Origin: a virus
DNA: 64,000 bases
Strand: one strand, 5' to 3'
IMG/VR virus record: IMGVR_UViG_3300005826_000037
Span: 1 to 64,000 of that record
In this document: one piece after another, positions 1-64,000 of the stretch
Layout: each line of letters begins with the position of its first letter
Numbering within the stretch: the first letter of the stretch is position 1
Notes under the pieces: generated by a model
Database searches by the model: none
Told to the model about the DNA's origin: nothing
The model's input: the letters and a program-made list of their open reading frames with translations, nothing else
Made by a program: the position numbers and the translations under genes

Positions 1-116
1 CTATTTATTGCAATCCTTTTATAAACATCACTTTCATCGATTGAGTCAAGTATTATCTTTAGCTTCTTTTTTGGAATATTATTGAGAGACTCACTTCTTG
101 AAAAATCCATGTTCAT
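1..116 (-). CDS. Partial CDS running off the left edge (MNMDFSRSESLNNIPKKKL...), function unknown
   Basis: ATG at 116 with AAGGAG Shine-Dalgarno just upstream; frame open to the window edge; overlaps the end of the 150-aa ORF. Confidence 0.6.
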   Translation of the reverse strand, partial: MNMDFSRSESLNNIPKKKLKIILDSIDESDVYKRIAIN

Positions 117-543
117 ATTTAACTCCTTTAGGATCTTTTATGTGATGTTGCCTCAGCTTGTTTGCTATCAGTTGTCTTTCAGATTCTGCAAGCTTTTTTC
201 TCAAGTTTGCGAGGTTCTGAATATCACCCAGATCATGCCTTGGCTGTTCATATACCTCGTCGATCTGTTCTTTTATTTCTTCAAAATTTGTTTGCAATTC
301 TTCTTCTTTTTGTAGCCCCTCTTGAACAACTTCCTGAATATTTTCGTGCACAGAATTATCAATAATTTTAACAATCATAATATCCTCTTGATTATTAATG
401 ATAAACAAACTATTATCTTCCAATGCTTTTAGGACGAATTTATATTCTTCAGCTTCTGGATCCCATTGTAGAACAATTCCTTCAATTGTTATACTGTTTT
501 TAAAAATTATCTTTACATGTTGGTTTTTAAGTAATAACATCAT
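91..543 (-). CDS. Hypothetical protein with possible N-terminal Sm/Hfq-like fold and C-terminal coiled coil
   Basis: VKIIFKNSITIEGIVLQWD resembles the Sm1 motif (V-x-I-x-L-x-N-G-x-x-L-x-G-x-I-x-x-F-D); start overlaps the upstream stop. Confidence 0.5.
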   Translation of the reverse strand: MMLLLKNQHVKIIFKNSITIEGIVLQWDPEAEEYKFVLKALEDNSLFIINNQEDIMIVKIIDNSVHENIQEVVQEGLQKEEELQTNFEEIKEQIDEVYEQPRHDLGDIQNLANLRKKLAESERQLIANKLRQHHIKDPKGVKYEHGFFKK

Positions 544-1118
544 ACCACCTTGCTTAATTTATCTAAGTCTAATCCCAACATTTGTGCCATATCAAAAGCA
601 GAAATCATATCTTTATTTTTGTTGGGTACATTATATAAAAAGGCAATATCTCCATAAGTTGATACATCAAACCCCTTACCAACAAAAACATTCTTATATT
701 TATCTGGAAGTGGAGTTGTTCTATCTATCTTATTGTCAGGCTGAGCTAACAATACCTTAAACTTATATTCATTCACAATTCCTTCAACTGTCATGAATGA
801 AATAGAAGTTAGCCTTCTCTTAGCCTTTATAACTCTGTTTTCATAAACCCAATCGATATAATCTTTTAATATTTCAGGATCAGAAGATAACATACTAGCA
901 AGTTTTTTAATCTGAAAAACCTCAAAACATTTTGACGGAACCGGGCTATTAAACTTAAATTTGTATTTAGTTTTATATTGATCATAATACTTTTTTATAA
1001 AATATCCTATTAATTCAGGAGCCTTCCATGTTTTAACCTCTTTATTATTAATATTATCAAATCTACAAAAAAATTTTTCATAAGCATTATTTGGTGCACT
1101 ATCTAAGTCATAACTCAT
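540..1118 (-). CDS. Hypothetical phage protein
   Basis: 192-aa ORF tightly packed in the operon; GGTGA-like RBS upstream. Confidence 0.7.
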   Translation of the reverse strand: MSYDLDSAPNNAYEKFFCRFDNINNKEVKTWKAPELIGYFIKKYYDQYKTKYKFKFNSPVPSKCFEVFQIKKLASMLSSDPEILKDYIDWVYENRVIKAKRRLTSISFMTVEGIVNEYKFKVLLAQPDNKIDRTTPLPDKYKNVFVGKGFDVSTYGDIAFLYNVPNKNKDMISAFDMAQMLGLDLDKLSKVV

Positions 1119-1122
1119 AAAA

Positions 1123-1902
1123 TCACCTATTACTTTTTATTAAATTTTGTTTAGAAGAATATGGTCTTAAATTTTCTAAACTCCAACATTTTTTAAAATT
1201 CTCATCATCCATTGAAGTATAAACAAGATTACTTTGAGGTATTATATGATCAATTTGCCAAGTCCATGTAGAACTATCTTCATCATCCCACTCTTCTTTT
1301 TTATACTTACCATAATTATCCCATGTCATCCAATTTTCAAATTGAAATTCTAAATGATTCTTTAGTTCTTCAATAGAATAAGGTAAATACTCAAGTATTG
1401 ATTTGTTATTTTTTGATGAACCATTTTTAGATAAAACTGAAGAAACTATAACTGAAACTCTTGTTCTTAATTTAAAAAGAATATCATTACCTCTACGTTT
1501 TTTCATATATTCTGCTTTTTTAATTTTTATTTTCTCTGAATTTTCTTCTGAATATTTTTTGTAATAATCACGTATTTTATCTCTATTTTCTTTATAATAT
1601 TTTTTATAATACTCAGATAACTCTTTAGAATGTGATTCATTATACATTTTATTTCTGGATAATTCATGTTCTTTATTATTTTGATAATAATATTTTCTAT
1701 ATTCCAATAAACTATCTTTATTCAGAATATAATACTCTTTTTGTTTTTCCAAAATAATATCTTTATTTTTTTTCTTATATTCTCTAACTTTTTTATTATA
1801 ACATGTCTTGCAAACTTTCCTATATGAGCCTGCATCTTTCCTAAAAGAAAAACAAGTTAAATCTAAAAATAAATTACAATTATTGCATTTTTGTGTACTC
1901 AT
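1123..1902 (-). CDS. Free-standing HNH-type homing endonuclease
   Basis: N-terminal CxxC...CxxC zinc finger, K/Y/E-rich helical repeat linker, C-terminal WQIDHIIP...NLRP...N; GAGGAG RBS. Confidence 0.8.
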   Translation of the reverse strand: MSTQKCNNCNLFLDLTCFSFRKDAGSYRKVCKTCYNKKVREYKKKNKDIILEKQKEYYILNKDSLLEYRKYYYQNNKEHELSRNKMYNESHSKELSEYYKKYYKENRDKIRDYYKKYSEENSEKIKIKKAEYMKKRRGNDILFKLRTRVSVIVSSVLSKNGSSKNNKSILEYLPYSIEELKNHLEFQFENWMTWDNYGKYKKEEWDDEDSSTWTWQIDHIIPQSNLVYTSMDDENFKKCWSLENLRPYSSKQNLIKSNR

Positions 1903-1954
1903 TTGAGTATCTCCTCAAAGTTAAATACAATTATATGTATATGTTTCCATGATA

Positions 1955-2296
1955 TCACCAAAATGCTTTCATTTTAAATATTGAATTCAACTTCTTTTTC
2001 AATTCATCCGGTGGAAATAGAAAAAATACCAAAACATCTTCCGCCGAATACATATTAGACATGGTCCATTTAAACCTAATAACAGTAACAATATCATTTG
2101 TTTTGTGGATATTATTAAAAGTATCTTTAAAGAATTTATCTGCAGATTTTAATGCTAATTTTTCATTATCAACAGCTGTCATTTGCCAAAATATATTTTT
2201 ACCCATCTCTAAAGTTGGTATATTAGGTAAACCCATCAAATCATTAGTAAAACTACTAATCATATCTTCAGCTTCTTTGTCATAATAGAACTTCAC
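1955..2296 (-). CDS. Hypothetical protein (GTG start)
   Basis: 113-aa ORF with AAGGAG RBS upstream of GTG. Confidence 0.65.
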   Translation of the reverse strand: MKFYYDKEAEDMISSFTNDLMGLPNIPTLEMGKNIFWQMTAVDNEKLALKSADKFFKDTFNNIHKTNDIVTVIRFKWTMSNMYSAEDVLVFFLFPPDELKKKLNSIFKMKAFW

Positions 2297-2354
2297 ACGG
2301 ACTCCTTTGCCCGAAAATTATTCCAATAAGAACATAATTACGAAAAAATCGGCG

Positions 2355-3824
2355 TCAACCCTTTGACATTTCCTTTGATTTAATAATTCGGAATCCTTTT
2401 TCTGAGGAATAAATTTGTTCTCTAATTTTTGAATGTTTCTTAAGGAATTTCACCTGATCATAAAAATCAACAACTGCAGCAAACTTCTTATTAGGAAAAA
2501 ATCTTATAACTCTACCTATTCTTTGAAGGGCACGAATACTACTTTTTCCGCCACCACATAATACTAATCCATTCAATAAAGGAATATCAACACCAAGATC
2601 AAATATCGTACTCGCAAGAATGGCTTGAATATGACCTTTTTCAAGAGCTTCTTTTACCCCTGTTCTCCTATTAAGAGAATCATTACCATATAACATCTCA
2701 CATTTTATATCAGCATCAATCATCATGTCATATAGTATTTTACCATGATTGATATTTTTAAATAAAATTAGTGGAGTATAACCCTTATCTAATAAACCTT
2801 TTGTACATTTAACAGCAAGAGTGTTTCTTACATTATTATCAGTAATATAAGTTTTATAAACAGTTTGATATGGTGCCATAGGTAATGACATCTTCGGAAC
2901 AGTATAAAACTTAATAATTGGTTGGGCTAATATTCCTCTATCTATTAATTCAGAAGCAGATACATTAATTATTTGCTCACCAAGTATTCCATTTATAAGA
3001 AGGTCTGTATTATCATCTCTAAATGGAGTCCCACTAAATCCGTATATATGTTCAGGATCTATCTTTTTATGAATTAATTGTATTGTATCACAAGTGACTA
3101 CATGGCATTCGTCAAATATATGAACTTTAGTTTTATTCAATAATGAAACAATATCATTTGTTTGATTTTTATTAAACTTTTCTTCACTACTTATTTCATC
3201 ATCCGAACAAATTTTCTTTTTATCAATATCTAATGCTCTTCCAATTGTCCATATACTTGCAATATTAATTCTTTCAATTTTACATATTCCATCACCTATA
3301 TACCCAATTGGTTCATCAAAAAGATCTACAAACAAATCATAACATTGTTTTAATAGATCGAGACCAATTACATATATTATTGTTGGTTTGTTTAATTTTG
3401 CCGTTATAGTTGCAAGGCAAATCGTTTTTCCTGAGCCTGTACAAGCTCTAATTATACCATTCTGCCGCGCTGTTGCAACATCAGTAATTTTTTGCTGATA
3501 ATCTCTTGGAATTTTTTTTATTTTTTCGAGATTTTTAGAAATATCCATTGGTTGTTGAACAACCAATGGAGGTCTCTCATCAATAATTTCATATTGAGCA
3601 TTTCTATTATCTAGAAAATCTTTTACCTTATCCAATAAACCAAAGTAGAACATACCTTTCTTGCTTACAAGATATGTGTATCCATTCCATCCATTCTTAT
3701 AAGCTTCGGTAAATTCTACACCAGTCATTTTATAAGACATAGTAGATCTTAATACTCGTAATAAATCCTGGTCATCAGTTAAAATCTGACAGGCTTTGTT
3801 ACTCCGAATTACAATTTTATTCAT
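2355..3824 (-). CDS. uvsW: SF2 DNA helicase, UvsW-like
   Basis: Walker A ACTGSGKT, Walker B DECH, motif III SGT, motif VI QRIGRVIR; size and layout fit UvsW. Confidence 0.85.
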   Translation of the reverse strand: MNKIVIRSNKACQILTDDQDLLRVLRSTMSYKMTGVEFTEAYKNGWNGYTYLVSKKGMFYFGLLDKVKDFLDNRNAQYEIIDERPPLVVQQPMDISKNLEKIKKIPRDYQQKITDVATARQNGIIRACTGSGKTICLATITAKLNKPTIIYVIGLDLLKQCYDLFVDLFDEPIGYIGDGICKIERINIASIWTIGRALDIDKKKICSDDEISSEEKFNKNQTNDIVSLLNKTKVHIFDECHVVTCDTIQLIHKKIDPEHIYGFSGTPFRDDNTDLLINGILGEQIINVSASELIDRGILAQPIIKFYTVPKMSLPMAPYQTVYKTYITDNNVRNTLAVKCTKGLLDKGYTPLILFKNINHGKILYDMMIDADIKCEMLYGNDSLNRRTGVKEALEKGHIQAILASTIFDLGVDIPLLNGLVLCGGGKSSIRALQRIGRVIRFFPNKKFAAVVDFYDQVKFLKKHSKIREQIYSSEKGFRIIKSKEMSKG

Positions 3825-4575
3825 TATCGCCAGATAGTTTCCCTATAACCTCAGACATAACGTCCCAGGCTTTTGGTTCTATAACAGGCGGATTACCATT
3901 GTTTACACGTAAGCTTTTAGCAAAATTAAGCAGGTCTTCTCTTGTTCCATCAAATTGATTTCTATCTACAACTGCATAAATACCATCAACACGCAATATA
4001 GTATCACCTTTTGCTGCAACATCTCCTGATCTCTGCCATATCTTCCATCCTTGTGACTTCCAAATATATGGAACATATTTATTTGGTGTTTTGGTATATG
4101 CTGCTAACCATAATGGATACTTTAAGAATTTGTCAACAGTTTCTTTATCTGGCTGTCCACCATGCTTATCAAAATATGGTCCACCTGTGTATACAATAGG
4201 AATTACGCCTGTTTTTCGTTCTACTTCTTCTAAAAATGATAAGTTCCATTGAATAAAGTCTGTTTTAGACAGTTTATTCTTTTCATCTTCAATATCTAAT
4301 ACAAGCATATCAGTATCATCAAATTCACCAACAGTATCAATAAAGTGAGTTGCTTCTACTACGGGGTCATTCTTTGTTCTTCCAAAATGGTATGCGCCTC
4401 TAATTATTCCGGCGTTTTTAATTCCATCCCAGTTATATTTGAACCTTTTTGCTGTAAAATCAGTTCCTTCTGTTGCTTTACAAAAAGCATACTCAACACC
4501 ATTATTTTTAACACGATCCCACTTTGGAAAACCCTGAACGTCGGACACATCGATCCCAAGTAGATATTCACTCAT
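3817..4575 (-). CDS. GH25 muramidase (probable endolysin)
   Basis: GIDVS (catalytic Asp), KATEG, GAYHF, LDIE (DxE), YPLWLAAY, WKIWQ, VDRN. Confidence 0.9.
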   Translation of the reverse strand: MSEYLLGIDVSDVQGFPKWDRVKNNGVEYAFCKATEGTDFTAKRFKYNWDGIKNAGIIRGAYHFGRTKNDPVVEATHFIDTVGEFDDTDMLVLDIEDEKNKLSKTDFIQWNLSFLEEVERKTGVIPIVYTGGPYFDKHGGQPDKETVDKFLKYPLWLAAYTKTPNKYVPYIWKSQGWKIWQRSGDVAAKGDTILRVDGIYAVVDRNQFDGTREDLLNFAKSLRVNNGNPPVIEPKAWDVMSEVIGKLSGDNE

Positions 4576-4578
4576 TTA

Positions 4579-4842
4579 TTATTTCCTATTAATTTTCAAA
4601 CTTAATTCAGAATCAAACAATTTAACTTCTGAAAGTTCATTTTCTGGAGTAGCACACATGTATACAGTATATGTTCCGTCTTCATTTTTACGACTATAAA
4701 CTATCATTAACATATCTGGAATCTCATCTTCTGTTTTTTCATATGCTTCTAAAAGAACGCCAGCTTCTTCTTTAATTTTATCAAAACTATCCATGTTAAA
4801 TGATGGAACACAGATTTTTCTGTTCTTATCAATATCCTCCAT
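4579..4842 (-). CDS. Small acidic hypothetical protein
   Basis: 87-aa ORF coupled to the tubulin gene by a TAATG overlap, with GGAG RBS. Confidence 0.65.
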   Translation of the reverse strand: MEDIDKNRKICVPSFNMDSFDKIKEEAGVLLEAYEKTEDEIPDMLMIVYSRKNEDGTYTVYMCATPENELSEVKLFDSELSLKINRK

Positions 4843-6218
4843 TATTTTCTCCTGTCTGATACAGTGCCGCCGACCAATCTTCCAAATGCGGATGATTTCT
4901 TTGCAATTTTATCTTTAATCTTTTGGGCTTCAGAAACAGTTTCATTGACGCCAGTATCTAGTTTAAGAGTAAGATTTCTTTGGTCATCTTTACCTTTTGC
5001 AACACTCATATGCTCTTTAGCATCCTTTTTAAGTTGTGTAACGCGAGACTCTGGCAAACCAAGACCAGTAAATACGGAATATACCTTTACAACATCTTCT
5101 GGAGTATCTATGGTATAAATTCCCTTATAAACTCCTTTTGGAGTTCCACACTGATCATTAATAATTGCCATGGCATAGTTTACACTTGCACTAGGAATTT
5201 GAGACCAAACATTTTTGTTAGCAGCGATTATAACACCAACATATTTTGATTGCTTAAGATCAAATCCTCCAGCTAATAAGTTTCCGTTTAGGTTATTAAT
5301 AACTGCCTCTGCAATTGCAGTTTCTTCATCAAAATTCTCAACAGTTAATTCTCCGTAAACTGTTAAGCCTTCACCATCTGTGAATAGCTTTCCCCATTCC
5401 ATTGGGTCAAGTCCTTTAACAGCGGAAGGCATTGATGATAATGTATTAAATACATCAATAGGATCAACAATAGCTTTATTAGCAACAGGATAAAAATCAA
5501 CCTGGCTGACATATTGATAAATTGTTTCTAGCTTTGCATTATCAACAACAATCAAATTATTAACATGTTTTGATTGGGTAAGTGAAGATAATTTAGATAA
5601 TGTCTCTAGTGCATTATACTTTGTTTGAGCATCTTCTGTATCCATTGGTAATACAGTAATAACAACAAGTGGTTTACCCGTAGATGATAACATATCAACT
5701 AAAGTTTCACAAGAACCAGCACCAGAACCTCCACCTAAACTAAGGCATAATACATTTACTAATACTGATGATAGCTTATCATTAATTAACTGAGCAATTT
5801 CCCCTCTATGAGCCTCTGCTGCCGATTTTCCTATCTCTGTTTCCTTTGCCGCCCCTCCTAATCCATATTCCAATAATAATTTGTTTGAGTCCGGAATTTC
5901 AATATACTTTAGATCTTGAATTGCTGTATTTATTGCTACAGCATCATATCCTAACTTGTAAAATGCTTCCGCAATTCTTGAACCTGCTTGACCTGAACCT
6001 ATAATTCCTAGTGATAAACTTCTCTCTTTTTTCGAAACAATCTTCGACGCCATCTCTTGTTCCTCTTGTTTTTTCTGACTCTTAGCTTTTAATGCAGCTA
6101 ATTTATCCATATCTATTGAATTTTCTTGAGGTTTTTCTTCTTTTACAACTTCTTGTCCAGAAATATCATCCTCTAATTTTTCATTCTTCTCTTCTTCTGT
6201 AATCGATGTCGCAGACAT
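4842..6218 (-). CDS. Tubulin/FtsZ-superfamily GTPase (PhuZ/TubZ/CetZ-like)
   Basis: GSGQAGSRIA (T1 loop), AINT, GLGGAAK, signature SLGGGSGAG, LIVVDN, T7-loop-like LDPMEW; AAGGAG RBS. Confidence 0.9.
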   Translation of the reverse strand: MSATSITEEEKNEKLEDDISGQEVVKEEKPQENSIDMDKLAALKAKSQKKQEEQEMASKIVSKKERSLSLGIIGSGQAGSRIAEAFYKLGYDAVAINTAIQDLKYIEIPDSNKLLLEYGLGGAAKETEIGKSAAEAHRGEIAQLINDKLSSVLVNVLCLSLGGGSGAGSCETLVDMLSSTGKPLVVITVLPMDTEDAQTKYNALETLSKLSSLTQSKHVNNLIVVDNAKLETIYQYVSQVDFYPVANKAIVDPIDVFNTLSSMPSAVKGLDPMEWGKLFTDGEGLTVYGELTVENFDEETAIAEAVINNLNGNLLAGGFDLKQSKYVGVIIAANKNVWSQIPSASVNYAMAIINDQCGTPKGVYKGIYTIDTPEDVVKVYSVFTGLGLPESRVTQLKKDAKEHMSVAKGKDDQRNLTLKLDTGVNETVSEAQKIKDKIAKKSSAFGRLVGGTVSDRRK

Positions 6219-6276
6219 ACTTTCTCCTTAAACTTATTGATTTTACAGCACTTTTATATGCTTAAATAGTAATATA

Positions 6277-8265
6277 TCACTTTAAGAACCATTGATTATC
6301 CATAAACCAATCTATTGTACTAATGATACCATCTTTGAACTTTATAGTTGGAGACCAACCTAGTTTCTTTAATTTAGATGAATCAATTGAATATCTGAAA
6401 TCATGACCTGGTCTATCTTTTACGAAAGTAATCAGATTATGCCCATCCTTCATTACATTACAAATATTCTGAACAACTTCTATATTACTGAACTCTTGGT
6501 TTGCAGAAATATTGTAAACCTCATTAGGTGCACCTTTTTCAAGAACTGTCATGATTCCAGCACAATTATCATACACATGTGTCCAATCTCTAACCTGAAG
6601 TCCTTGCCCATAGACAGGTATTGGTAGACCGGCTTTTATGTTTTTTATTACCTTTGGTATGAGCTTATCAGGGGTCTGCCTGGGTCCGTAGTTATTGGCT
6701 GATCTTGTAATGTTATAATTTAAGCCATGGGAATTATGTGCGGCTTTTACCAATAATTCACCAGCAACCTTTGTTGACGAGTATGGATTTCTAGGATTTA
6801 GTGATGCTTCTTCTTTCCAAGAAGGATCTGATTCATTCTCTAAATGACCATATACTTCATCAGTTGAAATATATATAAATCTTTCAACACCATATTTTAC
6901 TGCAGCATTTATTAATACTTGTGTACCTAATACATTTGATGTTACAAATGAATTAGCATCTGACAAAGAATTATCAACATGTGTATTATGAACAATTACA
7001 TTTCCCAACCCACATACAAATTTATGTGTATCATCGATTTCTAAATCATAAACATAACCATCATACATATATTCTTCATAAATTGATTTATTTAATTTAT
7101 TTTGTCTAGCAGAAAGATTAAAACAATAACTATCTTTCCACTTTGAATTTTTAAAAACTTTTCGTGCATAAGAGTAATCTTGTTTTACTAACGAAAACAA
7201 AGTTGATAATTGTGAAGCCATCAATCTACTATTAGTTGAATATTTGGAATTAGTATTACTATACTTGTGACCATCAAAATATACTAAATACTTTATAAAA
7301 TCTTTTTGTAAATAAGGTTGTAATTTAAAAATAAATGATGGTATAATTTTCTTATCAGAATGATATTTGCATTCTTTAACAAAAATATTGAATAATCTCT
7401 TATTTGCTACTCTAAAACTACTACATTTACGAACTATAACATTACCTTTTACATCAAAATTATTATTGAATATTTGTTGTATTCTGTAAATATCTTCAAT
7501 ATTATTTTGTGGAAAATCCAGAATATAACTTCCATTTTTTTTATTATAAAAAGCACTACCTTCAGTCACATAAAATGCAATCATAAATAGTAAATCATCT
7601 ATAGAGGTTTTCCATTCATAATTTCCAAATTTTTCTACCTTATGTTTTAAACTATGACTTGGTTGTATTGATCTAATAGATAACAATTCAACTTCTGGAT
7701 TTGGTTTAGTTAACTCCATATTAGAATTGTAAATAGAATGGTTTGGAGTCACATCAATTTCTCCCCATTTTTGTCTCATATTAATAAGAGTACCATTATA
7801 CCAATGACGTGATATTTGTTTAATTTTTTTCCATTGACCAAATCCGTTTTTAATGGTTAATGCTCTTTGCTGATCGCTATTTAGATTAATTATCTCAACA
7901 CCATCATTTCTGGTTTCTATGATATTTCTTTTTGAAAATCTATTCCACAATTCTTTTACTTCTAAGTGTTCGATTTTAGTTGGACCCATATAAGGAATTA
8001 TAGTATCTTCACGAACACTTTCTGCTGCCCCATGAATAACTATATCTGGTTTTTCAAACCTAAATATTGTATCAATTATATGTTGGTCTCTAATATCAGC
8101 AATATAAAATATATGATTTTTATTCCAATAAACAGAGTTTAAATCATCAAAATTAACCCTATCTATACTAACAAATGAATATGGAAGTTTTGTATATATA
8201 GCTCTCCTTATAAAGTTACTAAATATAAACCCACATGTTCCGGTACATAATACTTTCTTTTTCAT
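6277..8265 (-). CDS. rmlB: dTDP-glucose 4,6-dehydratase (RmlB-like) interrupted by an intein
   Basis: GTCGFI Rossmann loop, HGAAE|THVD split by the insertion, STDEVYG, YSSTK (YxxxK), NNYGPRQ, RDW, DRPGHDFRY; spliced product 317 aa. Confidence 0.9.
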   Translation of the reverse strand: MKKKVLCTGTCGFIFSNFIRRAIYTKLPYSFVSIDRVNFDDLNSVYWNKNHIFYIADIRDQHIIDTIFRFEKPDIVIHGAAESVREDTIIPYMGPTKIEHLEVKELWNRFSKRNIIETRNDGVEIINLNSDQQRALTIKNGFGQWKKIKQISRHWYNGTLINMRQKWGEIDVTPNHSIYNSNMELTKPNPEVELLSIRSIQPSHSLKHKVEKFGNYEWKTSIDDLLFMIAFYVTEGSAFYNKKNGSYILDFPQNNIEDIYRIQQIFNNNFDVKGNVIVRKCSSFRVANKRLFNIFVKECKYHSDKKIIPSFIFKLQPYLQKDFIKYLVYFDGHKYSNTNSKYSTNSRLMASQLSTLFSLVKQDYSYARKVFKNSKWKDSYCFNLSARQNKLNKSIYEEYMYDGYVYDLEIDDTHKFVCGLGNVIVHNTHVDNSLSDANSFVTSNVLGTQVLINAAVKYGVERFIYISTDEVYGHLENESDPSWKEEASLNPRNPYSSTKVAGELLVKAAHNSHGLNYNITRSANNYGPRQTPDKLIPKVIKNIKAGLPIPVYGQGLQVRDWTHVYDNCAGIMTVLEKGAPNEVYNISANQEFSNIEVVQNICNVMKDGHNLITFVKDRPGHDFRYSIDSSKLKKLGWSPTIKFKDGIISTIDWFMDNQWFLK
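6985..8019 (-). mobile_element. Intein (345 aa) with LAGLIDADG endonuclease domain
   Basis: Starts with Ser (SVREDT), block B VTPNHSI, LAGLIDADG-like IAFYVTEGS and IKYLVYFDGH, block F YVYDLEI, ends VHN followed by Thr+1. Confidence 0.9.
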
Positions 8266-8268
8266 ATT

Positions 8269-9099
8269 TTACCCATCATAGACGTTAAAATTAGGATCTT
8301 TAGTATACATTTCGTGGTCCAAACAATATCTATGTTTCCATTTATTTCTTAGATAGTTCAAATTGTGCGCTAGAAACAGCCTGTTCGTGGGAACTTTCTT
8401 CAATGATGCGCTTTCTTCATGGTATATATCTGTCTCGCCACAATATACAATCTTTTTATCCATATTGTATTTTATAGCCAAACAAAGGTCAACATCATCA
8501 AAACCCCAATGATAATTCTCATCCATCCCTAGATGCCCAGATTTTTGATTCTTAAATACGGATTTGAAACATTCAGCCTTAGTAAGTAAGACTGCACCAG
8601 TCACAACTTGAAATTGTCTATTTTTAAGAGACTGTTTATCTGTTTTTTCATTCAATCTAAAATGCATTGGTGCATGTGTTGATGGATGAAATGTAACCCC
8701 GGCATGTTGTAGCTTATCAGTGTCTGTAAATAACAATCTAGCCCCAACTACTCCAATATCTTTATTATTCATTAGCTCAATCATTTTTTTAATTGATCTG
8801 GTATCTTTAAATATCACATCATTATTTAATAATAGTACAAAATCATCATCATTGGGATTTGCCTCTTTAAAAAGATAATTCATACCTTTTGAAAAGTTCT
8901 GTAAATTGTTCTTATAAGCAATAACATTAATATTGCCTTCCCAAGATTTTACAACGTCTACTGTACAATCAGTAGACGCATTGTCTTTTATAAACCACTC
9001 ATAATCAATTTCTTTGAGTGCAGGAATTAATGACTCATTCAATTTTGATAGTTTATCTATTCCATTCCATGTTAGTGTAAATATATACAGCTTACTCAT
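8269..9099 (-). CDS. Glycosyltransferase family 2 (rhamnosyltransferase/WbbL-like)
   Basis: DNASTD, NFSKGMN, LLLNNDV (DxD-like), LQHAG, VTGAVLL, DVDLCL, HEESAS. Confidence 0.88.
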   Translation of the reverse strand: MSKLYIFTLTWNGIDKLSKLNESLIPALKEIDYEWFIKDNASTDCTVDVVKSWEGNINVIAYKNNLQNFSKGMNYLFKEANPNDDDFVLLLNNDVIFKDTRSIKKMIELMNNKDIGVVGARLLFTDTDKLQHAGVTFHPSTHAPMHFRLNEKTDKQSLKNRQFQVVTGAVLLTKAECFKSVFKNQKSGHLGMDENYHWGFDDVDLCLAIKYNMDKKIVYCGETDIYHEESASLKKVPTNRLFLAHNLNYLRNKWKHRYCLDHEMYTKDPNFNVYDG

Positions 9100-9115
9100 A
9101 GTTTAATATATCCTA

Positions 9116-10096
9116 TTACCACGCAGTCCTAAACCCACCCATGACAGAAAATTCTGCATTAGAACTAATATGAACAGATGGACCAACATACATGTTATTC
9201 ATTAATGGTAAATGTTTACCAACGTTATACACAACAGGAGTCACAACTAGTTGTGCTCTCCTACTAATCGCACCATACCCAACTCCAACTTGCAAAAAAG
9301 AAAAATCCGGCTGGTTCTTATACATACCATAAGACATAACACCAATATTTATATTCGGCGTTAACTCTCCATTCATATTTGACAAATTAACACCAGAATC
9401 TGTACCAACAAATAATCTTGGATTCCACCAATGAAAAGATGGTTCTGGATATTCTTCAACCATTTCCGCCTTATCTATCTTGACATCATATGGTTTGCCA
9501 TCAACTACGACAGAGAATTTATTATACACATAATGCCTTTGATTATCATCTGTGCCTACCACATTTGTAACTCTATATTCCCTTGGTCTAATATCTATTG
9601 ACCATGGTTTCTCTTGCCATGCAGAAAAACCAACGGTACCAATTGGTACCTTAGTGTTTGGGAAACTCTCATCTAATCTAAGATTTTGTTGCTCGCTTAA
9701 ATAACCAAATCGATCGCATTCTTTACAACTAGTATCAGGAGGATTTGGATTATTTGGTCCAGTATTTGTACTAGGTATATTGTTTCCTTGCTGACCATTA
9801 CTAATAACAATAATTCTATTTATTAATTTTATCTCTGCTCCAAGAGTTTTTAAATCATCTTTTATAGCCTCAATTGCTAAACCATTTTCTTTTATATACT
9901 TTTCAATATCTTCTTTCGAAGCATATTGTCCCATACTTCTAGTTATATTATCTTCAAGTTGTTTTTGAGTTACCATACTTCTCTCAATAACCATTTGACG
10001 GTTTGAGATTTCAATCTGCTTGTAAATAATAAAACCTGCAGCACATATGGCGACCATTGCTGATATCGCAATTAAAATCTTCGTTGATAATGACAT
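9116..10096 (-). CDS. Membrane-anchored protein with N-terminal TM helix, coiled coil and beta-rich C-terminus (spanin-like candidate)
   Basis: ILIAISAMVAICAAGFIIY TM segment; heptad region; amphipathic strands LQVGVGYG and MYVGPSVHI; terminal Trp. Confidence 0.5.
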   Translation of the reverse strand: MSLSTKILIAISAMVAICAAGFIIYKQIEISNRQMVIERSMVTQKQLEDNITRSMGQYASKEDIEKYIKENGLAIEAIKDDLKTLGAEIKLINRIIVISNGQQGNNIPSTNTGPNNPNPPDTSCKECDRFGYLSEQQNLRLDESFPNTKVPIGTVGFSAWQEKPWSIDIRPREYRVTNVVGTDDNQRHYVYNKFSVVVDGKPYDVKIDKAEMVEEYPEPSFHWWNPRLFVGTDSGVNLSNMNGELTPNINIGVMSYGMYKNQPDFSFLQVGVGYGAISRRAQLVVTPVVYNVGKHLPLMNNMYVGPSVHISSNAEFSVMGGFRTAW

Positions 10097-10164
10097 AACT
10101 TACACCTTACAATATGAACATAGCTAAAAAATAACTTATGTTTGATACGACTATATCAGCAGTA

Positions 10165-10872
10165 TTATTTTTTGCCCCACTTTTCTACAAATATCTTCCT
10201 TGCATTTTTATATAGTTGATAAGTATTGAGCTGTTTACTCGTTTGTTTACCAAAATGTACAACAGGGATATCCACTACTTCAAATTGAATTCCAAGTTCC
10301 CTAGCCCTAAAAGAAAGGTCAGTATCCTCAAAATATGCTAATCCATATTCAGTTGAGAAAATCTGTACAATATGATAATCATCTGAAATGATACCTTTTC
10401 GTGGCACCTCTAATTTATCCCAAACTTGTTTAGATGAAGCTAAACACCAACCAGACATATATGATTTCCCAGGTAATACTTTATTTGCCTCTTGAACAAA
10501 ATTAAGAGAACTATCTAATTGACCCATAGTTGGACCAACAAGAGCATTATCACATTTATCTATAATCTTTTGTGTCCAGGTTGCATGATCGGATTTTACC
10601 CTGATATCATTATTAAGAAATAATACATTTTCACCTTCAGAAACAGTGTAACCCATATTACATCCACAAGCAAACCCCTGATTTGATGTCATTCTTATGT
10701 ATTTTATCTCTTTAGAACCCTCAAGTGATTTTTGAGTTTCATCTGTACTACCATTATCTACTATGATTATTTCATGGTCGTCCGGTAATTGTACTAAATC
10801 CTTAAGACAACTCTTCGAAAAGTTCCACTTGTTGAATACCGGAATTACTATCGACATTTTCTTCATTATCAA
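10165..10872 (-). CDS. Glycosyltransferase family 2
   Basis: SIVIPVFN, IIIVDNGSTD, NQGFACGCN, LFLNND, YFEDTDLSFRA. Confidence 0.9.
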   Translation of the reverse strand: MIMKKMSIVIPVFNKWNFSKSCLKDLVQLPDDHEIIIVDNGSTDETQKSLEGSKEIKYIRMTSNQGFACGCNMGYTVSEGENVLFLNNDIRVKSDHATWTQKIIDKCDNALVGPTMGQLDSSLNFVQEANKVLPGKSYMSGWCLASSKQVWDKLEVPRKGIISDDYHIVQIFSTEYGLAYFEDTDLSFRARELGIQFEVVDIPVVHFGKQTSKQLNTYQLYKNARKIFVEKWGKK

Positions 10873-10990
10873 AATTTCCTTTTAATTCGTCTAATATCCT
10901 TTTTATTAATTCTCTAAATTTTCTGTTTTCTGCATCAACAGTATTGTATGTCATTTCATTATTTGAGTTTATTATTAATTTACGACCCAT
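10802..10990 (-). CDS. Small hypothetical protein
   Basis: 62-aa ORF in a chain of overlapping small ORFs; overlaps the GT2 start. Confidence 0.35.
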   Translation of the reverse strand: MGRKLIINSNNEMTYNTVDAENRKFRELIKRILDELKGNFDNEENVDSNSGIQQVELFEELS

Positions 10991-11183
10991 TATGATTTTT
11001 TTCTATAGTAAAACTCTTTTCAAAATTAGAGTCAATCTTTACCTTTCCTAACTCTATAAATGTATTACTATTTCCTGATTCATAATTAATACCGATAATA
11101 ATCCAACCTTTTTCCAATATCCTCATTTCATTTTTAGAGGTTATTACAACTCTAGTTTTCATTTCTAATAATGTCCTCTTCAA
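10980..11183 (-). CDS. Small hypothetical protein
   Basis: 67-aa ORF; true start may be the downstream ATG (MKTRV) following GAGGA. Confidence 0.45.
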   Translation of the reverse strand: MKRTLLEMKTRVVITSKNEMRILEKGWIIIGINYESGNSNTFIELGKVKIDSNFEKSFTIEKNHNGS

Positions 11184-11358
11184 TATCTATGTGTTTGATT
11201 TCTTTCAAACGCCCTTTGGCTACACCTTTAGGATTAATAATAGCAACCCCAATTGTTTCTTTTACTTTCCATCTAAGAAGATTAATTCTAATATACATCT
11301 TGTTTTCAGAAGATATTATCAAAAAATTATGTTTAAATTTTGATTTACAATTGTTCAT
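11152..11358 (-). CDS. Small hypothetical protein
   Basis: 68-aa ORF whose start overlaps the nuclease stop codon. Confidence 0.45.
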   Translation of the reverse strand: MNNCKSKFKHNFLIISSENKMYIRINLLRWKVKETIGVAIINPKGVAKGRLKEIKHIDIEEDIIRNEN

Positions 11359-12509
11359 TCACATAAACTTTCTAAATGACATTTTTGGCACCAATTGCCC
11401 CTCTTAATATTTGCTGGCAAAGCCTGCCAAATATGCCCATTTTTACACTGAAATAACATATATTTATCAGATCTAATATAATATTCTGATAAACACTTAC
11501 CACCATGAGATTGTGAAATTTTCAAGATTTCATAAAATTTTTTGATTTTATAATTTTTAATACGGCACATTTTACAAATATCTTTATTTTTTACTAATTT
11601 ATGTTTAATATTAGCTAAGTCCTCTTTCCATTTATAACCACATTCACATTGCCATTTTAATTTAAAAGATGACCCGGCATAAAAATCAGATAAACAATTG
11701 ACATTATATGCGTTTTTTATATCTTTTTTTATATTCATGAATTCTTGGCTATAAATACAAGAAAAATCAATATTTATGTCGTCATAATCTTTTGGTAATT
11801 TGATACCAATATTTAAACACTCATTCTTAATAAATAATTTTAGATCACTGATTTTTATTTTTTCTTGTAGTGATGGTATTATAATAAGTGATATTCCTCT
11901 ATCATAACAAATTTTTTTCTTTATTAAATCATGTTCTTTTTGTTTATTACAATCACCACCAAACCATTCTACATCTCTATAATGTTGCATTCCATTATGT
12001 TCAAAAGCAATACCAAGCTCTATACAATAACCATCTAATTCTAACCTATTCCCATTTTCATTTATCAACCAAGAAGGTCTTGTTTTGACAAATGATTTAC
12101 CAAAAATAGTTTCAAAATACAATCTGCATATCTTTTCATATAACCCGCTTGAACAATATGGACACCAACGATTACTTATAATTTCTGCATATGAGGCACT
12201 CCATATATGTCCAATTTCACATTGCCATAATAGTTTTGATTTATTATTTATATATTTTCCACCAATACATTTTCCCTTTTTATTACTCGCTATTTCTTGT
12301 GCATGCATCATAGATTTTTTATTATTTCCTGCACAAACAGAACACCAACTACCTTTCCTAATAGAATCATATGTGGTATCCCAGATATGATTTTTAGAAC
12401 ATTTTATTTTGAGTTTTGTTTTTACATCATTATACTCATTAGTTAATAATACACCACCTTGGTTCTCAACTATATCTTTAATCTTACTTATTCCTATTTT
12501 TCTACTCAT
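11355..12509 (-). CDS. Zinc-ribbon-repeat PD-(D/E)xK / Vsr-like endonuclease (probable homing endonuclease)
   Basis: Four C-x2-3-(H/Y)-x-W...CxxC repeats around LELDGY...IAFEHNGMQHY...D-x-x-K nuclease core. Confidence 0.75.
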   Translation of the reverse strand: MSRKIGISKIKDIVENQGGVLLTNEYNDVKTKLKIKCSKNHIWDTTYDSIRKGSWCSVCAGNNKKSMMHAQEIASNKKGKCIGGKYINNKSKLLWQCEIGHIWSASYAEIISNRWCPYCSSGLYEKICRLYFETIFGKSFVKTRPSWLINENGNRLELDGYCIELGIAFEHNGMQHYRDVEWFGGDCNKQKEHDLIKKKICYDRGISLIIIPSLQEKIKISDLKLFIKNECLNIGIKLPKDYDDINIDFSCIYSQEFMNIKKDIKNAYNVNCLSDFYAGSSFKLKWQCECGYKWKEDLANIKHKLVKNKDICKMCRIKNYKIKKFYEILKISQSHGGKCLSEYYIRSDKYMLFQCKNGHIWQALPANIKRGNWCQKCHLESLCE

Positions 12510-12521
12510 ATAAATATGAAA

Positions 12522-13661
12522 TTATATGCACATATCAATAATTTTTCTTGTAACAGCTTCCCAGGTATAATTTGGAAGTATTTCTTTTATTTTTGGAGAG
12601 AACTTTGCATGATAATCTCCATAATTATTTACGACATCTTTTAATGCTGCCGCAGCTTTATCAACACTTGGATCAAACACTCTTGCATATGGGGAAGGTT
12701 CCCAATATTGAAGTCTAGCATCTGCTCTTATTGTTTTACCTTCAATTAATACGGAATTATCATCATTCATGAAATCTAATTGACCACCATATTTAGGGGC
12801 AACAACAATGCAATCTCCTCCAAATCCCTCCAAACCAGGCATCCAAAAACATTCAGCACGAGACATTGAAAACACAATATCACAAGCATTATACAGAGTT
12901 TCAATATCAACCACAAAATGATCTATTATCTCAATCTCTCCATGTTTCTTAAATTCATGATAAAAATCTTTTAATATCTGATTGAATGGAACACTATCAG
13001 CTGTTACTTGGGGACTCTTCTTAGATACTTTCAAAACCAAACAAACATCATCTTTGCTTGTAAACGCCTTTCCATATGCTGCTAGAACATTTGGAATATT
13101 CTTTCTTAAATGCGGCTGAGCAATATTTACAAGTATCTTATATTTTTTCTTTGTCTTTAACGGATACTTGCCAAGTTTTTCAAATCTATCCAAATAAATA
13201 CCATGAGGAATAACAACTTGTTTATCCCTTGATACTCCATTTTTAGCAAAAATATCTTTAGAAAACTCAGATGATGGTAGCATTTTATCTATGTATTTAG
13301 CATGCTTAGCAAATGCTTTTGGAAGATAATCTGTCTCATAATTCCAAATACCAAATCTATTCTTATCTCCCCTTATGAAATAATGTCTGAAATTCTTCAT
13401 AGCAGTATATGATAACTGCATATCATAATTTTTTTCAAGTTTAGATCCAACAAGAGCTTCATAATTATCTTGGATAAGAGGAGTTCCCTCCTCAACAAAC
13501 CCCTTTAAATTTGGAAGCAAATCTTCTGGAAAATAAGAATTTCCATTAGTTGAAAAAAGATCAACTTTATGACCCATTTTTACTAATTCTCGGGAAATAT
13601 TTTGTGCTACAATACTCCACGAAAAATTTTTGGAAAGAAATCCGTACCAACATATTTTCAT
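12522..13661 (-). CDS. Glycosyltransferase family 4 (GT-B)
   Basis: VIPHGI, RKN, LYNACD, SRAECFWMPGLE (E-x7-E), YTWEAV. Confidence 0.88.
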   Translation of the reverse strand: MKICWYGFLSKNFSWSIVAQNISRELVKMGHKVDLFSTNGNSYFPEDLLPNLKGFVEEGTPLIQDNYEALVGSKLEKNYDMQLSYTAMKNFRHYFIRGDKNRFGIWNYETDYLPKAFAKHAKYIDKMLPSSEFSKDIFAKNGVSRDKQVVIPHGIYLDRFEKLGKYPLKTKKKYKILVNIAQPHLRKNIPNVLAAYGKAFTSKDDVCLVLKVSKKSPQVTADSVPFNQILKDFYHEFKKHGEIEIIDHFVVDIETLYNACDIVFSMSRAECFWMPGLEGFGGDCIVVAPKYGGQLDFMNDDNSVLIEGKTIRADARLQYWEPSPYARVFDPSVDKAAAALKDVVNNYGDYHAKFSPKIKEILPNYTWEAVTRKIIDMCI

Positions 13662-13686
13662 GTGAAGTACTATATCAATACTTCAC
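13662..13686 (-). promoter_or_regulatory. Extended -10-like promoter (TGATATAGT) enclosed in a perfect 8-bp inverted repeat directly before the GT4 start
   Basis: GTGAAGTA (13662-13669) and TACTTCAC (13679-13686) flank TATATCA (13671-13677 on +); no SD before the ATG. Confidence 0.55.
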
Positions 13687-13687
13687 G

Positions 13688-16600
13688 TCATGTATAAATT
13701 AAAACTAATCTTGCCATTTTACATGTAGCTGTTCCACCAGATCCTGTCAATTCAATTTTATAAATATGACTTGTCGTTCCATCATCTAAATCAGTAGAAA
13801 TATCATCAGATTCTACATAAGTCTCAGATGTTGCAGTTGTTGAAAGTTCTTGATTTACACCATCAAGCAAAATATAACCTGGAGTACCAGTCAAATTATA
13901 CAATCTAATTTCAGCAGTACCAGCAGTAGTTTCTATAATAGCTTCAAACTTAACACTTGATAATCCAGTCTGAACAAAATCATCAAAAGTAAACTCAAAA
14001 GCACCAATATCTGTAGCTGTTGTTGCTGTAAATACGCCGGCAACACCATATACATACACTGGGTTCATGTAGATAAATGAAGGATCTAATTTTCCAGCAC
14101 TATCTGTTTTGACCATTTTACCAGCATCAAAAACTCCAGTGGATGAAGAAATAACTCCAGGAAGATCGTAAATAAACTGATAACTCAAAGCACTTCCGCT
14201 GCTCATCAAAACTGTTCCATAAGTTCCAGCAGCATTCAATCCAGTGCCTCCATTTACTATTGGAAGAATACCAGTTGTTTCTGCCTCTAAATCAACAAGA
14301 GCAGATGGTCCACCAGAAACTGGTCCGTTAAAGATTGAAATAAGACTTAACATATTTCTTACTTGCTCAGATTGAACAAACAAAGGAGTGTTGTTAAATC
14401 CACCCTTCTTAAGATATACACTCACCTGTACCTTAGTACTTAAGGTTTGCATTACTGCATCTTCATAAAGATTGGTAAAATTAAGTGTCAAAAATCCGGT
14501 GGAATAATCCATAGATACGCCCATTTTACCATCAACTATTGCTCCAGTATATCCATCAGGATCTTCTCCATTAGTGTTAGGAGAGAATGATTGAACAGCA
14601 ACAGAGAACCTAATTTTGTCATTAGTCAAATCACTTGATCCAACGAATGAACAATCTGCATATCTCATAGCTGGATAACCAAGTCTTGTTAAACCTGTTG
14701 GTAATCCTGTTGTTCCATCCAATTCAGAAACGATGAAATCCTGCATAAGGTTTAATGTTTTTTCATTTCCATAAAGACCATTTGGAATTTCAAGAACGAT
14801 TGTGCCCATTTCAAAGTCTACTTTGTAGAAATCTCCTGTAGGTCTTTTAATATCTCCAGTTCCAATTATAATATTATCTGGAGCATAAAAATCTATTGTT
14901 CCAGAGTCAAAATCAATAGGTAATGGATATGTATTGCAGGTTACACCATCAAGAGTACATTGGTTTACGCTATACCCAGTTAATGATGTAAATACGGAAG
15001 GAACTGTTTTAGTTCTAGTGCCTGTTATAACCCTAAAATCCTCCCAAGTTAATTTCTTTTCAAAATTCAACAATGCTGGATAGCTATAGAAATTATGACT
15101 ATGGAAATATCCATCAGCTAAGAAAATATCTTGTTCTGGATGAATAGATGTAGCTCTACCAGTAATAACTGAAGAGTAATCATCTGCTCTATCAATATAT
15201 TTTTGAACCTTAAATCTTACTACATTAAATGTAGTTCCAATTTTTGTGTAAGGATCTGTAGTTGGTGCAGGATAAGTTGGAGAAGGTGCACCTATATAAG
15301 GATATCTGTTTACATAACTCTCAAGTAAATATCCATCAGCTTCTGTTACTGCAAAGTCACCATTAATATCAGCTCTTAACATCTGAGCATAAACATCACC
15401 AGTAAGATAAATCTTCCTCAAAGTGATAACATCAGATAATGAATCAATACCAATAATACTAAAACCACCATAATTAGCATCAACAGACGGAGTATTTATA
15501 ACTAAAGTAAAATCTGTTAGACCTATAATTGTACTAAAAGAAACTGTAGAACTAGTGAATTGAGCAAGCCTATTATCATTAGGATTAGCCACAATAATTC
15601 CATCACTACCAGATGCAACAACATATCCATCAGATCTAACCAATTGGAAACTTATACTAAATCCATTTGAAAACGGAGCGGTAAGAGTTCTATAACCATT
15701 TACATATGTTGTGTATCCATATCCATCTGTGGTAACGCTTGATGTTTCTGGTAAACCAGTATTCATATTAAAACCATAATATGATTGTAGTAAATCCAAA
15801 TCATCAGAAGTAATCACTCCATCACCATCAACATCCCCAACCATCATTTTACATAATTTTGCTTCAGAAACTCTGTAATATGTACTTGTGTCAATAGCGT
15901 TTGGATAGATTTTTGCATCATTAAAATTCCCCAAAAGAAGATTTGTTTCTAATGCAGTAACAGCCGTACTATACCTACCAGTATCAGTTGTATCGGTTAT
16001 AATTTTAACTAAGATTTCGTCATCTACAATTGTTGCGCTGTATAACAATGATGAAATTGATGCTTGAGATGCATCATATGATTTGTTGTTTTTATCAGAA
16101 ATAGAACCAATTATTAAAGGTTCTGATGCTGCCGTTAAATTAGCAATATCGATTGAATTCAATAAACTAACAGATGGAACAAATTCTTTTCTAGAGTATA
16201 CTGGTTGACCAGTTCTTTGATCTGTTACTTGATCAGTTTTCTCAACGGTGGCTGAAACTACCGCTCTATATACATCATTACCAGTAAACTCAATATCCTT
16301 TAAACAATAATCTTCTGTTGCTTGTGTTATTGTATTAAGTTTTGTTTTTGGTAAAATAATACCATTACCAGCATCATATCCTTGTCCATCAGATACTTTT
16401 GCAGCATCATGCCAAATTCTAAACCATAAATCTTGCTCAGGAATATCAACCCATACAGAACCAGAAAAAGAAGTTATTCTTGAATCATCAATAAGATCAC
16501 TTCCTGCCTCTAAGATAATATCACATTTATTCGCAGTACCTGCTCTTTTAATAGCAAAAGCGTAATAATCTCCCACTGTTATGTTATTTCCATTTCCTGC

Positions 16601-17602
16601 AGCAGTATTACTAAAAACAAATTCAACAGGTTGTGGAACGCTATTAAGTTGCACACCATCTGCTAGAAGACTATTATAATCTAAACTAACTTGGGCAATT
16701 GGAATATTTATAGGAGAATAATCTATAGCTAGATTAGGTACTATATCTGTTGAGCATTCAATAGTTGATTGAAGTGGATAAATGCTTAAAATAAGTTCAC
16801 CAGTCCATGATAAATCTGCTGGGGTCACCAAATTTCTTACAGACATCAAAAGTGTTAACTTTTGAATGTTATTAGTTGCGGCAACAAATTTTTGACCAAC
16901 TTGAGTTGTAATATCATCGGCAAGCAAATAATATTGGTCTACACTTCCAGTATAAATACCAAGAGTATCTATATTATAATATGGCAAGGCTGCTGTGAGT
17001 AAAGTATATAAAGAGGTTGACCCATCTACAAAGAAATCTCTAAAGAAAAGATTTGGTTGCAAATCTTGCGCTATCATTTTAGGGCTTCTTGATAGAGTAA
17101 ATGGGTTTGTTTCTTTGATAACAATTTTGCCACCAAGATTAAGAGAGTATGACGGGTTACCAATGAAATCATTAAATAAAAGTAATTCTATTGTGGTAAA
17201 ATGTTTTGAGCTAATTTGCGTTTCATTTGCTTTAAATTCAAATGTTTCAAATTGAAGATCAGAATTAAAATCTAATCCAATAATACATACCTTAACCTTT
17301 TTCTTTCCATTTGCCAAGGAATTGGTTAGAGTTATTTCTAATTGATTTCCATAGTTTGAATCTGCTGGTTGGTTTTGAGCAGCTACGGCAACGCCATCTA
17401 GAAAATTTGTTTCCAGTGAAGAGTCAAACAAAATGTTTTGTTCAAGAACTTCAGGTATTGCTCCCGTTCCAAAATGGTTATTTATTATTCCTGTTTGCAC
17501 AGTAGCATTATGAGTTTGCTCTAAAGTAAGATCAGTATCATCAACTTGTTCAGCATCAAACCATATATTTTGTTCAGAAGTAACTGGTATTCTTTTTGTC
17601 AT
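13688..17602 (-). CDS. Large virion (baseplate/fibre) protein with dockerin-like Ca-binding loops
   Basis: Last gene of the baseplate run; beta-rich; GDVDGDGVITSDDLDLL and ADINGDFAVTEAD motifs; fibre-type GILPIVNGGTG motif. Confidence 0.65.
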   Translation of the reverse strand: MTKRIPVTSEQNIWFDAEQVDDTDLTLEQTHNATVQTGIINNHFGTGAIPEVLEQNILFDSSLETNFLDGVAVAAQNQPADSNYGNQLEITLTNSLANGKKKVKVCIIGLDFNSDLQFETFEFKANETQISSKHFTTIELLLFNDFIGNPSYSLNLGGKIVIKETNPFTLSRSPKMIAQDLQPNLFFRDFFVDGSTSLYTLLTAALPYYNIDTLGIYTGSVDQYYLLADDITTQVGQKFVAATNNIQKLTLLMSVRNLVTPADLSWTGELILSIYPLQSTIECSTDIVPNLAIDYSPINIPIAQVSLDYNSLLADGVQLNSVPQPVEFVFSNTAAGNGNNITVGDYYAFAIKRAGTANKCDIILEAGSDLIDDSRITSFSGSVWVDIPEQDLWFRIWHDAAKVSDGQGYDAGNGIILPKTKLNTITQATEDYCLKDIEFTGNDVYRAVVSATVEKTDQVTDQRTGQPVYSRKEFVPSVSLLNSIDIANLTAASEPLIIGSISDKNNKSYDASQASISSLLYSATIVDDEILVKIITDTTDTGRYSTAVTALETNLLLGNFNDAKIYPNAIDTSTYYRVSEAKLCKMMVGDVDGDGVITSDDLDLLQSYYGFNMNTGLPETSSVTTDGYGYTTYVNGYRTLTAPFSNGFSISFQLVRSDGYVVASGSDGIIVANPNDNRLAQFTSSTVSFSTIIGLTDFTLVINTPSVDANYGGFSIIGIDSLSDVITLRKIYLTGDVYAQMLRADINGDFAVTEADGYLLESYVNRYPYIGAPSPTYPAPTTDPYTKIGTTFNVVRFKVQKYIDRADDYSSVITGRATSIHPEQDIFLADGYFHSHNFYSYPALLNFEKKLTWEDFRVITGTRTKTVPSVFTSLTGYSVNQCTLDGVTCNTYPLPIDFDSGTIDFYAPDNIIIGTGDIKRPTGDFYKVDFEMGTIVLEIPNGLYGNEKTLNLMQDFIVSELDGTTGLPTGLTRLGYPAMRYADCSFVGSSDLTNDKIRFSVAVQSFSPNTNGEDPDGYTGAIVDGKMGVSMDYSTGFLTLNFTNLYEDAVMQTLSTKVQVSVYLKKGGFNNTPLFVQSEQVRNMLSLISIFNGPVSGGPSALVDLEAETTGILPIVNGGTGLNAAGTYGTVLMSSGSALSYQFIYDLPGVISSSTGVFDAGKMVKTDSAGKLDPSFIYMNPVYVYGVAGVFTATTATDIGAFEFTFDDFVQTGLSSVKFEAIIETTAGTAEIRLYNLTGTPGYILLDGVNQELSTTATSETYVESDDISTDLDDGTTSHIYKIELTGSGGTATCKMARLVLIYT

Positions 17603-17609
17603 ATTTTTC

Positions 17610-20600
17610 TCAACTTGTATACGTTATATATACCTTTGAATTAGCTGGTTTTAAAACCTTGATTAATTTCTCTAAAGCGTTTTTTACCTTTATATTATCG
17701 CTAATAATATCTAAAGAGTCAAAAATATTAATTAAAAAGCTAAATATACCAGTCTCTCTATTCACTATAGTAGCGAAATCTTCATTCTTAACAACCGTAA
17801 CATCACTGTCCTGTAAATAGGTTGTGTAGAGATCTTTCGTAACAGGGTATACAACATTTGAATTGCTATTATAAGCAACATCAAGTGGCTCGTTGTATGG
17901 AGAATATACCGGTCTAGAAATATTGCTTATACGCATATTATTTATCAAACCAAATAGAGGCTTTTCCCTAGTATATTCTGATCCAATATACACCGTATTA
18001 ATTGGATCCTTAAAAACAACATCCCCTATTATTCCATATCCATCGCCAACTTTCAACCCGCCCATAACTCCAGGGTATTCTCCATAAATAAGACCTGACC
18101 CAAACAACACACTACTATCAAGATTATATTGGTAGCCATCAAGATAAAGTCTCATCTCATCAAGACCTAAACCTCCATTAATCTTATATGTTGCCTTTAT
18201 ACGATGCCAAGTACTACCAATCCATTTTGTAGGAGCCCTAACAATATAATCAGTGCCAGATGCAGTTATTCTAAAATTAACATAACCAAAAACATCATTA
18301 AATAAAGATATTCTATCACCCTGAATACCAGAAGGAAGATATCTAACAACAACATTAGAGTTTTGTGAAGGCAACGCCATATTAAGTCTTATTACCTGTG
18401 TATTTAATGTTGAATTATTATTTGATGTTGATTGATATGTAACAACCAAATTTAAGCCACTAGCAGGTAAAGTTTTACCTAAATATATTGTCTTCTTATC
18501 TGTTCCAATTTTACCTGTTGTAAAATAATCTGTTCCAGTAGAATCTCCAACAATTTTCACAGTAATAACCTGTAAAACAGGATAATCAACCATAACTGCG
18601 CTATTTGAAATACTAGTTTGGGTTTCTCTTATTGCTCTTTGAGTATCTAATTCTAATTTTCCTCCTGCAAAGTAATCAATTTTCTGAGAACTATCTTTCA
18701 AAGTAACACTAATAACAGAGCTGGCTAATGAAGAAATTTTTACTGAAGTACTTGTCTCACTGATAACAGTTTCTTCAACTGCACTGTAAGCATCAAAATA
18801 ATATCTATCATTAGGATCATTTCCAGTGTCATATAATGGCGAAGTCCAAAATTCAATACTTCCTTCCTTAGTTCCATCAATAATTCCATCATTTGATAAA
18901 ACCATTGGATCTTTAAATATAGCCAAACTATCAGTAAAGTTATCATTAACTTTGTTTGATGAATGGAATTGTTGCTGATCAGAATAAGAATTTATGTAAA
19001 AATCCGCAGCATTTGTAAATGGGAAATCATCAAATGATAGCAAAACTAAAGTATTACTATCCTTTTCAAGAGCCTTTAATGAGTTATAATCTCTTGTTAT
19101 TGTCCTTTCAGTTCCACTAACAGTTTCCCCAATTCTTGTGTCAGTTAACATTTTTGAGTAGACCTTAATTTGATCTAATACACAATTAGCCTGATTAGAC
19201 TTATTGAAATCTGAGCCAAAATAAACATGACTATATGGCACATCCATCTTAACACTTAGATATGTATAATAATCAAGCTCATAGAAACCATATGGTAATA
19301 CATATCCTACAGTTGGCATATTAATTGCTTCAAGTGTAAAGTATCCATTTTGCAAACCACTCCTATAATCACTGGTTTGTAAAATTTGATATACACCATT
19401 AGTGAATGTTGGTAATACTGGAGGATAAGGTCCTACACTTGTATTTTGTATATACAACTTTGTCTTATCAGTTGAAACTTTTGTGATCAAATAAAATCCA
19501 GCAGCCTCAATTGGTGAGTGTATCAATAGATAATTACCAACATCTAAATCACTAAATAGTGAGTATCCATCAGTAACACTATATCCATCAGCAACTGTGT
19601 ATCCATCACTATAAAGATTATAGCCTACACCTATTTGATAACTATACCTAATCACAGGAACTAAACCACTATTCTCACTGTGAGTCATAGGGTACTTTTC
19701 TTTTAAAGATATGGCTAAAGCATTTTTGGCTATATTAGTTGGTTTAACAATAACATTTACATAATTTACACCTATATATAAATCTGTAAAATATTGAGTT
19801 CCATAATCTGTAAAATACAATGTCTCACTTACTGTATAAGCACCAACTTGTCCATTTATAGTTACTTCTACTGGAGTTGTGAAATCAGTATTTGTACCAG
19901 ATAATGTAACACCAACTGTCCTTCCCTCTTGAGAATTAGAAGGTTGATATCCAGTGATGTTATTAGATACAAATTTTCCGCTAACAATTGTTGAATTATT
20001 TGGACCAATAACTGTTGATGGTAAAATAATTCTGTAAATATTAGCTTCATCTAATGAAACTGGAGGAGGCATTCTTGTTTTGATAATATACTCAGTATTA
20101 TCACTCCACATATAATATTGTCTTGAAACTCTTCTGCTAGATAACCCTAATGTTTTAATAAGAATTAAATCATCCGCAAAAACATCATTAGATATAGTTA
20201 ATACATCATTATAATATCCGTCTGTAGATTTTGAAATAGAATATGTTGGTCTTAATGCTCTTACTCCAGGAATTTCGTTTTCTGTGGTTGAGTATATAAA
20301 GAAACTTTCATTAGAGACTTCTACTGGAAGATAACCATCAATAACTAAAGAGTTAGTAGATACCTGTAAAATACTATAAACAGTTGGTAAATATCCATCC
20401 ACAATTCTGATTAAATATCCAGAAGATACATCTTGAGTTGAAAAATCAATAGATGCCGAGGTAACAACATTAGTATTTATTGTTCCAGAAATATCTGTTC
20501 CTTCAACAACTGAGTGTATTGTAGATACAGCAATATTTGGTGAAACATTTATTTCTGAATCAACAGTAAATTCTGTTCTATTGACAGAGAAACTAACTCC

Positions 20601-23600
20601 TGTTAAAGTTGAGGGCATAACAGAGTCAAGAAGTAATGATTGACCAAGAACAGTATTTATTGTATAACCATTTGTATCAAAGCCGTTCTCATCTATAAAA
20701 ATAGTATCACCAGCAAAAATATTATAAGAGCTGAAGTTCGTAGCAGATATTACAAGATTTGAGTTTAAAGTTGTTTGAAGATCTGTACCAGAAAGTATAT
20801 CCCTATCTGCAAGCCCAACTATTCTCTCTGGGTCTATCGTTCTAAATTTTTCATTAAGATAAGGAGCAAGTTTTTGACCATAATGAAGTATATTTGGGAC
20901 CTCAAAACCATCAATAAATAAATGCATCTCATCTCTTGCATTAATGGTGTTTAATTTCCAAGATATTGCAACATGATGTTTCTCGTGAGCTTTCCATTCT
21001 GAAACATTAGAGCTTACAGTATAGATTTCTCCATTCTTATCAACTGTTCTAAAATTTAAATATCCAGAAACATCTTTAAACAAAGATAATCTATTCTTAG
21101 CTTCGCTCTCACCAAGATCCAATATATAATGCTTTATGTCTGAAACAAATGAAACACCATCATCAATTCCATAAGAGCCGCCAGTAATATTTAATCTAAG
21201 CTTCTTAACACCACTAAAGATTGTTACATAAGATGGTTTAGGATAAACCATACTAACTGCATTATAAAAACTTCCATTTGACTCTATTGAAATTCTATAC
21301 GTAGCGCTTGTAGGTGATGCTACATATCCATCTCTTACTTCAACATACCATTTGTAATAACTTCCTGTAGAGTCCAAATCATTATAAATAAAAATTCCAT
21401 CCTTATTTTTATTTGGAGTTCCTAATACTTGGGTTGCTTTTGTTACGGTAAATGTATTATTTGTTTCAATATCTGGATGAATTTCTCCAGCACCAATAAA
21501 CACTTTGTCTTTTGTTATAGCTGAACCATTTCTTGTAATTGTAAAAGTTAGCTCGGCTTCATTATCTAAACCATTCCACTGTGGCTCAATCCATGTTTCA
21601 AATGTTCCCTCTGATAGTTTTATATTAGATGTAACTGGCAAAGATATACTTTGCCCGTCTGTATCCATAAGAACACCATCGCCAAACTTACAAGGAATTT
21701 GTTGAAAAGATCCTGTTGTACTAACTTCTTGTGGATTCAATAAACTATTACCAAGAGACCATCCTTGAAAAACTGATTCCTGAAGATCCGGTGTAATGTG
21801 CGATATCGTTTTTCCAATATTTTTTATCGCATTTACTGTAGGTCCTTGAATGAAAGAAGCTAATGCTGCGCTTAATGCATCACGATATCTCTCTCTATCA
21901 AAATCGATATCAAAATTTGTAAGTTCAGGAACATCAACAAGATTTCCAAAATTCCTATAAAGTGCATCTCTTAAAGCACCAGCTTTATATGTAACATAAT
22001 ATTCTGTCCCAGAAGCTAAATTACCTTCTCTAAAATCAATCGAGTTATCTCCATATTCATAACTTAAAATGATTTCATCTGCAAGATAAGTATAGTCTAT
22101 GTAATAACCTCCCTTATCATAATCTACTGCTACTGTTACTAAATTGTTTATTTCAAAAGAATATATAATCTCCACTGGCTCTCCTTCAACAGGAGAATTA
22201 ATGCCAGGTAGAATAAGTTTTATAGTTTCTCCAGGTATTATTGTTCCAGAAGAATTCCACAACTCTTTTGAGTCAGTTGTTCTAATAACACTAAAAGTAT
22301 AAGTTATGTAAGGTGAAATGTATGGTACATTCTCCTCAACATTTACATATAGATTAGATCCGTCGCTCAAAATTGATTCGTATGATTGACCGGTTATAGC
22401 AGATACTGTGATATTTTTACCAGAACTTGTACTGCTTCTAGCAAAATTCAAAGGGTTTGTACTATTTTTTAAATCTGTTCTCTCATAAATACCTCTTATA
22501 GATTTTACAGTATGAGATACTCCAGAAACAAATGAACCACTTACGTAGGCTCCAATTCTGCTATTAAAAACTTGATAAGGAGAGGATGAAGTATCATTCA
22601 ACAATAACTCATCAGAGTAATCAAATGTTGATGGTATTATCTCTCCATCATCAAATGATAAATATGTAAATGTTGTGCTTTTATTATTTAAATTTCCAAT
22701 CCTATAATAAATATCTTCGACACTTATAATATGTGGATTTTCTGGGGAAATGTTATTATTCTTGTAAGTTACATATCCAATTAAGTTATTTTGAGTTGAA
22801 GATACTGCACAATATATAATGCCATTAACATAGTCAACCATATATTGACCAATTTCTGATAATAGATCGATATTTGTTGCTGCGGTTTGAGTTCTATCAT
22901 ACCATTTTTCATTCACAAAAATATCTGTTTTACTAAATGAAACAGAAGAATTTACAGATGAACCAATTCCGTCTTCAGATGCTCCAATGATTGTGTTGTT
23001 ATCTAATAATATTTTGAATATTCTGTATCCATCTGTATTTGATAGGTACGCATTAACAAACATCATTTCATTAACAACATCTTTAAATGACGCTCTTTCT
23101 CTTGTTTTTTCTATTATTCTTGGCGCGTTTATATATCTAAAATAGATCTTGTTATCATTCCACCTTATAACAGGATATATTTCTCCAGAAGTTTCATTAT
23201 ACACTCTGAATACATTTGTTATTGGGGTATTTTCTGTTTTTGCAACATTTAGTGCAACTAATCTATTATCAACTCTTTCTGTAAGTTCTTCAAAATGCAA
23301 ATAGGCTTTATAATCAACATCTGGTACTAAAACTTTTTCATAAGAGAATGAAACTGTCCCATCATAATCAACTAAACTACCTTCTGGTAATGCAACAATA
23401 TCTAAAAGGTCTGCATCATAAGTATAATCTATTTCTGATTGATATGTATGCCTATATAAATAAGTAGCCAATGGAGGGTATGGACCTGTCCCATCTTTAT
23501 CAGAGTCTTCACCATATACATAAACAGTTCCTGTTTCATAATCAACAGAATATTGTCCAGAAGATGATGGTAATGCACTTAACCTAAATGGAAGTTCTGT

Positions 23601-24788
23601 TAAGAATGCCGGGTGTTTTGCATTTGGAATAGAATTATTTGGGTCTATAAAAGTGACGCCTCCTGTTGTTGGTATAGTATTATCACTACTGACAACGGGG
23701 GCGTGTTCCAATGTGAAAACATTTATAATAGAAGGAACAGTTTCTCTGGTAGAACTTATTGTTGTGTACACATTTAAAGAAGAATCATTAATTACTCTTC
23801 CACGATCCTTATATTGATAAGAAACATCTATCCTAGTTACTTTTTCAATATCTAAATCAGGGTCACCTAAAACATCAGAATTTAATCTAATTTGATTGTC
23901 TTCCAAAATAAGATATGTTGAGGCATAATCCTGATCATATCTTGATGATTTCAATTGATAGCCATATACTTCTAGATCATATGTATATATTGGATTTGGT
24001 GTAGTTTGTGTAAAAACAACACTTGTTACTTTTGTAATTGGACTATTCTGCATATTTAAAATAAAAGAATTAATATTGAATATTCCAATTGTATCTACTG
24101 AATCAATTGTAAGAGTTTGGGTTGCAAGTTCTCTTTGTACTGTTACTGGGTATGATGGAAAATTATCAAAACTAATTGACATTGAAACATTGGTACCAGT
24201 AGGAGTTTTACCAACTCTATATAAATAATATGCACCTTCTTCATCTAGCCTATCTGTTGGTCCTTTGCCCCTTACTTTTCTTTCATCAATAATATTTTTT
24301 GAAAGGTAATTATCATTTTTAACCTGACCAATATCATAAAGCGCTTTTGTAAAATTAGTGGCTAATGACTGAATATATTTGTTAACTACAGTGGTATTAT
24401 CTTCTACATTGTAAAGATTATCTTTTAGATATGATATTAAATACTCTCTAAAAACATTATCTTCTGGCAATGGTCCTGTGATTAAATACTTGTTTGATAC
24501 ATTATCTTGTAATAATACTGCTTCTCCATTTTTAGATTTAAATAGATATTGATTTGTAGATGCAAAAGTTAAATAATACGCAGCATATGGAGTCATAGGC
24601 TGGCAGATAATTTTTATGGTTTTGTCATTTACTTCTATTTTAAGAACTTCTGGTTCAGGGATGTCCGATGAATCAGGGACTATTGAAACATTTGATGTTG
24701 ACAAATTGGGCGTAAGAGTGTGTGTAAATGTCGCCTCTATATTTGTACTATCAACTACCTGAACGGTATTTATCCTAAGATTATCCAT
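17610..24788 (-). CDS. Giant baseplate wedge protein (P2 gpI / T4 gp7-like core) with Ig-like and LamG-like domains
   Basis: Follows baseplate J; ERYRDAL...GPTVNAI and C-terminal LKPANSKVYI wedge motifs; LamG-like GTFETW/HHVAISW/LFIDG and GSIEFW/WHRI/LYLDG. Confidence 0.7.
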   Translation of the reverse strand: MDNLRINTVQVVDSTNIEATFTHTLTPNLSTSNVSIVPDSSDIPEPEVLKIEVNDKTIKIICQPMTPYAAYYLTFASTNQYLFKSKNGEAVLLQDNVSNKYLITGPLPEDNVFREYLISYLKDNLYNVEDNTTVVNKYIQSLATNFTKALYDIGQVKNDNYLSKNIIDERKVRGKGPTDRLDEEGAYYLYRVGKTPTGTNVSMSISFDNFPSYPVTVQRELATQTLTIDSVDTIGIFNINSFILNMQNSPITKVTSVVFTQTTPNPIYTYDLEVYGYQLKSSRYDQDYASTYLILEDNQIRLNSDVLGDPDLDIEKVTRIDVSYQYKDRGRVINDSSLNVYTTISSTRETVPSIINVFTLEHAPVVSSDNTIPTTGGVTFIDPNNSIPNAKHPAFLTELPFRLSALPSSSGQYSVDYETGTVYVYGEDSDKDGTGPYPPLATYLYRHTYQSEIDYTYDADLLDIVALPEGSLVDYDGTVSFSYEKVLVPDVDYKAYLHFEELTERVDNRLVALNVAKTENTPITNVFRVYNETSGEIYPVIRWNDNKIYFRYINAPRIIEKTRERASFKDVVNEMMFVNAYLSNTDGYRIFKILLDNNTIIGASEDGIGSSVNSSVSFSKTDIFVNEKWYDRTQTAATNIDLLSEIGQYMVDYVNGIIYCAVSSTQNNLIGYVTYKNNNISPENPHIISVEDIYYRIGNLNNKSTTFTYLSFDDGEIIPSTFDYSDELLLNDTSSSPYQVFNSRIGAYVSGSFVSGVSHTVKSIRGIYERTDLKNSTNPLNFARSSTSSGKNITVSAITGQSYESILSDGSNLYVNVEENVPYISPYITYTFSVIRTTDSKELWNSSGTIIPGETIKLILPGINSPVEGEPVEIIYSFEINNLVTVAVDYDKGGYYIDYTYLADEIILSYEYGDNSIDFREGNLASGTEYYVTYKAGALRDALYRNFGNLVDVPELTNFDIDFDRERYRDALSAALASFIQGPTVNAIKNIGKTISHITPDLQESVFQGWSLGNSLLNPQEVSTTGSFQQIPCKFGDGVLMDTDGQSISLPVTSNIKLSEGTFETWIEPQWNGLDNEAELTFTITRNGSAITKDKVFIGAGEIHPDIETNNTFTVTKATQVLGTPNKNKDGIFIYNDLDSTGSYYKWYVEVRDGYVASPTSATYRISIESNGSFYNAVSMVYPKPSYVTIFSGVKKLRLNITGGSYGIDDGVSFVSDIKHYILDLGESEAKNRLSLFKDVSGYLNFRTVDKNGEIYTVSSNVSEWKAHEKHHVAISWKLNTINARDEMHLFIDGFEVPNILHYGQKLAPYLNEKFRTIDPERIVGLADRDILSGTDLQTTLNSNLVISATNFSSYNIFAGDTIFIDENGFDTNGYTINTVLGQSLLLDSVMPSTLTGVSFSVNRTEFTVDSEINVSPNIAVSTIHSVVEGTDISGTINTNVVTSASIDFSTQDVSSGYLIRIVDGYLPTVYSILQVSTNSLVIDGYLPVEVSNESFFIYSTTENEIPGVRALRPTYSISKSTDGYYNDVLTISNDVFADDLILIKTLGLSSRRVSRQYYMWSDNTEYIIKTRMPPPVSLDEANIYRIILPSTVIGPNNSTIVSGKFVSNNITGYQPSNSQEGRTVGVTLSGTNTDFTTPVEVTINGQVGAYTVSETLYFTDYGTQYFTDLYIGVNYVNVIVKPTNIAKNALAISLKEKYPMTHSENSGLVPVIRYSYQIGVGYNLYSDGYTVADGYSVTDGYSLFSDLDVGNYLLIHSPIEAAGFYLITKVSTDKTKLYIQNTSVGPYPPVLPTFTNGVYQILQTSDYRSGLQNGYFTLEAINMPTVGYVLPYGFYELDYYTYLSVKMDVPYSHVYFGSDFNKSNQANCVLDQIKVYSKMLTDTRIGETVSGTERTITRDYNSLKALEKDSNTLVLLSFDDFPFTNAADFYINSYSDQQQFHSSNKVNDNFTDSLAIFKDPMVLSNDGIIDGTKEGSIEFWTSPLYDTGNDPNDRYYFDAYSAVEETVISETSTSVKISSLASSVISVTLKDSSQKIDYFAGGKLELDTQRAIRETQTSISNSAVMVDYPVLQVITVKIVGDSTGTDYFTTGKIGTDKKTIYLGKTLPASGLNLVVTYQSTSNNNSTLNTQVIRLNMALPSQNSNVVVRYLPSGIQGDRISLFNDVFGYVNFRITASGTDYIVRAPTKWIGSTWHRIKATYKINGGLGLDEMRLYLDGYQYNLDSSVLFGSGLIYGEYPGVMGGLKVGDGYGIIGDVVFKDPINTVYIGSEYTREKPLFGLINNMRISNISRPVYSPYNEPLDVAYNSNSNVVYPVTKDLYTTYLQDSDVTVVKNEDFATIVNRETGIFSFLINIFDSLDIISDNIKVKNALEKLIKVLKPANSKVYITYTS

Positions 24789-24790
24789 TA

Positions 24791-27700
24791 TTATCTTGTT
24801 TCGGTTGCTAATGTTATAGTATTTGGAGCAAAGTACTCATCTTTTTGAGCTGTCTTAGTTAAGACTTGACCAGTTTTACCTGTCTCATTGAAATATAGTA
24901 TTCTAGCCCTAGATATACCAGTAATACCTTGTGCTATATTTATCAAAGATATTGAGTCTATAGTTGTTCCAAGTTCTGTTGCTGTAAGAGCTGTTGTTAG
25001 TTGACTTCTAAGGGTCTGTAATATTGTGTCTTGTGAACTACTATATGTTGGATCAATAACAACATTCATTGTAAGATCTAGAGAAATCAATTTCGCTTCT
25101 TTAGCTAAAACATCGGCATTTACTGGTCTAGTATTCTCTATATTAAAAGTAACATCTGTTATCAAACTATTATAATTATATTTTATAGTAATTCTTTCAT
25201 TTGATTTTGGCGCTGTATAATCATAATATACTTTATATCTTGATCCGAGTGATGGTTGTGTAAATGATGTTATACTAAATCTTGCGGATTGAGAGGCTGT
25301 AAAACCACTAGAGATATAAACTCTATCAAAGAAAGCAAACTTATTATTTGTATAAAGTATTCCATTTCTAGTGTAAGATAAGTTTTCTGAGTTATTATCC
25401 TTGGTATAATAGAATGTCACTCTCATTTTATCACCAAGTGCTGGCAAGTTTCTTGTGTCAAGATTAAATGTATTATTATCTGTACTTGGTAACACAAATT
25501 CTGTACTTTGAAGAGTTGTGTCTTGAAGCATCTCATCAGAATACAAGATATTATCAGCAATCGTTGTATTCATAACATCATAAGTTGCAGATACTGAAAG
25601 AACTTCATCACTATTTGAACTGGCTGTGATAACTTTTTCGAGCTTGATTAGTTTAACAAGATTAATATTACTAGGAATTGCTGCAGATGAACTTAAACCA
25701 AGAGCATCTCTCATAGCCTCTGCTAAATTCAACTGTAAACCAGATGATGTCGCAGTGAAAATAATATCCTCTGCCTTATGTATTGTCTTTCCGTAAACAG
25801 TTATTACTCCAGTATTTACTGTTTGATCTATAATAGCTCCAGCAACTTTTGTTTGTCCTTTTCTCAAGTTCTTGAAATTAAAGAACATTGTAACAACTTT
25901 ATCACCCAATGATAGTGAAGAATTAGATTCTAACAATAATCTATTATTGGACAATTGAATTGCACCATCATAGCTCCATACTTCTTGAGAGTCTTTCAGA
26001 GAAATAACAGATATTTGATCTGCTGTGATATTATTAAGAACAGATGTTATTGTTATTTTATTTGTAATAGGATTATACTCTGTAATATCATACAAACCAT
26101 CATTATTAGATGCTGTAGCTCCTATAATCTTTAATTTCTTATAAACCAAATCGTTCTGCGATGAAAAATCTACAGTTGCACTTCCAATTAGCGCAGTGGA
26201 TGTTCCGGCAGTGATATATCCATCTGTTACATTAAATAATACAGTGTCTGTATTAGGTTCCAAAATCTTAAATACTAAACCTGATGATTGTGTAGTAAAT
26301 GAATTTAAAGGAACAACAAATCTACCAGTAGAAGGATCTTGTGTTAATGTATCAATTCTAGAATTGATCATTGTGTTACTAAAACTAAATGGCTGAAATC
26401 TTCTTATATCTGTTGCATAATAAATCACCAAACAACTGTCATTTGTTGCAGGAGAATTTAATCCCGATAAAATAAGCTGATAAGTTCCAGATCCTGCGGT
26501 AGTCACTGTACCAGGATTATCAATATTCCAAAGTTCTTTACCATCTGATAATCTAATTACAGACCAAACATCATTTGCTGTAAGAGTCACATCTGTATTA
26601 CTTATAGATAAGTCTAGATAATATTGCGCACTTAGATTTAATTTAACAGTTTGGTTTTCTCTTCTTGATATATTAGCGATACTAAAATTAGAGAAACCTA
26701 AATTTGATGATAATTTGAAACCATTTCCGGCTCTACTTGTAGGTAGAGATGTTGTGGCTGCAGAAAACATAGTAGATACATTTGCTATATATGATAATTC
26801 AAGAGCAATTGAATCAGCAGTTGTATCAACTAAAGCAGCAGGAATTGTTACATTTCTACTGCTAAAACTCCCGTTTGTACTACTGGATGTAAATACATCT
26901 GTTCCATTTAGACGTACTGTAGTCCAGTCTCCAGTTGATACTGGAGTATCTGTTGGAAGAATTATATAGGTATTATGCAAAACACTAATACCAACAACAG
27001 TTGTTTCATTATAAAATGAACTATCTCCAGCATCTGTATTATATAATTCTGAATTACCATTTTTAAGTGTAACAGAATTTACGGTGGTTGTAGCATTTTC
27101 TAAATTTTGAACAATAACTGCAAGTCTTTCAACAAATGATCCTGATGTTATTGTTGATACATAACCATCTATTTCTAAGTATTTATATGCGGAAATAACT
27201 GAGCTTATTGGGTGAGAGGCTGTTCCTTCAAAGAAATTTGTTGATGTATTTTTTGTAAACCAGATCTTCTCATTTTTAATCAAAGAAGAATATCCCCAAT
27301 CAATACTATCCGTTACTGAACGTAAATTAGAAGTATATTCCAAACCATCATAATCTGAATATCTATCATAATCAACAACCCAGCTATAATCAACTTGTAA
27401 CACATCACTAGGAGTTGGTAATGTGTTTCCTGAGATTTTTATTCTACCAGTTGTGTTATAAGTTCCTGTTTGGTCTGGATTTTGATCTTTTATAATATAT
27501 CTCTCTCCAGTATTAACATTAAATACTCTGGTAACATTTGTTACTGGATAATGAAGCAATTGAACAAATGATCTATCAGATGTTACCGTACTATTTTCAT
27601 TAGTAATTGAAACAAGTTGTTGTAATTCAGGAATAGCTAAAACATCTGTAAATGATACATTGTCTTGACCATTAAACTGACCTTTAACTACATCTTCTCC

Positions 27701-28888
27701 AAACATAGAAATTTTATTTGATACCCAACTAAATGTATCAAATCCCCATGGACCACCTCCATAAACGCCATCATCCTTTACTAGCTCATAGTTACCAGAT
27801 ACTCTGCCTAAAGAGTCTGTAGTTTTTTCTATAAAATTTGTTCCACTTAATGACCCTGTAACTTGAATAATAGAGTCAACTGGTTGTTTTGGTAATACTC
27901 CACTTGCAATATTATCAATTCTCTTTCTATTTATAGTCTTATTTTCGTCTCCAGAAATTTGACCTAATACAACATTATTCTTTGAGCTAGTAGGGTCATT
28001 ACTATTGCTCTTATCAATAAAAATCCAGCTTTCTGTATTTTCCGTAAGAGAAGACCCTAATACAACAACATCAACCTTTCCACCAGATCCTTCAGAAACA
28101 ATAGTTCTTGTTCCGTCTGTTGCTATTTCAACATCAGTTCCATCACGAGTCATTAGAGTATCACCAGGCTCAATAACCTGTGCATCTTGGACTCCTGAGG
28201 TACCTAGAGCGGCATTTAAATATCCCAAGGATGTTCCCACACTAGAACCTGTAAAGCTTGATAGGACCCTGTTTCTGAAGGTTATATCATCTTCTTGATC
28301 TGTACCGCCAGAGAAAGATGCAATATTTGTTACATTTGAAACATCAGCAATATTTGTTCTAGTTAGAGAATAGCTTCCAAGATTTCCTCCGGAGCCTGCA
28401 GATGTTGCAGTGACAGAAACTTCTACTGCATATTCATCAGAAATACCAATAGCATCAAGTTGGTCTCTATATTTTGTAGCAATAGATCGGTAGAAATTTG
28501 TATCAGTAGAAGAAACAGAAATTCCATTTATTATGGCAAAAGAGTATCCATTTGAAGCAATAACCAAATCACCTTTATTTATATTAATTGGAGCTGTAAT
28601 ACTTGAAAATGTTAGGACTGCAATTCCAGATGCTTTTGTTGAGCTACGTCTTGTTATAGAAAAATTCTTTGCTAATTGATCTAAATCATTACCAACAACA
28701 ACTCTTAGTGATTGTTTACTAGATATATTTGATAATTCTTCATATAGAAGTGCCAATTGTGCCGCAGGAGCTTCAACAAATAAATCTCTTGCCACAGTAC
28801 CAGCTTTTGTATCCAAATCTGGTTGTGCAAGTCTAAAAAAATCTAAAAGACTTAGTATGATTTCGTTAACGTTGCGAATATTAGCCAT
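24791..28888 (-). CDS. Baseplate J-like wedge protein (expanded)
   Basis: GTVARDLF, LDQLAKNFSITR, ASGIAVLTF, V-x-VTATSAGSGGN, FSGGTDQEDDITFRNR, GGKVDVVV. Confidence 0.85.
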   Translation of the reverse strand: MANIRNVNEIILSLLDFFRLAQPDLDTKAGTVARDLFVEAPAAQLALLYEELSNISSKQSLRVVVGNDLDQLAKNFSITRRSSTKASGIAVLTFSSITAPININKGDLVIASNGYSFAIINGISVSSTDTNFYRSIATKYRDQLDAIGISDEYAVEVSVTATSAGSGGNLGSYSLTRTNIADVSNVTNIASFSGGTDQEDDITFRNRVLSSFTGSSVGTSLGYLNAALGTSGVQDAQVIEPGDTLMTRDGTDVEIATDGTRTIVSEGSGGKVDVVVLGSSLTENTESWIFIDKSNSNDPTSSKNNVVLGQISGDENKTINRKRIDNIASGVLPKQPVDSIIQVTGSLSGTNFIEKTTDSLGRVSGNYELVKDDGVYGGGPWGFDTFSWVSNKISMFGEDVVKGQFNGQDNVSFTDVLAIPELQQLVSITNENSTVTSDRSFVQLLHYPVTNVTRVFNVNTGERYIIKDQNPDQTGTYNTTGRIKISGNTLPTPSDVLQVDYSWVVDYDRYSDYDGLEYTSNLRSVTDSIDWGYSSLIKNEKIWFTKNTSTNFFEGTASHPISSVISAYKYLEIDGYVSTITSGSFVERLAVIVQNLENATTTVNSVTLKNGNSELYNTDAGDSSFYNETTVVGISVLHNTYIILPTDTPVSTGDWTTVRLNGTDVFTSSSTNGSFSSRNVTIPAALVDTTADSIALELSYIANVSTMFSAATTSLPTSRAGNGFKLSSNLGFSNFSIANISRRENQTVKLNLSAQYYLDLSISNTDVTLTANDVWSVIRLSDGKELWNIDNPGTVTTAGSGTYQLILSGLNSPATNDSCLVIYYATDIRRFQPFSFSNTMINSRIDTLTQDPSTGRFVVPLNSFTTQSSGLVFKILEPNTDTVLFNVTDGYITAGTSTALIGSATVDFSSQNDLVYKKLKIIGATASNNDGLYDITEYNPITNKITITSVLNNITADQISVISLKDSQEVWSYDGAIQLSNNRLLLESNSSLSLGDKVVTMFFNFKNLRKGQTKVAGAIIDQTVNTGVITVYGKTIHKAEDIIFTATSSGLQLNLAEAMRDALGLSSSAAIPSNINLVKLIKLEKVITASSNSDEVLSVSATYDVMNTTIADNILYSDEMLQDTTLQSTEFVLPSTDNNTFNLDTRNLPALGDKMRVTFYYTKDNNSENLSYTRNGILYTNNKFAFFDRVYISSGFTASQSARFSITSFTQPSLGSRYKVYYDYTAPKSNERITIKYNYNSLITDVTFNIENTRPVNADVLAKEAKLISLDLTMNVVIDPTYSSSQDTILQTLRSQLTTALTATELGTTIDSISLINIAQGITGISRARILYFNETGKTGQVLTKTAQKDEYFAPNTITLATETR

Positions 28889-29598
28889 TAAACTGCCCCT
28901 TGATGTCTTATTCTATAAATGCCATCACTCCAGTTCTTTTTAGATGATAATGGACGTAGATTATCTAAAGACCAACATTGTTTAAACTCTTCATCTTCCA
29001 TAGATGTATATTTAAAAGTACTTTGTGGTATAACATGATCAATCTGCCAAGTCCAAGTAGATTGATCATTGTCATCCCATGTGTTTACATTGTACTTGCC
29101 ATAATTATCCCAACTCATCCATGGTTCAAATTGTGACTCTAAGTGAACATTTAATTCTTGTATAGAATATGGTAAAAACCTCAAACATGAGTTATTTTGT
29201 TTAGTAGAGTAATTTCTCTTAAGCCCCCTATAAATGGCTTTTGAAATTACCTTCCTAATTCTAAAACACGAATCAATATTATATCTATTAGTAACATACT
29301 TCTGTCTTGAAATTAATATTTTTGATTTATTATTCTCATAATAAACTCTATTCCATTCTTTCTTTTTTTCTTGATATCTTTCTTTTATATCTTCTTTATG
29401 TTCTGTATAATAGGTTTTACTTATTTCTCTTAATTTTTCAATATTATTTTGTCTATATTTTAAATGCCTATCTTTATTTTCTTTTGTTTCACATTTTTTA
29501 CAGACCCACCTATAATATAATTTTTCTTTCCTAACAATAGATCTAAAATCAGACATATTTTTTTCTTCCCTGCATTTTTTACAAATTCTGGTATTCAT
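28888..29598 (-). CDS. Free-standing HNH-type homing endonuclease (paralog of 1123-1902)
   Basis: CKKC...CKKC zinc finger; C-terminal WTWQIDHVIPQS...CWSLDNLRPLSS very similar to the first copy. Confidence 0.8.
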   Translation of the reverse strand: MNTRICKKCREEKNMSDFRSIVRKEKLYYRWVCKKCETKENKDRHLKYRQNNIEKLREISKTYYTEHKEDIKERYQEKKKEWNRVYYENNKSKILISRQKYVTNRYNIDSCFRIRKVISKAIYRGLKRNYSTKQNNSCLRFLPYSIQELNVHLESQFEPWMSWDNYGKYNVNTWDDNDQSTWTWQIDHVIPQSTFKYTSMEDEEFKQCWSLDNLRPLSSKKNWSDGIYRIRHQGAV

Positions 29599-29640
29599 AT
29601 TTTTTCCAAGCGCTCAAGACATATCTAATATGTATATATC

Positions 29641-30072
29641 TTATATTGTAGATACTCTGAAAACTGTTGTAATTGGTTTTAGTCCTTTTGTTATTGCACC
29701 AATTCTAACATCAAATAATCTAGGATCTATTCGATTTCTGACTATAGATATTTCTGATATTGCACTTATCTGTTCATCGGCTGATACGCGTTGGAATGAT
29801 CGTACTTGTAATTCTTGTAATGAGATAAGCATATTCAATGCAGTACTTAGTTGAGATTTTCCCATTTGCACCAAAACTGATGTATGGGATGGATTGCCAA
29901 CAATAGTTCTTGACAAATAAGACCCATACCAAGGCTGCATTGGATTTGCCCCATTTGTTGTGAGACAAATTTTTAGAATATCTTGGATTAATTTTTCTGA
30001 ATCAACAACTGTTTGCAATTCTGAGTTATTGATTACTAAATCACCATTTTTAAGCTTTAAGTCAAATGACAT
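29641..30072 (-). CDS. gp25/GpW-like baseplate wedge (sheath initiator)
   Basis: DLKLKNGDL, KLIQDILKICLT-x-x-G-x-NP-x-x-PWYGS; position before J; AGGAG RBS. Confidence 0.8.
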   Translation of the reverse strand: MSFDLKLKNGDLVINNSELQTVVDSEKLIQDILKICLTTNGANPMQPWYGSYLSRTIVGNPSHTSVLVQMGKSQLSTALNMLISLQELQVRSFQRVSADEQISAISEISIVRNRIDPRLFDVRIGAITKGLKPITTVFRVSTI

Positions 30073-30134
30073 GGTGCGCTCCTACTCCTTCATATGCAGA
30101 AATATTAGATAAACCTGCATGTGTGTTAAAATAC

Positions 30135-31808
30135 TTAAGAGCGCGTACTATTAGAGAGTTCATTCTCATATAGCTTATCCATAAGACTATAAAATTGTTT
30201 AACATTTGTTGTTAAAGATGAGATTGAAAGTTCAAGAGTTGAACGTTCTGCAGAAGGCTTATTTAATGCACTCTTCATTCTGTCAAAAGCATCATCATCT
30301 AGAAAACCATACAAGTTCTCTAATGGCATAATATATAATGATCCAATAACTGCAATAATATCACAAAGACCTAAACCACTAAACTCACCCATTATTATTT
30401 CTACAATCTTTAATGCTTCATTAGCTTGTTTAATCCACTTAGTTCTAACTTTATCCATTTCATCATATGATTTAGTGGATACATTATTCTCTTCATCGGG
30501 ATTTTGTGCGTCAAATATATTAACGAACTCCCCGCCAGAAAAAACAAAATTACCTTTAGATTCAGCAGTATCATATTTCTTCGCTGCTTGTGCAACCATC
30601 TTATTAAATAGAGCTATAGTCATATCATAATCTAATTTGGTTGTTAAAACTTTTTTATTTGAAATATCTTTATTTACCAATAAACTTCTTACAGATGACC
30701 CGCCTTCTGGTCCAATTTTAGATGGTATTGGTAACCAATAATATTGCTTCTGAACCTTTTCAATAGAATTCTTTTGAGCATCTACTAACTCTCTTATCAT
30801 CTCTTTAATGATCTCTATAAATTTAATAAAATATGTCTGTTCAGTAACAGTGGTCCCACTTAAATAGCTAAGAGAATATTTTATAAGATCTTCATCTACA
30901 ATATTCTGATTGTTACTAATAAATTCAGTAATTGTCTTTGAGGCAGTTCCAGAAGTTTTAGGATCTATAACTGCCGATCTGTCTTCAATTACTTTTTCGA
31001 TCCAAGGTCTTTTTACAGAGTCTACTTCTGTTGATCTAAGTTTTGAAGCATCTGTAACAAATGGAACGGCAACCATTTGTTTAGTTGGAACTGTAATGTC
31101 ATATCTTGCATCAGTCAAGAAAGGAGTAATAATGTGATACCTTTTGTCCTGCAACTTAGATGTTGGTACAGCTCCATTAGCTGCAACATATTCTGTCAAT
31201 TTTGGTCTAAATTTTCCTACTCTTCCTTCTAACGATAATTTGTATGATTGAGTCTCTGGGTCCATATCTTCTAAAGAATCTTCAATATTTTCTGTTGCTA
31301 TAGCAAACTTCCTTGTATTTGCGCTAGAAGAAAGAGCAACAACACAAGCATCAATGGTTGTATTATTAGAAAATAATGCCAAAAAATCCTGAGCAAATGT
31401 TTCTCTCTTATCAGACAACTTAACAAAATTATCTTTCATACTGGATCTTATTTCTTCTTTATCTGCTTGTTTGATCTTTTTTGATGAAGAAAAATGTTTA
31501 TCATATCCTGGATTATAAAAATTTGTTCCATTATAGACAGGAAAGCCAATTAATCTATAAAATGCATGACATCTACTTTCTTGATAATCAATTTCTGGTT
31601 TTAATAAAGACCTAATAGAATTAGTTCTGGCTGTGGTATCTTTCATCTTATTTTTGATAAGACCTTTATTCTGAGGGCTTGTAACATTTGTTTTACTCCT
31701 CATTTCATCAATAGGCTTAATGAAAGACTCATACACCTTAATAATATCAATTTGATAGTCTTGGGTGCTTTGATAATTCTTTTGATTAGTGTTATCAGTC
31801 TCCGCCAT
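30135..31808 (-). CDS. Hypothetical protein in the baseplate module
   Basis: 557-aa ORF coupled by TAATG overlap; no recognisable motif. Confidence 0.7.
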   Translation of the reverse strand: MAETDNTNQKNYQSTQDYQIDIIKVYESFIKPIDEMRSKTNVTSPQNKGLIKNKMKDTTARTNSIRSLLKPEIDYQESRCHAFYRLIGFPVYNGTNFYNPGYDKHFSSSKKIKQADKEEIRSSMKDNFVKLSDKRETFAQDFLALFSNNTTIDACVVALSSSANTRKFAIATENIEDSLEDMDPETQSYKLSLEGRVGKFRPKLTEYVAANGAVPTSKLQDKRYHIITPFLTDARYDITVPTKQMVAVPFVTDASKLRSTEVDSVKRPWIEKVIEDRSAVIDPKTSGTASKTITEFISNNQNIVDEDLIKYSLSYLSGTTVTEQTYFIKFIEIIKEMIRELVDAQKNSIEKVQKQYYWLPIPSKIGPEGGSSVRSLLVNKDISNKKVLTTKLDYDMTIALFNKMVAQAAKKYDTAESKGNFVFSGGEFVNIFDAQNPDEENNVSTKSYDEMDKVRTKWIKQANEALKIVEIIMGEFSGLGLCDIIAVIGSLYIMPLENLYGFLDDDAFDRMKSALNKPSAERSTLELSISSLTTNVKQFYSLMDKLYENELSNSTRS

Positions 31809-34012
31809 TATGAACCATCCCTGCCGCCTGAATTATGACCCGCAGCCGCTTGGTCACCAGCATCTCTTCTTGGCTTGGTTGTCGAATCACCATCAGATGT
31901 TGGGACTGTTGGTGAGAATGGAGATACAGGAGCATAAATAAACCTATAATCAAGTGTATTTAAAACACGAGAAGGATCTTCATCAATATTATCTGGAAGA
32001 TTATTCGTACAGAAAATTTGATCATCAAATGAAACCATTAATTGACCAGAACCAGGGTCTTTACTAGTTATATTTGCTGTAAATGAAGAATATCCATCAT
32101 AAGCAAAATTGGTAACATCACCAAATGTTGCGTGAGCTTTCATCTTTTTCGATAGATTATTTCCAATATCTGACGTTAATGATGATGCAATGCCATATCC
32201 GTTTCTTTCCCTTAAAGTTGCTGTAATTACTATTGGTTGTGTTGTGAACTGTTTAGTGTGACTTATTTCAAAATCACTACTACAAGCATCAAAACCTAAC
32301 TCAACAATATTTCCCAAAGCAGAGTTTGCATCATCACTTAATTTAGACATACATGCCAAAGCTGTTGCTTGAAATTGTGCTATACCCTCAACTGTTAAGT
32401 TTCCACGGAAACCCGCAATAGCAGTGGACAAACATTGCTGTGCACCCTCAATGTCTGGGAAACCATTTGCAACTTCCATTGCGCTACCCAACAAAGATAA
32501 CTTAAGAGCAACATCTCCAGCAATAGCCTCATTAACAAAAGTACGATCAAGTGATACATCAGGAATACATCCTGCAGTAATAATATCCTTACTCCATAAA
32601 ACCTCATGATTTGGTTTGAATATATATTCAACGTTTTCATAGAAAATATATCCATCATCTTGATTTGGATTTGGATTATCAGTATTTATATCTTGCATAT
32701 GAAAGAAATTATTCAGGGTTGCCTGTGTAGATAATTTTGCATATCCATCTTCTGCATAACCATACAAAATACTACCATCATCTTCATAACCTAAACCACC
32801 ACCTATATAACATACTCCTGTTGGTACAGATTGGTTGCTATTATCATAAAATTTAAAATTAGATGATGGTACTTGCAACATAACACAATCTTTAAATTGA
32901 ATCCATCGAGGATCTCCATCAGAAGAATTAGTTCTATTATATGTTGCAGGATTATAAAACATCCTCAAATCAAATGTATATGGAGCTTGTTTTGGTGGAG
33001 TTGCTGAAGTATAAGTTGAATCTGTTGGGAAAAACACTGGTTTTGGCGTATCAGAAATATCATAAGCATCATATATATTACTAAATGCTTGATTCTGTTC
33101 TTGATATACATCAAAAAATTGAAAACTTTCTGCTCTATATTCAAATGAGAAGGATGGTAATAATGAAAATGTTCTATTAATTTTCCTATAATATTGAAGT
33201 GTCCCTGTTATTCTCTCATAATCATTTTTTACAATCTCAGGACAAACTTCTGCATCACAACAATTGTCTGCATTAGTACTACCAACACTACTAGTACTAC
33301 CATCTCCACATGGAGGAATAGCAAATGCTAAACTCAAAATATCTCTAATAACTCCAAAAACAATATTAAATAGAGCGAGAAGAACAAATAAGTTCTGGAA
33401 TATACAAAGCAATGCACCTAACTTCTGAGCAATAGCCAAAATTGCATTATCATTCGCATCTCTAAATGCATTTGATAGTGCTAAAATGTTTCTTAAAATA
33501 AGTTGAATAAATTTGATTATTTGTTCAATTATATATTTAATCAAAGCTAGCAATAATAGTAGCAATGAAATTATCATAATGATAAGAGCCCATAATGGGA
33601 ATAGATTTAGAAAATCAGGAATACATCTTCTAAATAATCTTTTAACTGCTCTTAATACTTTGAATGGATTTTTTAAGGCGCAAAGAACTTCTATGACACA
33701 TAATAGTAACTTTAATAATGGGAGGAAAAACTTATACATCATAAGGTAAGGCATAAATTGATCAAGTAATTTCATAATCGCATCAAAAATATCCTTACCA
33801 AAATTAGGATTTAACTGTGGTAATAACGCTCCTGGAGGAATGAGCATTTGCAATTGATTCAATAAATCTAATAGATTCTCTGGAAATCCTTCTGGAAATG
33901 GATTGATGTTAGGTAGTTTAAGGGAAAAAGGCACCCCAAAACCTGGAATTGCAATTCCACTAGGACCATCAGGTAAATCTATTGATACATCATTTGGGCT
34001 ACATGGTGTCAT
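31808..34012 (-). CDS. Virion-associated protein with long hydrophobic helices and C-terminal Ig/invasin-like domain
   Basis: Hydrophobic stretches WALIIMIISLLLLLLALI and LFVLLALFNIVFGVI; ITATLRE...FTANITS...GSGQLMVSF resembles Big_1. Confidence 0.55.
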   Translation of the reverse strand: MTPCSPNDVSIDLPDGPSGIAIPGFGVPFSLKLPNINPFPEGFPENLLDLLNQLQMLIPPGALLPQLNPNFGKDIFDAIMKLLDQFMPYLMMYKFFLPLLKLLLCVIEVLCALKNPFKVLRAVKRLFRRCIPDFLNLFPLWALIIMIISLLLLLLALIKYIIEQIIKFIQLILRNILALSNAFRDANDNAILAIAQKLGALLCIFQNLFVLLALFNIVFGVIRDILSLAFAIPPCGDGSTSSVGSTNADNCCDAEVCPEIVKNDYERITGTLQYYRKINRTFSLLPSFSFEYRAESFQFFDVYQEQNQAFSNIYDAYDISDTPKPVFFPTDSTYTSATPPKQAPYTFDLRMFYNPATYNRTNSSDGDPRWIQFKDCVMLQVPSSNFKFYDNSNQSVPTGVCYIGGGLGYEDDGSILYGYAEDGYAKLSTQATLNNFFHMQDINTDNPNPNQDDGYIFYENVEYIFKPNHEVLWSKDIITAGCIPDVSLDRTFVNEAIAGDVALKLSLLGSAMEVANGFPDIEGAQQCLSTAIAGFRGNLTVEGIAQFQATALACMSKLSDDANSALGNIVELGFDACSSDFEISHTKQFTTQPIVITATLRERNGYGIASSLTSDIGNNLSKKMKAHATFGDVTNFAYDGYSSFTANITSKDPGSGQLMVSFDDQIFCTNNLPDNIDEDPSRVLNTLDYRFIYAPVSPFSPTVPTSDGDSTTKPRRDAGDQAAAGHNSGGRDGS

Positions 34013-34029
34013 GCTTGTATATATATCAG

Positions 34030-34377
34030 TTAGTTTTGACCAGGAACTTTAGGCTCTAATACGCCAATATCTGATGTTTTCTTATTCAATGATCTTTCTA
34101 TTTCGGCAATACATTTATCAAGAACTGACTCAATTGCTGCGTCTACTTTCACAATATCAACAGAATCAATATCATGATAAATCATAACCTTAGCTGCAGC
34201 TTTCCATAAATCTCTTTTTATATCTTCTTTAAGATCATCAAAAGCATATGTATCAATTTCTGTTGCTGTTACTTTGGCAGCAGCCATTGCATTCTTTGCA
34301 AGTTTCTCCATTCCTTGATCATTTGCTTCTTGTGCCTGGAGTACAATTTTTGTTGTTGTTGATTTAATATTTTTCAT
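34030..34377 (-). CDS. Hypothetical protein
   Basis: 115-aa helical ORF with ATGA overlap on the spike gene. Confidence 0.65.
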   Translation of the reverse strand: MKNIKSTTTKIVLQAQEANDQGMEKLAKNAMAAAKVTATEIDTYAFDDLKEDIKRDLWKAAAKVMIYHDIDSVDIVKVDAAIESVLDKCIAEIERSLNKKTSDIGVLEPKVPGQN

Positions 34378-36386
34378 ATTGAGCCACCAAAACCCTTCAT
34401 TACTGGTCTTTCCTGTATTTTAACAATTTCTGCTTGAATATCTATAGTTGCATCAGATGATATCTTCATGCCTTGTGATGCGTGTATTTGCAAAAATGAT
34501 GGAGTCATAATCTTTACGCCATCATTATCAATTCTTATCATATGAGCATAACCACCATCAGTTATTACTCTTAAATCTAATACCGCACCATAATTACCAT
34601 TATTAGATTTAGCAAATCTGCTATCTGTTGCAACACCAACCCCACCAATTTGCATATAAACATCGCCATCCATATTCATAGCTAAACTTTTATTTGTCAA
34701 ATCTCTTCCAATATTACCAACAATTCCACCAGCCATATCAATCCATAGAGATTGGCGATCAATAGTATTAGCCCCAATATTAAATTCTAAAGACCCGTCA
34801 AAATTTATTGAACCACTACGACCGCCAGCATTAGCATTTTCCCCACTAACATATATTGTATCACTAACAACAGATGATAAATGTGCATTAGCCTCAACTA
34901 TATCATCAATGTTTATATTCCTATACGTTGATGTATCTGCCTGATATCTAATATAGTCATCTCCAGTAAAAGCATAACATGTTGACAAAATATCATGATA
35001 TGCTGTGCCATGTTTTATATGCTTTTCAGTAATTCTATCAAGAGGTGTTCCATCTGCATCTCCATTCTTAATTGATATTGAACCTCTATTTTTTGATCCT
35101 GTATCAATTCCATCAACAGTTTTTGATTCTGAAAATCGCTTAAAATCTGGAGCAGGAAATGAATCATGAAGTATATCAAGATTATCTTCTCTATAAAATA
35201 AAGCATCTGGATTATCTGTCAATGTAGAATAGTTTTCATATCTAGTTAATAATGGAATGTTGCCAGTTTCACTAGATGCAGGAACATTTATTTTAAATTG
35301 ACCCTCTTTATCAACATCAATAAAAAATCTACTTCTATCTCTACCATAATCTTCATTAGAGTCTATATCTGGCAGTACAACCTTGCCATCTTGACCTGTT
35401 AGATCTTTTCTAGCATTAATCTCAAAATGGTATGCAATACTCTTTCTTTCAAGAGCTTTAATTGCTAAAAATGATGCAGTTTTATCTTCACTTTTTTCAG
35501 ACTTAATTGTTTCATTCTCTCCGCCTACAGGAATTGGATATCTATTAAGATCTAAAATGTTTCCGAAAATATCTATAACTGTTCCCTTAACAGTTTCCAT
35601 TAGATAATTTGGTTCATAAAGAGTTAAGCTTAAAGTATCTGCTCTACTATTTCTTCTGCTTATATAATTTAAATCAACAGACTCATCTTCGCTATTCCCA
35701 TACAAACGAGACTCTGTAACATTGTCTGCAACATCAGCTTCTAATTGAAACTCATATACCTGTTCTCTCTTTTCAACAAAAGCCGGATTTTTATTAGAAC
35801 CAGAAACTACACTGATAGATACAGAAGGATCCATTCCTATCTTATAATAGTATTTATCATAATCATCACTTGTAAGCTTTATAGATTGTGGAAACTTTTT
35901 ATTAATTTTTAGATCTCTTTTTACAAGTCCGTTTATTGATCTTGACGCTTGTGTAAAACTAAACTCCTCATCAAAATTATAACTAGCTATTCCAGTGCCA
36001 GCATTTAGACGTATATTATTAATATCAGAGCCTATTTTAATATTGTAATTTCCATCAAGCGTGATTTTAGTGCTATCATTACTTTGAAGTAAAAGCTCGT
36101 CTTTTTTTATAGATGGTACATAATCAGTATTTGACGGCTTAAATGATACAAAGAAATACTCTCCACCGCTTCCTTGTCCAACAACAACTGGTGTACCGTT
36201 TTTTGGCAAAGTCCCAACAAATGGTCCGTCATTATTAAATATAGCAGTTGGCAGAATGATTTCTACTGGCTTATTACTACTTGTAGCATTAGCCCCAACA
36301 AGTTTTACTTGCGCTTTGTTAGTTTTTCCATTATAACCAACAATTGTGCCCGTAAATAATAGTCCAACCTCTTCGCTAAATAACAT
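34374..36386 (-). CDS. Baseplate central spike (gp5/gpV/VgrG-like)
   Basis: N-terminal OB-fold pattern GTIVGYN...AQVKL...LPKNGTPVVV; beta-repeat C-terminus; follows the hub gene. Confidence 0.65.
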   Translation of the reverse strand: MLFSEEVGLLFTGTIVGYNGKTNKAQVKLVGANATSSNKPVEIILPTAIFNNDGPFVGTLPKNGTPVVVGQGSGGEYFFVSFKPSNTDYVPSIKKDELLLQSNDSTKITLDGNYNIKIGSDINNIRLNAGTGIASYNFDEEFSFTQASRSINGLVKRDLKINKKFPQSIKLTSDDYDKYYYKIGMDPSVSISVVSGSNKNPAFVEKREQVYEFQLEADVADNVTESRLYGNSEDESVDLNYISRRNSRADTLSLTLYEPNYLMETVKGTVIDIFGNILDLNRYPIPVGGENETIKSEKSEDKTASFLAIKALERKSIAYHFEINARKDLTGQDGKVVLPDIDSNEDYGRDRSRFFIDVDKEGQFKINVPASSETGNIPLLTRYENYSTLTDNPDALFYREDNLDILHDSFPAPDFKRFSESKTVDGIDTGSKNRGSISIKNGDADGTPLDRITEKHIKHGTAYHDILSTCYAFTGDDYIRYQADTSTYRNINIDDIVEANAHLSSVVSDTIYVSGENANAGGRSGSINFDGSLEFNIGANTIDRQSLWIDMAGGIVGNIGRDLTNKSLAMNMDGDVYMQIGGVGVATDSRFAKSNNGNYGAVLDLRVITDGGYAHMIRIDNDGVKIMTPSFLQIHASQGMKISSDATIDIQAEIVKIQERPVMKGFGGSI

Positions 36387-39300
36387 CAGGTTCCCGTCAC
36401 TTCCTGAGCATTCTCATCATCAAAAACAATCCAACAATCAACTATATACCTAATTAAGGTAGATCTTAATTTGTCGCTTTCTTTTACTATATTACCCTGA
36501 CTATTTGTGTTATTATTACTATCTTCTTTGTTTTGTTTATCTGAATCATCTCCACTTGTAGAGGCACGAGAAGCTACTAAATCTCTAACAATATTCCATG
36601 CATTCTGAGAAGGAGATCTTGGATCATCTTCATCATCTAAATTAATAGCTTCTATCACAACCAAATCTTTTGATAATGTTTGTGGGGGATATTTAGATTG
36701 AGTCTCGGCACTAGGCAGATTAGACTGACCAATAAAAGTTTTCATTACTAACTCAGCAAAACCTTCAATAGTCGCATTTGCAGGTTTATCATTACTATAA
36801 TAATATCTTATCTGAACCTTATTGATTGGAGGATTATTATTAACAGAAATCTCATTAGTATTAACATACTGCGAGATAGAATATAGCGCATTCTTAATCT
36901 CTCTTTCATTTTGAAATGAAACCTCATTTTTATCTGCAGTAAAATAATAGCCAGATGTATCTGTATAACTAACAGAATTTGCATCCAATCTTAAAACTGC
37001 TATTGGTTTTTCATTTAAACCACTAGTTTGCCTTTGAACAACTAATGATGATAGATCTCTATTATTATAGATCATCTTACCCATTACATCAAGTGTTGTT
37101 GGAATATACTCACCAGGAGCATGACCATAAGTTAAATTTAGATTTGTTGTAAATCCTGAAGCGTAATTAAATGAATGACTAACTGAATTTATATAATATA
37201 AAAGACCACGATCTTCTATATACACAACTTCTCCCGGTTGCATAAATTCATTACCAGAAATTGTTACATTACCTTTAAGAACCCCTCTTCTTGCTCTACT
37301 CAATAACATACTTGAGTAAGGAGCACATTGAGCATGTGGATTTTGTAAAAACGGAACATTTACTTGGCTAGGTAATTTCAACCCATAATTACGCCACATA
37401 TCATAATCAACAGCTATAGCTGTTGTTAATGGATTTCCTCCACCCGGAAAAGCCCCCTCAAATCCTCCTGGCAAAGCACCTGGAGCAAATTGATTTAAAG
37501 TACCCCTTACTTCCACTCCAGTATATTCTGGAGCGCTTTCCTCAAAACTAAATGATTGAATTTGAGAGTTCTTTATAATATATCTGCTGCCAGATCCGGG
37601 TCCATAATCATCATAAGTTTCATCCTCAATCATATGACTAAAAACCTCAGGAATATTTTCATTAGCATATGAGCTAGGAGATAATAGCATGTTTGAAAAG
37701 GCTTGGTCAGTATCTATAGATTTAAATTCAGTACAATTCTTAAGAGTAGCATAAAATAATCTGATTGCCTTTTGTCTTTCTGCTATTTTCTCTGATAAAT
37801 CTCTTGTAGTCTTGTAAAGATCTGGCACCTGCTCTGTACTACCTTCAACATAATCAAATGTGGTTGTATATGTTTTAAGGTCAACCCTAACACCTGTACG
37901 ATCATAAATTCTATCAGACAATTCATTTATTCTATTCAAAGACCTCTTGTTTTCAATTGCTTGAAAAGGAAAGCCTCCCTGTTTCAAAATTTGAGACCTT
38001 AATGTATCCAAAATGAATTGTGCTCTATCAGGGGCAGAAAATACATCATTTCTAGACTGAGATTGTGATTGAATAGTTTTTATATATGAAGATGGTTCTA
38101 AACTACTGGCATCAGTAACAATATCTTCAATCTTATTAATTGTTCCAGTATACGTATTAGATATAAATTTGAAAGGATCTTTTCCGACAGTATTTTGTTT
38201 AGGTGTATAACCTGTTGATCCGTTGTTGTAAAATTCTATAAATTGAATACACTCATAATCATTATTATACCCAAGTGTAGCACATTGCAATCTTATATAA
38301 TCTTCAACAATCTCTATTTGCTCTTTCAATGATTGTAATTTAGAAGTAAATAGTTCATCAACAAATTCAGGATAAACTTGGGTACCATTACTTCTTTTTT
38401 CCTCAATCATTCTATAAAAAATAGAGCTTGGCATTCTATTATATTGAGGAGCCCTTACTCTAATATGACCTTGTGTATCACAAAAAACTTCAAGATTTAA
38501 AACACCAGCAGTTACCCTTATCTTTTCTAAAACACTAGTAAAATTGTTATTATATAATTTGATGCCATCTAATTCTTGATTATAAGCCAAAATATCATAG
38601 TCCTTATCATAATAATCATCAACTATAAATAAATTCTTATCATCATTAGCTCTCACATTATATGACATTCTTCTTGTCAAGAAATTAACTTGTCTACGTA
38701 ATTGTTTTCTAAACTTAGTTTTTGCTGAAACTTGATTTTGATTAGAATCTGTTATAAATGAATCTATTTCATCACTTGATTCATAAATAACTTCATCACC
38801 ATTTTGAACATAATAATCTTTATCCTGTGTTCTTAATGCAACTATAAGCTGCCTAACACTTTCACCAACTTTACTAAAATCTGCTTCAATCTTTTTTCTA
38901 GCAGGGTTATCATTTACAGAATCATATCCAACTTCTTTAAAAGCATTCCATGTTTGAGTTTCTTCAGCTAATTTCGCATACTTTTGTAAATATTCATCTA
39001 GCCTACTATTAAGTTCTGATATACGAAATTGTCCTTGCAAATGTTTGGCAAATGTAGATTCATCAACAACTAAATTCTTGAATGGAATAAAATTACCCCA
39101 CAAAAGATTATTCTTCGATAAATTTGTTCTTATTGATTCAAAATATGTCTCTGCAGCACTTCTGTTTGTATTAGGATCTCCATCAAAACTACCACCGCCA
39201 ATTGATTTCCAATATGTCGCAAAATTATATGGGACACCAGTAATCAATAAAGACAAAACATTCATAACATCTTGCCCAGCAAATGGGTCTTTATATATTG

Positions 39301-41383
39301 AAGTAATTCCAACTTTATCTGGAGAATTTAATTGAGTAGAGTCTCCAAACTGAACTAAAACGCCAATACCTTCTTTCCATTTATACACCAATCCATCTGG
39401 AGCATAAAATACCCTGGTTGTAAGACCAGATGTAGGATCAATACTCTTATCTTGAATAATGTTTTCAGCAGTTAAAGGTTGCCCAATACTAGGTCCTTCC
39501 TTATGTTTAGCTAAACAATATGCCCCTTCAGACCCTTTATATGAAAGAAGATATTTATTCTCTTCTAATAATTCTGGTGTTTCTGCTTTAGTATTAGAGG
39601 ATATCGTATCAAATTTTGTTTTAAATGGAGTTAGAGGATCAAAAATAGAACCATTAAATACATCAACACCTGGTTTAAAGTTCACCTGCCCCATTTCAAA
39701 ATATTTGGTATTATCTTTACAACTAACATCTACCTTATGTGCCCCATTACTCCATTTAAGTGATGCTTTTTCTACCACGCCACCAAACACATGTATCCCT
39801 TCTTTTTCATCAACAAATTGAGAGCGTAAAGCTGCCCACATTGTATTTGGAAAATCTTTACCAACAAACGCTGCCTTTTCAATCTGAAAAACTGCATCAG
39901 TTTGTGGACTGAATACTGTATTGAAAGCACTCTTAAGATCTGTAAGTTGTTTTGCAATTCCTTGTATCAGACCCATTCCATTGAATGTATTAACCATTCC
40001 TCCCATTATAGTTTTGTCATATTTACTTCTTGATGAAATATAAATATGAACAACATCTTGTGGCTGGATAATTAGCTTTCCAAGGAAGTTAAATCTTAGC
40101 TTCCTTCTTGCATAGTTAGTTTTCTCATTTGCTGTCTGCAAAGAATTATTAGAATTTGCAATTAATGTTAATCTATCAAAAATAGCCTTAACTAGCCTAT
40201 TAAAAATATCAAGTTCTGAATCTGGAGAAGTTCTTGTAAGTTCTGTTTCTCTATCATATAGTTTTATTTTATTTGTTCCTAAACCATCTTCTCCTGCAAT
40301 AGCTCCACCTTGCAAATATTCCGGAGCAACAGTTACTCCACTAGAACTAGATGTAATAGATCCTAAAATGCCACTCAAAGCATTATAATCAAACTTTATC
40401 TCAGTACCTATTCTATCTATAATAGCAATAACTCTTCTTCCTAATAAAGTATCTGGATTAATTTTGAATGAAATTGCACTAGCACCCCTGTCTGCTCTAT
40501 ATTTATTCAATCTGTTTTGTAATTCATTAATTAATAGAGTTATATTTTCTTTTCCTGTTTGAAATGTTTTACTAGTGTAAAAAACATTTGATGCATCAGA
40601 AATTGCCCTCTCAATATCATAAGACGTAACCGTCATAGCATTATAAGGATCTTCCATAGAGAATTCACAATGTCCACTTCCAAGACTAACACCTAATGAT
40701 GTTGATAAATTAGAAAAATTGGTAAATTCAATTACTCCAGTTCCTTCTGCATATTGAGATTTAATTAAGTTTAAACTATCCGTAATCCATGTAGTATGTG
40801 GACTAGTTATGTTATAACCGTAAATTCTCTTTAATTTATCAGATATATTAACGGCACTAGTTGCTGCTGTACCACCACTTTCTGTAAATCCCGTATCAGA
40901 TAATTCGTCCATTAATGTTATTAACAACGGGATCATTGAATTATCTATCTCTCCAACAATTGAAGTTACTTTCTGTAATTTTGATAATTTTTCAAGAGTA
41001 GCAATTTGTCTGCACTTATTTTGGAAAAGAATCTTCATTGATCTGAAATATAGTTTTTCATCAGAGTTCATAAAATCTGGTCTGAAATTATCAGCAATTG
41101 ATGAGAACATCTTTTTCTTAACAAGAATCGTTGCATTTGGTTCTTGCATAAGAATTTCCAATTGTTTTGGAACGGTTTTATATGGAGTCTCTCTTAAATA
41201 ACCTTGTTCTAGATATCTTCTTTCTGCAGATTGATCAAACTTATTAGCAAAATCACCAAGCGCACCGTACTTAACTTCTTTACCATCAATTACAGAATCA
41301 AGAGTATGTGTAGTATTTTCTCCTAAAGAAAACTGATCTGCAAGCTGATTACCTAGTGCGCCCAAAAAATCTGAAAAACCCAT
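36386..41383 (-). CDS. Baseplate hub protein (gp27/gpD-like, expanded)
   Basis: VFGGVVE...VSCKD, LEVFCDTQGHIRVRAPQYN, GNVTISGNEFMQPGEVVYI...YYINSVSHSF...FTTNLNLTYG. Confidence 0.75.
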   Translation of the reverse strand: MGFSDFLGALGNQLADQFSLGENTTHTLDSVIDGKEVKYGALGDFANKFDQSAERRYLEQGYLRETPYKTVPKQLEILMQEPNATILVKKKMFSSIADNFRPDFMNSDEKLYFRSMKILFQNKCRQIATLEKLSKLQKVTSIVGEIDNSMIPLLITLMDELSDTGFTESGGTAATSAVNISDKLKRIYGYNITSPHTTWITDSLNLIKSQYAEGTGVIEFTNFSNLSTSLGVSLGSGHCEFSMEDPYNAMTVTSYDIERAISDASNVFYTSKTFQTGKENITLLINELQNRLNKYRADRGASAISFKINPDTLLGRRVIAIIDRIGTEIKFDYNALSGILGSITSSSSGVTVAPEYLQGGAIAGEDGLGTNKIKLYDRETELTRTSPDSELDIFNRLVKAIFDRLTLIANSNNSLQTANEKTNYARRKLRFNFLGKLIIQPQDVVHIYISSRSKYDKTIMGGMVNTFNGMGLIQGIAKQLTDLKSAFNTVFSPQTDAVFQIEKAAFVGKDFPNTMWAALRSQFVDEKEGIHVFGGVVEKASLKWSNGAHKVDVSCKDNTKYFEMGQVNFKPGVDVFNGSIFDPLTPFKTKFDTISSNTKAETPELLEENKYLLSYKGSEGAYCLAKHKEGPSIGQPLTAENIIQDKSIDPTSGLTTRVFYAPDGLVYKWKEGIGVLVQFGDSTQLNSPDKVGITSIYKDPFAGQDVMNVLSLLITGVPYNFATYWKSIGGGSFDGDPNTNRSAAETYFESIRTNLSKNNLLWGNFIPFKNLVVDESTFAKHLQGQFRISELNSRLDEYLQKYAKLAEETQTWNAFKEVGYDSVNDNPARKKIEADFSKVGESVRQLIVALRTQDKDYYVQNGDEVIYESSDEIDSFITDSNQNQVSAKTKFRKQLRRQVNFLTRRMSYNVRANDDKNLFIVDDYYDKDYDILAYNQELDGIKLYNNNFTSVLEKIRVTAGVLNLEVFCDTQGHIRVRAPQYNRMPSSIFYRMIEEKRSNGTQVYPEFVDELFTSKLQSLKEQIEIVEDYIRLQCATLGYNNDYECIQFIEFYNNGSTGYTPKQNTVGKDPFKFISNTYTGTINKIEDIVTDASSLEPSSYIKTIQSQSQSRNDVFSAPDRAQFILDTLRSQILKQGGFPFQAIENKRSLNRINELSDRIYDRTGVRVDLKTYTTTFDYVEGSTEQVPDLYKTTRDLSEKIAERQKAIRLFYATLKNCTEFKSIDTDQAFSNMLLSPSSYANENIPEVFSHMIEDETYDDYGPGSGSRYIIKNSQIQSFSFEESAPEYTGVEVRGTLNQFAPGALPGGFEGAFPGGGNPLTTAIAVDYDMWRNYGLKLPSQVNVPFLQNPHAQCAPYSSMLLSRARRGVLKGNVTISGNEFMQPGEVVYIEDRGLLYYINSVSHSFNYASGFTTNLNLTYGHAPGEYIPTTLDVMGKMIYNNRDLSSLVVQRQTSGLNEKPIAVLRLDANSVSYTDTSGYYFTADKNEVSFQNEREIKNALYSISQYVNTNEISVNNNPPINKVQIRYYYSNDKPANATIEGFAELVMKTFIGQSNLPSAETQSKYPPQTLSKDLVVIEAINLDDEDDPRSPSQNAWNIVRDLVASRASTSGDDSDKQNKEDSNNNTNSQGNIVKESDKLRSTLIRYIVDCWIVFDDENAQEVTGT

Positions 41384-42279
41384 TAAAATATTCCTTCATT
41401 ATTGAAATATGAATTTGGCGTGCCATAATCACTATATCCATTATTAGCACTCTTCGACCATGGGAAGTAATTAAGCCTATACCCTCTTCTTTGAGTTGCT
41501 ATAAATGACATCCTATAATTTAATAGGAAGTTATCTGCTCTCTCAGTTACATTCATGTTTTCAAAAAATCCTCTATAAACCCATCCACCATAATACATTT
41601 CAACACCAAAAGCCAACTGAGCCATTGTTGTTATATTTTTCGCAGACAATGCATTTGCACTTGGTGAATCAGCACCTAAAAGACCACCAAGAATTCCTCC
41701 AGCATCAGACCCAAATAAAGCATTACCTACAGCATTCAATCCTTGATTAGCAAGATCATTAACAGAATTAGAAGCTGCAAGAGACAAAGCAACGCCATCA
41801 TTAGCATATTGTTCTGCTCTATATATTTCATAAAGCATATTTATACCTTCTATTCCTGCACTTCCAGTAGTACCTTCAATATTGATTGTTGTAAGCTCTT
41901 CTCCCCAATATTGAAGTGTATACCCGCCTTTTGTTCTTACTTTAGTTATTAGCTTTTTATGATCATAAGTAATTCCTTGGGGATTTATATACATTCTTAC
42001 CAACCCAAACTCTGGAATAAACCATGTTATTATGTTTCTTTTAAAACCAGATTCTCTATTGTTTGATACCTTAGTATATGGCAAGCCATTTCCATCAGCA
42101 GAATATGCTGCGGGCACGGTAAATCCATCACCAGTAGTATAAGTTTTATTACCATTTAAGAAATCTTGTGCCTGATTCAATTTGTCTAATGCATATGTAG
42201 TGTTGTCACTAATAAAATCATTTGTCGCAACAGCTGCATTACCAATAGAATTTGCAACGCCATCAGCAAAATTTGCCAT
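41383..42279 (-). CDS. Tail tube initiator / baseplate tube-like protein
   Basis: MYINPQGI, RTKGGY-x-x-QYWGEEL-x-x-INIEGTTG, YRGFFENMNVTE; immediately after tape measure. Confidence 0.7.
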   Translation of the reverse strand: MANFADGVANSIGNAAVATNDFISDNTTYALDKLNQAQDFLNGNKTYTTGDGFTVPAAYSADGNGLPYTKVSNNRESGFKRNIITWFIPEFGLVRMYINPQGITYDHKKLITKVRTKGGYTLQYWGEELTTINIEGTTGSAGIEGINMLYEIYRAEQYANDGVALSLAASNSVNDLANQGLNAVGNALFGSDAGGILGGLLGADSPSANALSAKNITTMAQLAFGVEMYYGGWVYRGFFENMNVTERADNFLLNYRMSFIATQRRGYRLNYFPWSKSANNGYSDYGTPNSYFNNEGIF

Positions 42280-42288
42280 TTATTTACC

Positions 42289-44628
42289 TCATTTTCCTTC
42301 AGGAACTGATGTTACAGCCAAAGAATGTTCATTCGCTGAAATTTTATTACCTTCTTGATCTCTTAGCTCAATCACTATAGTTTCTGGCTCAAGTTTAACT
42401 TTAACTTCTGATTTTTCTTCTCCACCACGGCGACCAGGTGCGCCACCAGTTGCAGCTACAGCTGGTGCAGTTTCTGGTATTGCAGCAGCAACCATTGCTG
42501 GAGCTGTTTCTTCTCCAAAATCATATCTACTTCTTGCAGCCTTCTGCATTGCACCGAGAGGGGCACCACTCGCCACAGCGGGCTCAGTATTTTGCTTAAA
42601 AGGACTATACATCTCTTCGGTAGTTCTAATTAATGACTGTCTTTTATTAGCTTCATTTTCCCTAGATTTGATTTCTTCTGCCAAATTCGCTTTATCTTTA
42701 CCAGAAGCTAGCTTCATCTGCTCTCTTTTTCTATCAGTTTCAGCTTTATAATCTTCCAATTTTTTCTCTGCTTCTTCAAAAACTTCAGTATTTAGATGTT
42801 GAACAAAGCCTTCAACTGTAGTTGGAATAACACCAAAAGTATCTTTTAGGTCATTAGCTTTTTCTTGAAAAAATTTCACAGCATTGTCTGGCATTCTTTC
42901 ATTTGAACCAATTAGATTGGCAGATTCACCTCCAGAAGTAGCCCCTGCACTCATTGCATTACTAATTGCTTGTTTTCTTGCTTGAACAGCAGACGGTTCA
43001 TTAGCAAATGTTTTACCAGAAGCTCCAGCCATCATTTGTTGTAAATTAGCCATTCCACTTGCTTGCATTATTCTGAGCATAGCATTAGTATCTGCCCTCA
43101 TCATAGAAATAGGAGTTGCTGTTTGTTTTTGCAGCTCATTACCTTGTTTCATGGTATCTTGTAGAATATCTTTAAGGTCTTTAGTGCTTCCGCCTTTACC
43201 CATTGAAGCAAAAGCTTCTACTAATCTACCTGCTTCTTGTTCATTTCTTGCAAGACCACCTAAAGGTCCTTTCATAAGCATTTGTCTTTGTTTTACAAGT
43301 GCTGATGCTGCTGATTCGGATTTTGAAGCTTCTTCAACAGAAACAACCTTTCCAAATTGTTGAGTCATGGTCTTTCTAACTTTTTCCATAACCTCATCCA
43401 TTTTACCTTCACGCATCAACTGTTCGATCTTAAATGCGCCTCTAAGACCACCAGGTCCACCAGTTTGAGAGGAAATAAATGAACGAGATGCTATATCTAA
43501 ATCTCCAACTTTTTTGGTCATGTTGGTTATAACATCCATTGCTGCAGCGCCACTTATTCCAGTATCTTTAAGTGCTTGAATATAATTATTCATAACTTTA
43601 GAAGCACCTTCCATCATTTTAGATGCTCCATCTCCATCATGACCAAACATTCTCAAACTTTGAGAAGTGCTTGTAATTGCTGCCCTGACTTTGTCCAATT
43701 GAATATTATAATCATTTGATAATTGACCAATTCTTGATGTAAATCTTAAAGCATCTTCACCAACCAAATTATAATCAACAAATGCAGTATCTAGGTCTTT
43801 AACAACATCTTCAAATTTACGACCACTACCCTCAGAATACTGCATTGCTGCAGTTAACATATTTACACTTTTTTGACTTTCATTAAAGCCTGTTACATTT
43901 GATTCTAATGCTCCTGGTATTTTTGCTAATGATACATAATAGCTCTCTACAGCTTCTTTTGGTTTTTGTGTTGCTTTTTCGACATCACTAAGATATTTTC
44001 CCTGAGCAACAATAACACTATTTATATTCTCAAAACTATCTCCAGCCTGATTAATTACTTTACCAAGATTACCTGCAGATGCAGCTGTCATTAATATGGC
44101 ATTCTGAAATCTTAATGCATTATCAGCACTTTCAGCCATATTTTTAGCAGTTTTAATTAAAAAATTTCCTAATTCATCTACACTTTTTATACCCTTAATA
44201 TCAATTCCAAATGAAGAAGCAAGTTTTCTCATATCTTCTAATGGTGTTTTGCCCGCTTTTATACCTACTACTAGATCTTCAAATTGACCAGCAAAAGTAT
44301 TTAATCCAGTTTGAGATTGACCAAATGACTCAAAACTTCTAGATGTTTTTATAAGTCCTGCATTTAACATAGAAAGAGCATTGACCTGTTTATCTGTCAT
44401 TTTTGAAGTATCAATTAAAGAGTCTTTAATACCAGCCATTGTTTTAAATGTATTTAACATTGCTGTTTCAGCACCATTATATATTTCAACAATCTTTTGA
44501 GTCACATTAATATTAACACCCATCTTTTCTGTAAGATTAGAAAAAGATTCTCCTAAAGAATTAATTTGTTCTTTAGTCAAACCAATCTGTTCTCCTGATT
44601 TTTTAAGAACTTCTGAAAAATCTACCAT
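42289..44628 (-). CDS. Tape measure protein
   Basis: Long A/S/M/K-rich helical protein directly after the frameshifted chaperone pair and before tube initiator and hub. Confidence 0.75.
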   Translation of the reverse strand: MVDFSEVLKKSGEQIGLTKEQINSLGESFSNLTEKMGVNINVTQKIVEIYNGAETAMLNTFKTMAGIKDSLIDTSKMTDKQVNALSMLNAGLIKTSRSFESFGQSQTGLNTFAGQFEDLVVGIKAGKTPLEDMRKLASSFGIDIKGIKSVDELGNFLIKTAKNMAESADNALRFQNAILMTAASAGNLGKVINQAGDSFENINSVIVAQGKYLSDVEKATQKPKEAVESYYVSLAKIPGALESNVTGFNESQKSVNMLTAAMQYSEGSGRKFEDVVKDLDTAFVDYNLVGEDALRFTSRIGQLSNDYNIQLDKVRAAITSTSQSLRMFGHDGDGASKMMEGASKVMNNYIQALKDTGISGAAAMDVITNMTKKVGDLDIASRSFISSQTGGPGGLRGAFKIEQLMREGKMDEVMEKVRKTMTQQFGKVVSVEEASKSESAASALVKQRQMLMKGPLGGLARNEQEAGRLVEAFASMGKGGSTKDLKDILQDTMKQGNELQKQTATPISMMRADTNAMLRIMQASGMANLQQMMAGASGKTFANEPSAVQARKQAISNAMSAGATSGGESANLIGSNERMPDNAVKFFQEKANDLKDTFGVIPTTVEGFVQHLNTEVFEEAEKKLEDYKAETDRKREQMKLASGKDKANLAEEIKSRENEANKRQSLIRTTEEMYSPFKQNTEPAVASGAPLGAMQKAARSRYDFGEETAPAMVAAAIPETAPAVAATGGAPGRRGGEEKSEVKVKLEPETIVIELRDQEGNKISANEHSLAVTSVPEGK

Positions 44629-44631
44629 CTA

Positions 44632-44981
44632 TTATGCCTTTGGTTTTCTACGACGTCTTTTCTTCTTCTGAGCTTCTTTTTCCTGCAACATTAAGCTTTG
44701 TTCTTTAACTATTCTTGAAGACTCTTCAAATTCTTCATCTGTTGTCTCAATAGAATTTCCTCCAAGTATATTCTGAACAGCTTCTGGATTCCAGAATGAT
44801 GCTAATAAATATGCGTGATTTTTAGCTAGTTCCGCTTTTTGTTTTTGATCTGCTACCCAGTTTTCATACATCCATAATTTTTGAACCGGATCCATATCTG
44901 TTATTCTTGGATCGTCTGGAGTTGTCTGATAAACATTCGAACACAGATACCAGATAAAACGGTGTTCCGGTTCGTTTATTA
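44632..44981 (-). CDS. Tail assembly chaperone, -1 frame (GT-like) extension
   Basis: The -1 frame from the A7 run reads IINEPEHRFIWYLCSNVYQTTPDDPRITD without a stop into the MDPVQKLW ORF (44632-44895). Confidence 0.8.
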
Positions 44982-44988
44982 TTTTTTT
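44883..44988 (-). other. Programmed -1 ribosomal frameshift signal (A7 heptamer plus downstream stem-loop)
   Basis: A7 at 44982-44988, 8-nt spacer, then GAACCGGA pairing with TCCGGTTC (44966-44973 / 44883-44890) and an inner TATCTGT/ACAGATA stem. Confidence 0.8.
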
Positions 44989-45629
44989 ATTTCTTCAACA
45001 ACTACTTTAGCATCTTCTTCTGTTTGTACAGAATACTTATCTCTAGCCTCTTTCGCCATTATCGTATATTCTGAATATAATCTTGATAATAACGCGTCAT
45101 CTAACTCTTCAATAAAACTAAGTCTTGCAGATAACTCACCTGAACCAATAAACTGATCTACTGAAACATTAGCAATTTCTACAAGTGAACGAGCTAACAA
45201 TTGTTTTCTAATTTCAAATGGAAACTCTATAGTGTTATCAAACTTAGAAGACTCAATAATAGCCTCTCTAAGCTCCTTGCCTTTTAATGATTGCAATACA
45301 AATTTATTATTATCAACCTCTACTTCTCTTGTGGTTCTAGTCATGCCCATTAAAATCTCAAGACGTTTCTTTGCTCCATCAGAGATTTTAGACGTTTGCA
45401 TCTTTCTCATAGCTCTAGCCTCCCTAACCTGCCTTTCTATCTCAGCAATATCTTCAGGAGGCGCCATCTGCTGCATTTGTTGTACTTGTTGCATCAATTG
45501 AGGATTCATTTGAGGTGGATATGGTTCTTGATACCCACTTTCATCAGGGATATCAAAACTTCTCATTTGAGAACCACCAAACTTTTTACTTCCTATTTCA
45601 CTATCATATCCAGCCATAAAAAACTCCAC
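44979..45629 (-). CDS. Tail assembly chaperone (G-like)
   Basis: Between tube and tape measure; ends ...EEIKK at a slippery A AAA AAA immediately before TAA. Confidence 0.8.
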   Translation of the reverse strand: MEFFMAGYDSEIGSKKFGGSQMRSFDIPDESGYQEPYPPQMNPQLMQQVQQMQQMAPPEDIAEIERQVREARAMRKMQTSKISDGAKKRLEILMGMTRTTREVEVDNNKFVLQSLKGKELREAIIESSKFDNTIEFPFEIRKQLLARSLVEIANVSVDQFIGSGELSARLSFIEELDDALLSRLYSEYTIMAKEARDKYSVQTEEDAKVVVEEIKK

Positions 45630-45686
45630 ATTACTATTTGTTATTCGAACAATGGAATTAAAACCATTCTAATATTGAATATAACA

Positions 45687-46975
45687 GTGAACTACTACTG
45701 ACTAAAGCCAGGAGCTTCTACCTTCTTTGACCTTTCTACTGAAAGCGCCTCCGGTAGTTTTTGATACGGGACTGCGTTCCACAACCCCAAGTTTATCATG
45801 CCTTTTTCTCTAATATTTAAAGCGGCATTTAAATCTCTATCATGATCTTCACTACAAATTGGACAAGTCCACTCTCTAATATTTAGAGGTAAACTATCAA
45901 CTACAAATTTACACTTATTGCATGTTTTGCTACTTGGAAAAAATCTATCTATCTGATGAAAAGTTCTTCCATACCATTTAGCTTTATATTCCAACTGCCT
46001 TGTTAATTCTCCCCAAGATGCATCTTGAATACTTTTAGAAAGTTTATGGTTCTTAATCATATTCTTCATAGATAAATCCTCAGCAATTATAACTTGGTTT
46101 TCGTTAATTAGTTGATGAGTTATTTTGTGAAGTTGATCTAATCTTCTATTAGATATTCTTTGATGCAATTTAGCAACTCTAAGTCTTCTTTTTTTTCTAT
46201 TAGAAGAACCTTTTTGTGATCTGGAAAGTTTTCTCTGATGAAAAGCTAATTGTTTTTCACTTTGCCTGTAGAACTTATGATTGCTAAAATATTCACCTTC
46301 AGAAGTTATTACCAAATCTTTTAAACCTAAATCTATTCCAAGTGAAAAATCATTCTTTGGTAGTTCTTCAATATTTAGTTTGCATAAAATTGAAGCAAAA
46401 TATTGATTTGAAGGATTTTTAGAAATGAACAAGCATACTTGATTATCTGGCAGTTCTTGATGCAAATTAATTTTAATACTACTATTAAGTTTAGGAATAT
46501 GTAGTTTATTATTAATAACCTTAAAATTCTGTGGTATTTTAAATGATTGCTTATTAGTTTTTTTATGAAAATTAGGAAAACTACTTTGTTTCTTAAAAAA
46601 ACGGAGATAAGCAATATCAAGATTTCTTAAAGAGAACTGAAGAGATTGAGAATTAATATCTTTTAACCAAGTGAGTTCATCTTGTTTTTTAAGTTTAGTT
46701 AATTCTTTACTATCTTGGTGATAGTTAGATAATTTCTTATTATTTAGATATTCATCTTTTCGTTTAGCTAAAAAGTAATTATATACATATCTTATGGCAC
46801 CAAACTGTTGAGCTAGAAATTGTTTCTGTTCATTAGTTGGATAGATACGAAATCTAAAACTTTTCAGCACTTCATTCATATTAGAATATATATCACATCA
46901 TTAGTAAAGATTTTTACAAAAAAATGCAAAAAATTTAAATTGCAAATTAACCCTCTGCCTAAAGAGATTTTTTGG
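45687..46975 (-). mobile_element. IS200/IS605-family non-autonomous (TnpB-only) element
   Basis: Right end GAAGCTCCTGGC-TTTA-GTCAGTAGTAGTTCAC ending at 45687; degenerate CTTTAGGCAGAG hairpin near 46950-46970 as candidate left end (approximate); no tnpA in the window. Confidence 0.7.
45695..46879 (-). CDS. tnpB: RNA-guided endonuclease TnpB
   Basis: N-terminal FRFRIYPT...RYVYN HTH; RuvC-I GIDLG, RuvC-II AEDL, Zn ribbon SSKTC-x2-C...CPIC, RuvC-III DRDLNAALNI; catalytic D-E-D intact. Confidence 0.95.
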   Translation of the reverse strand: MNEVLKSFRFRIYPTNEQKQFLAQQFGAIRYVYNYFLAKRKDEYLNNKKLSNYHQDSKELTKLKKQDELTWLKDINSQSLQFSLRNLDIAYLRFFKKQSSFPNFHKKTNKQSFKIPQNFKVINNKLHIPKLNSSIKINLHQELPDNQVCLFISKNPSNQYFASILCKLNIEELPKNDFSLGIDLGLKDLVITSEGEYFSNHKFYRQSEKQLAFHQRKLSRSQKGSSNRKKRRLRVAKLHQRISNRRLDQLHKITHQLINENQVIIAEDLSMKNMIKNHKLSKSIQDASWGELTRQLEYKAKWYGRTFHQIDRFFPSSKTCNKCKFVVDSLPLNIREWTCPICSEDHDRDLNAALNIREKGMINLGLWNAVPYQKLPEALSVERSKKVEAPGFSQ

Positions 46976-46987
46976 TACTTAAATGAT

Positions 46988-47020
46988 AAAAAAGCGAATA
47001 GCTTTTACACCATTCGCTTC
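46988..47020 (-). terminator. Rho-independent terminator after the tail tube gene
   Basis: Minus strand AAGCGAAT-ggtgtaaaagct-ATTCGCTT followed by a T run. Confidence 0.75.
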
Positions 47021-47045
47021 TTTAAGTAATTAGGGAGTCAAAGTA

Positions 47046-47696
47046 TTAGAATAGATCGCCGTTAACACCGATATCAATCAAGCCGCCAGCATCCAAAGAT
47101 CCTCTTCTGCCATTTGCGCCTCTATCGACTGCTCTCTCAATTATTCCAGCTGTGGTGTTCCAAACTGCTGGATTAACGATCTGTCTCTCTCCACCTTGTG
47201 CTACGTTATTTCCACCCGCAATATGGCTAGAAATACTCTCAGCCATCCAACTCATATTATCTGTAATAATCCAATCAGACGCACTATATGTATATTCAAT
47301 TGATTGAATCCATACGTTTTTAATTATTGTAGATACCCATTGTGCATTACTTTGCTTTTGTTTATCTAAAATAACAATATCAAAGGGATAAATTTGTGAC
47401 GCAACATGGATAAAACTTCTTGAAAAAGCCTCTGCTACTCTTAACCTATCAAATCTAATTCTTGAGCAACTTCCAGAAATATTGGTTGAGGTATTAGGAA
47501 CCGAATCAATATGACCATCAGTTCCTACTTCATCAATAGGTTTAATCCCGCGCTCTTCTCTAACCTGTAGACTTTGAACAGCTCCAACAGCAATATCATT
47601 AACAGTAATGATAATGTTGGTTGAAACAGCAGTACTTGTTTTATTTACGCCACTTGTCCAATCTAAGGTTGAACTAGTATTAATTGCGTTAGCCAT
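47046..47696 (-). CDS. Tail tube protein
   Basis: Directly after sheath; VGAVQSLQVRE-x-R...EVGTDG...YPFDIVI...IKNVWI...Y...ITDNMSWMAE tube fold pattern; GGAG RBS. Confidence 0.85.
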   Translation of the reverse strand: MANAINTSSTLDWTSGVNKTSTAVSTNIIITVNDIAVGAVQSLQVREERGIKPIDEVGTDGHIDSVPNTSTNISGSCSRIRFDRLRVAEAFSRSFIHVASQIYPFDIVILDKQKQSNAQWVSTIIKNVWIQSIEYTYSASDWIITDNMSWMAESISSHIAGGNNVAQGGERQIVNPAVWNTTAGIIERAVDRGANGRRGSLDAGGLIDIGVNGDLF

Positions 47697-47712
47697 TTTT
47701 ATATCTCCCTAA

Positions 47713-50484
47713 TTATAGTTGACCTAGAGCTACCTTGATGTAAATGAAGTTTACTGGGTAGGTTGGTTGTACTCTTACTGTTATGTTCCATTGTCTTGGG
47801 TCTGATTCATCTTTAACTACTGAAAGGTCTGCATAAGCTGTAATTAAACTCTGCGAAACTAAGGAGTTCAACAAGATGACAGCGCGTGTATTCAAAGCGG
47901 CAGGAGTCTCTAGTGTTTCTGGTTGACCAATGAAAGAACGGAAACCTGATCTAAGTGTCTTTGCAACTCTATCTCTGATGAATACGATTGAAATCTCTTC
48001 CTCTTCTGGATATCCACTCTGAGTTGTGGTAATTCCCCAAACAACTCTTCCACCACCAGATACTGGTTGTAGTGTAGTAACACCAGCTTGAGCCAATCTC
48101 TCAAGAACAGATTGTGAGAATTGCTTATCTCTAAGGATTGTGAAACCTGTGAAAGTCTTATTAGTAAATGGATTTTCAATCCTAAGATCTTGTGCTGCAT
48201 AACCAGCTGCTGCAGCTGCAATGTAGAAACCATCAATAAGTACATTACTTGTTCCAGCTTGAACAACAATCTGATCTGGATAGAAGTATACACATCTATA
48301 TGTATTACCGAATGCATTTGAAACTGAGTAATCTGCAAGATCTTCGATATTACCAGCAAGAACTTCTGTTACGTTATCACCTTGGATACCTTCAAGAACT
48401 CCGATATCTTCAACTGCTGCTAATGATGTACCTGTCAAATTATCAGGTGTCAATCCATTAATAGCTCCACAGAATAATACTCTTTCCTTCTTATTTCTTA
48501 TATTACTCATTGATTTACAATGTGCAAGAGTATTTTGGAAGATAACAGATATTGTCTGCTTTGGAAGAGGAACAACGATATCACATTCAATAACTTCCAT
48601 TGACTCAAGAGCGTTAATCCATCCTGCATCGTAGAAAGAAGCATCTTTCGTTGTGATAACTGTAATTCTTAATTGGTAAGTATCAGGAACAACATTCTTA
48701 TTTACAACTACATAGTAACTTTCGTCTGTTAAGTCAAGGACTTCAAAACGCATATCACTTTCTTGAATTACACCCTTCCTTATAGTTACCTCAAATGAAG
48801 CTGAAGCTGTAATATCACTCAAACCATCATTTGCTTCATCAGAAGCAGTGATTTGAATTCTATAAAGAGTTCCAATATCTGGAACTGTACTAAAATCAAC
48901 AGTTGCACTTGTTAATGTTGCTGTTGCTGTTCCAGCAGATTTAACCAAAACACCATCTGTTCCAGAATAGCCATCAAGAGCTAATCCTGAGGAGATGCTA
49001 ACAACCTGGAATGCAACACCAGTATCATTTACATAATCTGGGAAGTATGGAGAAGCTTCAGTGCGAGTTACATAAAGATTACCGCCACTTACTGCCGTAA
49101 CAGTGTAGCTACCTTCATTTGCACTATTTGTTGCATTAATAATCTTTAAAGACTTTCCCACATATGATGAGTCATATTCAAGAGAAGAACTGAAAACGCC
49201 ACTATAGTAATTGCTACCACGTGCGATATATCCATCTTCACCATAAGAAAGAGCTTCATAACCAGCCTTCACTGTATAGAAGTATGACCATCCTGCAGGT
49301 GCAGGGGTATCATCAGTAATAAACTGGGTAGTTGTTGGGTATCCTGCTGTATCAAGCAAATAATAGTCCAACTTATTTGGAAGAATTTGAGACTCAACGT
49401 TTGTTGAATTATTCGTTACAAAGAAGTGAATATCAGAGTTTGGATCTGGGACAATACCTGCTGGCAATGGGAAAATGAAGTCATCATTATTTGTAGAAGT
49501 TGCATCCATACTCTCGGTAAGAATGTATGAAGTTCTTCTTGGCATTGCTGGCGCTGTTTGGCAAGCCATAACTGCTGGTGCTTGATTAGCAAATGCAAGC
49601 TGAGCACCTAAACTCAAAGTATTATCTGTGCTTGGGAAGCCATGCTTATTTATAAGAGACTGGAAACTATCGAATAATACAGGATCATTTAAGTTAGTAG
49701 TTGGAATATATGAAGCAGTCAATGTATCATTAGATACAAGAACACCACTATCAACTATGATTGTAAAACCATCACCCTCTCTAAATGGAGTTACTGACGA
49801 ACCGCCGCTCTTTGTTTCATAAATTGCAAAACTCAATACACCATTAGAAACTGCAGTTCCATTTGCGGTCCAAATTATTGGATTTCCATTTGAATCAACC
49901 TTTGCCCCAGAAATCGATCCAAAAGCGATGAATTTTGCAGTATTTTCTATTGGCAATCCTAACGCACTCCTCTGAACAGAAACACATCTAATTGTCCATG
50001 TTTCTGGAGGAGCATTAGTATCAACAAGGGATAAAGAAGCTAAATAACCATCACCAACATTTGTAGAAACTGGAGTATAATAAGCGCCACCTTGATCTCT
50101 CAAATGACCCCTTTGCAACTCTATTCTACCAGTAGTAATATCAACTCTGTAATCATATCTACTACTGAATGCGTTGCTATCTATGGTTGCTTCCAATCCT
50201 GTAAGCAAAACTCCATTTTTATACAATGAGGTTCTAGCAGAAACAACTGGATATGAGGACAATTGGAAATGTCTTCCATCTGCCCCTGTAGTTGAAGTGT
50301 ATGCAGAGTTAAATCCATCAACCCCTCCTCCAACTGCTTGGGCAACAATGGTTTCGTCTGCCGAACCCTCACCCATAATTGCTGCTATACGAGTACCACC
50401 AGGAATTGATACTCCCCTGGATTGTGTTACTATATCTGTAAAAACTCCTGGTAGGACATTTGTTGCGCCTGGGATGTTTGCCAT
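47713..50484 (-). CDS. Tail sheath protein
   Basis: N-terminal PGVFTD; C-terminal LAQAGVT...VVWGITT...EISIVFIRD...VQPTYPVNFIYI. Confidence 0.92.
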   Translation of the reverse strand: MANIPGATNVLPGVFTDIVTQSRGVSIPGGTRIAAIMGEGSADETIVAQAVGGGVDGFNSAYTSTTGADGRHFQLSSYPVVSARTSLYKNGVLLTGLEATIDSNAFSSRYDYRVDITTGRIELQRGHLRDQGGAYYTPVSTNVGDGYLASLSLVDTNAPPETWTIRCVSVQRSALGLPIENTAKFIAFGSISGAKVDSNGNPIIWTANGTAVSNGVLSFAIYETKSGGSSVTPFREGDGFTIIVDSGVLVSNDTLTASYIPTTNLNDPVLFDSFQSLINKHGFPSTDNTLSLGAQLAFANQAPAVMACQTAPAMPRRTSYILTESMDATSTNNDDFIFPLPAGIVPDPNSDIHFFVTNNSTNVESQILPNKLDYYLLDTAGYPTTTQFITDDTPAPAGWSYFYTVKAGYEALSYGEDGYIARGSNYYSGVFSSSLEYDSSYVGKSLKIINATNSANEGSYTVTAVSGGNLYVTRTEASPYFPDYVNDTGVAFQVVSISSGLALDGYSGTDGVLVKSAGTATATLTSATVDFSTVPDIGTLYRIQITASDEANDGLSDITASASFEVTIRKGVIQESDMRFEVLDLTDESYYVVVNKNVVPDTYQLRITVITTKDASFYDAGWINALESMEVIECDIVVPLPKQTISVIFQNTLAHCKSMSNIRNKKERVLFCGAINGLTPDNLTGTSLAAVEDIGVLEGIQGDNVTEVLAGNIEDLADYSVSNAFGNTYRCVYFYPDQIVVQAGTSNVLIDGFYIAAAAAGYAAQDLRIENPFTNKTFTGFTILRDKQFSQSVLERLAQAGVTTLQPVSGGGRVVWGITTTQSGYPEEEEISIVFIRDRVAKTLRSGFRSFIGQPETLETPAALNTRAVILLNSLVSQSLITAYADLSVVKDESDPRQWNITVRVQPTYPVNFIYIKVALGQL

Positions 50485-50633
50485 ATTAGAATCCTTATCA
50501 CTCAGTTACATGTAGCTTCTATCACTAAAATGTATTAATATTCGTATTTGGTACGATATATTAACATATTTTGTTTTTGACTTACTATTATTAAGTTGCC
50601 ATCCATGAAACTAACCTAAAAACCATTATTAAT

Positions 50634-51458
50634 TTATGAGTTTAGTAGTATATCTAAAACACTAAGTTCTGTATTTATAGTTAAGTTTTGAGGGGCTGGA
50701 ACTTCTGGTCTCGATATATCATCAAAAGAAACAGAAAAGAAAATAGCATCTATTAAATTACCTATTGGAACTTCTCTTCTCCATTCTGTCCTTATATCTA
50801 ATGTGATACTTTGCCTAAACAACTTATCATTTCTATCATCAGTTTCTGATGGTGCACCTATATTAGGTGGTTTAATTAACAAACCTACATCATATAATGA
50901 GTCAACTGTTATTTCAGAAAAACACATTCCAACTAATTGTGCTAAATCATCTCTTGCTCTTAAACTTCTAGAAAAAATATCTATTACTATAGAGCCTTCC
51001 CAAGCTCCAGCTGTAACAAAACTAACTGGTCTTGTTATAATTGACTCATTACCATAACCATCTTCATATATTATTGTTTCGTTTCTTACTGTTCCCTTTT
51101 GTCTATTTATAGAAATTGGTACATATCTACTACCTCCACTTTTAACTAAAATAGCGGGATAAAATATTCCATCATATCTATAATTCTCTCCTATATAAAC
51201 TCTTGTACTCAGAAGATCTGATTCTTCTGCAGTAGAACCAAAAGCTCCTACTGGAAGGTCTGCTCCAAGAGGTATATCTGTATGATCAGTCGTATTAGGA
51301 AATCCCCACTGATCTTTTGAAAAATGATAATAACTGTCTTTTGAGAAAATATCTCTTAGAGTTGAAATTATAATCTCTTTTGGATACACAAGCATTGATG
51401 CTTGAATAATGTTATGTATCTCATATAAATCTGATTTAAAGACGTTATTTGTTGACAT
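50634..51458 (-). CDS. Tail terminator/completion-like protein
   Basis: Upstream of sheath; YPAILVK...IDIFSRSLRARDDLA...FRQSITLDIRTEW pattern. Confidence 0.6.
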   Translation of the reverse strand: MSTNNVFKSDLYEIHNIIQASMLVYPKEIIISTLRDIFSKDSYYHFSKDQWGFPNTTDHTDIPLGADLPVGAFGSTAEESDLLSTRVYIGENYRYDGIFYPAILVKSGGSRYVPISINRQKGTVRNETIIYEDGYGNESIITRPVSFVTAGAWEGSIVIDIFSRSLRARDDLAQLVGMCFSEITVDSLYDVGLLIKPPNIGAPSETDDRNDKLFRQSITLDIRTEWRREVPIGNLIDAIFFSVSFDDISRPEVPAPQNLTINTELSVLDILLNS

Positions 51459-51461
51459 TTA

Positions 51462-52448
51462 TTACCACCTGAAAGTCACATCAACATAATAAAAATCTGC
51501 ATGTGCAGTAATAGTTGAAATTTCAGCCGTAAACTCAAGTGACAATTTTATAGCTGAAGTTGCGGTGTTATGCTGATTATTAACTACCGTAGATGAAGGA
51601 GTTAAAACAGTACTATAATCTGTGTTCGAATTAGGATAATCCACCACAACAATTTTATAAGAACCATTAGCATACAAAGCCATTTGCATGAAATATGCGG
51701 TTTTTGTTCCTGAATAAGTATTACATCCATGCGATGCAGTTGCATTAATTAAACGTGTTCCATATGGCATTATACTTGACAAATTATAAAGTATACCAAA
51801 AGTAGTGTTATTAACTGTTGTAAAATCTATCAAAACATTTGAAAAATATCCATCATTATTATAAGCAATCACATTGGTGGTCGCTCCTGCTTGCGATATA
51901 TGTATATTATCTCTATTATAGATCATACCATCTTCAATAAGTAGACGTATTACTTCTGTCTGATTAATATTTCTATCAACAGTCCATTGAGATGAAACTC
52001 CCATAGTACCATTAATATTCAAATCAACTGTTTCAGTACTACTACCATTAGTATAATAATTATCAAAATAATTGTTTGTTATAATACCGTTGCAACTATT
52101 TTCTAATCCGACTCCGGCAGGATAATTGTCCAAGAATTTAAAACCAACATAATTGCCAATACTAACAACATCTCTATAAAGAAAATTATTGGTAACATTA
52201 AAATCTTCCCCATTACTTAACAATATTAGTACAATATCTTCTACATCAACTGTTGGTGTCGTTGTAGGGGTTGTTGTTTTGAAAATGTTATTTGTAATAA
52301 CTGCAGAATTCCTAACCCATATTCCACCGTGCTGATACGCATAAACCGTACCTTCAGTCGTACCATCATAAAAATTGCTAGATGTTATCATATTACCAGA
52401 TATGATACATGAAGCACTTCCACCAATATTTACAGTTCCAGCAGGCAT
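51462..52448 (-). CDS. Beta-helix-containing virion protein (continuation-like partner of the upstream fibre/spike)
   Basis: Repeated I-[ST]-[GN]-N motifs (IISGN, VITNN, NVTNN, IITNN); AAGGAG RBS. Confidence 0.6.
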   Translation of the reverse strand: MPAGTVNIGGSASCIISGNMITSSNFYDGTTEGTVYAYQHGGIWVRNSAVITNNIFKTTTPTTTPTVDVEDIVLILLSNGEDFNVTNNFLYRDVVSIGNYVGFKFLDNYPAGVGLENSCNGIITNNYFDNYYTNGSSTETVDLNINGTMGVSSQWTVDRNINQTEVIRLLIEDGMIYNRDNIHISQAGATTNVIAYNNDGYFSNVLIDFTTVNNTTFGILYNLSSIMPYGTRLINATASHGCNTYSGTKTAYFMQMALYANGSYKIVVVDYPNSNTDYSTVLTPSSTVVNNQHNTATSAIKLSLEFTAEISTITAHADFYYVDVTFRW

Positions 52449-52458
52449 TTATACTCCT

Positions 52459-55400
52459 TTATGTAGTGAACGTATAATCATCATATACCAATCCATCAAC
52501 ATGAACCGCATAGTAAGTTTTTTCATCAAAACTAGTACCAGTACTATATGGGCTAATATATGCCAAAGATGTTGCAGATAATGTGTTGTTAATAATATGT
52601 ATTGTTCCCTTTTTAGGCTCTTTTCTAACAAACTTAGACCCTATATAATCTGCAACTGATACTATTATCCAGGACGCTCTATTACCATCAATTACTACAT
52701 ATGAAGAAGTATATGCACAAGTATTAATTTGTTTAGCCTGAACAGATGAATACTCAGCAATTGAATATGCTAAACCTTTATAGTCAAGATTTGTAATTAC
52801 ATTACATGTGTTTCTAGAAATTGTTAACCCAAATTCTTTGTTGTTATCTCTTGTAATATTTGGAGATTCATTAATTATTCTTCTTCCTTCACCAATCCAA
52901 TAACCAATTGCACCACAAATATTATCTTTGATTACACAATTTTGTGCAGCAAGATATGTCGGATACATAGCTTTTACATTGTTAGCAGTAGTATATGTTG
53001 TTGATGTCAAAACTATCATCTGATTTCTATCACATACATTTCTTGAAATCTCAAAATTTCTAATAGTAGGTGGTGTTTGCTCAGATATAGATGTGCTATT
53101 ATTTATAACAGCTATTGCTGCTCTAAAATCATCAACAGTTCCTGAAGACTCTATATTATTAAACTTACAATTTGTTATTTTAACATTCTCTACTAAATCA
53201 CCATTATCTAAATTAAAGTTTATAAATGTCAATCTGTTATCTGTACTAATAAATGCATTTCCAAACTTAAACTCAGTATTATTTATTTCTATATTATACG
53301 CCTCTGTATTTGTAAAATACATAAATCCATTACCATTATTTATCAAATCATCAACATCATAGCTTATCTCTAAACCAGGAACATAAGTATTTTCAATATA
53401 ACAATTTTTAACTAACATATCGTGAAAATAACTATTTTCTACTGAAATTGCTCTTCTAAAATTGCCACTAATTGAGCTTTCACTAAATACAAGATAGCTA
53501 CTATTACCATAAAACTCATTAGTTATATAGAAAACATCACCAGGTCTATATGAACCATTATTAAAATTAACAGTAACATCACTGTTAATAAAACTGAAAT
53601 TACTAATATCATCAAGATTAAATACTCTGCCACCTTCACTCGTTGGGCTTCCATAGGTTGCAGTTATACTACAGTTTTTAAAAGTTATATTGTTAGAAGA
53701 TAATAACTGAGCCAATATATTATCAGTTGGCGTTGTTGATGGATAAAAATAAATTGTACAATTTTCAAAAACTACATTGTTACTTAAAAATATTCCAAGT
53801 AGCTTCTCAAATGTAATTGTCATATTTCTTATCACAATATCATTGCCTGAGATAACTAAATTTTCACTAAAAGTTAATGATGATGTATTTCGACCATCAA
53901 TATTTGCGCTATCTAATGTAATTGGTTTAGTTATTGTTTCTGCAACTTCATTTATGATAATATTGTTATTGTGAGAACCACCATACTTTAACCAATTGAA
54001 AATTGATTCCACACTGTAAAAATTACCTTGTTTTGAATTATTGTTCAAAATAATTGTATCATTAGATTCATTATCATTTACAAATTTTCTAACATCATTC
54101 AATACAAGAGAAATACTAGAGCCGCTAACAGTAGATGAAACTATATAAAGAGGCGTCAAATCTTTTCTATTATTAACAAGATCAGAAAAAGTTATTGCTT
54201 CAATATAATATGAGGAAGTCGTTGCTGGATTATAAGCATTGAAGTTTCTATTTCCACTTGGAGTACTCAATATCGAATCATAATCAAGTGATGGAATTGC
54301 TTGAAAATCTCCCGAATTGCTTACACAAAGAATCCAATTTATATTGTATAGTGTTGAGAAATAAATCTCTTTAATGATCGGTATAGATACCGTCTCATTA
54401 TTCATATAGATTATTTTTCCGCCAACTAATGCAGAACCTCCAGAAAGATAGATCTGACCACTATTTGGATTAGATATAGGAGTCACATCTTGTGCATCAA
54501 ATCCTTTAAAAACACCATTCTGATGAAGTAGCTTATCCGGAAGAGAAATATAATCTAAAGCTGATGTACTAAGTTCATCTTCACTAACATTTCCAAATTG
54601 TCTCTTATCAGTTACATAATTAATATAATTAGTTTCAGTATTATACTGACAACTAGCCACCATCATAATTTCTTTATCAGCACTAAGACTTGGAAATAAT
54701 TGTATATCTACAACTTCTTCTGTTATGTTTGAAAAAGAACCATCCACAGGGAATAATACATCTATATAATCTACATTCGTCTCATCATAAAACCTTAGAA
54801 CTTGACCAAGTCTTCCAGTTGTTGTAGGACCAATATGTGTTAAATTAGTCCCATCATAAGACGCAAGATAACCATCAATCAAACCACTAGAAGAAACCAA
54901 ACTATCTATATATAAAGATATCTTTGTTATCGAACTAAATTGATACCCTCTTAATTTGGGAGATATACCAATTAATTCCATTTTGCTTAATTCAACTGTC
55001 GTTAATCTTAATGGTATAGAATTTACTGTAATGTCACCAGTTCCATTTGTAAATCTTCCACGTTCATGAGCAAATGTCTTTGCTTCCTCATCAACGTAAA
55101 TTTCCAGATATCTCTTGAATGGGGATGCAGTAGTATAATCAGACATATTTTCAGAATTTACAGGCACTGAACCTGAATTGAAATAAATCCTAAAATGACC
55201 GCTACTTGCGCTTGTGTATGGTGAGGAACCTGTTCCATGTACAGCATCATATACAGTAACATCTGTGTAACAATCAACTCCACATTCTGTAAATACAACA
55301 CTAGATACTACAAAACGTCCATAGTCTATATAATTAATAGTAGGAGACATCGGTTGAACCACAACAGTTGAACCTGGTCTAATATTAACTGATGATAATA

Positions 55401-57342
55401 TATTATCTAAAATACGATATGTTGTACTTACTTTACCATTTGGTGCGGGAGTTTCAGATCTTGCAACGATATAACCATCCCAATAACCAAATCCATATCC
55501 ATCTTGTGTCTGTCCTGACTCAAGAGTTAATTTATCTCTTTCAGTTCCATTAACATAGAAATTATTTCTATCAAGAGGAACATAGAGTTTTGTTGGATAT
55601 AGTGCTTGAGCTGAAGAAGAATAACTTACAGAGTATGCAGGGCTAGATATTCCACCATTTAATGGTCCAAGACCAAGAGGATCTACTGGCTCTAATGTTC
55701 CACTTCCAAACAAACCAATTACATTATTAGGGTATGCATAATTAGTTTCTGACTCATCATAATCTCCAGCTGCATCAACTGCACCATCAAGCACTGAAAA
55801 TGCAGCATTACTATATGGATCAGCAAGGGCGATACCAAATTCACCTTGATATGAGAATGCTATAAATCTGTAGTTATATCCTGCTTTTCTAAAAGTATCA
55901 TTAATTGTCTGCACAACAGTATCTAATGTATACTTTCCGGGAGTAACACCAAGGTTTCCTGTAACGTCTATTTCAGGCAAAACTACATATCCATCATCAG
56001 CATTTCCAGTAGGATATAATGCTAAATACAAAAGATAATGTGAAGAATCAATTAAATCTGCATTAAATCCGACACCAAGAGCCATTGCACCTGTTGGATT
56101 TGTAACTATTAAGCTTGCAGGTAATGATATCTCATCATTGTTTGCTGATGCTACAGCCAAAACCCCATATTTATTGTTATTATACAATGGTCTTTCAACC
56201 TTAGCATATCCATCAGTTGTGTAATATAGATTATTACTACTAATTCTTACAAAAAATCTACTAGGAGTTCCTGGAATATACTTCTTCTCTTTGATAAGGA
56301 AAGGAATCTCAACTGTACCATAATTGATCCTTATTATATCTCCAACCTTTGCTAAAGCAAATTGTGAGTCAAATAAGAAGCTTGATGTAGCAGATGAATT
56401 TGGAGTGAATTCTATAATGTCATCACCATATTCGATATTATCAACAGGAGAGCTACTAGAACCATTATTTCTAAGATGTGTAGTAACTTGAGTTGATGGA
56501 ACAATAGTTTGCCCACGTGCATCTGCAGTAAGAACTGCGGATCTAGAAGCTCTAGAAACACCATTAGAATACAGATTCTGAATTCTTGTTCCGTATAAAA
56601 AGATGCTAGCATCATCAAGGTGTTGGGCAAATAATTGCAAATCATTTACTGTTTGTGGTATTACAGAAAATCTAGTTGTATCAAGGTAAATACCAGAAGA
56701 TGTGTGAGCATAATCAGCAGGGTAAGTACCGCCATTATTTGTAGTTATTGAGATTGAAGACGTACCAGACCCATCAGACCATTGGTGATTGAGAACTTCA
56801 GAGTTCAATTCATTCAATGCTGTGTATGAGTCTGTATTATCTCTGTATGTTCTGTATCTACTAAGGAAATAATCTGTTGCACTTTCACTGACACTAATTC
56901 CACTAAGTGGATGCTTATAAGTTATACCAAGAATATGTGGTTCTAACTTTATTCCTGTTAAAGATATCCATGAAATAGAAGTATTTATATCACCAGCAAG
57001 ATCTCTAGTATAATTAAATAAATCAGCAGTTTTATAATCAAGAGATAATTTAGATTCAGGAATTCCTGCATTGTTCGCTATTTGTGGGTTTGTAATTGGT
57101 AGAGTAACTAAACCTAAACTTGTTAATGCAGATGGTTTTATATATCCATCTGCTCCAATAGAAATCCCAAGCCTATTGGCAAGAGTACCTGCGCTTCCAG
57201 ATAAACCCAATCCAAACTCAGCTTGCATATTAAATATGGCTTCGCGACATCCATTTATAGCTTCATCACCAATTTCAGTTATATTATTGTTAACTGGAGG
57301 AAGTGTTGTGTCATCATCATAATCGTTAGGGTAGTTACTCAT
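52459..57342 (-). CDS. Large fibre/tailspike protein with C-terminal right-handed beta-helix (pectin-lyase-like)
   Basis: NVVFENCTI, NITFKNCSI, NVKITNCKF, EISRN, VIKDN, IINN repeats; beta-rich N-terminal structural domains. Confidence 0.7.
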   Translation of the reverse strand: MSNYPNDYDDDTTLPPVNNNITEIGDEAINGCREAIFNMQAEFGLGLSGSAGTLANRLGISIGADGYIKPSALTSLGLVTLPITNPQIANNAGIPESKLSLDYKTADLFNYTRDLAGDINTSISWISLTGIKLEPHILGITYKHPLSGISVSESATDYFLSRYRTYRDNTDSYTALNELNSEVLNHQWSDGSGTSSISITTNNGGTYPADYAHTSSGIYLDTTRFSVIPQTVNDLQLFAQHLDDASIFLYGTRIQNLYSNGVSRASRSAVLTADARGQTIVPSTQVTTHLRNNGSSSSPVDNIEYGDDIIEFTPNSSATSSFLFDSQFALAKVGDIIRINYGTVEIPFLIKEKKYIPGTPSRFFVRISSNNLYYTTDGYAKVERPLYNNNKYGVLAVASANNDEISLPASLIVTNPTGAMALGVGFNADLIDSSHYLLYLALYPTGNADDGYVVLPEIDVTGNLGVTPGKYTLDTVVQTINDTFRKAGYNYRFIAFSYQGEFGIALADPYSNAAFSVLDGAVDAAGDYDESETNYAYPNNVIGLFGSGTLEPVDPLGLGPLNGGISSPAYSVSYSSSAQALYPTKLYVPLDRNNFYVNGTERDKLTLESGQTQDGYGFGYWDGYIVARSETPAPNGKVSTTYRILDNILSSVNIRPGSTVVVQPMSPTINYIDYGRFVVSSVVFTECGVDCYTDVTVYDAVHGTGSSPYTSASSGHFRIYFNSGSVPVNSENMSDYTTASPFKRYLEIYVDEEAKTFAHERGRFTNGTGDITVNSIPLRLTTVELSKMELIGISPKLRGYQFSSITKISLYIDSLVSSSGLIDGYLASYDGTNLTHIGPTTTGRLGQVLRFYDETNVDYIDVLFPVDGSFSNITEEVVDIQLFPSLSADKEIMMVASCQYNTETNYINYVTDKRQFGNVSEDELSTSALDYISLPDKLLHQNGVFKGFDAQDVTPISNPNSGQIYLSGGSALVGGKIIYMNNETVSIPIIKEIYFSTLYNINWILCVSNSGDFQAIPSLDYDSILSTPSGNRNFNAYNPATTSSYYIEAITFSDLVNNRKDLTPLYIVSSTVSGSSISLVLNDVRKFVNDNESNDTIILNNNSKQGNFYSVESIFNWLKYGGSHNNNIIINEVAETITKPITLDSANIDGRNTSSLTFSENLVISGNDIVIRNMTITFEKLLGIFLSNNVVFENCTIYFYPSTTPTDNILAQLLSSNNITFKNCSITATYGSPTSEGGRVFNLDDISNFSFINSDVTVNFNNGSYRPGDVFYITNEFYGNSSYLVFSESSISGNFRRAISVENSYFHDMLVKNCYIENTYVPGLEISYDVDDLINNGNGFMYFTNTEAYNIEINNTEFKFGNAFISTDNRLTFINFNLDNGDLVENVKITNCKFNNIESSGTVDDFRAAIAVINNSTSISEQTPPTIRNFEISRNVCDRNQMIVLTSTTYTTANNVKAMYPTYLAAQNCVIKDNICGAIGYWIGEGRRIINESPNITRDNNKEFGLTISRNTCNVITNLDYKGLAYSIAEYSSVQAKQINTCAYTSSYVVIDGNRASWIIVSVADYIGSKFVRKEPKKGTIHIINNTLSATSLAYISPYSTGTSFDEKTYYAVHVDGLVYDDYTFTT

Positions 57343-57379
57343 ATCTCACCATTTCTCTTTTCAATTATATATAACTGAA

Positions 57380-57742
57380 TTATTCTTCGCTTATTTTGCC
57401 TTTTGTGAGTGATGCAATTTTATCTCCAATTGCTGCTTTAACCCATCTCCATACAAATCCAGCCAAAAGACCTGCACATAAACCAAAAGCCAATCTACCA
57501 CTAGCAGATGAAATCTCTAATGGATAAGGATATTGTTTAGCAAAAAACGCTCCTAATAGACCTAATACTACTGGTAAAATAGGTAGAATTAAATTTGCCC
57601 ATAAGTGATTTTCTTTTGGTGACATATTATACTTTTGTAATACATAATCTACAACATTTCTTACTACAAAAGTTACTGCTGACACAGCGATACAAAACAA
57701 AACAAACTGCCAACTAAAAAGGGCTTCCAATGCACTGTCCAT
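57380..57742 (-). CDS. Holin-like membrane protein
   Basis: 120 aa, three hydrophobic segments, charged C-tail, ILPILPVVLG motif; AAGGAG RBS. Confidence 0.6.
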   Translation of the reverse strand: MDSALEALFSWQFVLFCIAVSAVTFVVRNVVDYVLQKYNMSPKENHLWANLILPILPVVLGLLGAFFAKQYPYPLEISSASGRLAFGLCAGLLAGFVWRWVKAAIGDKIASLTKGKISEE

Positions 57743-57778
57743 GATTTTCTCCTTACGAGTTATGCAAAAGAATTGATA

Positions 57779-59221
57779 TTAAGCTACTTTAACTAAATCC
57801 ATTTTAACATGAATGTTCCAGTATGAGGTAATACCACCAGTGGTATTATATGAGGTCCTAATAACAATATCATTACCTGTAAGATTATATATAGGAGCGG
57901 CACTCCAAGTACCACCAGTAGATGAATGAACTGTAGTTATACCAGTTTGAGTTACAGAGCCTGTTATCCTATTTGTAGCAAGAATTTGTTTTTTCTGATA
58001 ACAATTTCCATTACTACCAACACCAACTGCAGTAATTTCAATCAATGCAGCAGAATATTGAGGCATTGTTATTGTCAAAACATCTACCGTCGCCGTAGTT
58101 GCTGTAGCATTTACCTGATATCCATCTCCAGGATTATCAAGATTGTCTCCTACTTTATAAGAATCGGCAAGTGCCTCTGATACTCCTAATGAATAATCAT
58201 TATTATCAGTTTGTACTACACGAAGTTTTCCAGCAGTTGAATATAATATAGAACCTGTATAATTTGGACCCCTTGTAGGTGTTGGTGATGAATTGCCAAT
58301 ATAAATAATTTTACTACCAGTATTTTCAGGTAATCTACTAGTAAGTGTCGTTGTGTCTGAACAAAATGCAACTACTTTTCTACTACCAATTTCTCCAATT
58401 GACTGAATTTCTTCTACAAATAATAAAATATCACTACTATTATTTGCCTGTGTACCAATCCAAACTCCTCCATGCAATTCAGAAGAAGAATACCCTCCTC
58501 CCAAATATAACCTTCCTCCTTTATCAACCGTAGAACCTTGAGCCCTAAGTTTTAAACCATTTCCAACTCCTGTTGTTCTAGAACTATAAAATCCAATATT
58601 ATAACTATCTAAAATACTACCTTCAAATAATATATTTGAACAATTTACAGTCAACACTGAATCTCCATCACCAGTTACACTGACAATTTCTATATTATTT
58701 GATGTTCCGCTTACATCTCCACCAACTACTAAATTTCCAGGAACCCATTGACTTCCACTCCAATATAAAACATTATTTGTCGATGGAGAAGAACTACTAA
58801 TAGCATTTCCTCTAAGTTTAATTACAGATACAGAATTATAAGATCCACTAATATCACCCCCCAAAGAAACAGGTCCCCAACCAGAACCGTTATATCCTAA
58901 TATCTGACCAGATGTAGGAGATGAAGATAATACCGGTGTTGCCTGTAATCTTGAGACTAATGGAGAAGAATAAGTTCCTCCCAAATCTCCTGTCAATTTT
59001 ATTCCACCAGTTACTGATGCTGTTGCATTAGGGAATACTCCAGGAATATAACCAGAAATAGCTGTAAGTGCCGATTGTATATCTGTATATGGAGTTCCAT
59101 CAATTGTTACAGAACAAGCAATTGCTCCGCCCAAATGTTGATATGCGTATCCATCAACATGATTTTGAAAATCATATCGACTAGTTGCTAATTGCCCAAT
59201 TCCCGGTCTATAATTTCCCAT
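57779..59221 (-). CDS. Fibre/whisker-like virion protein
   Basis: Repeats LTGDLGG / LGGDISG / VGGDVSG and GQILGYNGSGWGP / NNVLYWSGSQWVP typical of fibre shafts. Confidence 0.6.
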   Translation of the reverse strand: MGNYRPGIGQLATSRYDFQNHVDGYAYQHLGGAIACSVTIDGTPYTDIQSALTAISGYIPGVFPNATASVTGGIKLTGDLGGTYSSPLVSRLQATPVLSSSPTSGQILGYNGSGWGPVSLGGDISGSYNSVSVIKLRGNAISSSSPSTNNVLYWSGSQWVPGNLVVGGDVSGTSNNIEIVSVTGDGDSVLTVNCSNILFEGSILDSYNIGFYSSRTTGVGNGLKLRAQGSTVDKGGRLYLGGGYSSSELHGGVWIGTQANNSSDILLFVEEIQSIGEIGSRKVVAFCSDTTTLTSRLPENTGSKIIYIGNSSPTPTRGPNYTGSILYSTAGKLRVVQTDNNDYSLGVSEALADSYKVGDNLDNPGDGYQVNATATTATVDVLTITMPQYSAALIEITAVGVGSNGNCYQKKQILATNRITGSVTQTGITTVHSSTGGTWSAAPIYNLTGNDIVIRTSYNTTGGITSYWNIHVKMDLVKVA

Positions 59222-59232
59222 TATTTTATTCC

Positions 59233-61242
59233 TTAAGGTAACACAATAGTGTGCGTATGACCCAATACAATCGATACAACACCTGCAATAATTTGATGAT
59301 TATGTCCTTGTGAAACATTTGTAGTTTGATTTATTTGAGAAATTGATGTAATACCTTCGTTTACAACAATCTCATGAGTATGTGGCAGGATATTTGAAGC
59401 AACACCAATACTTGTATTCAACTTTGAAGGAAACATACTAGTATCGCTAAATATTCTTATTTGATAAGCTGGATCAAACTTTCTAATTCTTTGCGCCCTA
59501 AATTTTTGACCGCCTTGCTGCCCAATCATAGTATTATTTCTAGTTACAGATAATACTTCATACCTATACTCTTCATTTCCATTAAGGTCATATAATACTA
59601 TAATATCCCTATCTTTTATAGTAGGAACTGTAAGTGTCCAAAATTCTGTCTGAAACTCAGACTCCAAACCAGCTTCTGTCATTTTTACATCTTCTTCGGT
59701 TGGTCCAGGTCTTACCAAAATTCTACCATCAGATCTTCTTGGATTAAAATATTGTTCATATCCAATGACAAATTTAGTACCATGACATAATGGGCATCTA
59801 TCATCTGGATACTCACTAGACTCAAGATAACAAGAGCAAGTTATTCCTGTTCTAGTTCTCTTAATAAGAACTGCTTGTTTACCAGTATTATCTAAAAGAA
59901 CCTCTTGACGTTGATTATTATGATCTTGAACAGAGAATCCTCTAAGTACATTATAATTTCCATACTTATCAATACATCCCATTTCTCCACCAATATAACT
60001 TCCAACACATGTTCCATTTAATAATTGAACTGGATCTGTTCTATGATATCCGGCATAATCATACCTTGGAAAATCTATATTTTCTTCATCACTCACACTT
60101 AAATCAGATGTTAATAAATCTTTTGTTACTTGATGATATCCGTCCGTCGCTGTGTATGGATAATTGGGATATTCAAATCTTGACTCACACAAAAATATAT
60201 TGTCATATTTTGTATCCTCTCCCGATACAAAATAAATAACAGCAGGATTCCAATATAAATCACCATCATAGCCATCTGTATTATGTAATGTAGCAGTAGT
60301 TCCGCTATACCCTCTACCTCCAGCAATTGTTTCAGATCCATCAACACCAATGATAAATGAATCCCCTTCAACAAATGGATATCCATCATATTCAACTATT
60401 GAAAAACTAAATATTCCATTGGATATGTTATAACCATCAGCTGTCCAAATATATGGGTCTGAATATCCATCCCTTACAGCGCCAACATAAGGGTTTGTAT
60501 AACCATCTTTAACATATCCATCAGTAGGATAAACAACTCCAGAATATGACCCAACAGATATAAACTTTGCAGTTGATTCTATTGGATTTCCATATCCATC
60601 TTTTTGAACAGAAATACATTGTATTTTCCATGTTTCTGTTATTGCGCTAAGATCTTCCAGAGTTAAATTAGCTAGATATCCATCACCAACATTTCCATAT
60701 GAAGGAAGATAATTAGATCCTCCTTGATCTATAAAATGAGCGCTGATAAACGTATCACCAGGAACACCTAATGTATTAGCTATAGAATTTGTAGTTGTAT
60801 AATGAATTAATTCTGCACCAATTCTTACAACTCCTTCATCAGGAAAATCAGTAACATCCATTAGTGGGATTATTAAATCAGTACTTGTTATATTGTTCGC
60901 TAATAAACTACTAGGAACAATTCTTAAATTATCGTAAGCAACCAATAAATTTGTTAAATCGGTCACTGACTCATCATATTCCACAGCTCTAACGGAAAAG
61001 AAATACAATTGTCCTGGAGTTAAATCAATGATGTTTGCTTCTGTAGCACCATCAATAGATACATACTTAACACCCTCAGAAAATACATCTTCCTTAATTG
61101 TAGAATAATAAATATAATAGGCGATACTATTTGTAGATATTGTTGGGTACGCTTGGTGCCACTTCAAATTAATGGTATAGCCATCGCCCAAGCTGGTTAA
61201 AGCATCTAAACCGCCAATTATAGGTGATGGATAAAAAACCAT
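59233..61242 (-). CDS. Neck / head-closure-like protein with FN3-like N-terminus, CxC...CxxC motif and His-rich tail
   Basis: INLKW...YYIYY...LTPGQLYFFSVRA (FN3); CSC...CPLCHGT; PTIKDRDIIV...RYEV; PHTHEI/GHNHQI/GHTHTI. Confidence 0.6.
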   Translation of the reverse strand: MVFYPSPIIGGLDALTSLGDGYTINLKWHQAYPTISTNSIAYYIYYSTIKEDVFSEGVKYVSIDGATEANIIDLTPGQLYFFSVRAVEYDESVTDLTNLLVAYDNLRIVPSSLLANNITSTDLIIPLMDVTDFPDEGVVRIGAELIHYTTTNSIANTLGVPGDTFISAHFIDQGGSNYLPSYGNVGDGYLANLTLEDLSAITETWKIQCISVQKDGYGNPIESTAKFISVGSYSGVVYPTDGYVKDGYTNPYVGAVRDGYSDPYIWTADGYNISNGIFSFSIVEYDGYPFVEGDSFIIGVDGSETIAGGRGYSGTTATLHNTDGYDGDLYWNPAVIYFVSGEDTKYDNIFLCESRFEYPNYPYTATDGYHQVTKDLLTSDLSVSDEENIDFPRYDYAGYHRTDPVQLLNGTCVGSYIGGEMGCIDKYGNYNVLRGFSVQDHNNQRQEVLLDNTGKQAVLIKRTRTGITCSCYLESSEYPDDRCPLCHGTKFVIGYEQYFNPRRSDGRILVRPGPTEEDVKMTEAGLESEFQTEFWTLTVPTIKDRDIIVLYDLNGNEEYRYEVLSVTRNNTMIGQQGGQKFRAQRIRKFDPAYQIRIFSDTSMFPSKLNTSIGVASNILPHTHEIVVNEGITSISQINQTTNVSQGHNHQIIAGVVSIVLGHTHTIVLP

Positions 61243-61766
61243 TAGATCTTCTCCAACAAAATATTCTCAAGCTTGTCTTTCTCATTATCATCGTCAATAT
61301 CATGATGATTTAACAAATGATCAACATATTTTTCTGCTTCATCTTCTCCAAAATGTTCAGATATATAGCTTATTTGATTCTGAAAGCCCTCTTGCTCAAA
61401 AGGGTTATCAAGATATTTTCCATAGTCTGAGCTTTGCGTTGGCTTGTCTCCAGATGTTTGTTGCAAATAATGAGTGATCTCATGTATTAAATATGAAGCA
61501 TCTTTTAAATCCAAACCATCTTCAAGCAACTTATAATTAATATATATAATTCCGTGGTCACATTTTGCACTAACATCCAAATCTTTAAAATACATCGGAA
61601 TAAAATCAATCTCATTGAGATCTATATTATATTCTGAAAATATCTTTTGCATAACAGGATCTTTTTTTACAATCCCTTTTAACTTATTAATCAAAATAAG
61701 AAGTGCTTCTGGCGGCAAAGATTTAACATCTTCTATAGATATTTTTTTAGACATGATATTATGCAT
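61242..61766 (-). CDS. Zincin-like metallopeptidase (HExxH); true start may be the ATG at 61754
   Basis: YLIHEITHYLQ plus downstream NPFEQEG third-ligand motif. Confidence 0.7.
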   Translation of the reverse strand: MHNIMSKKISIEDVKSLPPEALLILINKLKGIVKKDPVMQKIFSEYNIDLNEIDFIPMYFKDLDVSAKCDHGIIYINYKLLEDGLDLKDASYLIHEITHYLQQTSGDKPTQSSDYGKYLDNPFEQEGFQNQISYISEHFGEDEAEKYVDHLLNHHDIDDDNEKDKLENILLEKI

Positions 61767-61813
61767 ATCTTGTTATTAGATGTATCGGCTAAAACATTGC
61801 ATGGAGTTAATAT

Positions 61814-62653
61814 ATGGGAATAAAATTTGAAAAAAAGATATATGATGAATCATTCGAAAAAGAAGTGGTAAAAAAATATATAGAGGTACAATCAATCAAA
61901 AAAACATCATATGAATTCGAAATATCAACAAGGCAAATAACTAATATTTTAGATAAACATAGTATTGCACACAATATAACCAGAAAAATACAAATGAATG
62001 AAGAATATTTTGATAAAAATGATGATGAGATTATTGGAAATGATGTTATGTACTGGGCAGGATTCATTGCTGCTGATGGAAATGTTATGAATAATTCAAA
62101 TACACGAAGTTATTTTTTAACAATAAAATTATCTAAAAAAGATAAAAACCATCTTGAACAGTTCAGAAAATGTATTCAAACAAATGCTACAATAAAAGAC
62201 AAAACGCATCCTTCTAAATACTATTTAGACAGATATTGGAAAAAAACTTATTCTAGCACTATTGTTCTTAATTCAAAATACCTAGTTAACTCACTAACAA
62301 AATATAACATCATCCCTAATAAAACTAAAATATATGAATTCCCACAAATACTAAAAGAACATAAATTTGTAAATTCTTTCATAAGAGGATATTTAGATGG
62401 TGATGGCAGTATTTCTTTTAAAAACGAATCATTAAGAATCAATTTTTATGGAACACAAAATTGCCTAACAAATATATCTGAAGTTATAACAAATGAATGT
62501 GGTATATCAATACACTCTCCTTTTAAAAATAGAACCATTTATAGTTTAGAATATAATAGTCAAGATGCTGTTTTATTAGCAAAATGGTTGTACAAAAAAC
62601 AAAATATATATTTGGAAAGAAAATTCAAACTTATTGAAAACCTAATAAAATAG
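61814..62653 (+). CDS. Free-standing double-motif LAGLIDADG homing endonuclease
   Basis: YWAGFIAADGNV and FIRGYLDGDGSI motifs, N-terminal HTH, C-terminal YLERK; GGAG RBS. Confidence 0.9.
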   Translation: MGIKFEKKIYDESFEKEVVKKYIEVQSIKKTSYEFEISTRQITNILDKHSIAHNITRKIQMNEEYFDKNDDEIIGNDVMYWAGFIAADGNVMNNSNTRSYFLTIKLSKKDKNHLEQFRKCIQTNATIKDKTHPSKYYLDRYWKKTYSSTIVLNSKYLVNSLTKYNIIPNKTKIYEFPQILKEHKFVNSFIRGYLDGDGSISFKNESLRINFYGTQNCLTNISEVITNECGISIHSPFKNRTIYSLEYNSQDAVLLAKWLYKKQNIYLERKFKLIENLIK

Positions 62654-62693
62654 TCATATTTGCACATACAATAGCAAGTCAAGGAGAATAACT

Positions 62694-63266
62694 ATGGCTC
62701 TTTTAGGTATAAAAGTTCCTCAATCAATAGCTAGAACATTAAGACAAATAGATGCCCCTGGTAAAAAAGAGGACTCTTCCGATTTTCATATCACATTATT
62801 AATATTCAATGAAGATATTAGTATATCTGAGGTTGCGAAATCAGTAGAAGCTATTGGTAATGCAATAAAAGATGTAAATCCTTTCAAATTGAAACTAAAC
62901 AAAGTTTCATGTTTTCCAAAGCGTGGAGATAATCCTGTTCCTATAATTATGCCTATTGAGTCCGAAGATCTTCAAGAATTACGATCTAAAGTAAAAAAAG
63001 CTCTTAAAAAACATAAAGTTGAGTTTAATGATACATTCAAAGAATACAGACCTCACATTACATTATCATATGATGAAAATGAAGTAAAAGACTTTAAAGT
63101 CGATAAAGAGGAATTTATGGTGGATGAAATTGTGTTGTGGTCAGGAAATGAAGGTTTAAATGAAAAGGAATTATTTGTGACTTTCCCTCTTAGTAGCAAA
63201 AAGAAAAAGAATTCTGCATTACTAAGACGTATTGAATATTTCTATAAAATGGCTGTGCATTTATAA
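62694..63266 (+). CDS. 2H phosphoesterase (LigT/ThpR/Acb1-like)
   Basis: Two HxT motifs FHITL and PHITL about 90 aa apart; AAGGAG RBS. Confidence 0.88.
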   Translation: MALLGIKVPQSIARTLRQIDAPGKKEDSSDFHITLLIFNEDISISEVAKSVEAIGNAIKDVNPFKLKLNKVSCFPKRGDNPVPIIMPIESEDLQELRSKVKKALKKHKVEFNDTFKEYRPHITLSYDENEVKDFKVDKEEFMVDEIVLWSGNEGLNEKELFVTFPLSSKKKKNSALLRRIEYFYKMAVHL

Positions 63267-63315
63267 AAGACCCAACTGCGTCAACTATTAAGAACACTCG
63301 TAAGTGCTTGTTTTC

Positions 63316-63999
63316 TCATATCAAACGCCTAGCGCGAAGGTGGCGAAGGCGTTTGAAGGCTGGATTTATTGCTGAATTCATTGAGAAAACGCCTAGTCCT
63401 CTTGGAGTAGGTCTAAGAGAATTCTTGATATACTTTAATTTTTCCCAATAGTGTGTTAACAATGCAGAATATTGAGTCATCATTAACTCAGAAACAGTTG
63501 GAGGATTAAAATTCAATCCATTATCTGTGAACTGAAATTCACGACCACGTTCAATAAGTGCTTTTGATGCTAATGCATAAAGAGTTGCGCCTTCAACAAG
63601 AATTTCACCAAATTGTTCAACAAAGTTATTATCATCAAATTCAAAAAATGTGAAGTAAGGAACCTGATTAAAATCCCATAAAGCTGTTGCAATAAAAGTA
63701 ACAAGTATATCATAAGAGAAAATATCACAATCTACATATACAACATTTCCATAAGCATCTGCTGATTTGGCTTTACCAGAGCTATTAAGTCTCGCTCTCA
63801 ATGATTTTACAAGCTTATTTATATTAGTTGTTGCTTCTTGAGAGTATTGAAATCCTGGATCATCACCAAGAGCCGTATATCCGTCCGTATTGGGATGTGG
63901 GATTTGCGTATAATTTATAATAAATTCAAATTGTGTTTCAACACGGAACCCATTGATATACGCGATCCAAATATCATGCCAAACACCATATGAGGCATT
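63316..63999 (-). CDS. Head-tail adaptor/neck-like protein, 5' truncated by the window edge
   Basis: Frame is open from 63999 (NASYGVWHDIW...NTDGYTALG...) through the annotated TTG at 63801; ALWDFNQVP...TDNGLNF adaptor-like pattern. Confidence 0.6.
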   Translation of the reverse strand, partial: NASYGVWHDIWIAYINGFRVETQFEFIINYTQIPHPNTDGYTALGDDPGFQYSQEATTNINKLVKSLRARLNSSGKAKSADAYGNVVYVDCDIFSYDILVTFIATALWDFNQVPYFTFFEFDDNNFVEQFGEILVEGATLYALASKALIERGREFQFTDNGLNFNPPTVSELMMTQYSALLTHYWEKLKYIKNSLRPTPRGLGVFSMNSAINPAFKRLRHLRARRLI

Positions 64000-64000
64000 A

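Follow-up and report, generated by a model that had tools for sequence, protein, structure and literature searches.

A DGY tripeptide tag in peripheral virion proteins of an uncultured huge phage and its possible connection with a conserved glycosyltransferase

Related glycosylation systems in bacteria and viruses

Sequons of bacterial protein glycosylation include D-(S/T)-(A/I/L/V/M/T) in Bacteroidota, D/E-X-N-X-S/T for Campylobacter PglB and N-X-S/T for HMW1C, and GtfA/GtfB act on serine-rich adhesins. HMW1C and GtfA/B work in the cytoplasm as soluble protein glycosyltransferases; the systems of Bacteroidota and PglB are periplasmic. The tripeptide Asp-Gly-Tyr (DGY) described here is like these sequons, which span 3-5 residues and have an acidic residue one or two positions before the acceptor. 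To our knowledge, none of these systems uses Tyr and none is viral. GtfA belongs to GT4, and the likeness of our candidate GT4 enzyme to it is at family level. Mycobacteriophage virions are reportedly glycosylated by phage-encoded glycosyltransferases, said to have been shown by experiment by Freeman et al. in 2023, and the targets are reportedly Ser/Thr-rich C-terminal stretches of capsid and tail-tube subunits. The locus studied here resembles that system in its soluble phage glycosyltransferases beside structural genes, in cytoplasm-assembled virion proteins as proposed targets and in a sugar coat on the particle as the proposed outcome. Unlike the experimentally proven mycobacteriophage case, the present one is known from sequence, the motif is missing from capsid and tube, a Tyr within a strict D-G-Y is the candidate acceptor, and the targets would be sheath, neck, baseplate rim and fibres. 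The idea of virion glycosylation by phage glycosyltransferases is echoed elsewhere (PMC11256854).

In the chloroviruses PBCV-1/NY2A the capsid is glycosylated by virus-encoded glycosyltransferases (PMC5852040). Virus-encoded cytoplasmic machinery acting on the virus's own structural protein at atypical sites is what we propose here as well; the chlorovirus glycans, however, are attached to the capsid protein by N-linkage to Asn in non-canonical sequons, and the virus is eukaryotic. S-layer proteins of Paenibacillus alvei (SpaA) and Thermoanaerobacter species carry Tyr-linked glycans with rhamnose-containing cores. An O-oligosaccharyltransferase outside the membrane attaches these glycans en bloc, after their assembly on a lipid carrier, at 2-4 sites per protein; the review gives no sequon (PMC2943079). 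The proposed Tyr hydroxyl acceptor and the exposed position of the S-layer lattice are points of likeness, and the rhamnose-containing cores match an RmlB-type gene in the cassette described below, whereas our locus has only soluble glycosyltransferases, up to 10 sites per protein and a strict tripeptide. The jumbo phage XacN1 encodes two glycosyltransferases, and at least two virion glycoproteins were detected in it (PMC5852040). XacN1 is likewise a jumbo myophage with its own glycosyltransferases, but we found no relationship: our GT4 and neck protein lack homologues in XacN1 and among closely related cultured phages in GenBank.

Enrichment of DGY in the structural module

The window, the whole stretch of 64,000 nucleotides analysed here, lies in a 113.6-kb record, a fragment covering about a quarter of the roughly 450-kb genome of a huge phage of an uncultured clade. 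DGY occurs 46 times in the window versus 4.5 expected from per-protein composition (z = 19.6), and the runner-up tripeptide reaches z = 6.7 on 2 occurrences. Over the whole record DGY is the most enriched tripeptide by far, with 74 observed and 7.4 expected; 2000 per-protein shuffles, a check suggested in the first-pass annotation, gave a mean of 7.5 (SD 2.8) and a maximum of 18. Nearly all occurrences (71 of 74) are in the structural module, where 5.0 are expected, and in outward-facing tail, neck, fibre and decoration proteins the exact Asp-Gly-Tyr reaches about 14 times chance, while non-structural proteins are at background (3 observed, 2.4 expected). Within the structural module, the variants DGF (5/4.2, observed/expected), NGY (8/5.3) and EGY (1/3.4) and the permutations YGD (3/5.0) and GDY (2/5.0) are also at background; YDG, unlike most permutations, is slightly elevated. 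The two most enriched dipeptides are DG and GY. No wider consensus was found around the motif, and our literature search found no paper describing a DGY tag.

The enrichment is almost certainly not artefactual, whether through composition, repeats or a DNA-level signal. A few motifs do sit in short tandem arrays, such as DGYTVADGYSVTDGY (19563..19607, minus strand) inside a 2392-aa protein, and there is a mild preference for the codon GGA (55% versus 41%). Against this, the shuffles stayed far below the observed count, most sites are isolated in unrelated contexts, and the enrichment persists across relatives with a GC content of 0.29-0.44. Moreover, the coding strand contains the pattern GAYGGNTAY 47 times, of which 46 are in frame 0, the opposite strand has none, and every synonymous variant is used. 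Such frame specificity combined with free codon choice indicates selection on the peptide, as the varied codons had already suggested to the first annotator. Composition statistics, frame test, GC range and shuffles together refute the artefact reading, and DGY is a real tag under peptide-level selection that is restricted to peripheral virion proteins.

The tagged genes all lie on the minus strand of the window. The last gene of the tail and baseplate periphery (13688..17602) encodes 1304 aa with 5 DGY (0.41 expected) directly upstream of the GT4 gene, and its homologues in 18 relatives carry 3-8 each. Next along the window are the 2392-aa wedge-like giant protein (17610..24788) with 10 DGY (0.75 expected) and a 1365-aa baseplate J-like protein (24791..28888), whose 2 motifs at residues 574 and 889 are both outside the Baseplate_J core (residues 67-268). 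Proteins of 236 aa, 143 aa (gp25-like by position) and 557 aa (28888..31808, minus strand) have none, and a 734-aa tail protein (31808..34012) has 3. The 923-aa tail sheath (47713..50484) carries 3 DGY at residues 145, 417 and 504, all in an insertion region outside the conserved core (residues 739-919), and 2 of the 3 are retained in 65%-identical relatives. Proteins of 274 aa and 328 aa (50634..52448) have one each, a 1627-aa fibre (52459..57342) has 6, a 480-aa fibre-like protein (57779..59221) has 2, a 669-aa neck or collar fibre protein (59233..61242) has 10 (0.33 expected), and a 299-aa adaptor-like protein (63316..63999, continuing to 64215 of the record) has 1. In the record the enrichment continues past the end of the window, as far as 77.5 kb. 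The counts of the first-pass annotation for individual proteins (5, 10, 2, 3, 3, 1, 1, 6, 2, 10 and 1) were all reproduced, and its estimate of about 10,300 aa for the DGY-bearing proteins became 44 motifs in 10,395 aa of outer tail proteins on recount.

Between sheath and baseplate lies a DGY-free block (34030..47696, minus strand) that encodes the tube (216 aa), a tube-initiator-like protein (298 aa), a 1665-aa tape-measure-like protein, proteins of 670 aa and 779 aa, small proteins and an inserted TnpB gene (45695-46879). Absence of the motif from about 4,700 aa of tube, chaperone, tape-measure, hub, spike and other proteins had been noted, and the recount agrees: with the TnpB gene excluded, 4,982 aa of presumed inner protein, a label based on gene order, size and a single weak Pfam match (Phage_tail_tube_init), contain 0 DGY where 21 would be predicted at the outer-protein rate (P ~7e-10).

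Fold independence and distribution among relatives

The 669-aa protein has an FN3-like N-terminus, a C-terminus with HxH repeats and a sheath-like domain (residues 169-301; 60340..60738, minus strand) that is paralogous to residues 127-245 of the sheath (window 49750-50106). One DGY is common to both paralogues, and the neck copy has 6 more, which arose by substitution and insertion. A loop insertion of low pLDDT (60430..60522, minus strand) carries DGY at residues 241, 246 and 258, with 269 at its edge. In the AF2 model all 10 DGY are in loops, turns or strand starts, 3 of them in the low-confidence insertion. Exposure of the motif is judged from secondary structure and domain position, and for the one protein modelled it would agree with the first annotator's expectation.

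These positions would also be expected if DGY were a cis-acting structural micro-motif with nothing reading it: Asp-Gly would form a favoured beta-turn, the Tyr after it would start a strand, and exposed loops in the beta-rich virion proteins would be stabilised. Strand-like, hydrophobic sequence comes after the motif in many cases, DG and GY lead the dipeptide ranking, and virion proteins are beta-rich while replication proteins are not. We nevertheless regard this explanation as quite improbable. Neither DGF nor the combination of Y with NG, the best hairpin former, is enriched; the presumed inner proteins have no DGY; homologous beta-rich fibres of clades B and A have none in 1,200-2,900 aa; and outgroup huge-phage proteins, sampled alike, have none either. 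Homologues of the neck protein have on average 5.2 DGY versus 0.2 expected; a few of the sites are conserved, and about 20 were gained in loops of particular lineages. In one clade of this family the conserved sites read DGT, DGT/DGF and NGY with their flanks retained, and since some lineages break every DGY site yet keep the fold, the motif is not required by it. Where D and G are retained, the residue in place of Y is S, A, T or N and hardly ever F, which argues against a structural aromatic role of Tyr, and D and Y co-vary across polymorphic columns with an odds ratio of 27 when phylogeny is ignored. DGY is therefore not required by the folds that bear it and behaves like a tag read in trans.

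Within a lineage, motif density also shifts jointly in proteins of unrelated fold, something not expected from a cis effect. Large proteins downstream of the neck contain 1.85-3.8 DGY per 1000 aa in the five genomes with at least 4 neck DGY, versus 0-1.15 in the thirty genomes with at most 2. Such joint shifts point to a shared reader. Upstream tail proteins at 16 of 18 GT4-anchored loci carry 5-16 DGY versus 0.2-1.0 expected, the upstream protein at the other 2 being too short to judge, while GT4 and the genes downstream of it have 0-2. Large proteins, when pooled, contain 190 versus 11.6 expected. In six clade-B genomes the two proteins adjoining GT4 have 6-12 versus about 1.2-1.7 expected per 20-kb stretch, with neck and fibres at background.

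The reader could bind the tag non-covalently, with exposed Asp-Gly-Tyr turns docking a phage decoration or fibre protein, or aiding adsorption through numerous weak contacts to a polymer of the host or the environment (capsule, S-layer, mucus-like matrix). The restriction to peripheral proteins, the loops and the multivalent tandem arrays fit docking equally well, and joint density shifts are also expected from a change of host or partner. The requirement for the Tyr hydroxyl, seen in the lack of DGF enrichment, suits a hydrogen-bonding or stacking contact, and G000 contains 10 kb of DGY-rich fibre or decoration genes that are private to it and lack a homologue in G001, which resembles the turnover of host-range genes. 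Still, docking is unlikely in our view: three residues in unrelated contexts make a very small epitope for specific protein binding, the analysis identified no candidate reader protein, and the tag peak in the two proteins beside the conserved glycosyltransferase in all lineages is left unexplained.

The GT4 gene and possible chemistries of the tag

The candidate writer is a 379-aa soluble GT4-type (GT-B) glycosyltransferase (12522..13661, minus strand) with EX7E at residues 270-278. Full-length orthologues directly follow the last tail gene in G000, 18 IMG/VR relatives and G007, as they do, with 36-39% identity, in 8 more distant clade-B genomes. The structural model shows a confident GT-B fold (pLDDT 81.5) with the EX7E motif conserved, and its best match among solved structures is the chlorovirus NY2A glycosyltransferase B736L (PDB 3oy2; TM 0.64, 15% identity), so that GT4 looks like a working enzyme. 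Its similarity is that of a generic GT4, to enzymes acting on sugars, lipids or small molecules, and the sequence and structure comparison revealed no feature marking a protein glycosyltransferase.

We tentatively favour, as the most likely reading, that proteins are O-glycosylated in the cytoplasm, with DGY as the acceptor sequon and the conserved GT4 as writer. The short linear tag would be selected in surface loops of outward-facing virion proteins and read by a trans-acting factor. GT4 would recognise Asp at −2 and the flexible Gly at −1 in a beta-turn and transfer the first sugar onto the Tyr hydroxyl, a 6-deoxy-sugar precursor would come from an RmlB-type dehydratase and further glycan residues from lineage-variable transferases, and exposed tail, neck and fibres would become sugar-coated. 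Three parts of this model are inferred from sequence: the existence of a modification, Tyr as its acceptor and GT4 as its writer.

The link of the tag to glycosylation is circumstantial and comparably tentative. All GT4-bearing genomes examined are tagged, most strongly in the two proteins encoded beside GT4, and ten outgroup huge phages have no GT4 orthologue and DGY at background in the loci sampled. The co-occurrence that the first-pass annotation had proposed to test is thus present, but it contrasts one clade with outgroups, amounts essentially to a single phylogenetic event and is not independent support. Furthermore, GT4 is equally present in clade-B genomes with untagged neck and fibres, so its presence does not set tag density. 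The proposed coating of the exposed surface agrees with the tagging of peripheral proteins and loops, whereas no DGY occurs in the probable major capsid protein (336 aa, 80933-81943 of the record), which is exposed; this counts against a glycan coat. The cluster could also act on DNA or host surface polymers instead.

Tyrosine sulfation follows loose sequence rules, with an acidic residue and a turn-former before Tyr, and DGY resembles them. In our estimate it is distinctly unlikely that DGY is the sequon for some other covalent modification of Tyr or Asp (phosphorylation, nucleotidylation, sulfation, DOPA formation by oxidation, dityrosine cross-linking, or Asp-Gly succinimide/isoaspartate), with an enzyme encoded elsewhere in the genome or by the host. 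The evidence for a trans-read tag says nothing about which chemistry, the record holds only a quarter of the genome, the clade-B cluster includes a sulfotransferase and a sulfatase, and no sequence forms aspartimide more readily than Asp-Gly (PMC12447389). However, neither G000 nor G001 has a homologue of that sulfotransferase; the scanned parts of the record showed no kinase, Fic-type enzyme, tyrosinase or peroxidase; and spontaneous isoaspartate formation does not need Tyr. Of the first annotator's recognition tag, the trans-read behaviour stands, and docking or other Tyr chemistry fits the sequence data equally.

Returning to glycosylation, neither an OTase nor an initiating phosphotransferase was seen in 114 kb. 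The adjacent GT2/GT4/RmlB cluster, named at the outset as the possible modifier, is real, and the position of GT4 is conserved in every tagged relative. Besides GT4 it comprises, on the minus strand, two lineage-variable GT2 glycosyltransferases of 235 aa (10165..10872) and 276 aa (8269..9099) and an RmlB, dTDP-glucose 4,6-dehydratase, which is probably intein-interrupted (6277..8265). The two GT2s have no homologue in the close 446-kb relative G001, which remains tagged. A 326-aa protein of no known family (9116..10096, minus strand) is present in G001 (54% identity) and absent from clade B; only GT4 and an SDR dehydratase-like gene are common to clade B.

Enrichment of DGY in the structural proteins

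The tripeptide Asp-Gly-Tyr (DGY) is enriched in the structural proteins of this virus far beyond chance, and the enrichment acts on the peptide. The window covers the first 64 kb of a virus record of 113,644 bp; we consider this record a huge-phage fragment because it is collinear with 165-265 kb of the complete 446,541-bp IMG/VR genome G001, with protein identities of 35-93%. Sheath and baseplate J are the recognisable tail genes of the record and the tube initiator gives a weak match; a UvsW-like helicase, a GH25 lysin and a TubZ/PhuZ-type tubulin (window 4842-6218, minus strand) are also encoded. Almost nothing in PHROGs and Pfam matched the DGY-tagged proteins, and no close relative of the 669-aa neck protein or of the GT4-type transferase encoded after the last tail gene was found among the cultured phages in GenBank. 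A CCA-adding/poly(A) polymerase-family enzyme lies on the opposite strand amid the structural region (record 78993-80252, plus strand). A 394-aa TnpB-type protein (IS605 OrfB; window 45695-46879, minus strand) with HTH_OrfB_IS605, OrfB_IS605 and Cas12f1-like TNB domains is encoded inside the tail operon, where it separates the tube gene from the tail gene next to it, and G001 has no homologue at that site.

A mechanical count over the open reading frames of the window reproduced every per-protein DGY count of the first-pass annotation (5, 10, 2, 3, 3, 1, 1, 6, 2, 10 and 1), which corresponds to 44 DGY in 10,395 aa of outer proteins. The presumed inner proteins between sheath and baseplate are free of the motif, with 0 DGY in 4,982 aa, where the outer rate predicts 21 (P ~7e-10). 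The window total is 46 DGY against 4.5 expected from per-protein composition (z = 19.6), the runner-up tripeptide reaching z = 6.7 with two occurrences; the 2 further DGY belong to the non-structural part, one of them lying within the probable intein of RmlB. For the whole record, comparison with shuffled proteins, which had been proposed as a check, gave 7.5 DGY on average and never more than 18 in 2000 per-protein shuffles, against 74 observed and 7.4 expected. Nearly all of these (71/74) fall in 13.7-77.5 kb of the record, the region of tail, neck, fibre and decoration genes, and the other proteins of the record (15,800 aa) hold 3 DGY for 2.4 expected.

The over-representation is tied to the exact residues and to their order, as would be anticipated for a sequon. 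In the structural module DGY occurs 71 times for 5.0 expected (14-fold), while its near variants and most of its permutations stay at background level, namely DGF (5 observed, 4.2 expected), NGY (8, 5.3), EGY (1, 3.4), YGD (3, 5.0), GDY (2, 5.0) and DYG (7, 5.0); YDG (13, 5.0) is the exception and is mildly raised. At the DNA level the degenerate pattern GAYGGNTAY is restricted to the coding strand, where 46 of its 47 occurrences are in frame 0. Every synonymous codon combination is present with a mild preference for GGA, and the earlier claim that selection acts on the peptide and not on DNA is upheld by this frame-specific pattern and by the codon usage. A DNA-level signal, composition or repeats as the source of the excess are ruled out by the shuffles, by the codon and frame pattern and by an enrichment that is independent of GC content. 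No extended consensus was found in the residues flanking DGY. We regard the enrichment as real and peptide-level because of the shuffles, the specificity for the ordered triplet, the frame and codon pattern and this lack of a flanking consensus.

Two parts of the record are especially dense in DGY. A 150-aa protein (record 65065-65517, minus strand) carries five DGY, the densest array in the record, four of them within 17 residues (DGY-YT-DGY-Y-DGY-PI-DGY), which makes it a natural minimal test substrate. A block of ~10 kb (record 67493-77466) comprises ~10 genes, most of them without homologues in G001; five of its genes are DGY-rich, with 3, 4, 3, 4 and 6 DGY in proteins of 248-495 aa. By its appearance, the block encodes fibre or decoration proteins specific to the lineage. 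In the 1304-aa protein (window 13688-17602, minus strand) a short Dockerin_1-type calcium-binding loop is matched at residues 589-610, shortly before the first DGY, at 23.3 bits and thus barely over the cut-off.

Placement and turnover of the motif within proteins

Wherever a conserved core is recognisable in a protein, DGY is located outside it. Sheath (923 aa) carries it at residues 145, 417 and 504 with the core at 739-919, and baseplate J (1365 aa) at residues 574 and 889 with the core at 67-268. The neck protein (window 59233-61242, minus strand) was modelled with AF2 from 52 homologues (mean pLDDT 70), and 10/10 DGY are placed in loops, turns or first strand residues of this model, three of them in a low-confidence insertion. 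Mapping of DGY onto a predicted structure, proposed earlier as a test for exposed beta-turns, thus gave loop, turn and strand-start placement in one model, that of the neck protein, and exposure itself we infer from this placement and from the sites lying outside conserved cores. The DGY sites are thus predicted to be surface-exposed. If exposure simply entailed tagging, the probable major capsid protein (80933-81943 of the record) would be expected to carry DGY, but it has 0.

Comparison of related domains shows how the motif is gained. Sheath residues 127-245 are paralogous to neck residues 169-301 (46% identity, E = 1e-29); one DGY is common to both copies and the neck copy has six more, three of which lie in an insertion of 19 residues; substitutions (RSAL to KDGY, ANGT to ADGY) account for others. 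The neck family comprises more than 600 homologues on contigs of up to 496 kb. The 52 aligned homologues have on average 5.2 DGY for 0.2 expected; five DGY columns are widely conserved (24 to 51 of 52 sequences) and ~20 are lineage-specific. In the polymorphic columns D and Y co-occur with an odds ratio of 27, kinship being ignored. Sequences that retain D-G but have lost Y show S, A, T or N in its place, F being very rare; therefore, the Tyr of DGY is not a structural aromatic. Neck-family clades with 0-1 DGY were found by exhaustive profile search, and one of these, which branches among DGY-rich sequences, has DGT, DGT/DGF and NGY at the conserved sites, with intact flanks. Judged from these sequences, the folds that carry DGY do not need the motif.

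Two further features of the neck family were noted. About one in ten homologues (P0004, P0005, P0010 and others) is ~1,060 aa long and contains LAGLIDADG, Hint and Intein_splicing domains, so that an intein has invaded the neck gene in several lineages. The C-terminus of the neck protein (window 59233-59400, minus strand) has three invariant HxH pairs (HTH, HNH, HTH), which are reminiscent of the metal-binding HxH repeats at the tips of trimeric phage fibres; the model is of low confidence in this region, as expected for an obligate trimer.

Distribution of the tag among related phages

In 16 of 18 IMG/VR loci anchored on GT4 (GT4 identity 47-72%, GC 0.29-0.44), the upstream tail proteins contain 5-16 DGY against 0.2-1.0 expected, the other two holding too little upstream protein to judge. 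GT4 and the genes downstream of it have 0-2 DGY in these loci. The pooled large proteins of relatives contain 190 DGY for 11.6 expected, and G001 shows an excess in its structural region alone (160-240 kb, 23 DGY for 3.9 expected), with background elsewhere.

The more distant clade B (genomes of 200-335 kb) seemed DGY-poor, with 0-2 DGY in neck proteins and mostly 0 in ~2,800 aa of fibres, while a full-length GT4 orthologue was present in 8/8 genomes tested (36-39% identity, E = 1e-60 to 1e-70). A decoupling of GT4 from the tag, which this would imply, was overturned by a survey of one clade-B genome as a whole and of the GT4-proximal 20 kb of six more: two GT4-adjacent proteins (~1,520 and ~3,300 aa) carry 6-12 DGY, where ~1.2-1.7 are expected per 20-kb stretch. 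In G003, the clade-B genome that was read through, GT4 directly follows the last tail gene and the presumed inner proteins have 0 DGY. The tag was found in every GT4-bearing genome examined. The two GT4-adjacent baseplate-rim proteins are universal carriers of the tag and probably its ancestral targets; in the lineage of the window, sheath, neck and fibres have acquired it as well, as has a private 10-kb block that has no counterpart in G001. An alternative sequon was also considered for both clades. In clade B the top tripeptides are conserved family positions and not a tag, and in clade A, known from contigs of at most 40 kb (IMG/VR, JGI metagenomes), DGT (17 against 5.4) is not convincing, about half of its occurrences being homologous neck positions. 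A search for clade A in GTDB genomes found nothing. Total loss of the tag should not be ascribed to clade A because in clade B neck and fibres are untagged while the baseplate-rim proteins are tagged.

Tag density varies in step across different proteins. Large proteins downstream of the neck gene have 1.85-3.8 DGY per 1000 aa in five genomes with at least 4 neck DGY, and 0-1.15 per 1000 aa in thirty genomes with at most 2. Over all 35 loci the correlation between neck count and downstream density is weak (Spearman 0.23) because 30 loci are near zero, and only the two-class split is clean. Ten huge phages that serve as outgroups (179-536 kb, with a completeness of at least 98% in six), reached via a weakly similar C-terminal domain, have background DGY in the sampled loci, and no GT4 orthologue was found in them. 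We propose that DGY is, in all likelihood, a selected surface tag read in trans. A reader or writer acting in trans is preferred over a structural effect in cis because residue identity and order are strict, because loops gain and lose the motif with the fold intact, and because its density changes together in unrelated folds.

The GT4 enzyme and the sugar cassette

The observation of the first-pass annotation is confirmed, and its interpretation is supported in part. That DGY is a tag for the adjacent glycosyltransferase cluster agrees with a tag read in trans and with GT4 being common to the tagged genomes; the two GT2s of the window do not fit, as they are not conserved in G001. As to the expected co-occurrence of tag and cluster, the GT4-bearing genomes examined are all tagged and ten outgroups have neither, an association that amounts to one clade versus outgroups, with no GT4 loss found within the clade. 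GT4 presence does not predict tag density.

Glycosyltransferase genes are directly linked to the structural genes. GT4 (379 aa; window 12522-13661, minus strand) directly follows the last tail gene and belongs to a cassette (window 6277-13661) with two GT2s (235 and 276 aa), a 326-aa protein for which no family was found by Pfam, PDB sequence search or Atlas, and RmlB. RmlB, a dTDP-glucose 4,6-dehydratase of 662 aa (window 6277-8265, minus strand), is matched in two pieces around an insert of ~300 aa, a probable intein because of an Intein_splicing match, itself below threshold. A 384-aa DUF4379 treble-clef zinc-finger protein (window 11355-12509, minus strand) separates GT4 from the GT2s; its near absence from G001 (15% coverage elsewhere) makes a mobile, endonuclease-like insertion probable.

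By its sequence, GT4 is a divergent member of the retaining GT4 family. Its AF2 model (pLDDT 81.5, pTM 0.79) has the two Rossmann-like domains of a GT-B fold with alternating beta/alpha elements and gave 453 PDB matches at E<=0.001; the ~40 listed were all GT-B enzymes, mostly GT4 or close relatives, and the best solved match among those listed was a chlorovirus glycosyltransferase. The C-terminal domain contains the EX7E motif as defined previously (PMC2943079), ECFWMPGLE at residues 270-278, with E270 invariant and E278 kept in at least 90% of 17 orthologues. Pfam Glyco_transf_4 is matched over a short stretch only (29.4 bits, cut-off 28.5) and Glycos_transf_1 reaches 17.3 bits (cut-off 26.4). 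No feature marks GT4 as a transferase for protein, as opposed to DNA or host polymers, the similarity being generic to GT4 enzymes. Its synteny extends over 18 IMG/VR relatives, the GT4-bearing relative G007 and 8 clade-B genomes. The comparison narrows the candidate writer, since GT4 and an SDR dehydratase-like gene alone among the cassette genes are common to all tagged lineages. On sequence and model, GT4 is the best candidate because it is common to tagged lineages, always follows the last tail gene, has the universal carriers as neighbours, and has a confident GT-B model with EX7E.

Phage-encoded glycosylation of virions is known from mycobacteriophages. It has been alluded to in the literature (PMC11256854), the virion of XacN1, a jumbo phage, was found to contain glycoproteins (PMC5852040), and the capsid of chloroviruses is glycosylated by virus-encoded enzymes (cited in PMC5852040). 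In S-layer proteins, Tyr-linked glycans with rhamnose-containing cores are attached by a lipid-linked, OTase-dependent route, for which the review gives no sequon (PMC2943079). None of these systems has a D-G-Y tripeptide, a Tyr sequon or sheath, neck and fibre targets, and neither ‘DGY motif’ nor ‘Asp-Gly-Tyr’ led to a relevant paper in full-text searches, the matches to the latter being unrelated. A route of the S-layer type is unlikely for DGY because virions assemble in the cytoplasm; neither an O-oligosaccharyltransferase nor an initiating phosphoglycosyl transferase was found among the cluster genes by Pfam and NCBIfam, with 114 kb of ~450 kb available.

That DGY is a tyrosine-glycosylation site is a serious, if tentative, possibility. 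DGY would then be the acceptor sequon of a cytoplasmic protein-tyrosine O-glycosylation and the huge-phage GT4 a sequon-directed Tyr glycosyltransferase; a glycan with a deoxyhexose would coat sheath, neck, baseplate rim and fibres, with the tag density tuned per lineage. We consider it rather doubtful that the full scenario holds, namely a previously unknown cytoplasmic Tyr O-glycosylation, GT4 as the first viral sequon-directed Tyr glycosyltransferase, a clade-wide deoxyhexose coat (phages of ~200-480 kb) and a lineage-tuned density. If DGY is a glycosylation site at all, this would be phage self-glycosylation with a new sequon and new targets. What is new here are the whole-record and whole-genome maps, the motif-breaking lineages, the limitation of the clade-B tag to GT4-adjacent proteins and the reduction of the conserved cassette to GT4 and the dehydratase-like gene. 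Read by a writer, DGY would define a glycosylation sequon for tyrosine for the first time and would give the first evidence of huge phages systematically decorating their tail exterior. It would bear on adsorption, stability, escape from host or grazer recognition, and phage-surface engineering, the latter because a portable tag of three residues is easy to add. Even without a known reader, DGY is a sequence-only marker of outward-facing proteins and loops in uncultured, unimaged virions.

The sugar cluster that follows the tail genes is much larger in clade B. In G003 it comprises the GT4 orthologue, at least six further GT1/GT4 enzymes, a GT-methyltransferase fusion, a sulfatase, a sulfotransferase, a nucleotidyltransferase and a DUF711 protein. 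Sulfation of DGY might be attributed to such a sulfotransferase, but the clade-B enzyme has no homologue in the record or in G001. With glycosylation by GT4 as the preferred reading, the size of the clade-B cluster suggests a variable glycan built on a conserved initiation step.

Follow-up and report, generated by a model that had tools for sequence, protein, structure and literature searches.

A tail sheath-type beta domain in the neck protein of a huge-phage clade and the repeated gain of the tripeptide DGY at its turns

Previously, the additional domains of phage tail sheath proteins have been described as lying away from the tube-contacting core, and an aid to adhesion has been proposed as their role (PMC9230969; Evseev et al. 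2022). At the neck, the stopper gp97 of Staphylococcus phage 812 (PDB 8q01, 8qgr; PMC12886913) combines a beta-barrel core fold and a four-cysteine C-x-C...C-x-x-C loop with extra external beta domains, and is encoded upstream of sheath and tube. The tetra-cysteine loop of this stopper was reported to be conserved only in Herelleviridae (PMC12886913). No case of a domain common to sheath and neck proteins came up in our literature search. The present study concerns a window of 64,000 nucleotides of viral DNA (IMG/VR record IMGVR_UViG_3300005826_000037, positions 1 to 64,000), in which one beta domain occurs both in the tail sheath and in a stopper-like neck protein. To our knowledge, the reuse of an outer sheath domain in a stopper, as a clean cassette that some close relatives have and others lack, has not been described.

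The neck gene P0001 (59233..61242, minus strand) is an ORF of 669 aa, laid out from N to C terminus as an FN3 domain, a linker, the sheath-type cassette, a middle region, a stopper core with a tetra-cysteine loop and a tail with HxH motifs. In the AF2 model of the whole protein (mceab8dbbfde0, pLDDT 82.7), residues about 437 to 590 match the T1 stopper 9l0e_A (Z 10.7, rmsd 3.4, 118 of 123 residues aligned). The same core matches FCWL1 9jlf_C (Z 10.4) and, over residues 436-598, phage 812 8q01_S (Z 10.4, 140 residues aligned), the T1 and FCWL1 stoppers being aligned over their whole length, and the Foldseek matches also include the Pam3 neck chain 8hdr_A (TMt 0.72). Inside this core lies the loop C469-S-C471-(x)11-C483-P-L-C486, of the form C-x-C-(x)11-C-x-x-C (59785..59838, minus strand), each cysteine of which is kept in at least 90% of 67 homologues. 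As a putative zinc loop it matches the phage 812 motif (PMC12886913), but its second residue is Ser instead of Pro. By the fold of the model and this loop, P0001 is a predicted stopper-type head-completion protein, and the label "neck protein" that the original prediction had given it was well chosen. The gene order would suit a place in a hexameric ring between adaptor and tail terminator, with the neck gene lying upstream of the fibre-like, sheath and tube genes and all of them on the same strand.

Nevertheless, P0001 differs from the described stoppers, which are about 120 to 250 aa long and share with it no sequence-level match. Compared with the phage 812 stopper, it adds the N-terminal FN3, the sheath-derived cassette and, at its C terminus, a tail in which three HxH motifs are invariant. 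Pfam, PHROGs and PDB sequence searches matched P0001 to no described stopper family. Specifically, Pfam gave fn3 only (E 1.7e-4; 22.1 bits, below the cut-off of 25), and PHROGs gave phrog_38102, "virion structural protein", only, at residues 446-500. PDB sequence searches with P0001, the neck profile and the domain profile returned FN3 matches or none, the FN3 being matched to neogenin FN3 by profile (E 7e-5) and by fold (Z 10.6, rmsd 2.3). A tblastn search of P0001 against 50,697 GenBank phage records gave zero matches, and Pfam and PHROGs named neither the shared domain nor most of the neighbouring genes.

The tail sheath gene P0002 (47713..50484, minus strand; 923 aa) matches PHROG tail sheath families with E values of 1.6e-10, 2.1e-7 and 1.1e-5. 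At residues 739-919 it also matches Pfam Phage_sheath_1 (28.0 bits, cut-off 31.4) and Phage_sheath_1C (20.1 bits, cut-off 26.9), both below the gathering score. The conserved C-terminal sheath core is present, and the closest structure in BFVD carries the name tail sheath protein. The sheath copy of the shared domain occupies residues 119-254 (49723..50130, minus strand), a position relative to the core that fits a sheath insertion domain. Like the additional domains described by Evseev et al. (PMC9230969), it is all-beta, is apparently flanked by the N- and C-terminal parts of the core and is one of several extras in a large-genome phage. Weak fold matches to other sheaths also fall at the equivalent position (3hxl, residues 91-182, Z 3.5; 9gb1, 8jaj, 9ezm and 3j0h, Z 2-2.5). 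In contrast to other sheath additional domains, this family is confined to a huge-phage clade, with 47 representatives, and the stopper, an unrelated virion protein, has it as well.

The neck copy covers residues 165-305 of P0001 (60328..60750, minus strand, including 60335-60738). BLASTP aligned residues 169-301 of P0001 with 127-245 of P0002 at 63 of 138 identical positions (46%, E 2e-29), so the domain common to both proteins, first aligned by eye, stands on a significant pairwise alignment. The AF2 model of the neck-copy domain (m368d388f3735, pLDDT 88.5, pTM 0.82) superposes on the BFVD model of a 952-aa sheath homologue with TM 0.81, rmsd 0.7 A and 43% identity. These data show the neck domain and the sheath's first insertion domain to be paralogues. 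Recent gene conversion, intragenomic recombination, or a chance or low-complexity match would offer another account of the similarity, to which the presence of both copies in one genome is the only support; we give it almost no weight, since an E value of 2e-29 comes with just 46% identity, and the neck and sheath copies of many genomes split cleanly (0.998), each window copy grouping with its own orthologues.

Within a short linker of the neck protein, the shared domain forms a clean cassette of about 140 aa, and its boundaries are identical in all homologues. It is carried by 26 of 71 distinct neck homologues and is missing from the other 45, close relatives among them, whereas every sheath examined has a copy. 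Because most neck homologues, including close relatives, are without it, the cassette is dispensable in the neck protein. Only 47 representatives among 1.84 billion proteins have the domain, all of them either of sheath type (domain at about 119-255) or of neck type (about 165-295), or else fragments or weak partial matches to it in repeat proteins. The window's own record holds two copies, while five relatives with domain-less necks have exactly one each, in the sheath; two of these five have genomes that are 96% and 100% complete (409 and 459 kb). Short database matches (248-703 aa) were considered as a third host protein and set aside, all being collinear sheath fragments. The multi-stretch matches P0056, P0059 and P0060 proved to be only weak partial matches in repeat proteins rather than extra copies, and hmmsearch with --max found no second, diverged copy inside P0002.

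The best fold matches of the shared domain are to the outer beta domain of flagellar FlgL/FlgK (PDB 5ziz, 7c7z, 4ut1, 9go6), with Foldseek E 3.6e-3 and TM 0.47 (TM 0.45-0.52 over all routes), and with VIA Z 8.0-8.3 over 84-94 residues, where a best Z of 7-8 is typical even for models without a true match. The Atlas structure row for the domain likewise gives Flagellin_N/flgK_1st (TM 0.52). As in the sheath, the flagellar domains are outer insertions on the subunits of a helical tube, but the identity is 14-22% and a sequence signal is absent. Judged from the models, the resemblance may amount to a common beta arrangement only.

In the domain tree, the neck copies all fall together in one clade, apart from every sheath copy (SH-like support 0.993-0.998), the trees being unrooted FastTree reconstructions on about 130 columns with several weak internal nodes. 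This shows that all neck copies share a single origin. Furthermore, the single neck clade (0.998) points to one old duplication from sheath to neck, with later losses or recombination. The neck clade attaches near the base of the sheath clade in the unrooted tree; the sheath would be the donor on grounds of distribution, on which the direction rests.

Besides its descent, the domain differs between the two window copies in its load of the tripeptide Asp-Gly-Tyr (DGY). Translation confirmed one DGY in the sheath copy (residue 145, 50044-50052) and seven in the neck copy. On the minus strand, the neck triplets at residues 187, 215, 241 and 246 lie at 60676-60684, 60592-60600, 60514-60522 and 60499-60507, and those at residues 258, 269 and 286 at 60463-60471, 60430-60438 and 60379-60387, a span of 60379..60684. 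The extra sites had been ascribed to substitution and a short insertion, and both routes are seen in the alignment: SAL, DSN and NGT each correspond to DGY, and a 19-aa insertion, VVYPTDGYVKDGYTNPYVG (60481..60537, minus strand, pLDDT below 50), carries DGY 241 and 246. A small indel in the neck copy also yields YDGY. Among the aligned domain copies, the insertion is confined to P0001 and the three relatives nearest to it (P0003-P0005). Its segment KDGYTNPYVG resembles the following RDGYSDPYIW (21 of 30 nucleotides identical), which suggests, as far as sequence can tell, a tandem duplication of the DGY loop. The further expectation that the extra DGY sites fall in loops agrees with two independent AF2 models, which concur at all seven positions: six are in DSSP coil, while the seventh, whose Tyr belongs to the strand, is at a coil/strand edge. 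Considering this coil assignment, the low pLDDT of the insertion and the variability of the columns, the neck DGY sites are probably surface-exposed.

The motif is not peculiar to this domain. The window holds 45 DGY against 4.4 expected, confined to outer virion proteins, while the tube and several further large proteins of the tail module lack it. At the DNA level, the pattern GAY-GGN-TAY matches 47 times on the coding strand and never on the opposite strand, 45 of the matches being in frame in the listed ORFs. A DNA-level cause was rejected on this ground and on the variation of the Gly, Asp and Tyr codons; in other words, DGY acts at the protein level. Across 71 domain copies there are 61 DGY in the 32 neck copies and 30 in the 39 sheath copies, where composition-preserving shuffles gave 1.4 and 0.8. 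All 79 of 79 related loci are enriched (5.8-24 fold), so a gap in enrichment that could be correlated with gene content was sought among the relatives and not found. A literature search on "DGY motif" and phage returned no paper; PMC12619734 concerns a different lineage.

Among 76 domain copies, the number of DGY ranges from 0 to 7, the window's neck copy being the maximum, and 31 copies have none. The D and Y columns are highly variable. As anticipated, DGY is thus no requirement of the core fold. It recurs at the same five turns in both paralogues and in different lineages, and it is the only tripeptide to recur at 6 distinct sites in at least 4 sequences each (12 sites in all). For this control, distinct sites per tripeptide were counted in place of raw parsimony steps, in which conservative toggles (NGI/NGV) outscore DGY. 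The idea that DGY at 215, 222 and 258 is special to the neck copy does not hold, as sheath copies of deep-branching relatives have DGY at exactly those sites. Since the hot-spot turns already have D/N-G or the invariant G188, their reuse may be due to structural permissiveness and mutational accessibility rather than to selection for those places.

Parsimony gave 36 changes, mostly gains, with a root lacking DGY at all five hot-spot turns, and a two-state ML model put the posterior for DGY at the neck-plus-sheath root at no more than 0.03. The reconstruction depends on topology: on an earlier tree with fewer sequences, Fitch parsimony placed DGY at the sheath root for sites 215 and 258. The original prediction had DGY "gained (or lost)" at surface loops; the loops stand, and parsimony and ML both point to gain, from an ancestor free of DGY at the five turns. 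It follows from such an ancestor that all seven neck DGY are gains, and the NVGDGY common to both window copies probably arose by convergence rather than inheritance. Where a genome has both copies, no pattern of compensation between a DGY-rich neck and a DGY-poor sheath copy was seen. These observations show DGY to be a clade-wide surface motif that arose at turns again and again and that the fold can do without.

Our preferred reading, which we consider likely, is that the cassette is an accessory, all-beta, sheath-derived domain on the outside of the phage neck, and that DGY is a selected, position-flexible and probably recognised surface motif, not a folding element. The outer domain of the sheath would have been copied long ago into a stopper-type neck protein. 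Six cassette copies per stopper hexamer would then stand just above the top sheath ring, and the neck would show the same outer surface as the tail. In the lineage of the window, DGY was built up stepwise to the family maximum of seven by point substitutions at turns with a prior D/N-G, by a loop insertion resembling a tandem duplication and by a small indel. Something probably recognises DGY, most plausibly a phage-encoded modifying enzyme or a binding partner that reads Tyr in an Asp-Gly turn; we infer, along with the original prediction, that DGY could act as a "tag". Going further, we tentatively propose, at somewhat less than an even chance, that DGY is a recognition motif of three residues, as yet undescribed, on the virion exterior of this whole clade of roughly 400-480-kb phages, serving as a tyrosine-modification sequon or as a docking site for a phage factor. 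If so, the sheath/neck pair would record its evolution directly: the five permissive turns of the two paralogues would have gained it independently about 30 times, loop duplication would multiply the sites, and the 145-aa domain with its seven sites would be the densest natural substrate.

How DGY might be read, or whether it is read at all, allows several answers. Short glycosylation sequons, such as N-x-S/T and the D-(S/T)-(A/I/L/V/M/T) of Bacteroidota O-glycosylation, likewise have three residues and a flexible position on the exposed parts of exported or outer proteins, and they are gained and lost freely while the fold stays. Refining the recognition step in this direction, a phage glycosyltransferase could modify Tyr (or Asp) of exposed turns, with the cassette as a dense acceptor; we regard this as possible, if doubtful. 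The motif is exact, position-flexible, placed in loops and limited to outer virion proteins, and directly behind its baseplate genes the window encodes two GT2 enzymes, a GT4 and an intein-bearing sugar-nucleotide dehydratase (6277-13661), all confirmed by Pfam. However, the motif statistics and the presence of these genes in the window are circumstantial evidence, the acceptor would be Tyr or Asp, and strictly conserved sites such as DGY 367 of P0001 (64 of 67 homologues) are atypical of a freely placed sequon. We know of no described three-residue sequon for tyrosine O-glycosylation.

Alternatively, nothing may read DGY, which would be a favoured turn only: an Asp-Gly Asx or type I' turn followed by an aromatic residue that starts the next strand, converged upon for stability. 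Every hot spot is indeed a turn that otherwise has D/N-G-x or x-G-T, with G188 invariant, one DGY has its Tyr in the strand, and some are positionally conserved. We nonetheless hold this explanation to be unlikely, as near-equivalents are not enriched in the window (DGF 1.3x, NGY 1.5x, EGY 0 against 3.4 expected), nor is the neighbouring tripeptide DAY. The same is true of the family, with DGF 14 and NGY, EGY, DGW and DGH each 0 against 91 DGY. The confinement of the enrichment to outer virion proteins and the 31 of 76 copies that fold without DGY speak against it as well. Finally, DGY could itself be the functional unit, a minimal Asp plus Tyr patch that binds glycans weakly and gives multivalent adhesion to host capsule, EPS or mucus. 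Sugar-binding sites usually pair an aromatic with an acidic residue, and loop placement on outer domains, maintenance throughout the clade and selection for the number of motifs rather than for their place would suit such a patch, as would the adhesion role proposed for sheath additional domains (PMC9230969). Yet three residues without conserved flanks make an unusually small binding site, and the strict central Gly is not obviously required; this account seems to us improbable.

Under the preferred reading of a recognised surface motif, the paralogue pair provides a controlled natural experiment on DGY, with the same fold, loads from 0 to 7, convergent gains and a strictly required Tyr. A small, confidently folded domain and its natural DGY-poor or DGY-free relatives turn a statistical oddity into a question that can be tested at the bench. 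The reuse of the cassette also suggests that the neck and tail of these huge phages are given one common outer surface. Outside the domain, two DGY of P0001 are conserved, site 20 in 49 of the 67 homologues together with the above-mentioned site 367. Thus, the motif is not turning over freely everywhere, and these two sites fit a structural or interface role, at least there.

The 669-aa neck protein P0001 is encoded by the ORF enclosing 60335-60738 (59233-61242, minus strand), around which all genes lie on the minus strand, and the 923-aa P0002 by the ORF enclosing 49745-50106 (47713-50484, minus strand). Judged from its sequence, P0002 is a tail sheath protein: it matches PHROG tail-sheath families (E 1.6e-10), and Pfam Phage_sheath_1 and Phage_sheath_1C match its residues 739-919, under the gathering score. 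The original prediction that these two proteins share one domain was borne out by a significant BLASTP alignment of P0001 169-301 with P0002 127-245 (46% identity, E 2e-29). The AF2 model of the neck copy, built from a 31-sequence alignment, is all-beta (pLDDT 88.5, pTM 0.82). A sheath homologue from BFVD, a modelled 'tail sheath protein' of 952 aa, was used in place of a separate model of the window's sheath copy; it fits the neck-copy model with an rmsd of 0.7 A, a TM of 0.81 and 43% identity. Among solved structures, the flagellar junction proteins FlgL and FlgK come closest, through their outer beta domains (VIA Z 8.0-8.3, Foldseek E 3.6e-3); an Atlas structure row agrees, and the level is borderline by the tool's calibration. 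Other sheaths match weakly at their first insertion domain (Z 2-3.5). Since additional sheath domains sit away from the tube-contacting core (PMC9230969), the sheath copy would face outward.

The neck label also held. The whole-protein AF2 model of P0001 (alignment of 67 homologues, pLDDT 82.7) has an FN3 domain at the N-terminus and a stopper fold at residues 437-590, which matches the T1 stopper (Z 10.7, 118/123 residues aligned), FCWL1 (Z 10.4) and the phage 812 stopper (Z 10.4, 140 aligned). The stopper core carries a tetra-cysteine loop, C469-x-C471-(x)11-C483-x-x-C486 (C-S-C-(x)11-C-P-L-C; 59785-59838, minus strand), with each cysteine nearly invariant; the phage 812 stopper has a Zn-binding loop of this pattern. 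Sequence-profile searches with the P0001 family against Pfam, PHROGs and PDB returned no profile naming it as a stopper family; the predicted fold, the cysteine loop and the gene position argue that P0001 is a stopper protein. Stoppers form a hexamer between the adaptor and the tail terminator, and the phage 812 stopper also bears an external beta-sandwich domain (PMC12886913); P0001 would likewise be a hexamer in that position. The phage 812 authors describe the Zn tetra-cysteine loop as conserved only in Herelleviridae (PMC12886913), and a loop of this type is present throughout the unrelated huge-phage clade of P0001. Four neck homologues of 1064-1097 aa (P0006, P0008, P0047, which is L063:10136-13309, and P0049) contain an intein of about 400 aa with Hint and LAGLIDADG Pfam matches, whose insertion point is precisely this loop's fourth cysteine (P0001 residue 486). 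The C-terminal tail of P0001 has three HxH motifs (PHTHE, GHNHQ and GHTHT; 59251-59385, minus strand), whose six histidines are invariant in the 67 homologues. HxH motifs are metal binders in trimeric phage fibres; three per chain could form one six-histidine site or join chains.

The shared domain behaves as a cassette in the neck protein. Our IMG/VR scan with the neck alignment gave 79 loci, where most neck homologues are 520-545 aa long and are without exactly HMM positions ~162-291. In these cassette-less necks 3-5 residues separate the flank '...NNL(x)' from '(x)RGY...'; at the same junction, 26 of 71 distinct necks have ~130-145 aa. Only 47 proteins in a library of 1.84 billion representatives match the domain, all being sheath-type (domain at ~119-255), neck-type (~165-295), pieces of either type, or repeat proteins with weak partial hits. 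The window's own record has two copies. Because five relatives with cassette-less necks, among them two genomes, one of 409 kb at 96% completeness and one of 459 kb at 100%, have exactly one copy each, in the sheath, the sheath copy appears universal and the neck copy derived. In some relatives, the similarity between neck and sheath continues for ~30 residues before the cassette (G-x-x-x-V-G-x-E-L; sheath ~87-100 of loci L007, L011 and L015 with neck HMM 133-145, a segment in all necks); it is not seen in the window's own sheath and may be alignment overhang.

In domain trees of 71 and then 76 copies, all 32 neck copies split from all sheath copies (SH-like support 0.993 and 0.998, respectively). 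This split rules out recent gene conversion between P0001 and P0002, as well as more than one capture of the domain from the sheath, and points to one origin of the neck copies with later loss or exchange. A neck-core tree computed after deletion of the cassette columns shows a patchy spread of cassette carriers: the window clade has the cassette-less loci L017 and L019 as its sister group (support 0.95), and L001, which has the cassette, clusters with five proteins that lack it (support 1.00), a group lying inside the main clade of carriers. Either several precise losses or homologous recombination via the conserved flanks, moving the cassette in and out, may account for this pattern.

DGY is the commonest tripeptide in the window's proteins (45 occurrences, 4.4 expected). 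Its near neighbours DGF (1.3x), NGY (1.5x) and EGY (0 occurrences) make the signal specific to the exact tripeptide, and it occurs on the coding strand only, with varied codons. The predicted counts of seven in the neck copy (P0001 residues 187, 215, 241, 246, 258, 269 and 286) and one in the sheath copy (residue 145, aligned to 187) were confirmed, and the placement of the extra ones in loops was supported. Sites 215, 241, 246, 258 and 269 are wholly DSSP coil in two AF2 runs; the sixth, 286, is coil in the whole-protein model, with its Tyr an isolated strand/bridge residue in the domain model. Sites 241 and 246 lie inside a 19-aa insertion with pLDDT <50. At 187 the Asp is coil, and Gly and Tyr open a strand. 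Entropies of 1.5-3.3 bits place the D and Y columns among the family's most variable, except for the invariant G188 and the conserved D258.

Across the 76 copies (32 neck, 44 sheath), five turns carry DGY repeatedly, each of them in neck and sheath copies alike: 187 (10 neck, 11 sheath), 215 (10 and 12), 222 (2 and 8), 258 (16 and 9) and 269 (6 and 1). The window's neck copy has the maximum of seven, and 31 copies have none. Sheath copies of deep-branching, cassette-less genomes have DGY at 215, 222 and 258; those of the window's wider group have it at 187 only, or not at all. Parsimony gave 36 changes, mostly gains, with a DGY-free root favoured at every site by 2-3 steps, and two-state ML gave a posterior of <=0.03 for DGY at the neck and sheath root. 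Both rest on FastTree trees of short alignments in which the loops are difficult to align, and at two sites the root state differed on an earlier tree. At the node joining P0001 and P0006, the ML posterior is >=0.88 for 187, 215, 258 and 269. In the window lineage, these four would have arisen by that ancestor, then 241 and 246 with the insertion common to P0001 and its closest relatives P0003-P0005 (P0003 and P0004 read DSY and DAY at 246), and finally 286 in P0001 alone. Thus, on the polarity that the original prediction had left undecided, the extra neck motifs appear as gains, and from the DGY-free root and this order the NVGDGY common to both window copies is probably convergent. The insertion may itself have arisen when the neighbouring DGY loop was duplicated (KDGYTNPYVG and RDGYSDPYIW, 21/30 nt identical), a suggestion kept cautious because shared residues and codon bias alone raise nucleotide identity. 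In a control count no other tripeptide equalled DGY, which stands at six different sites in at least 4 sequences each and at 12 in total; the runner-up, SNG, has 4 and 5. Simple step counts were not useful as a control.

Within the shared fold, DGY is an exact loop motif that can be dispensed with and that has been acquired repeatedly. The recurrence is partly explained by the hot-spot turns, all of which otherwise read D/N-G-x or x-G-T: one or two substitutions suffice there, on a backbone already suited to Asp-Gly. Of the original reading of DGY as a tag without a core-fold role, the second half stands, given the DGY-free copies, the loop positions and the turnover; the findings also support an exact motif selected at exposed turns. 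A tag function is a candidate reading. Against a freely placed tag, DGY outside the cassette is kept in position, in contrast to the rapid turnover inside: at 367 in 64/67 neck homologues (~60136-60144, minus strand; Gly and Tyr in a strand), at 20 in 49/67 (~61177-61185, minus strand) and at 323 in 33/67 (~60268-60276, minus strand). Cassette-less necks average 4.3 DGY. The motif might be a sequon for the window's glycosyltransferases, an idea kept alive by two GT2 and one GT4 genes (8269-13661) that, with a dehydratase gene, adjoin baseplate genes. DGY is enriched in all 79 related loci (5.8-24 fold, median 12), so none offered a DGY-poor natural relative for a gene-content correlation. The gene clustered with the glycosyltransferases encodes a sugar-nucleotide 4,6-dehydratase/epimerase (6277-8265, minus strand) and is apparently intein-interrupted (Intein_splicing match at 123-427, below cut-off; dehydratase domains resume at ~420).

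Accessory domains on sheath and stopper and short surface motifs are known kinds of feature; the P0001 cassette would be a sheath-derived outer domain on a stopper. We propose that the stopper gained this cassette, which in the window lineage has become the family's most DGY-dense copy, probably via convergent gains and loop duplication.

The IMG/VR record to which the window belongs has 113,644 bp at a CheckV completeness of 26%; therefore, the full genome is probably ~440 kb, and related contigs reach 480 kb. Between the stopper and sheath genes lie two minus-strand genes for fibre-like proteins, one of 480 aa with a DUF5907 repeat and 2 DGY (57779-59221) and one of 1627 aa with 6 DGY (52459-57342), a position that recalls that of the T4 whisker gene between neck and sheath genes. 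Just two genes of the neck region lie on the plus strand, wedged among neck-module genes; they encode a LAGLIDADG homing endonuclease, free-standing, and a 2H phosphoesterase (61814-62653 and 62694-63266), the latter resembling LigT/2'-5' RNA ligase and weakly matching the anti-CBASS protein Acb1. The tail module includes, immediately downstream of the tube gene, a gene for a 394-aa transposase (phrog_506, E 1.6e-125; 45695-46879, minus strand). Furthermore, the gene for a PhuZ-like member of the tubulin/FtsZ family, whose C-terminal domain is TubZ-like (4842-6218, minus strand), adjoins genes for a GH25 lysozyme and a UvsW-like helicase.
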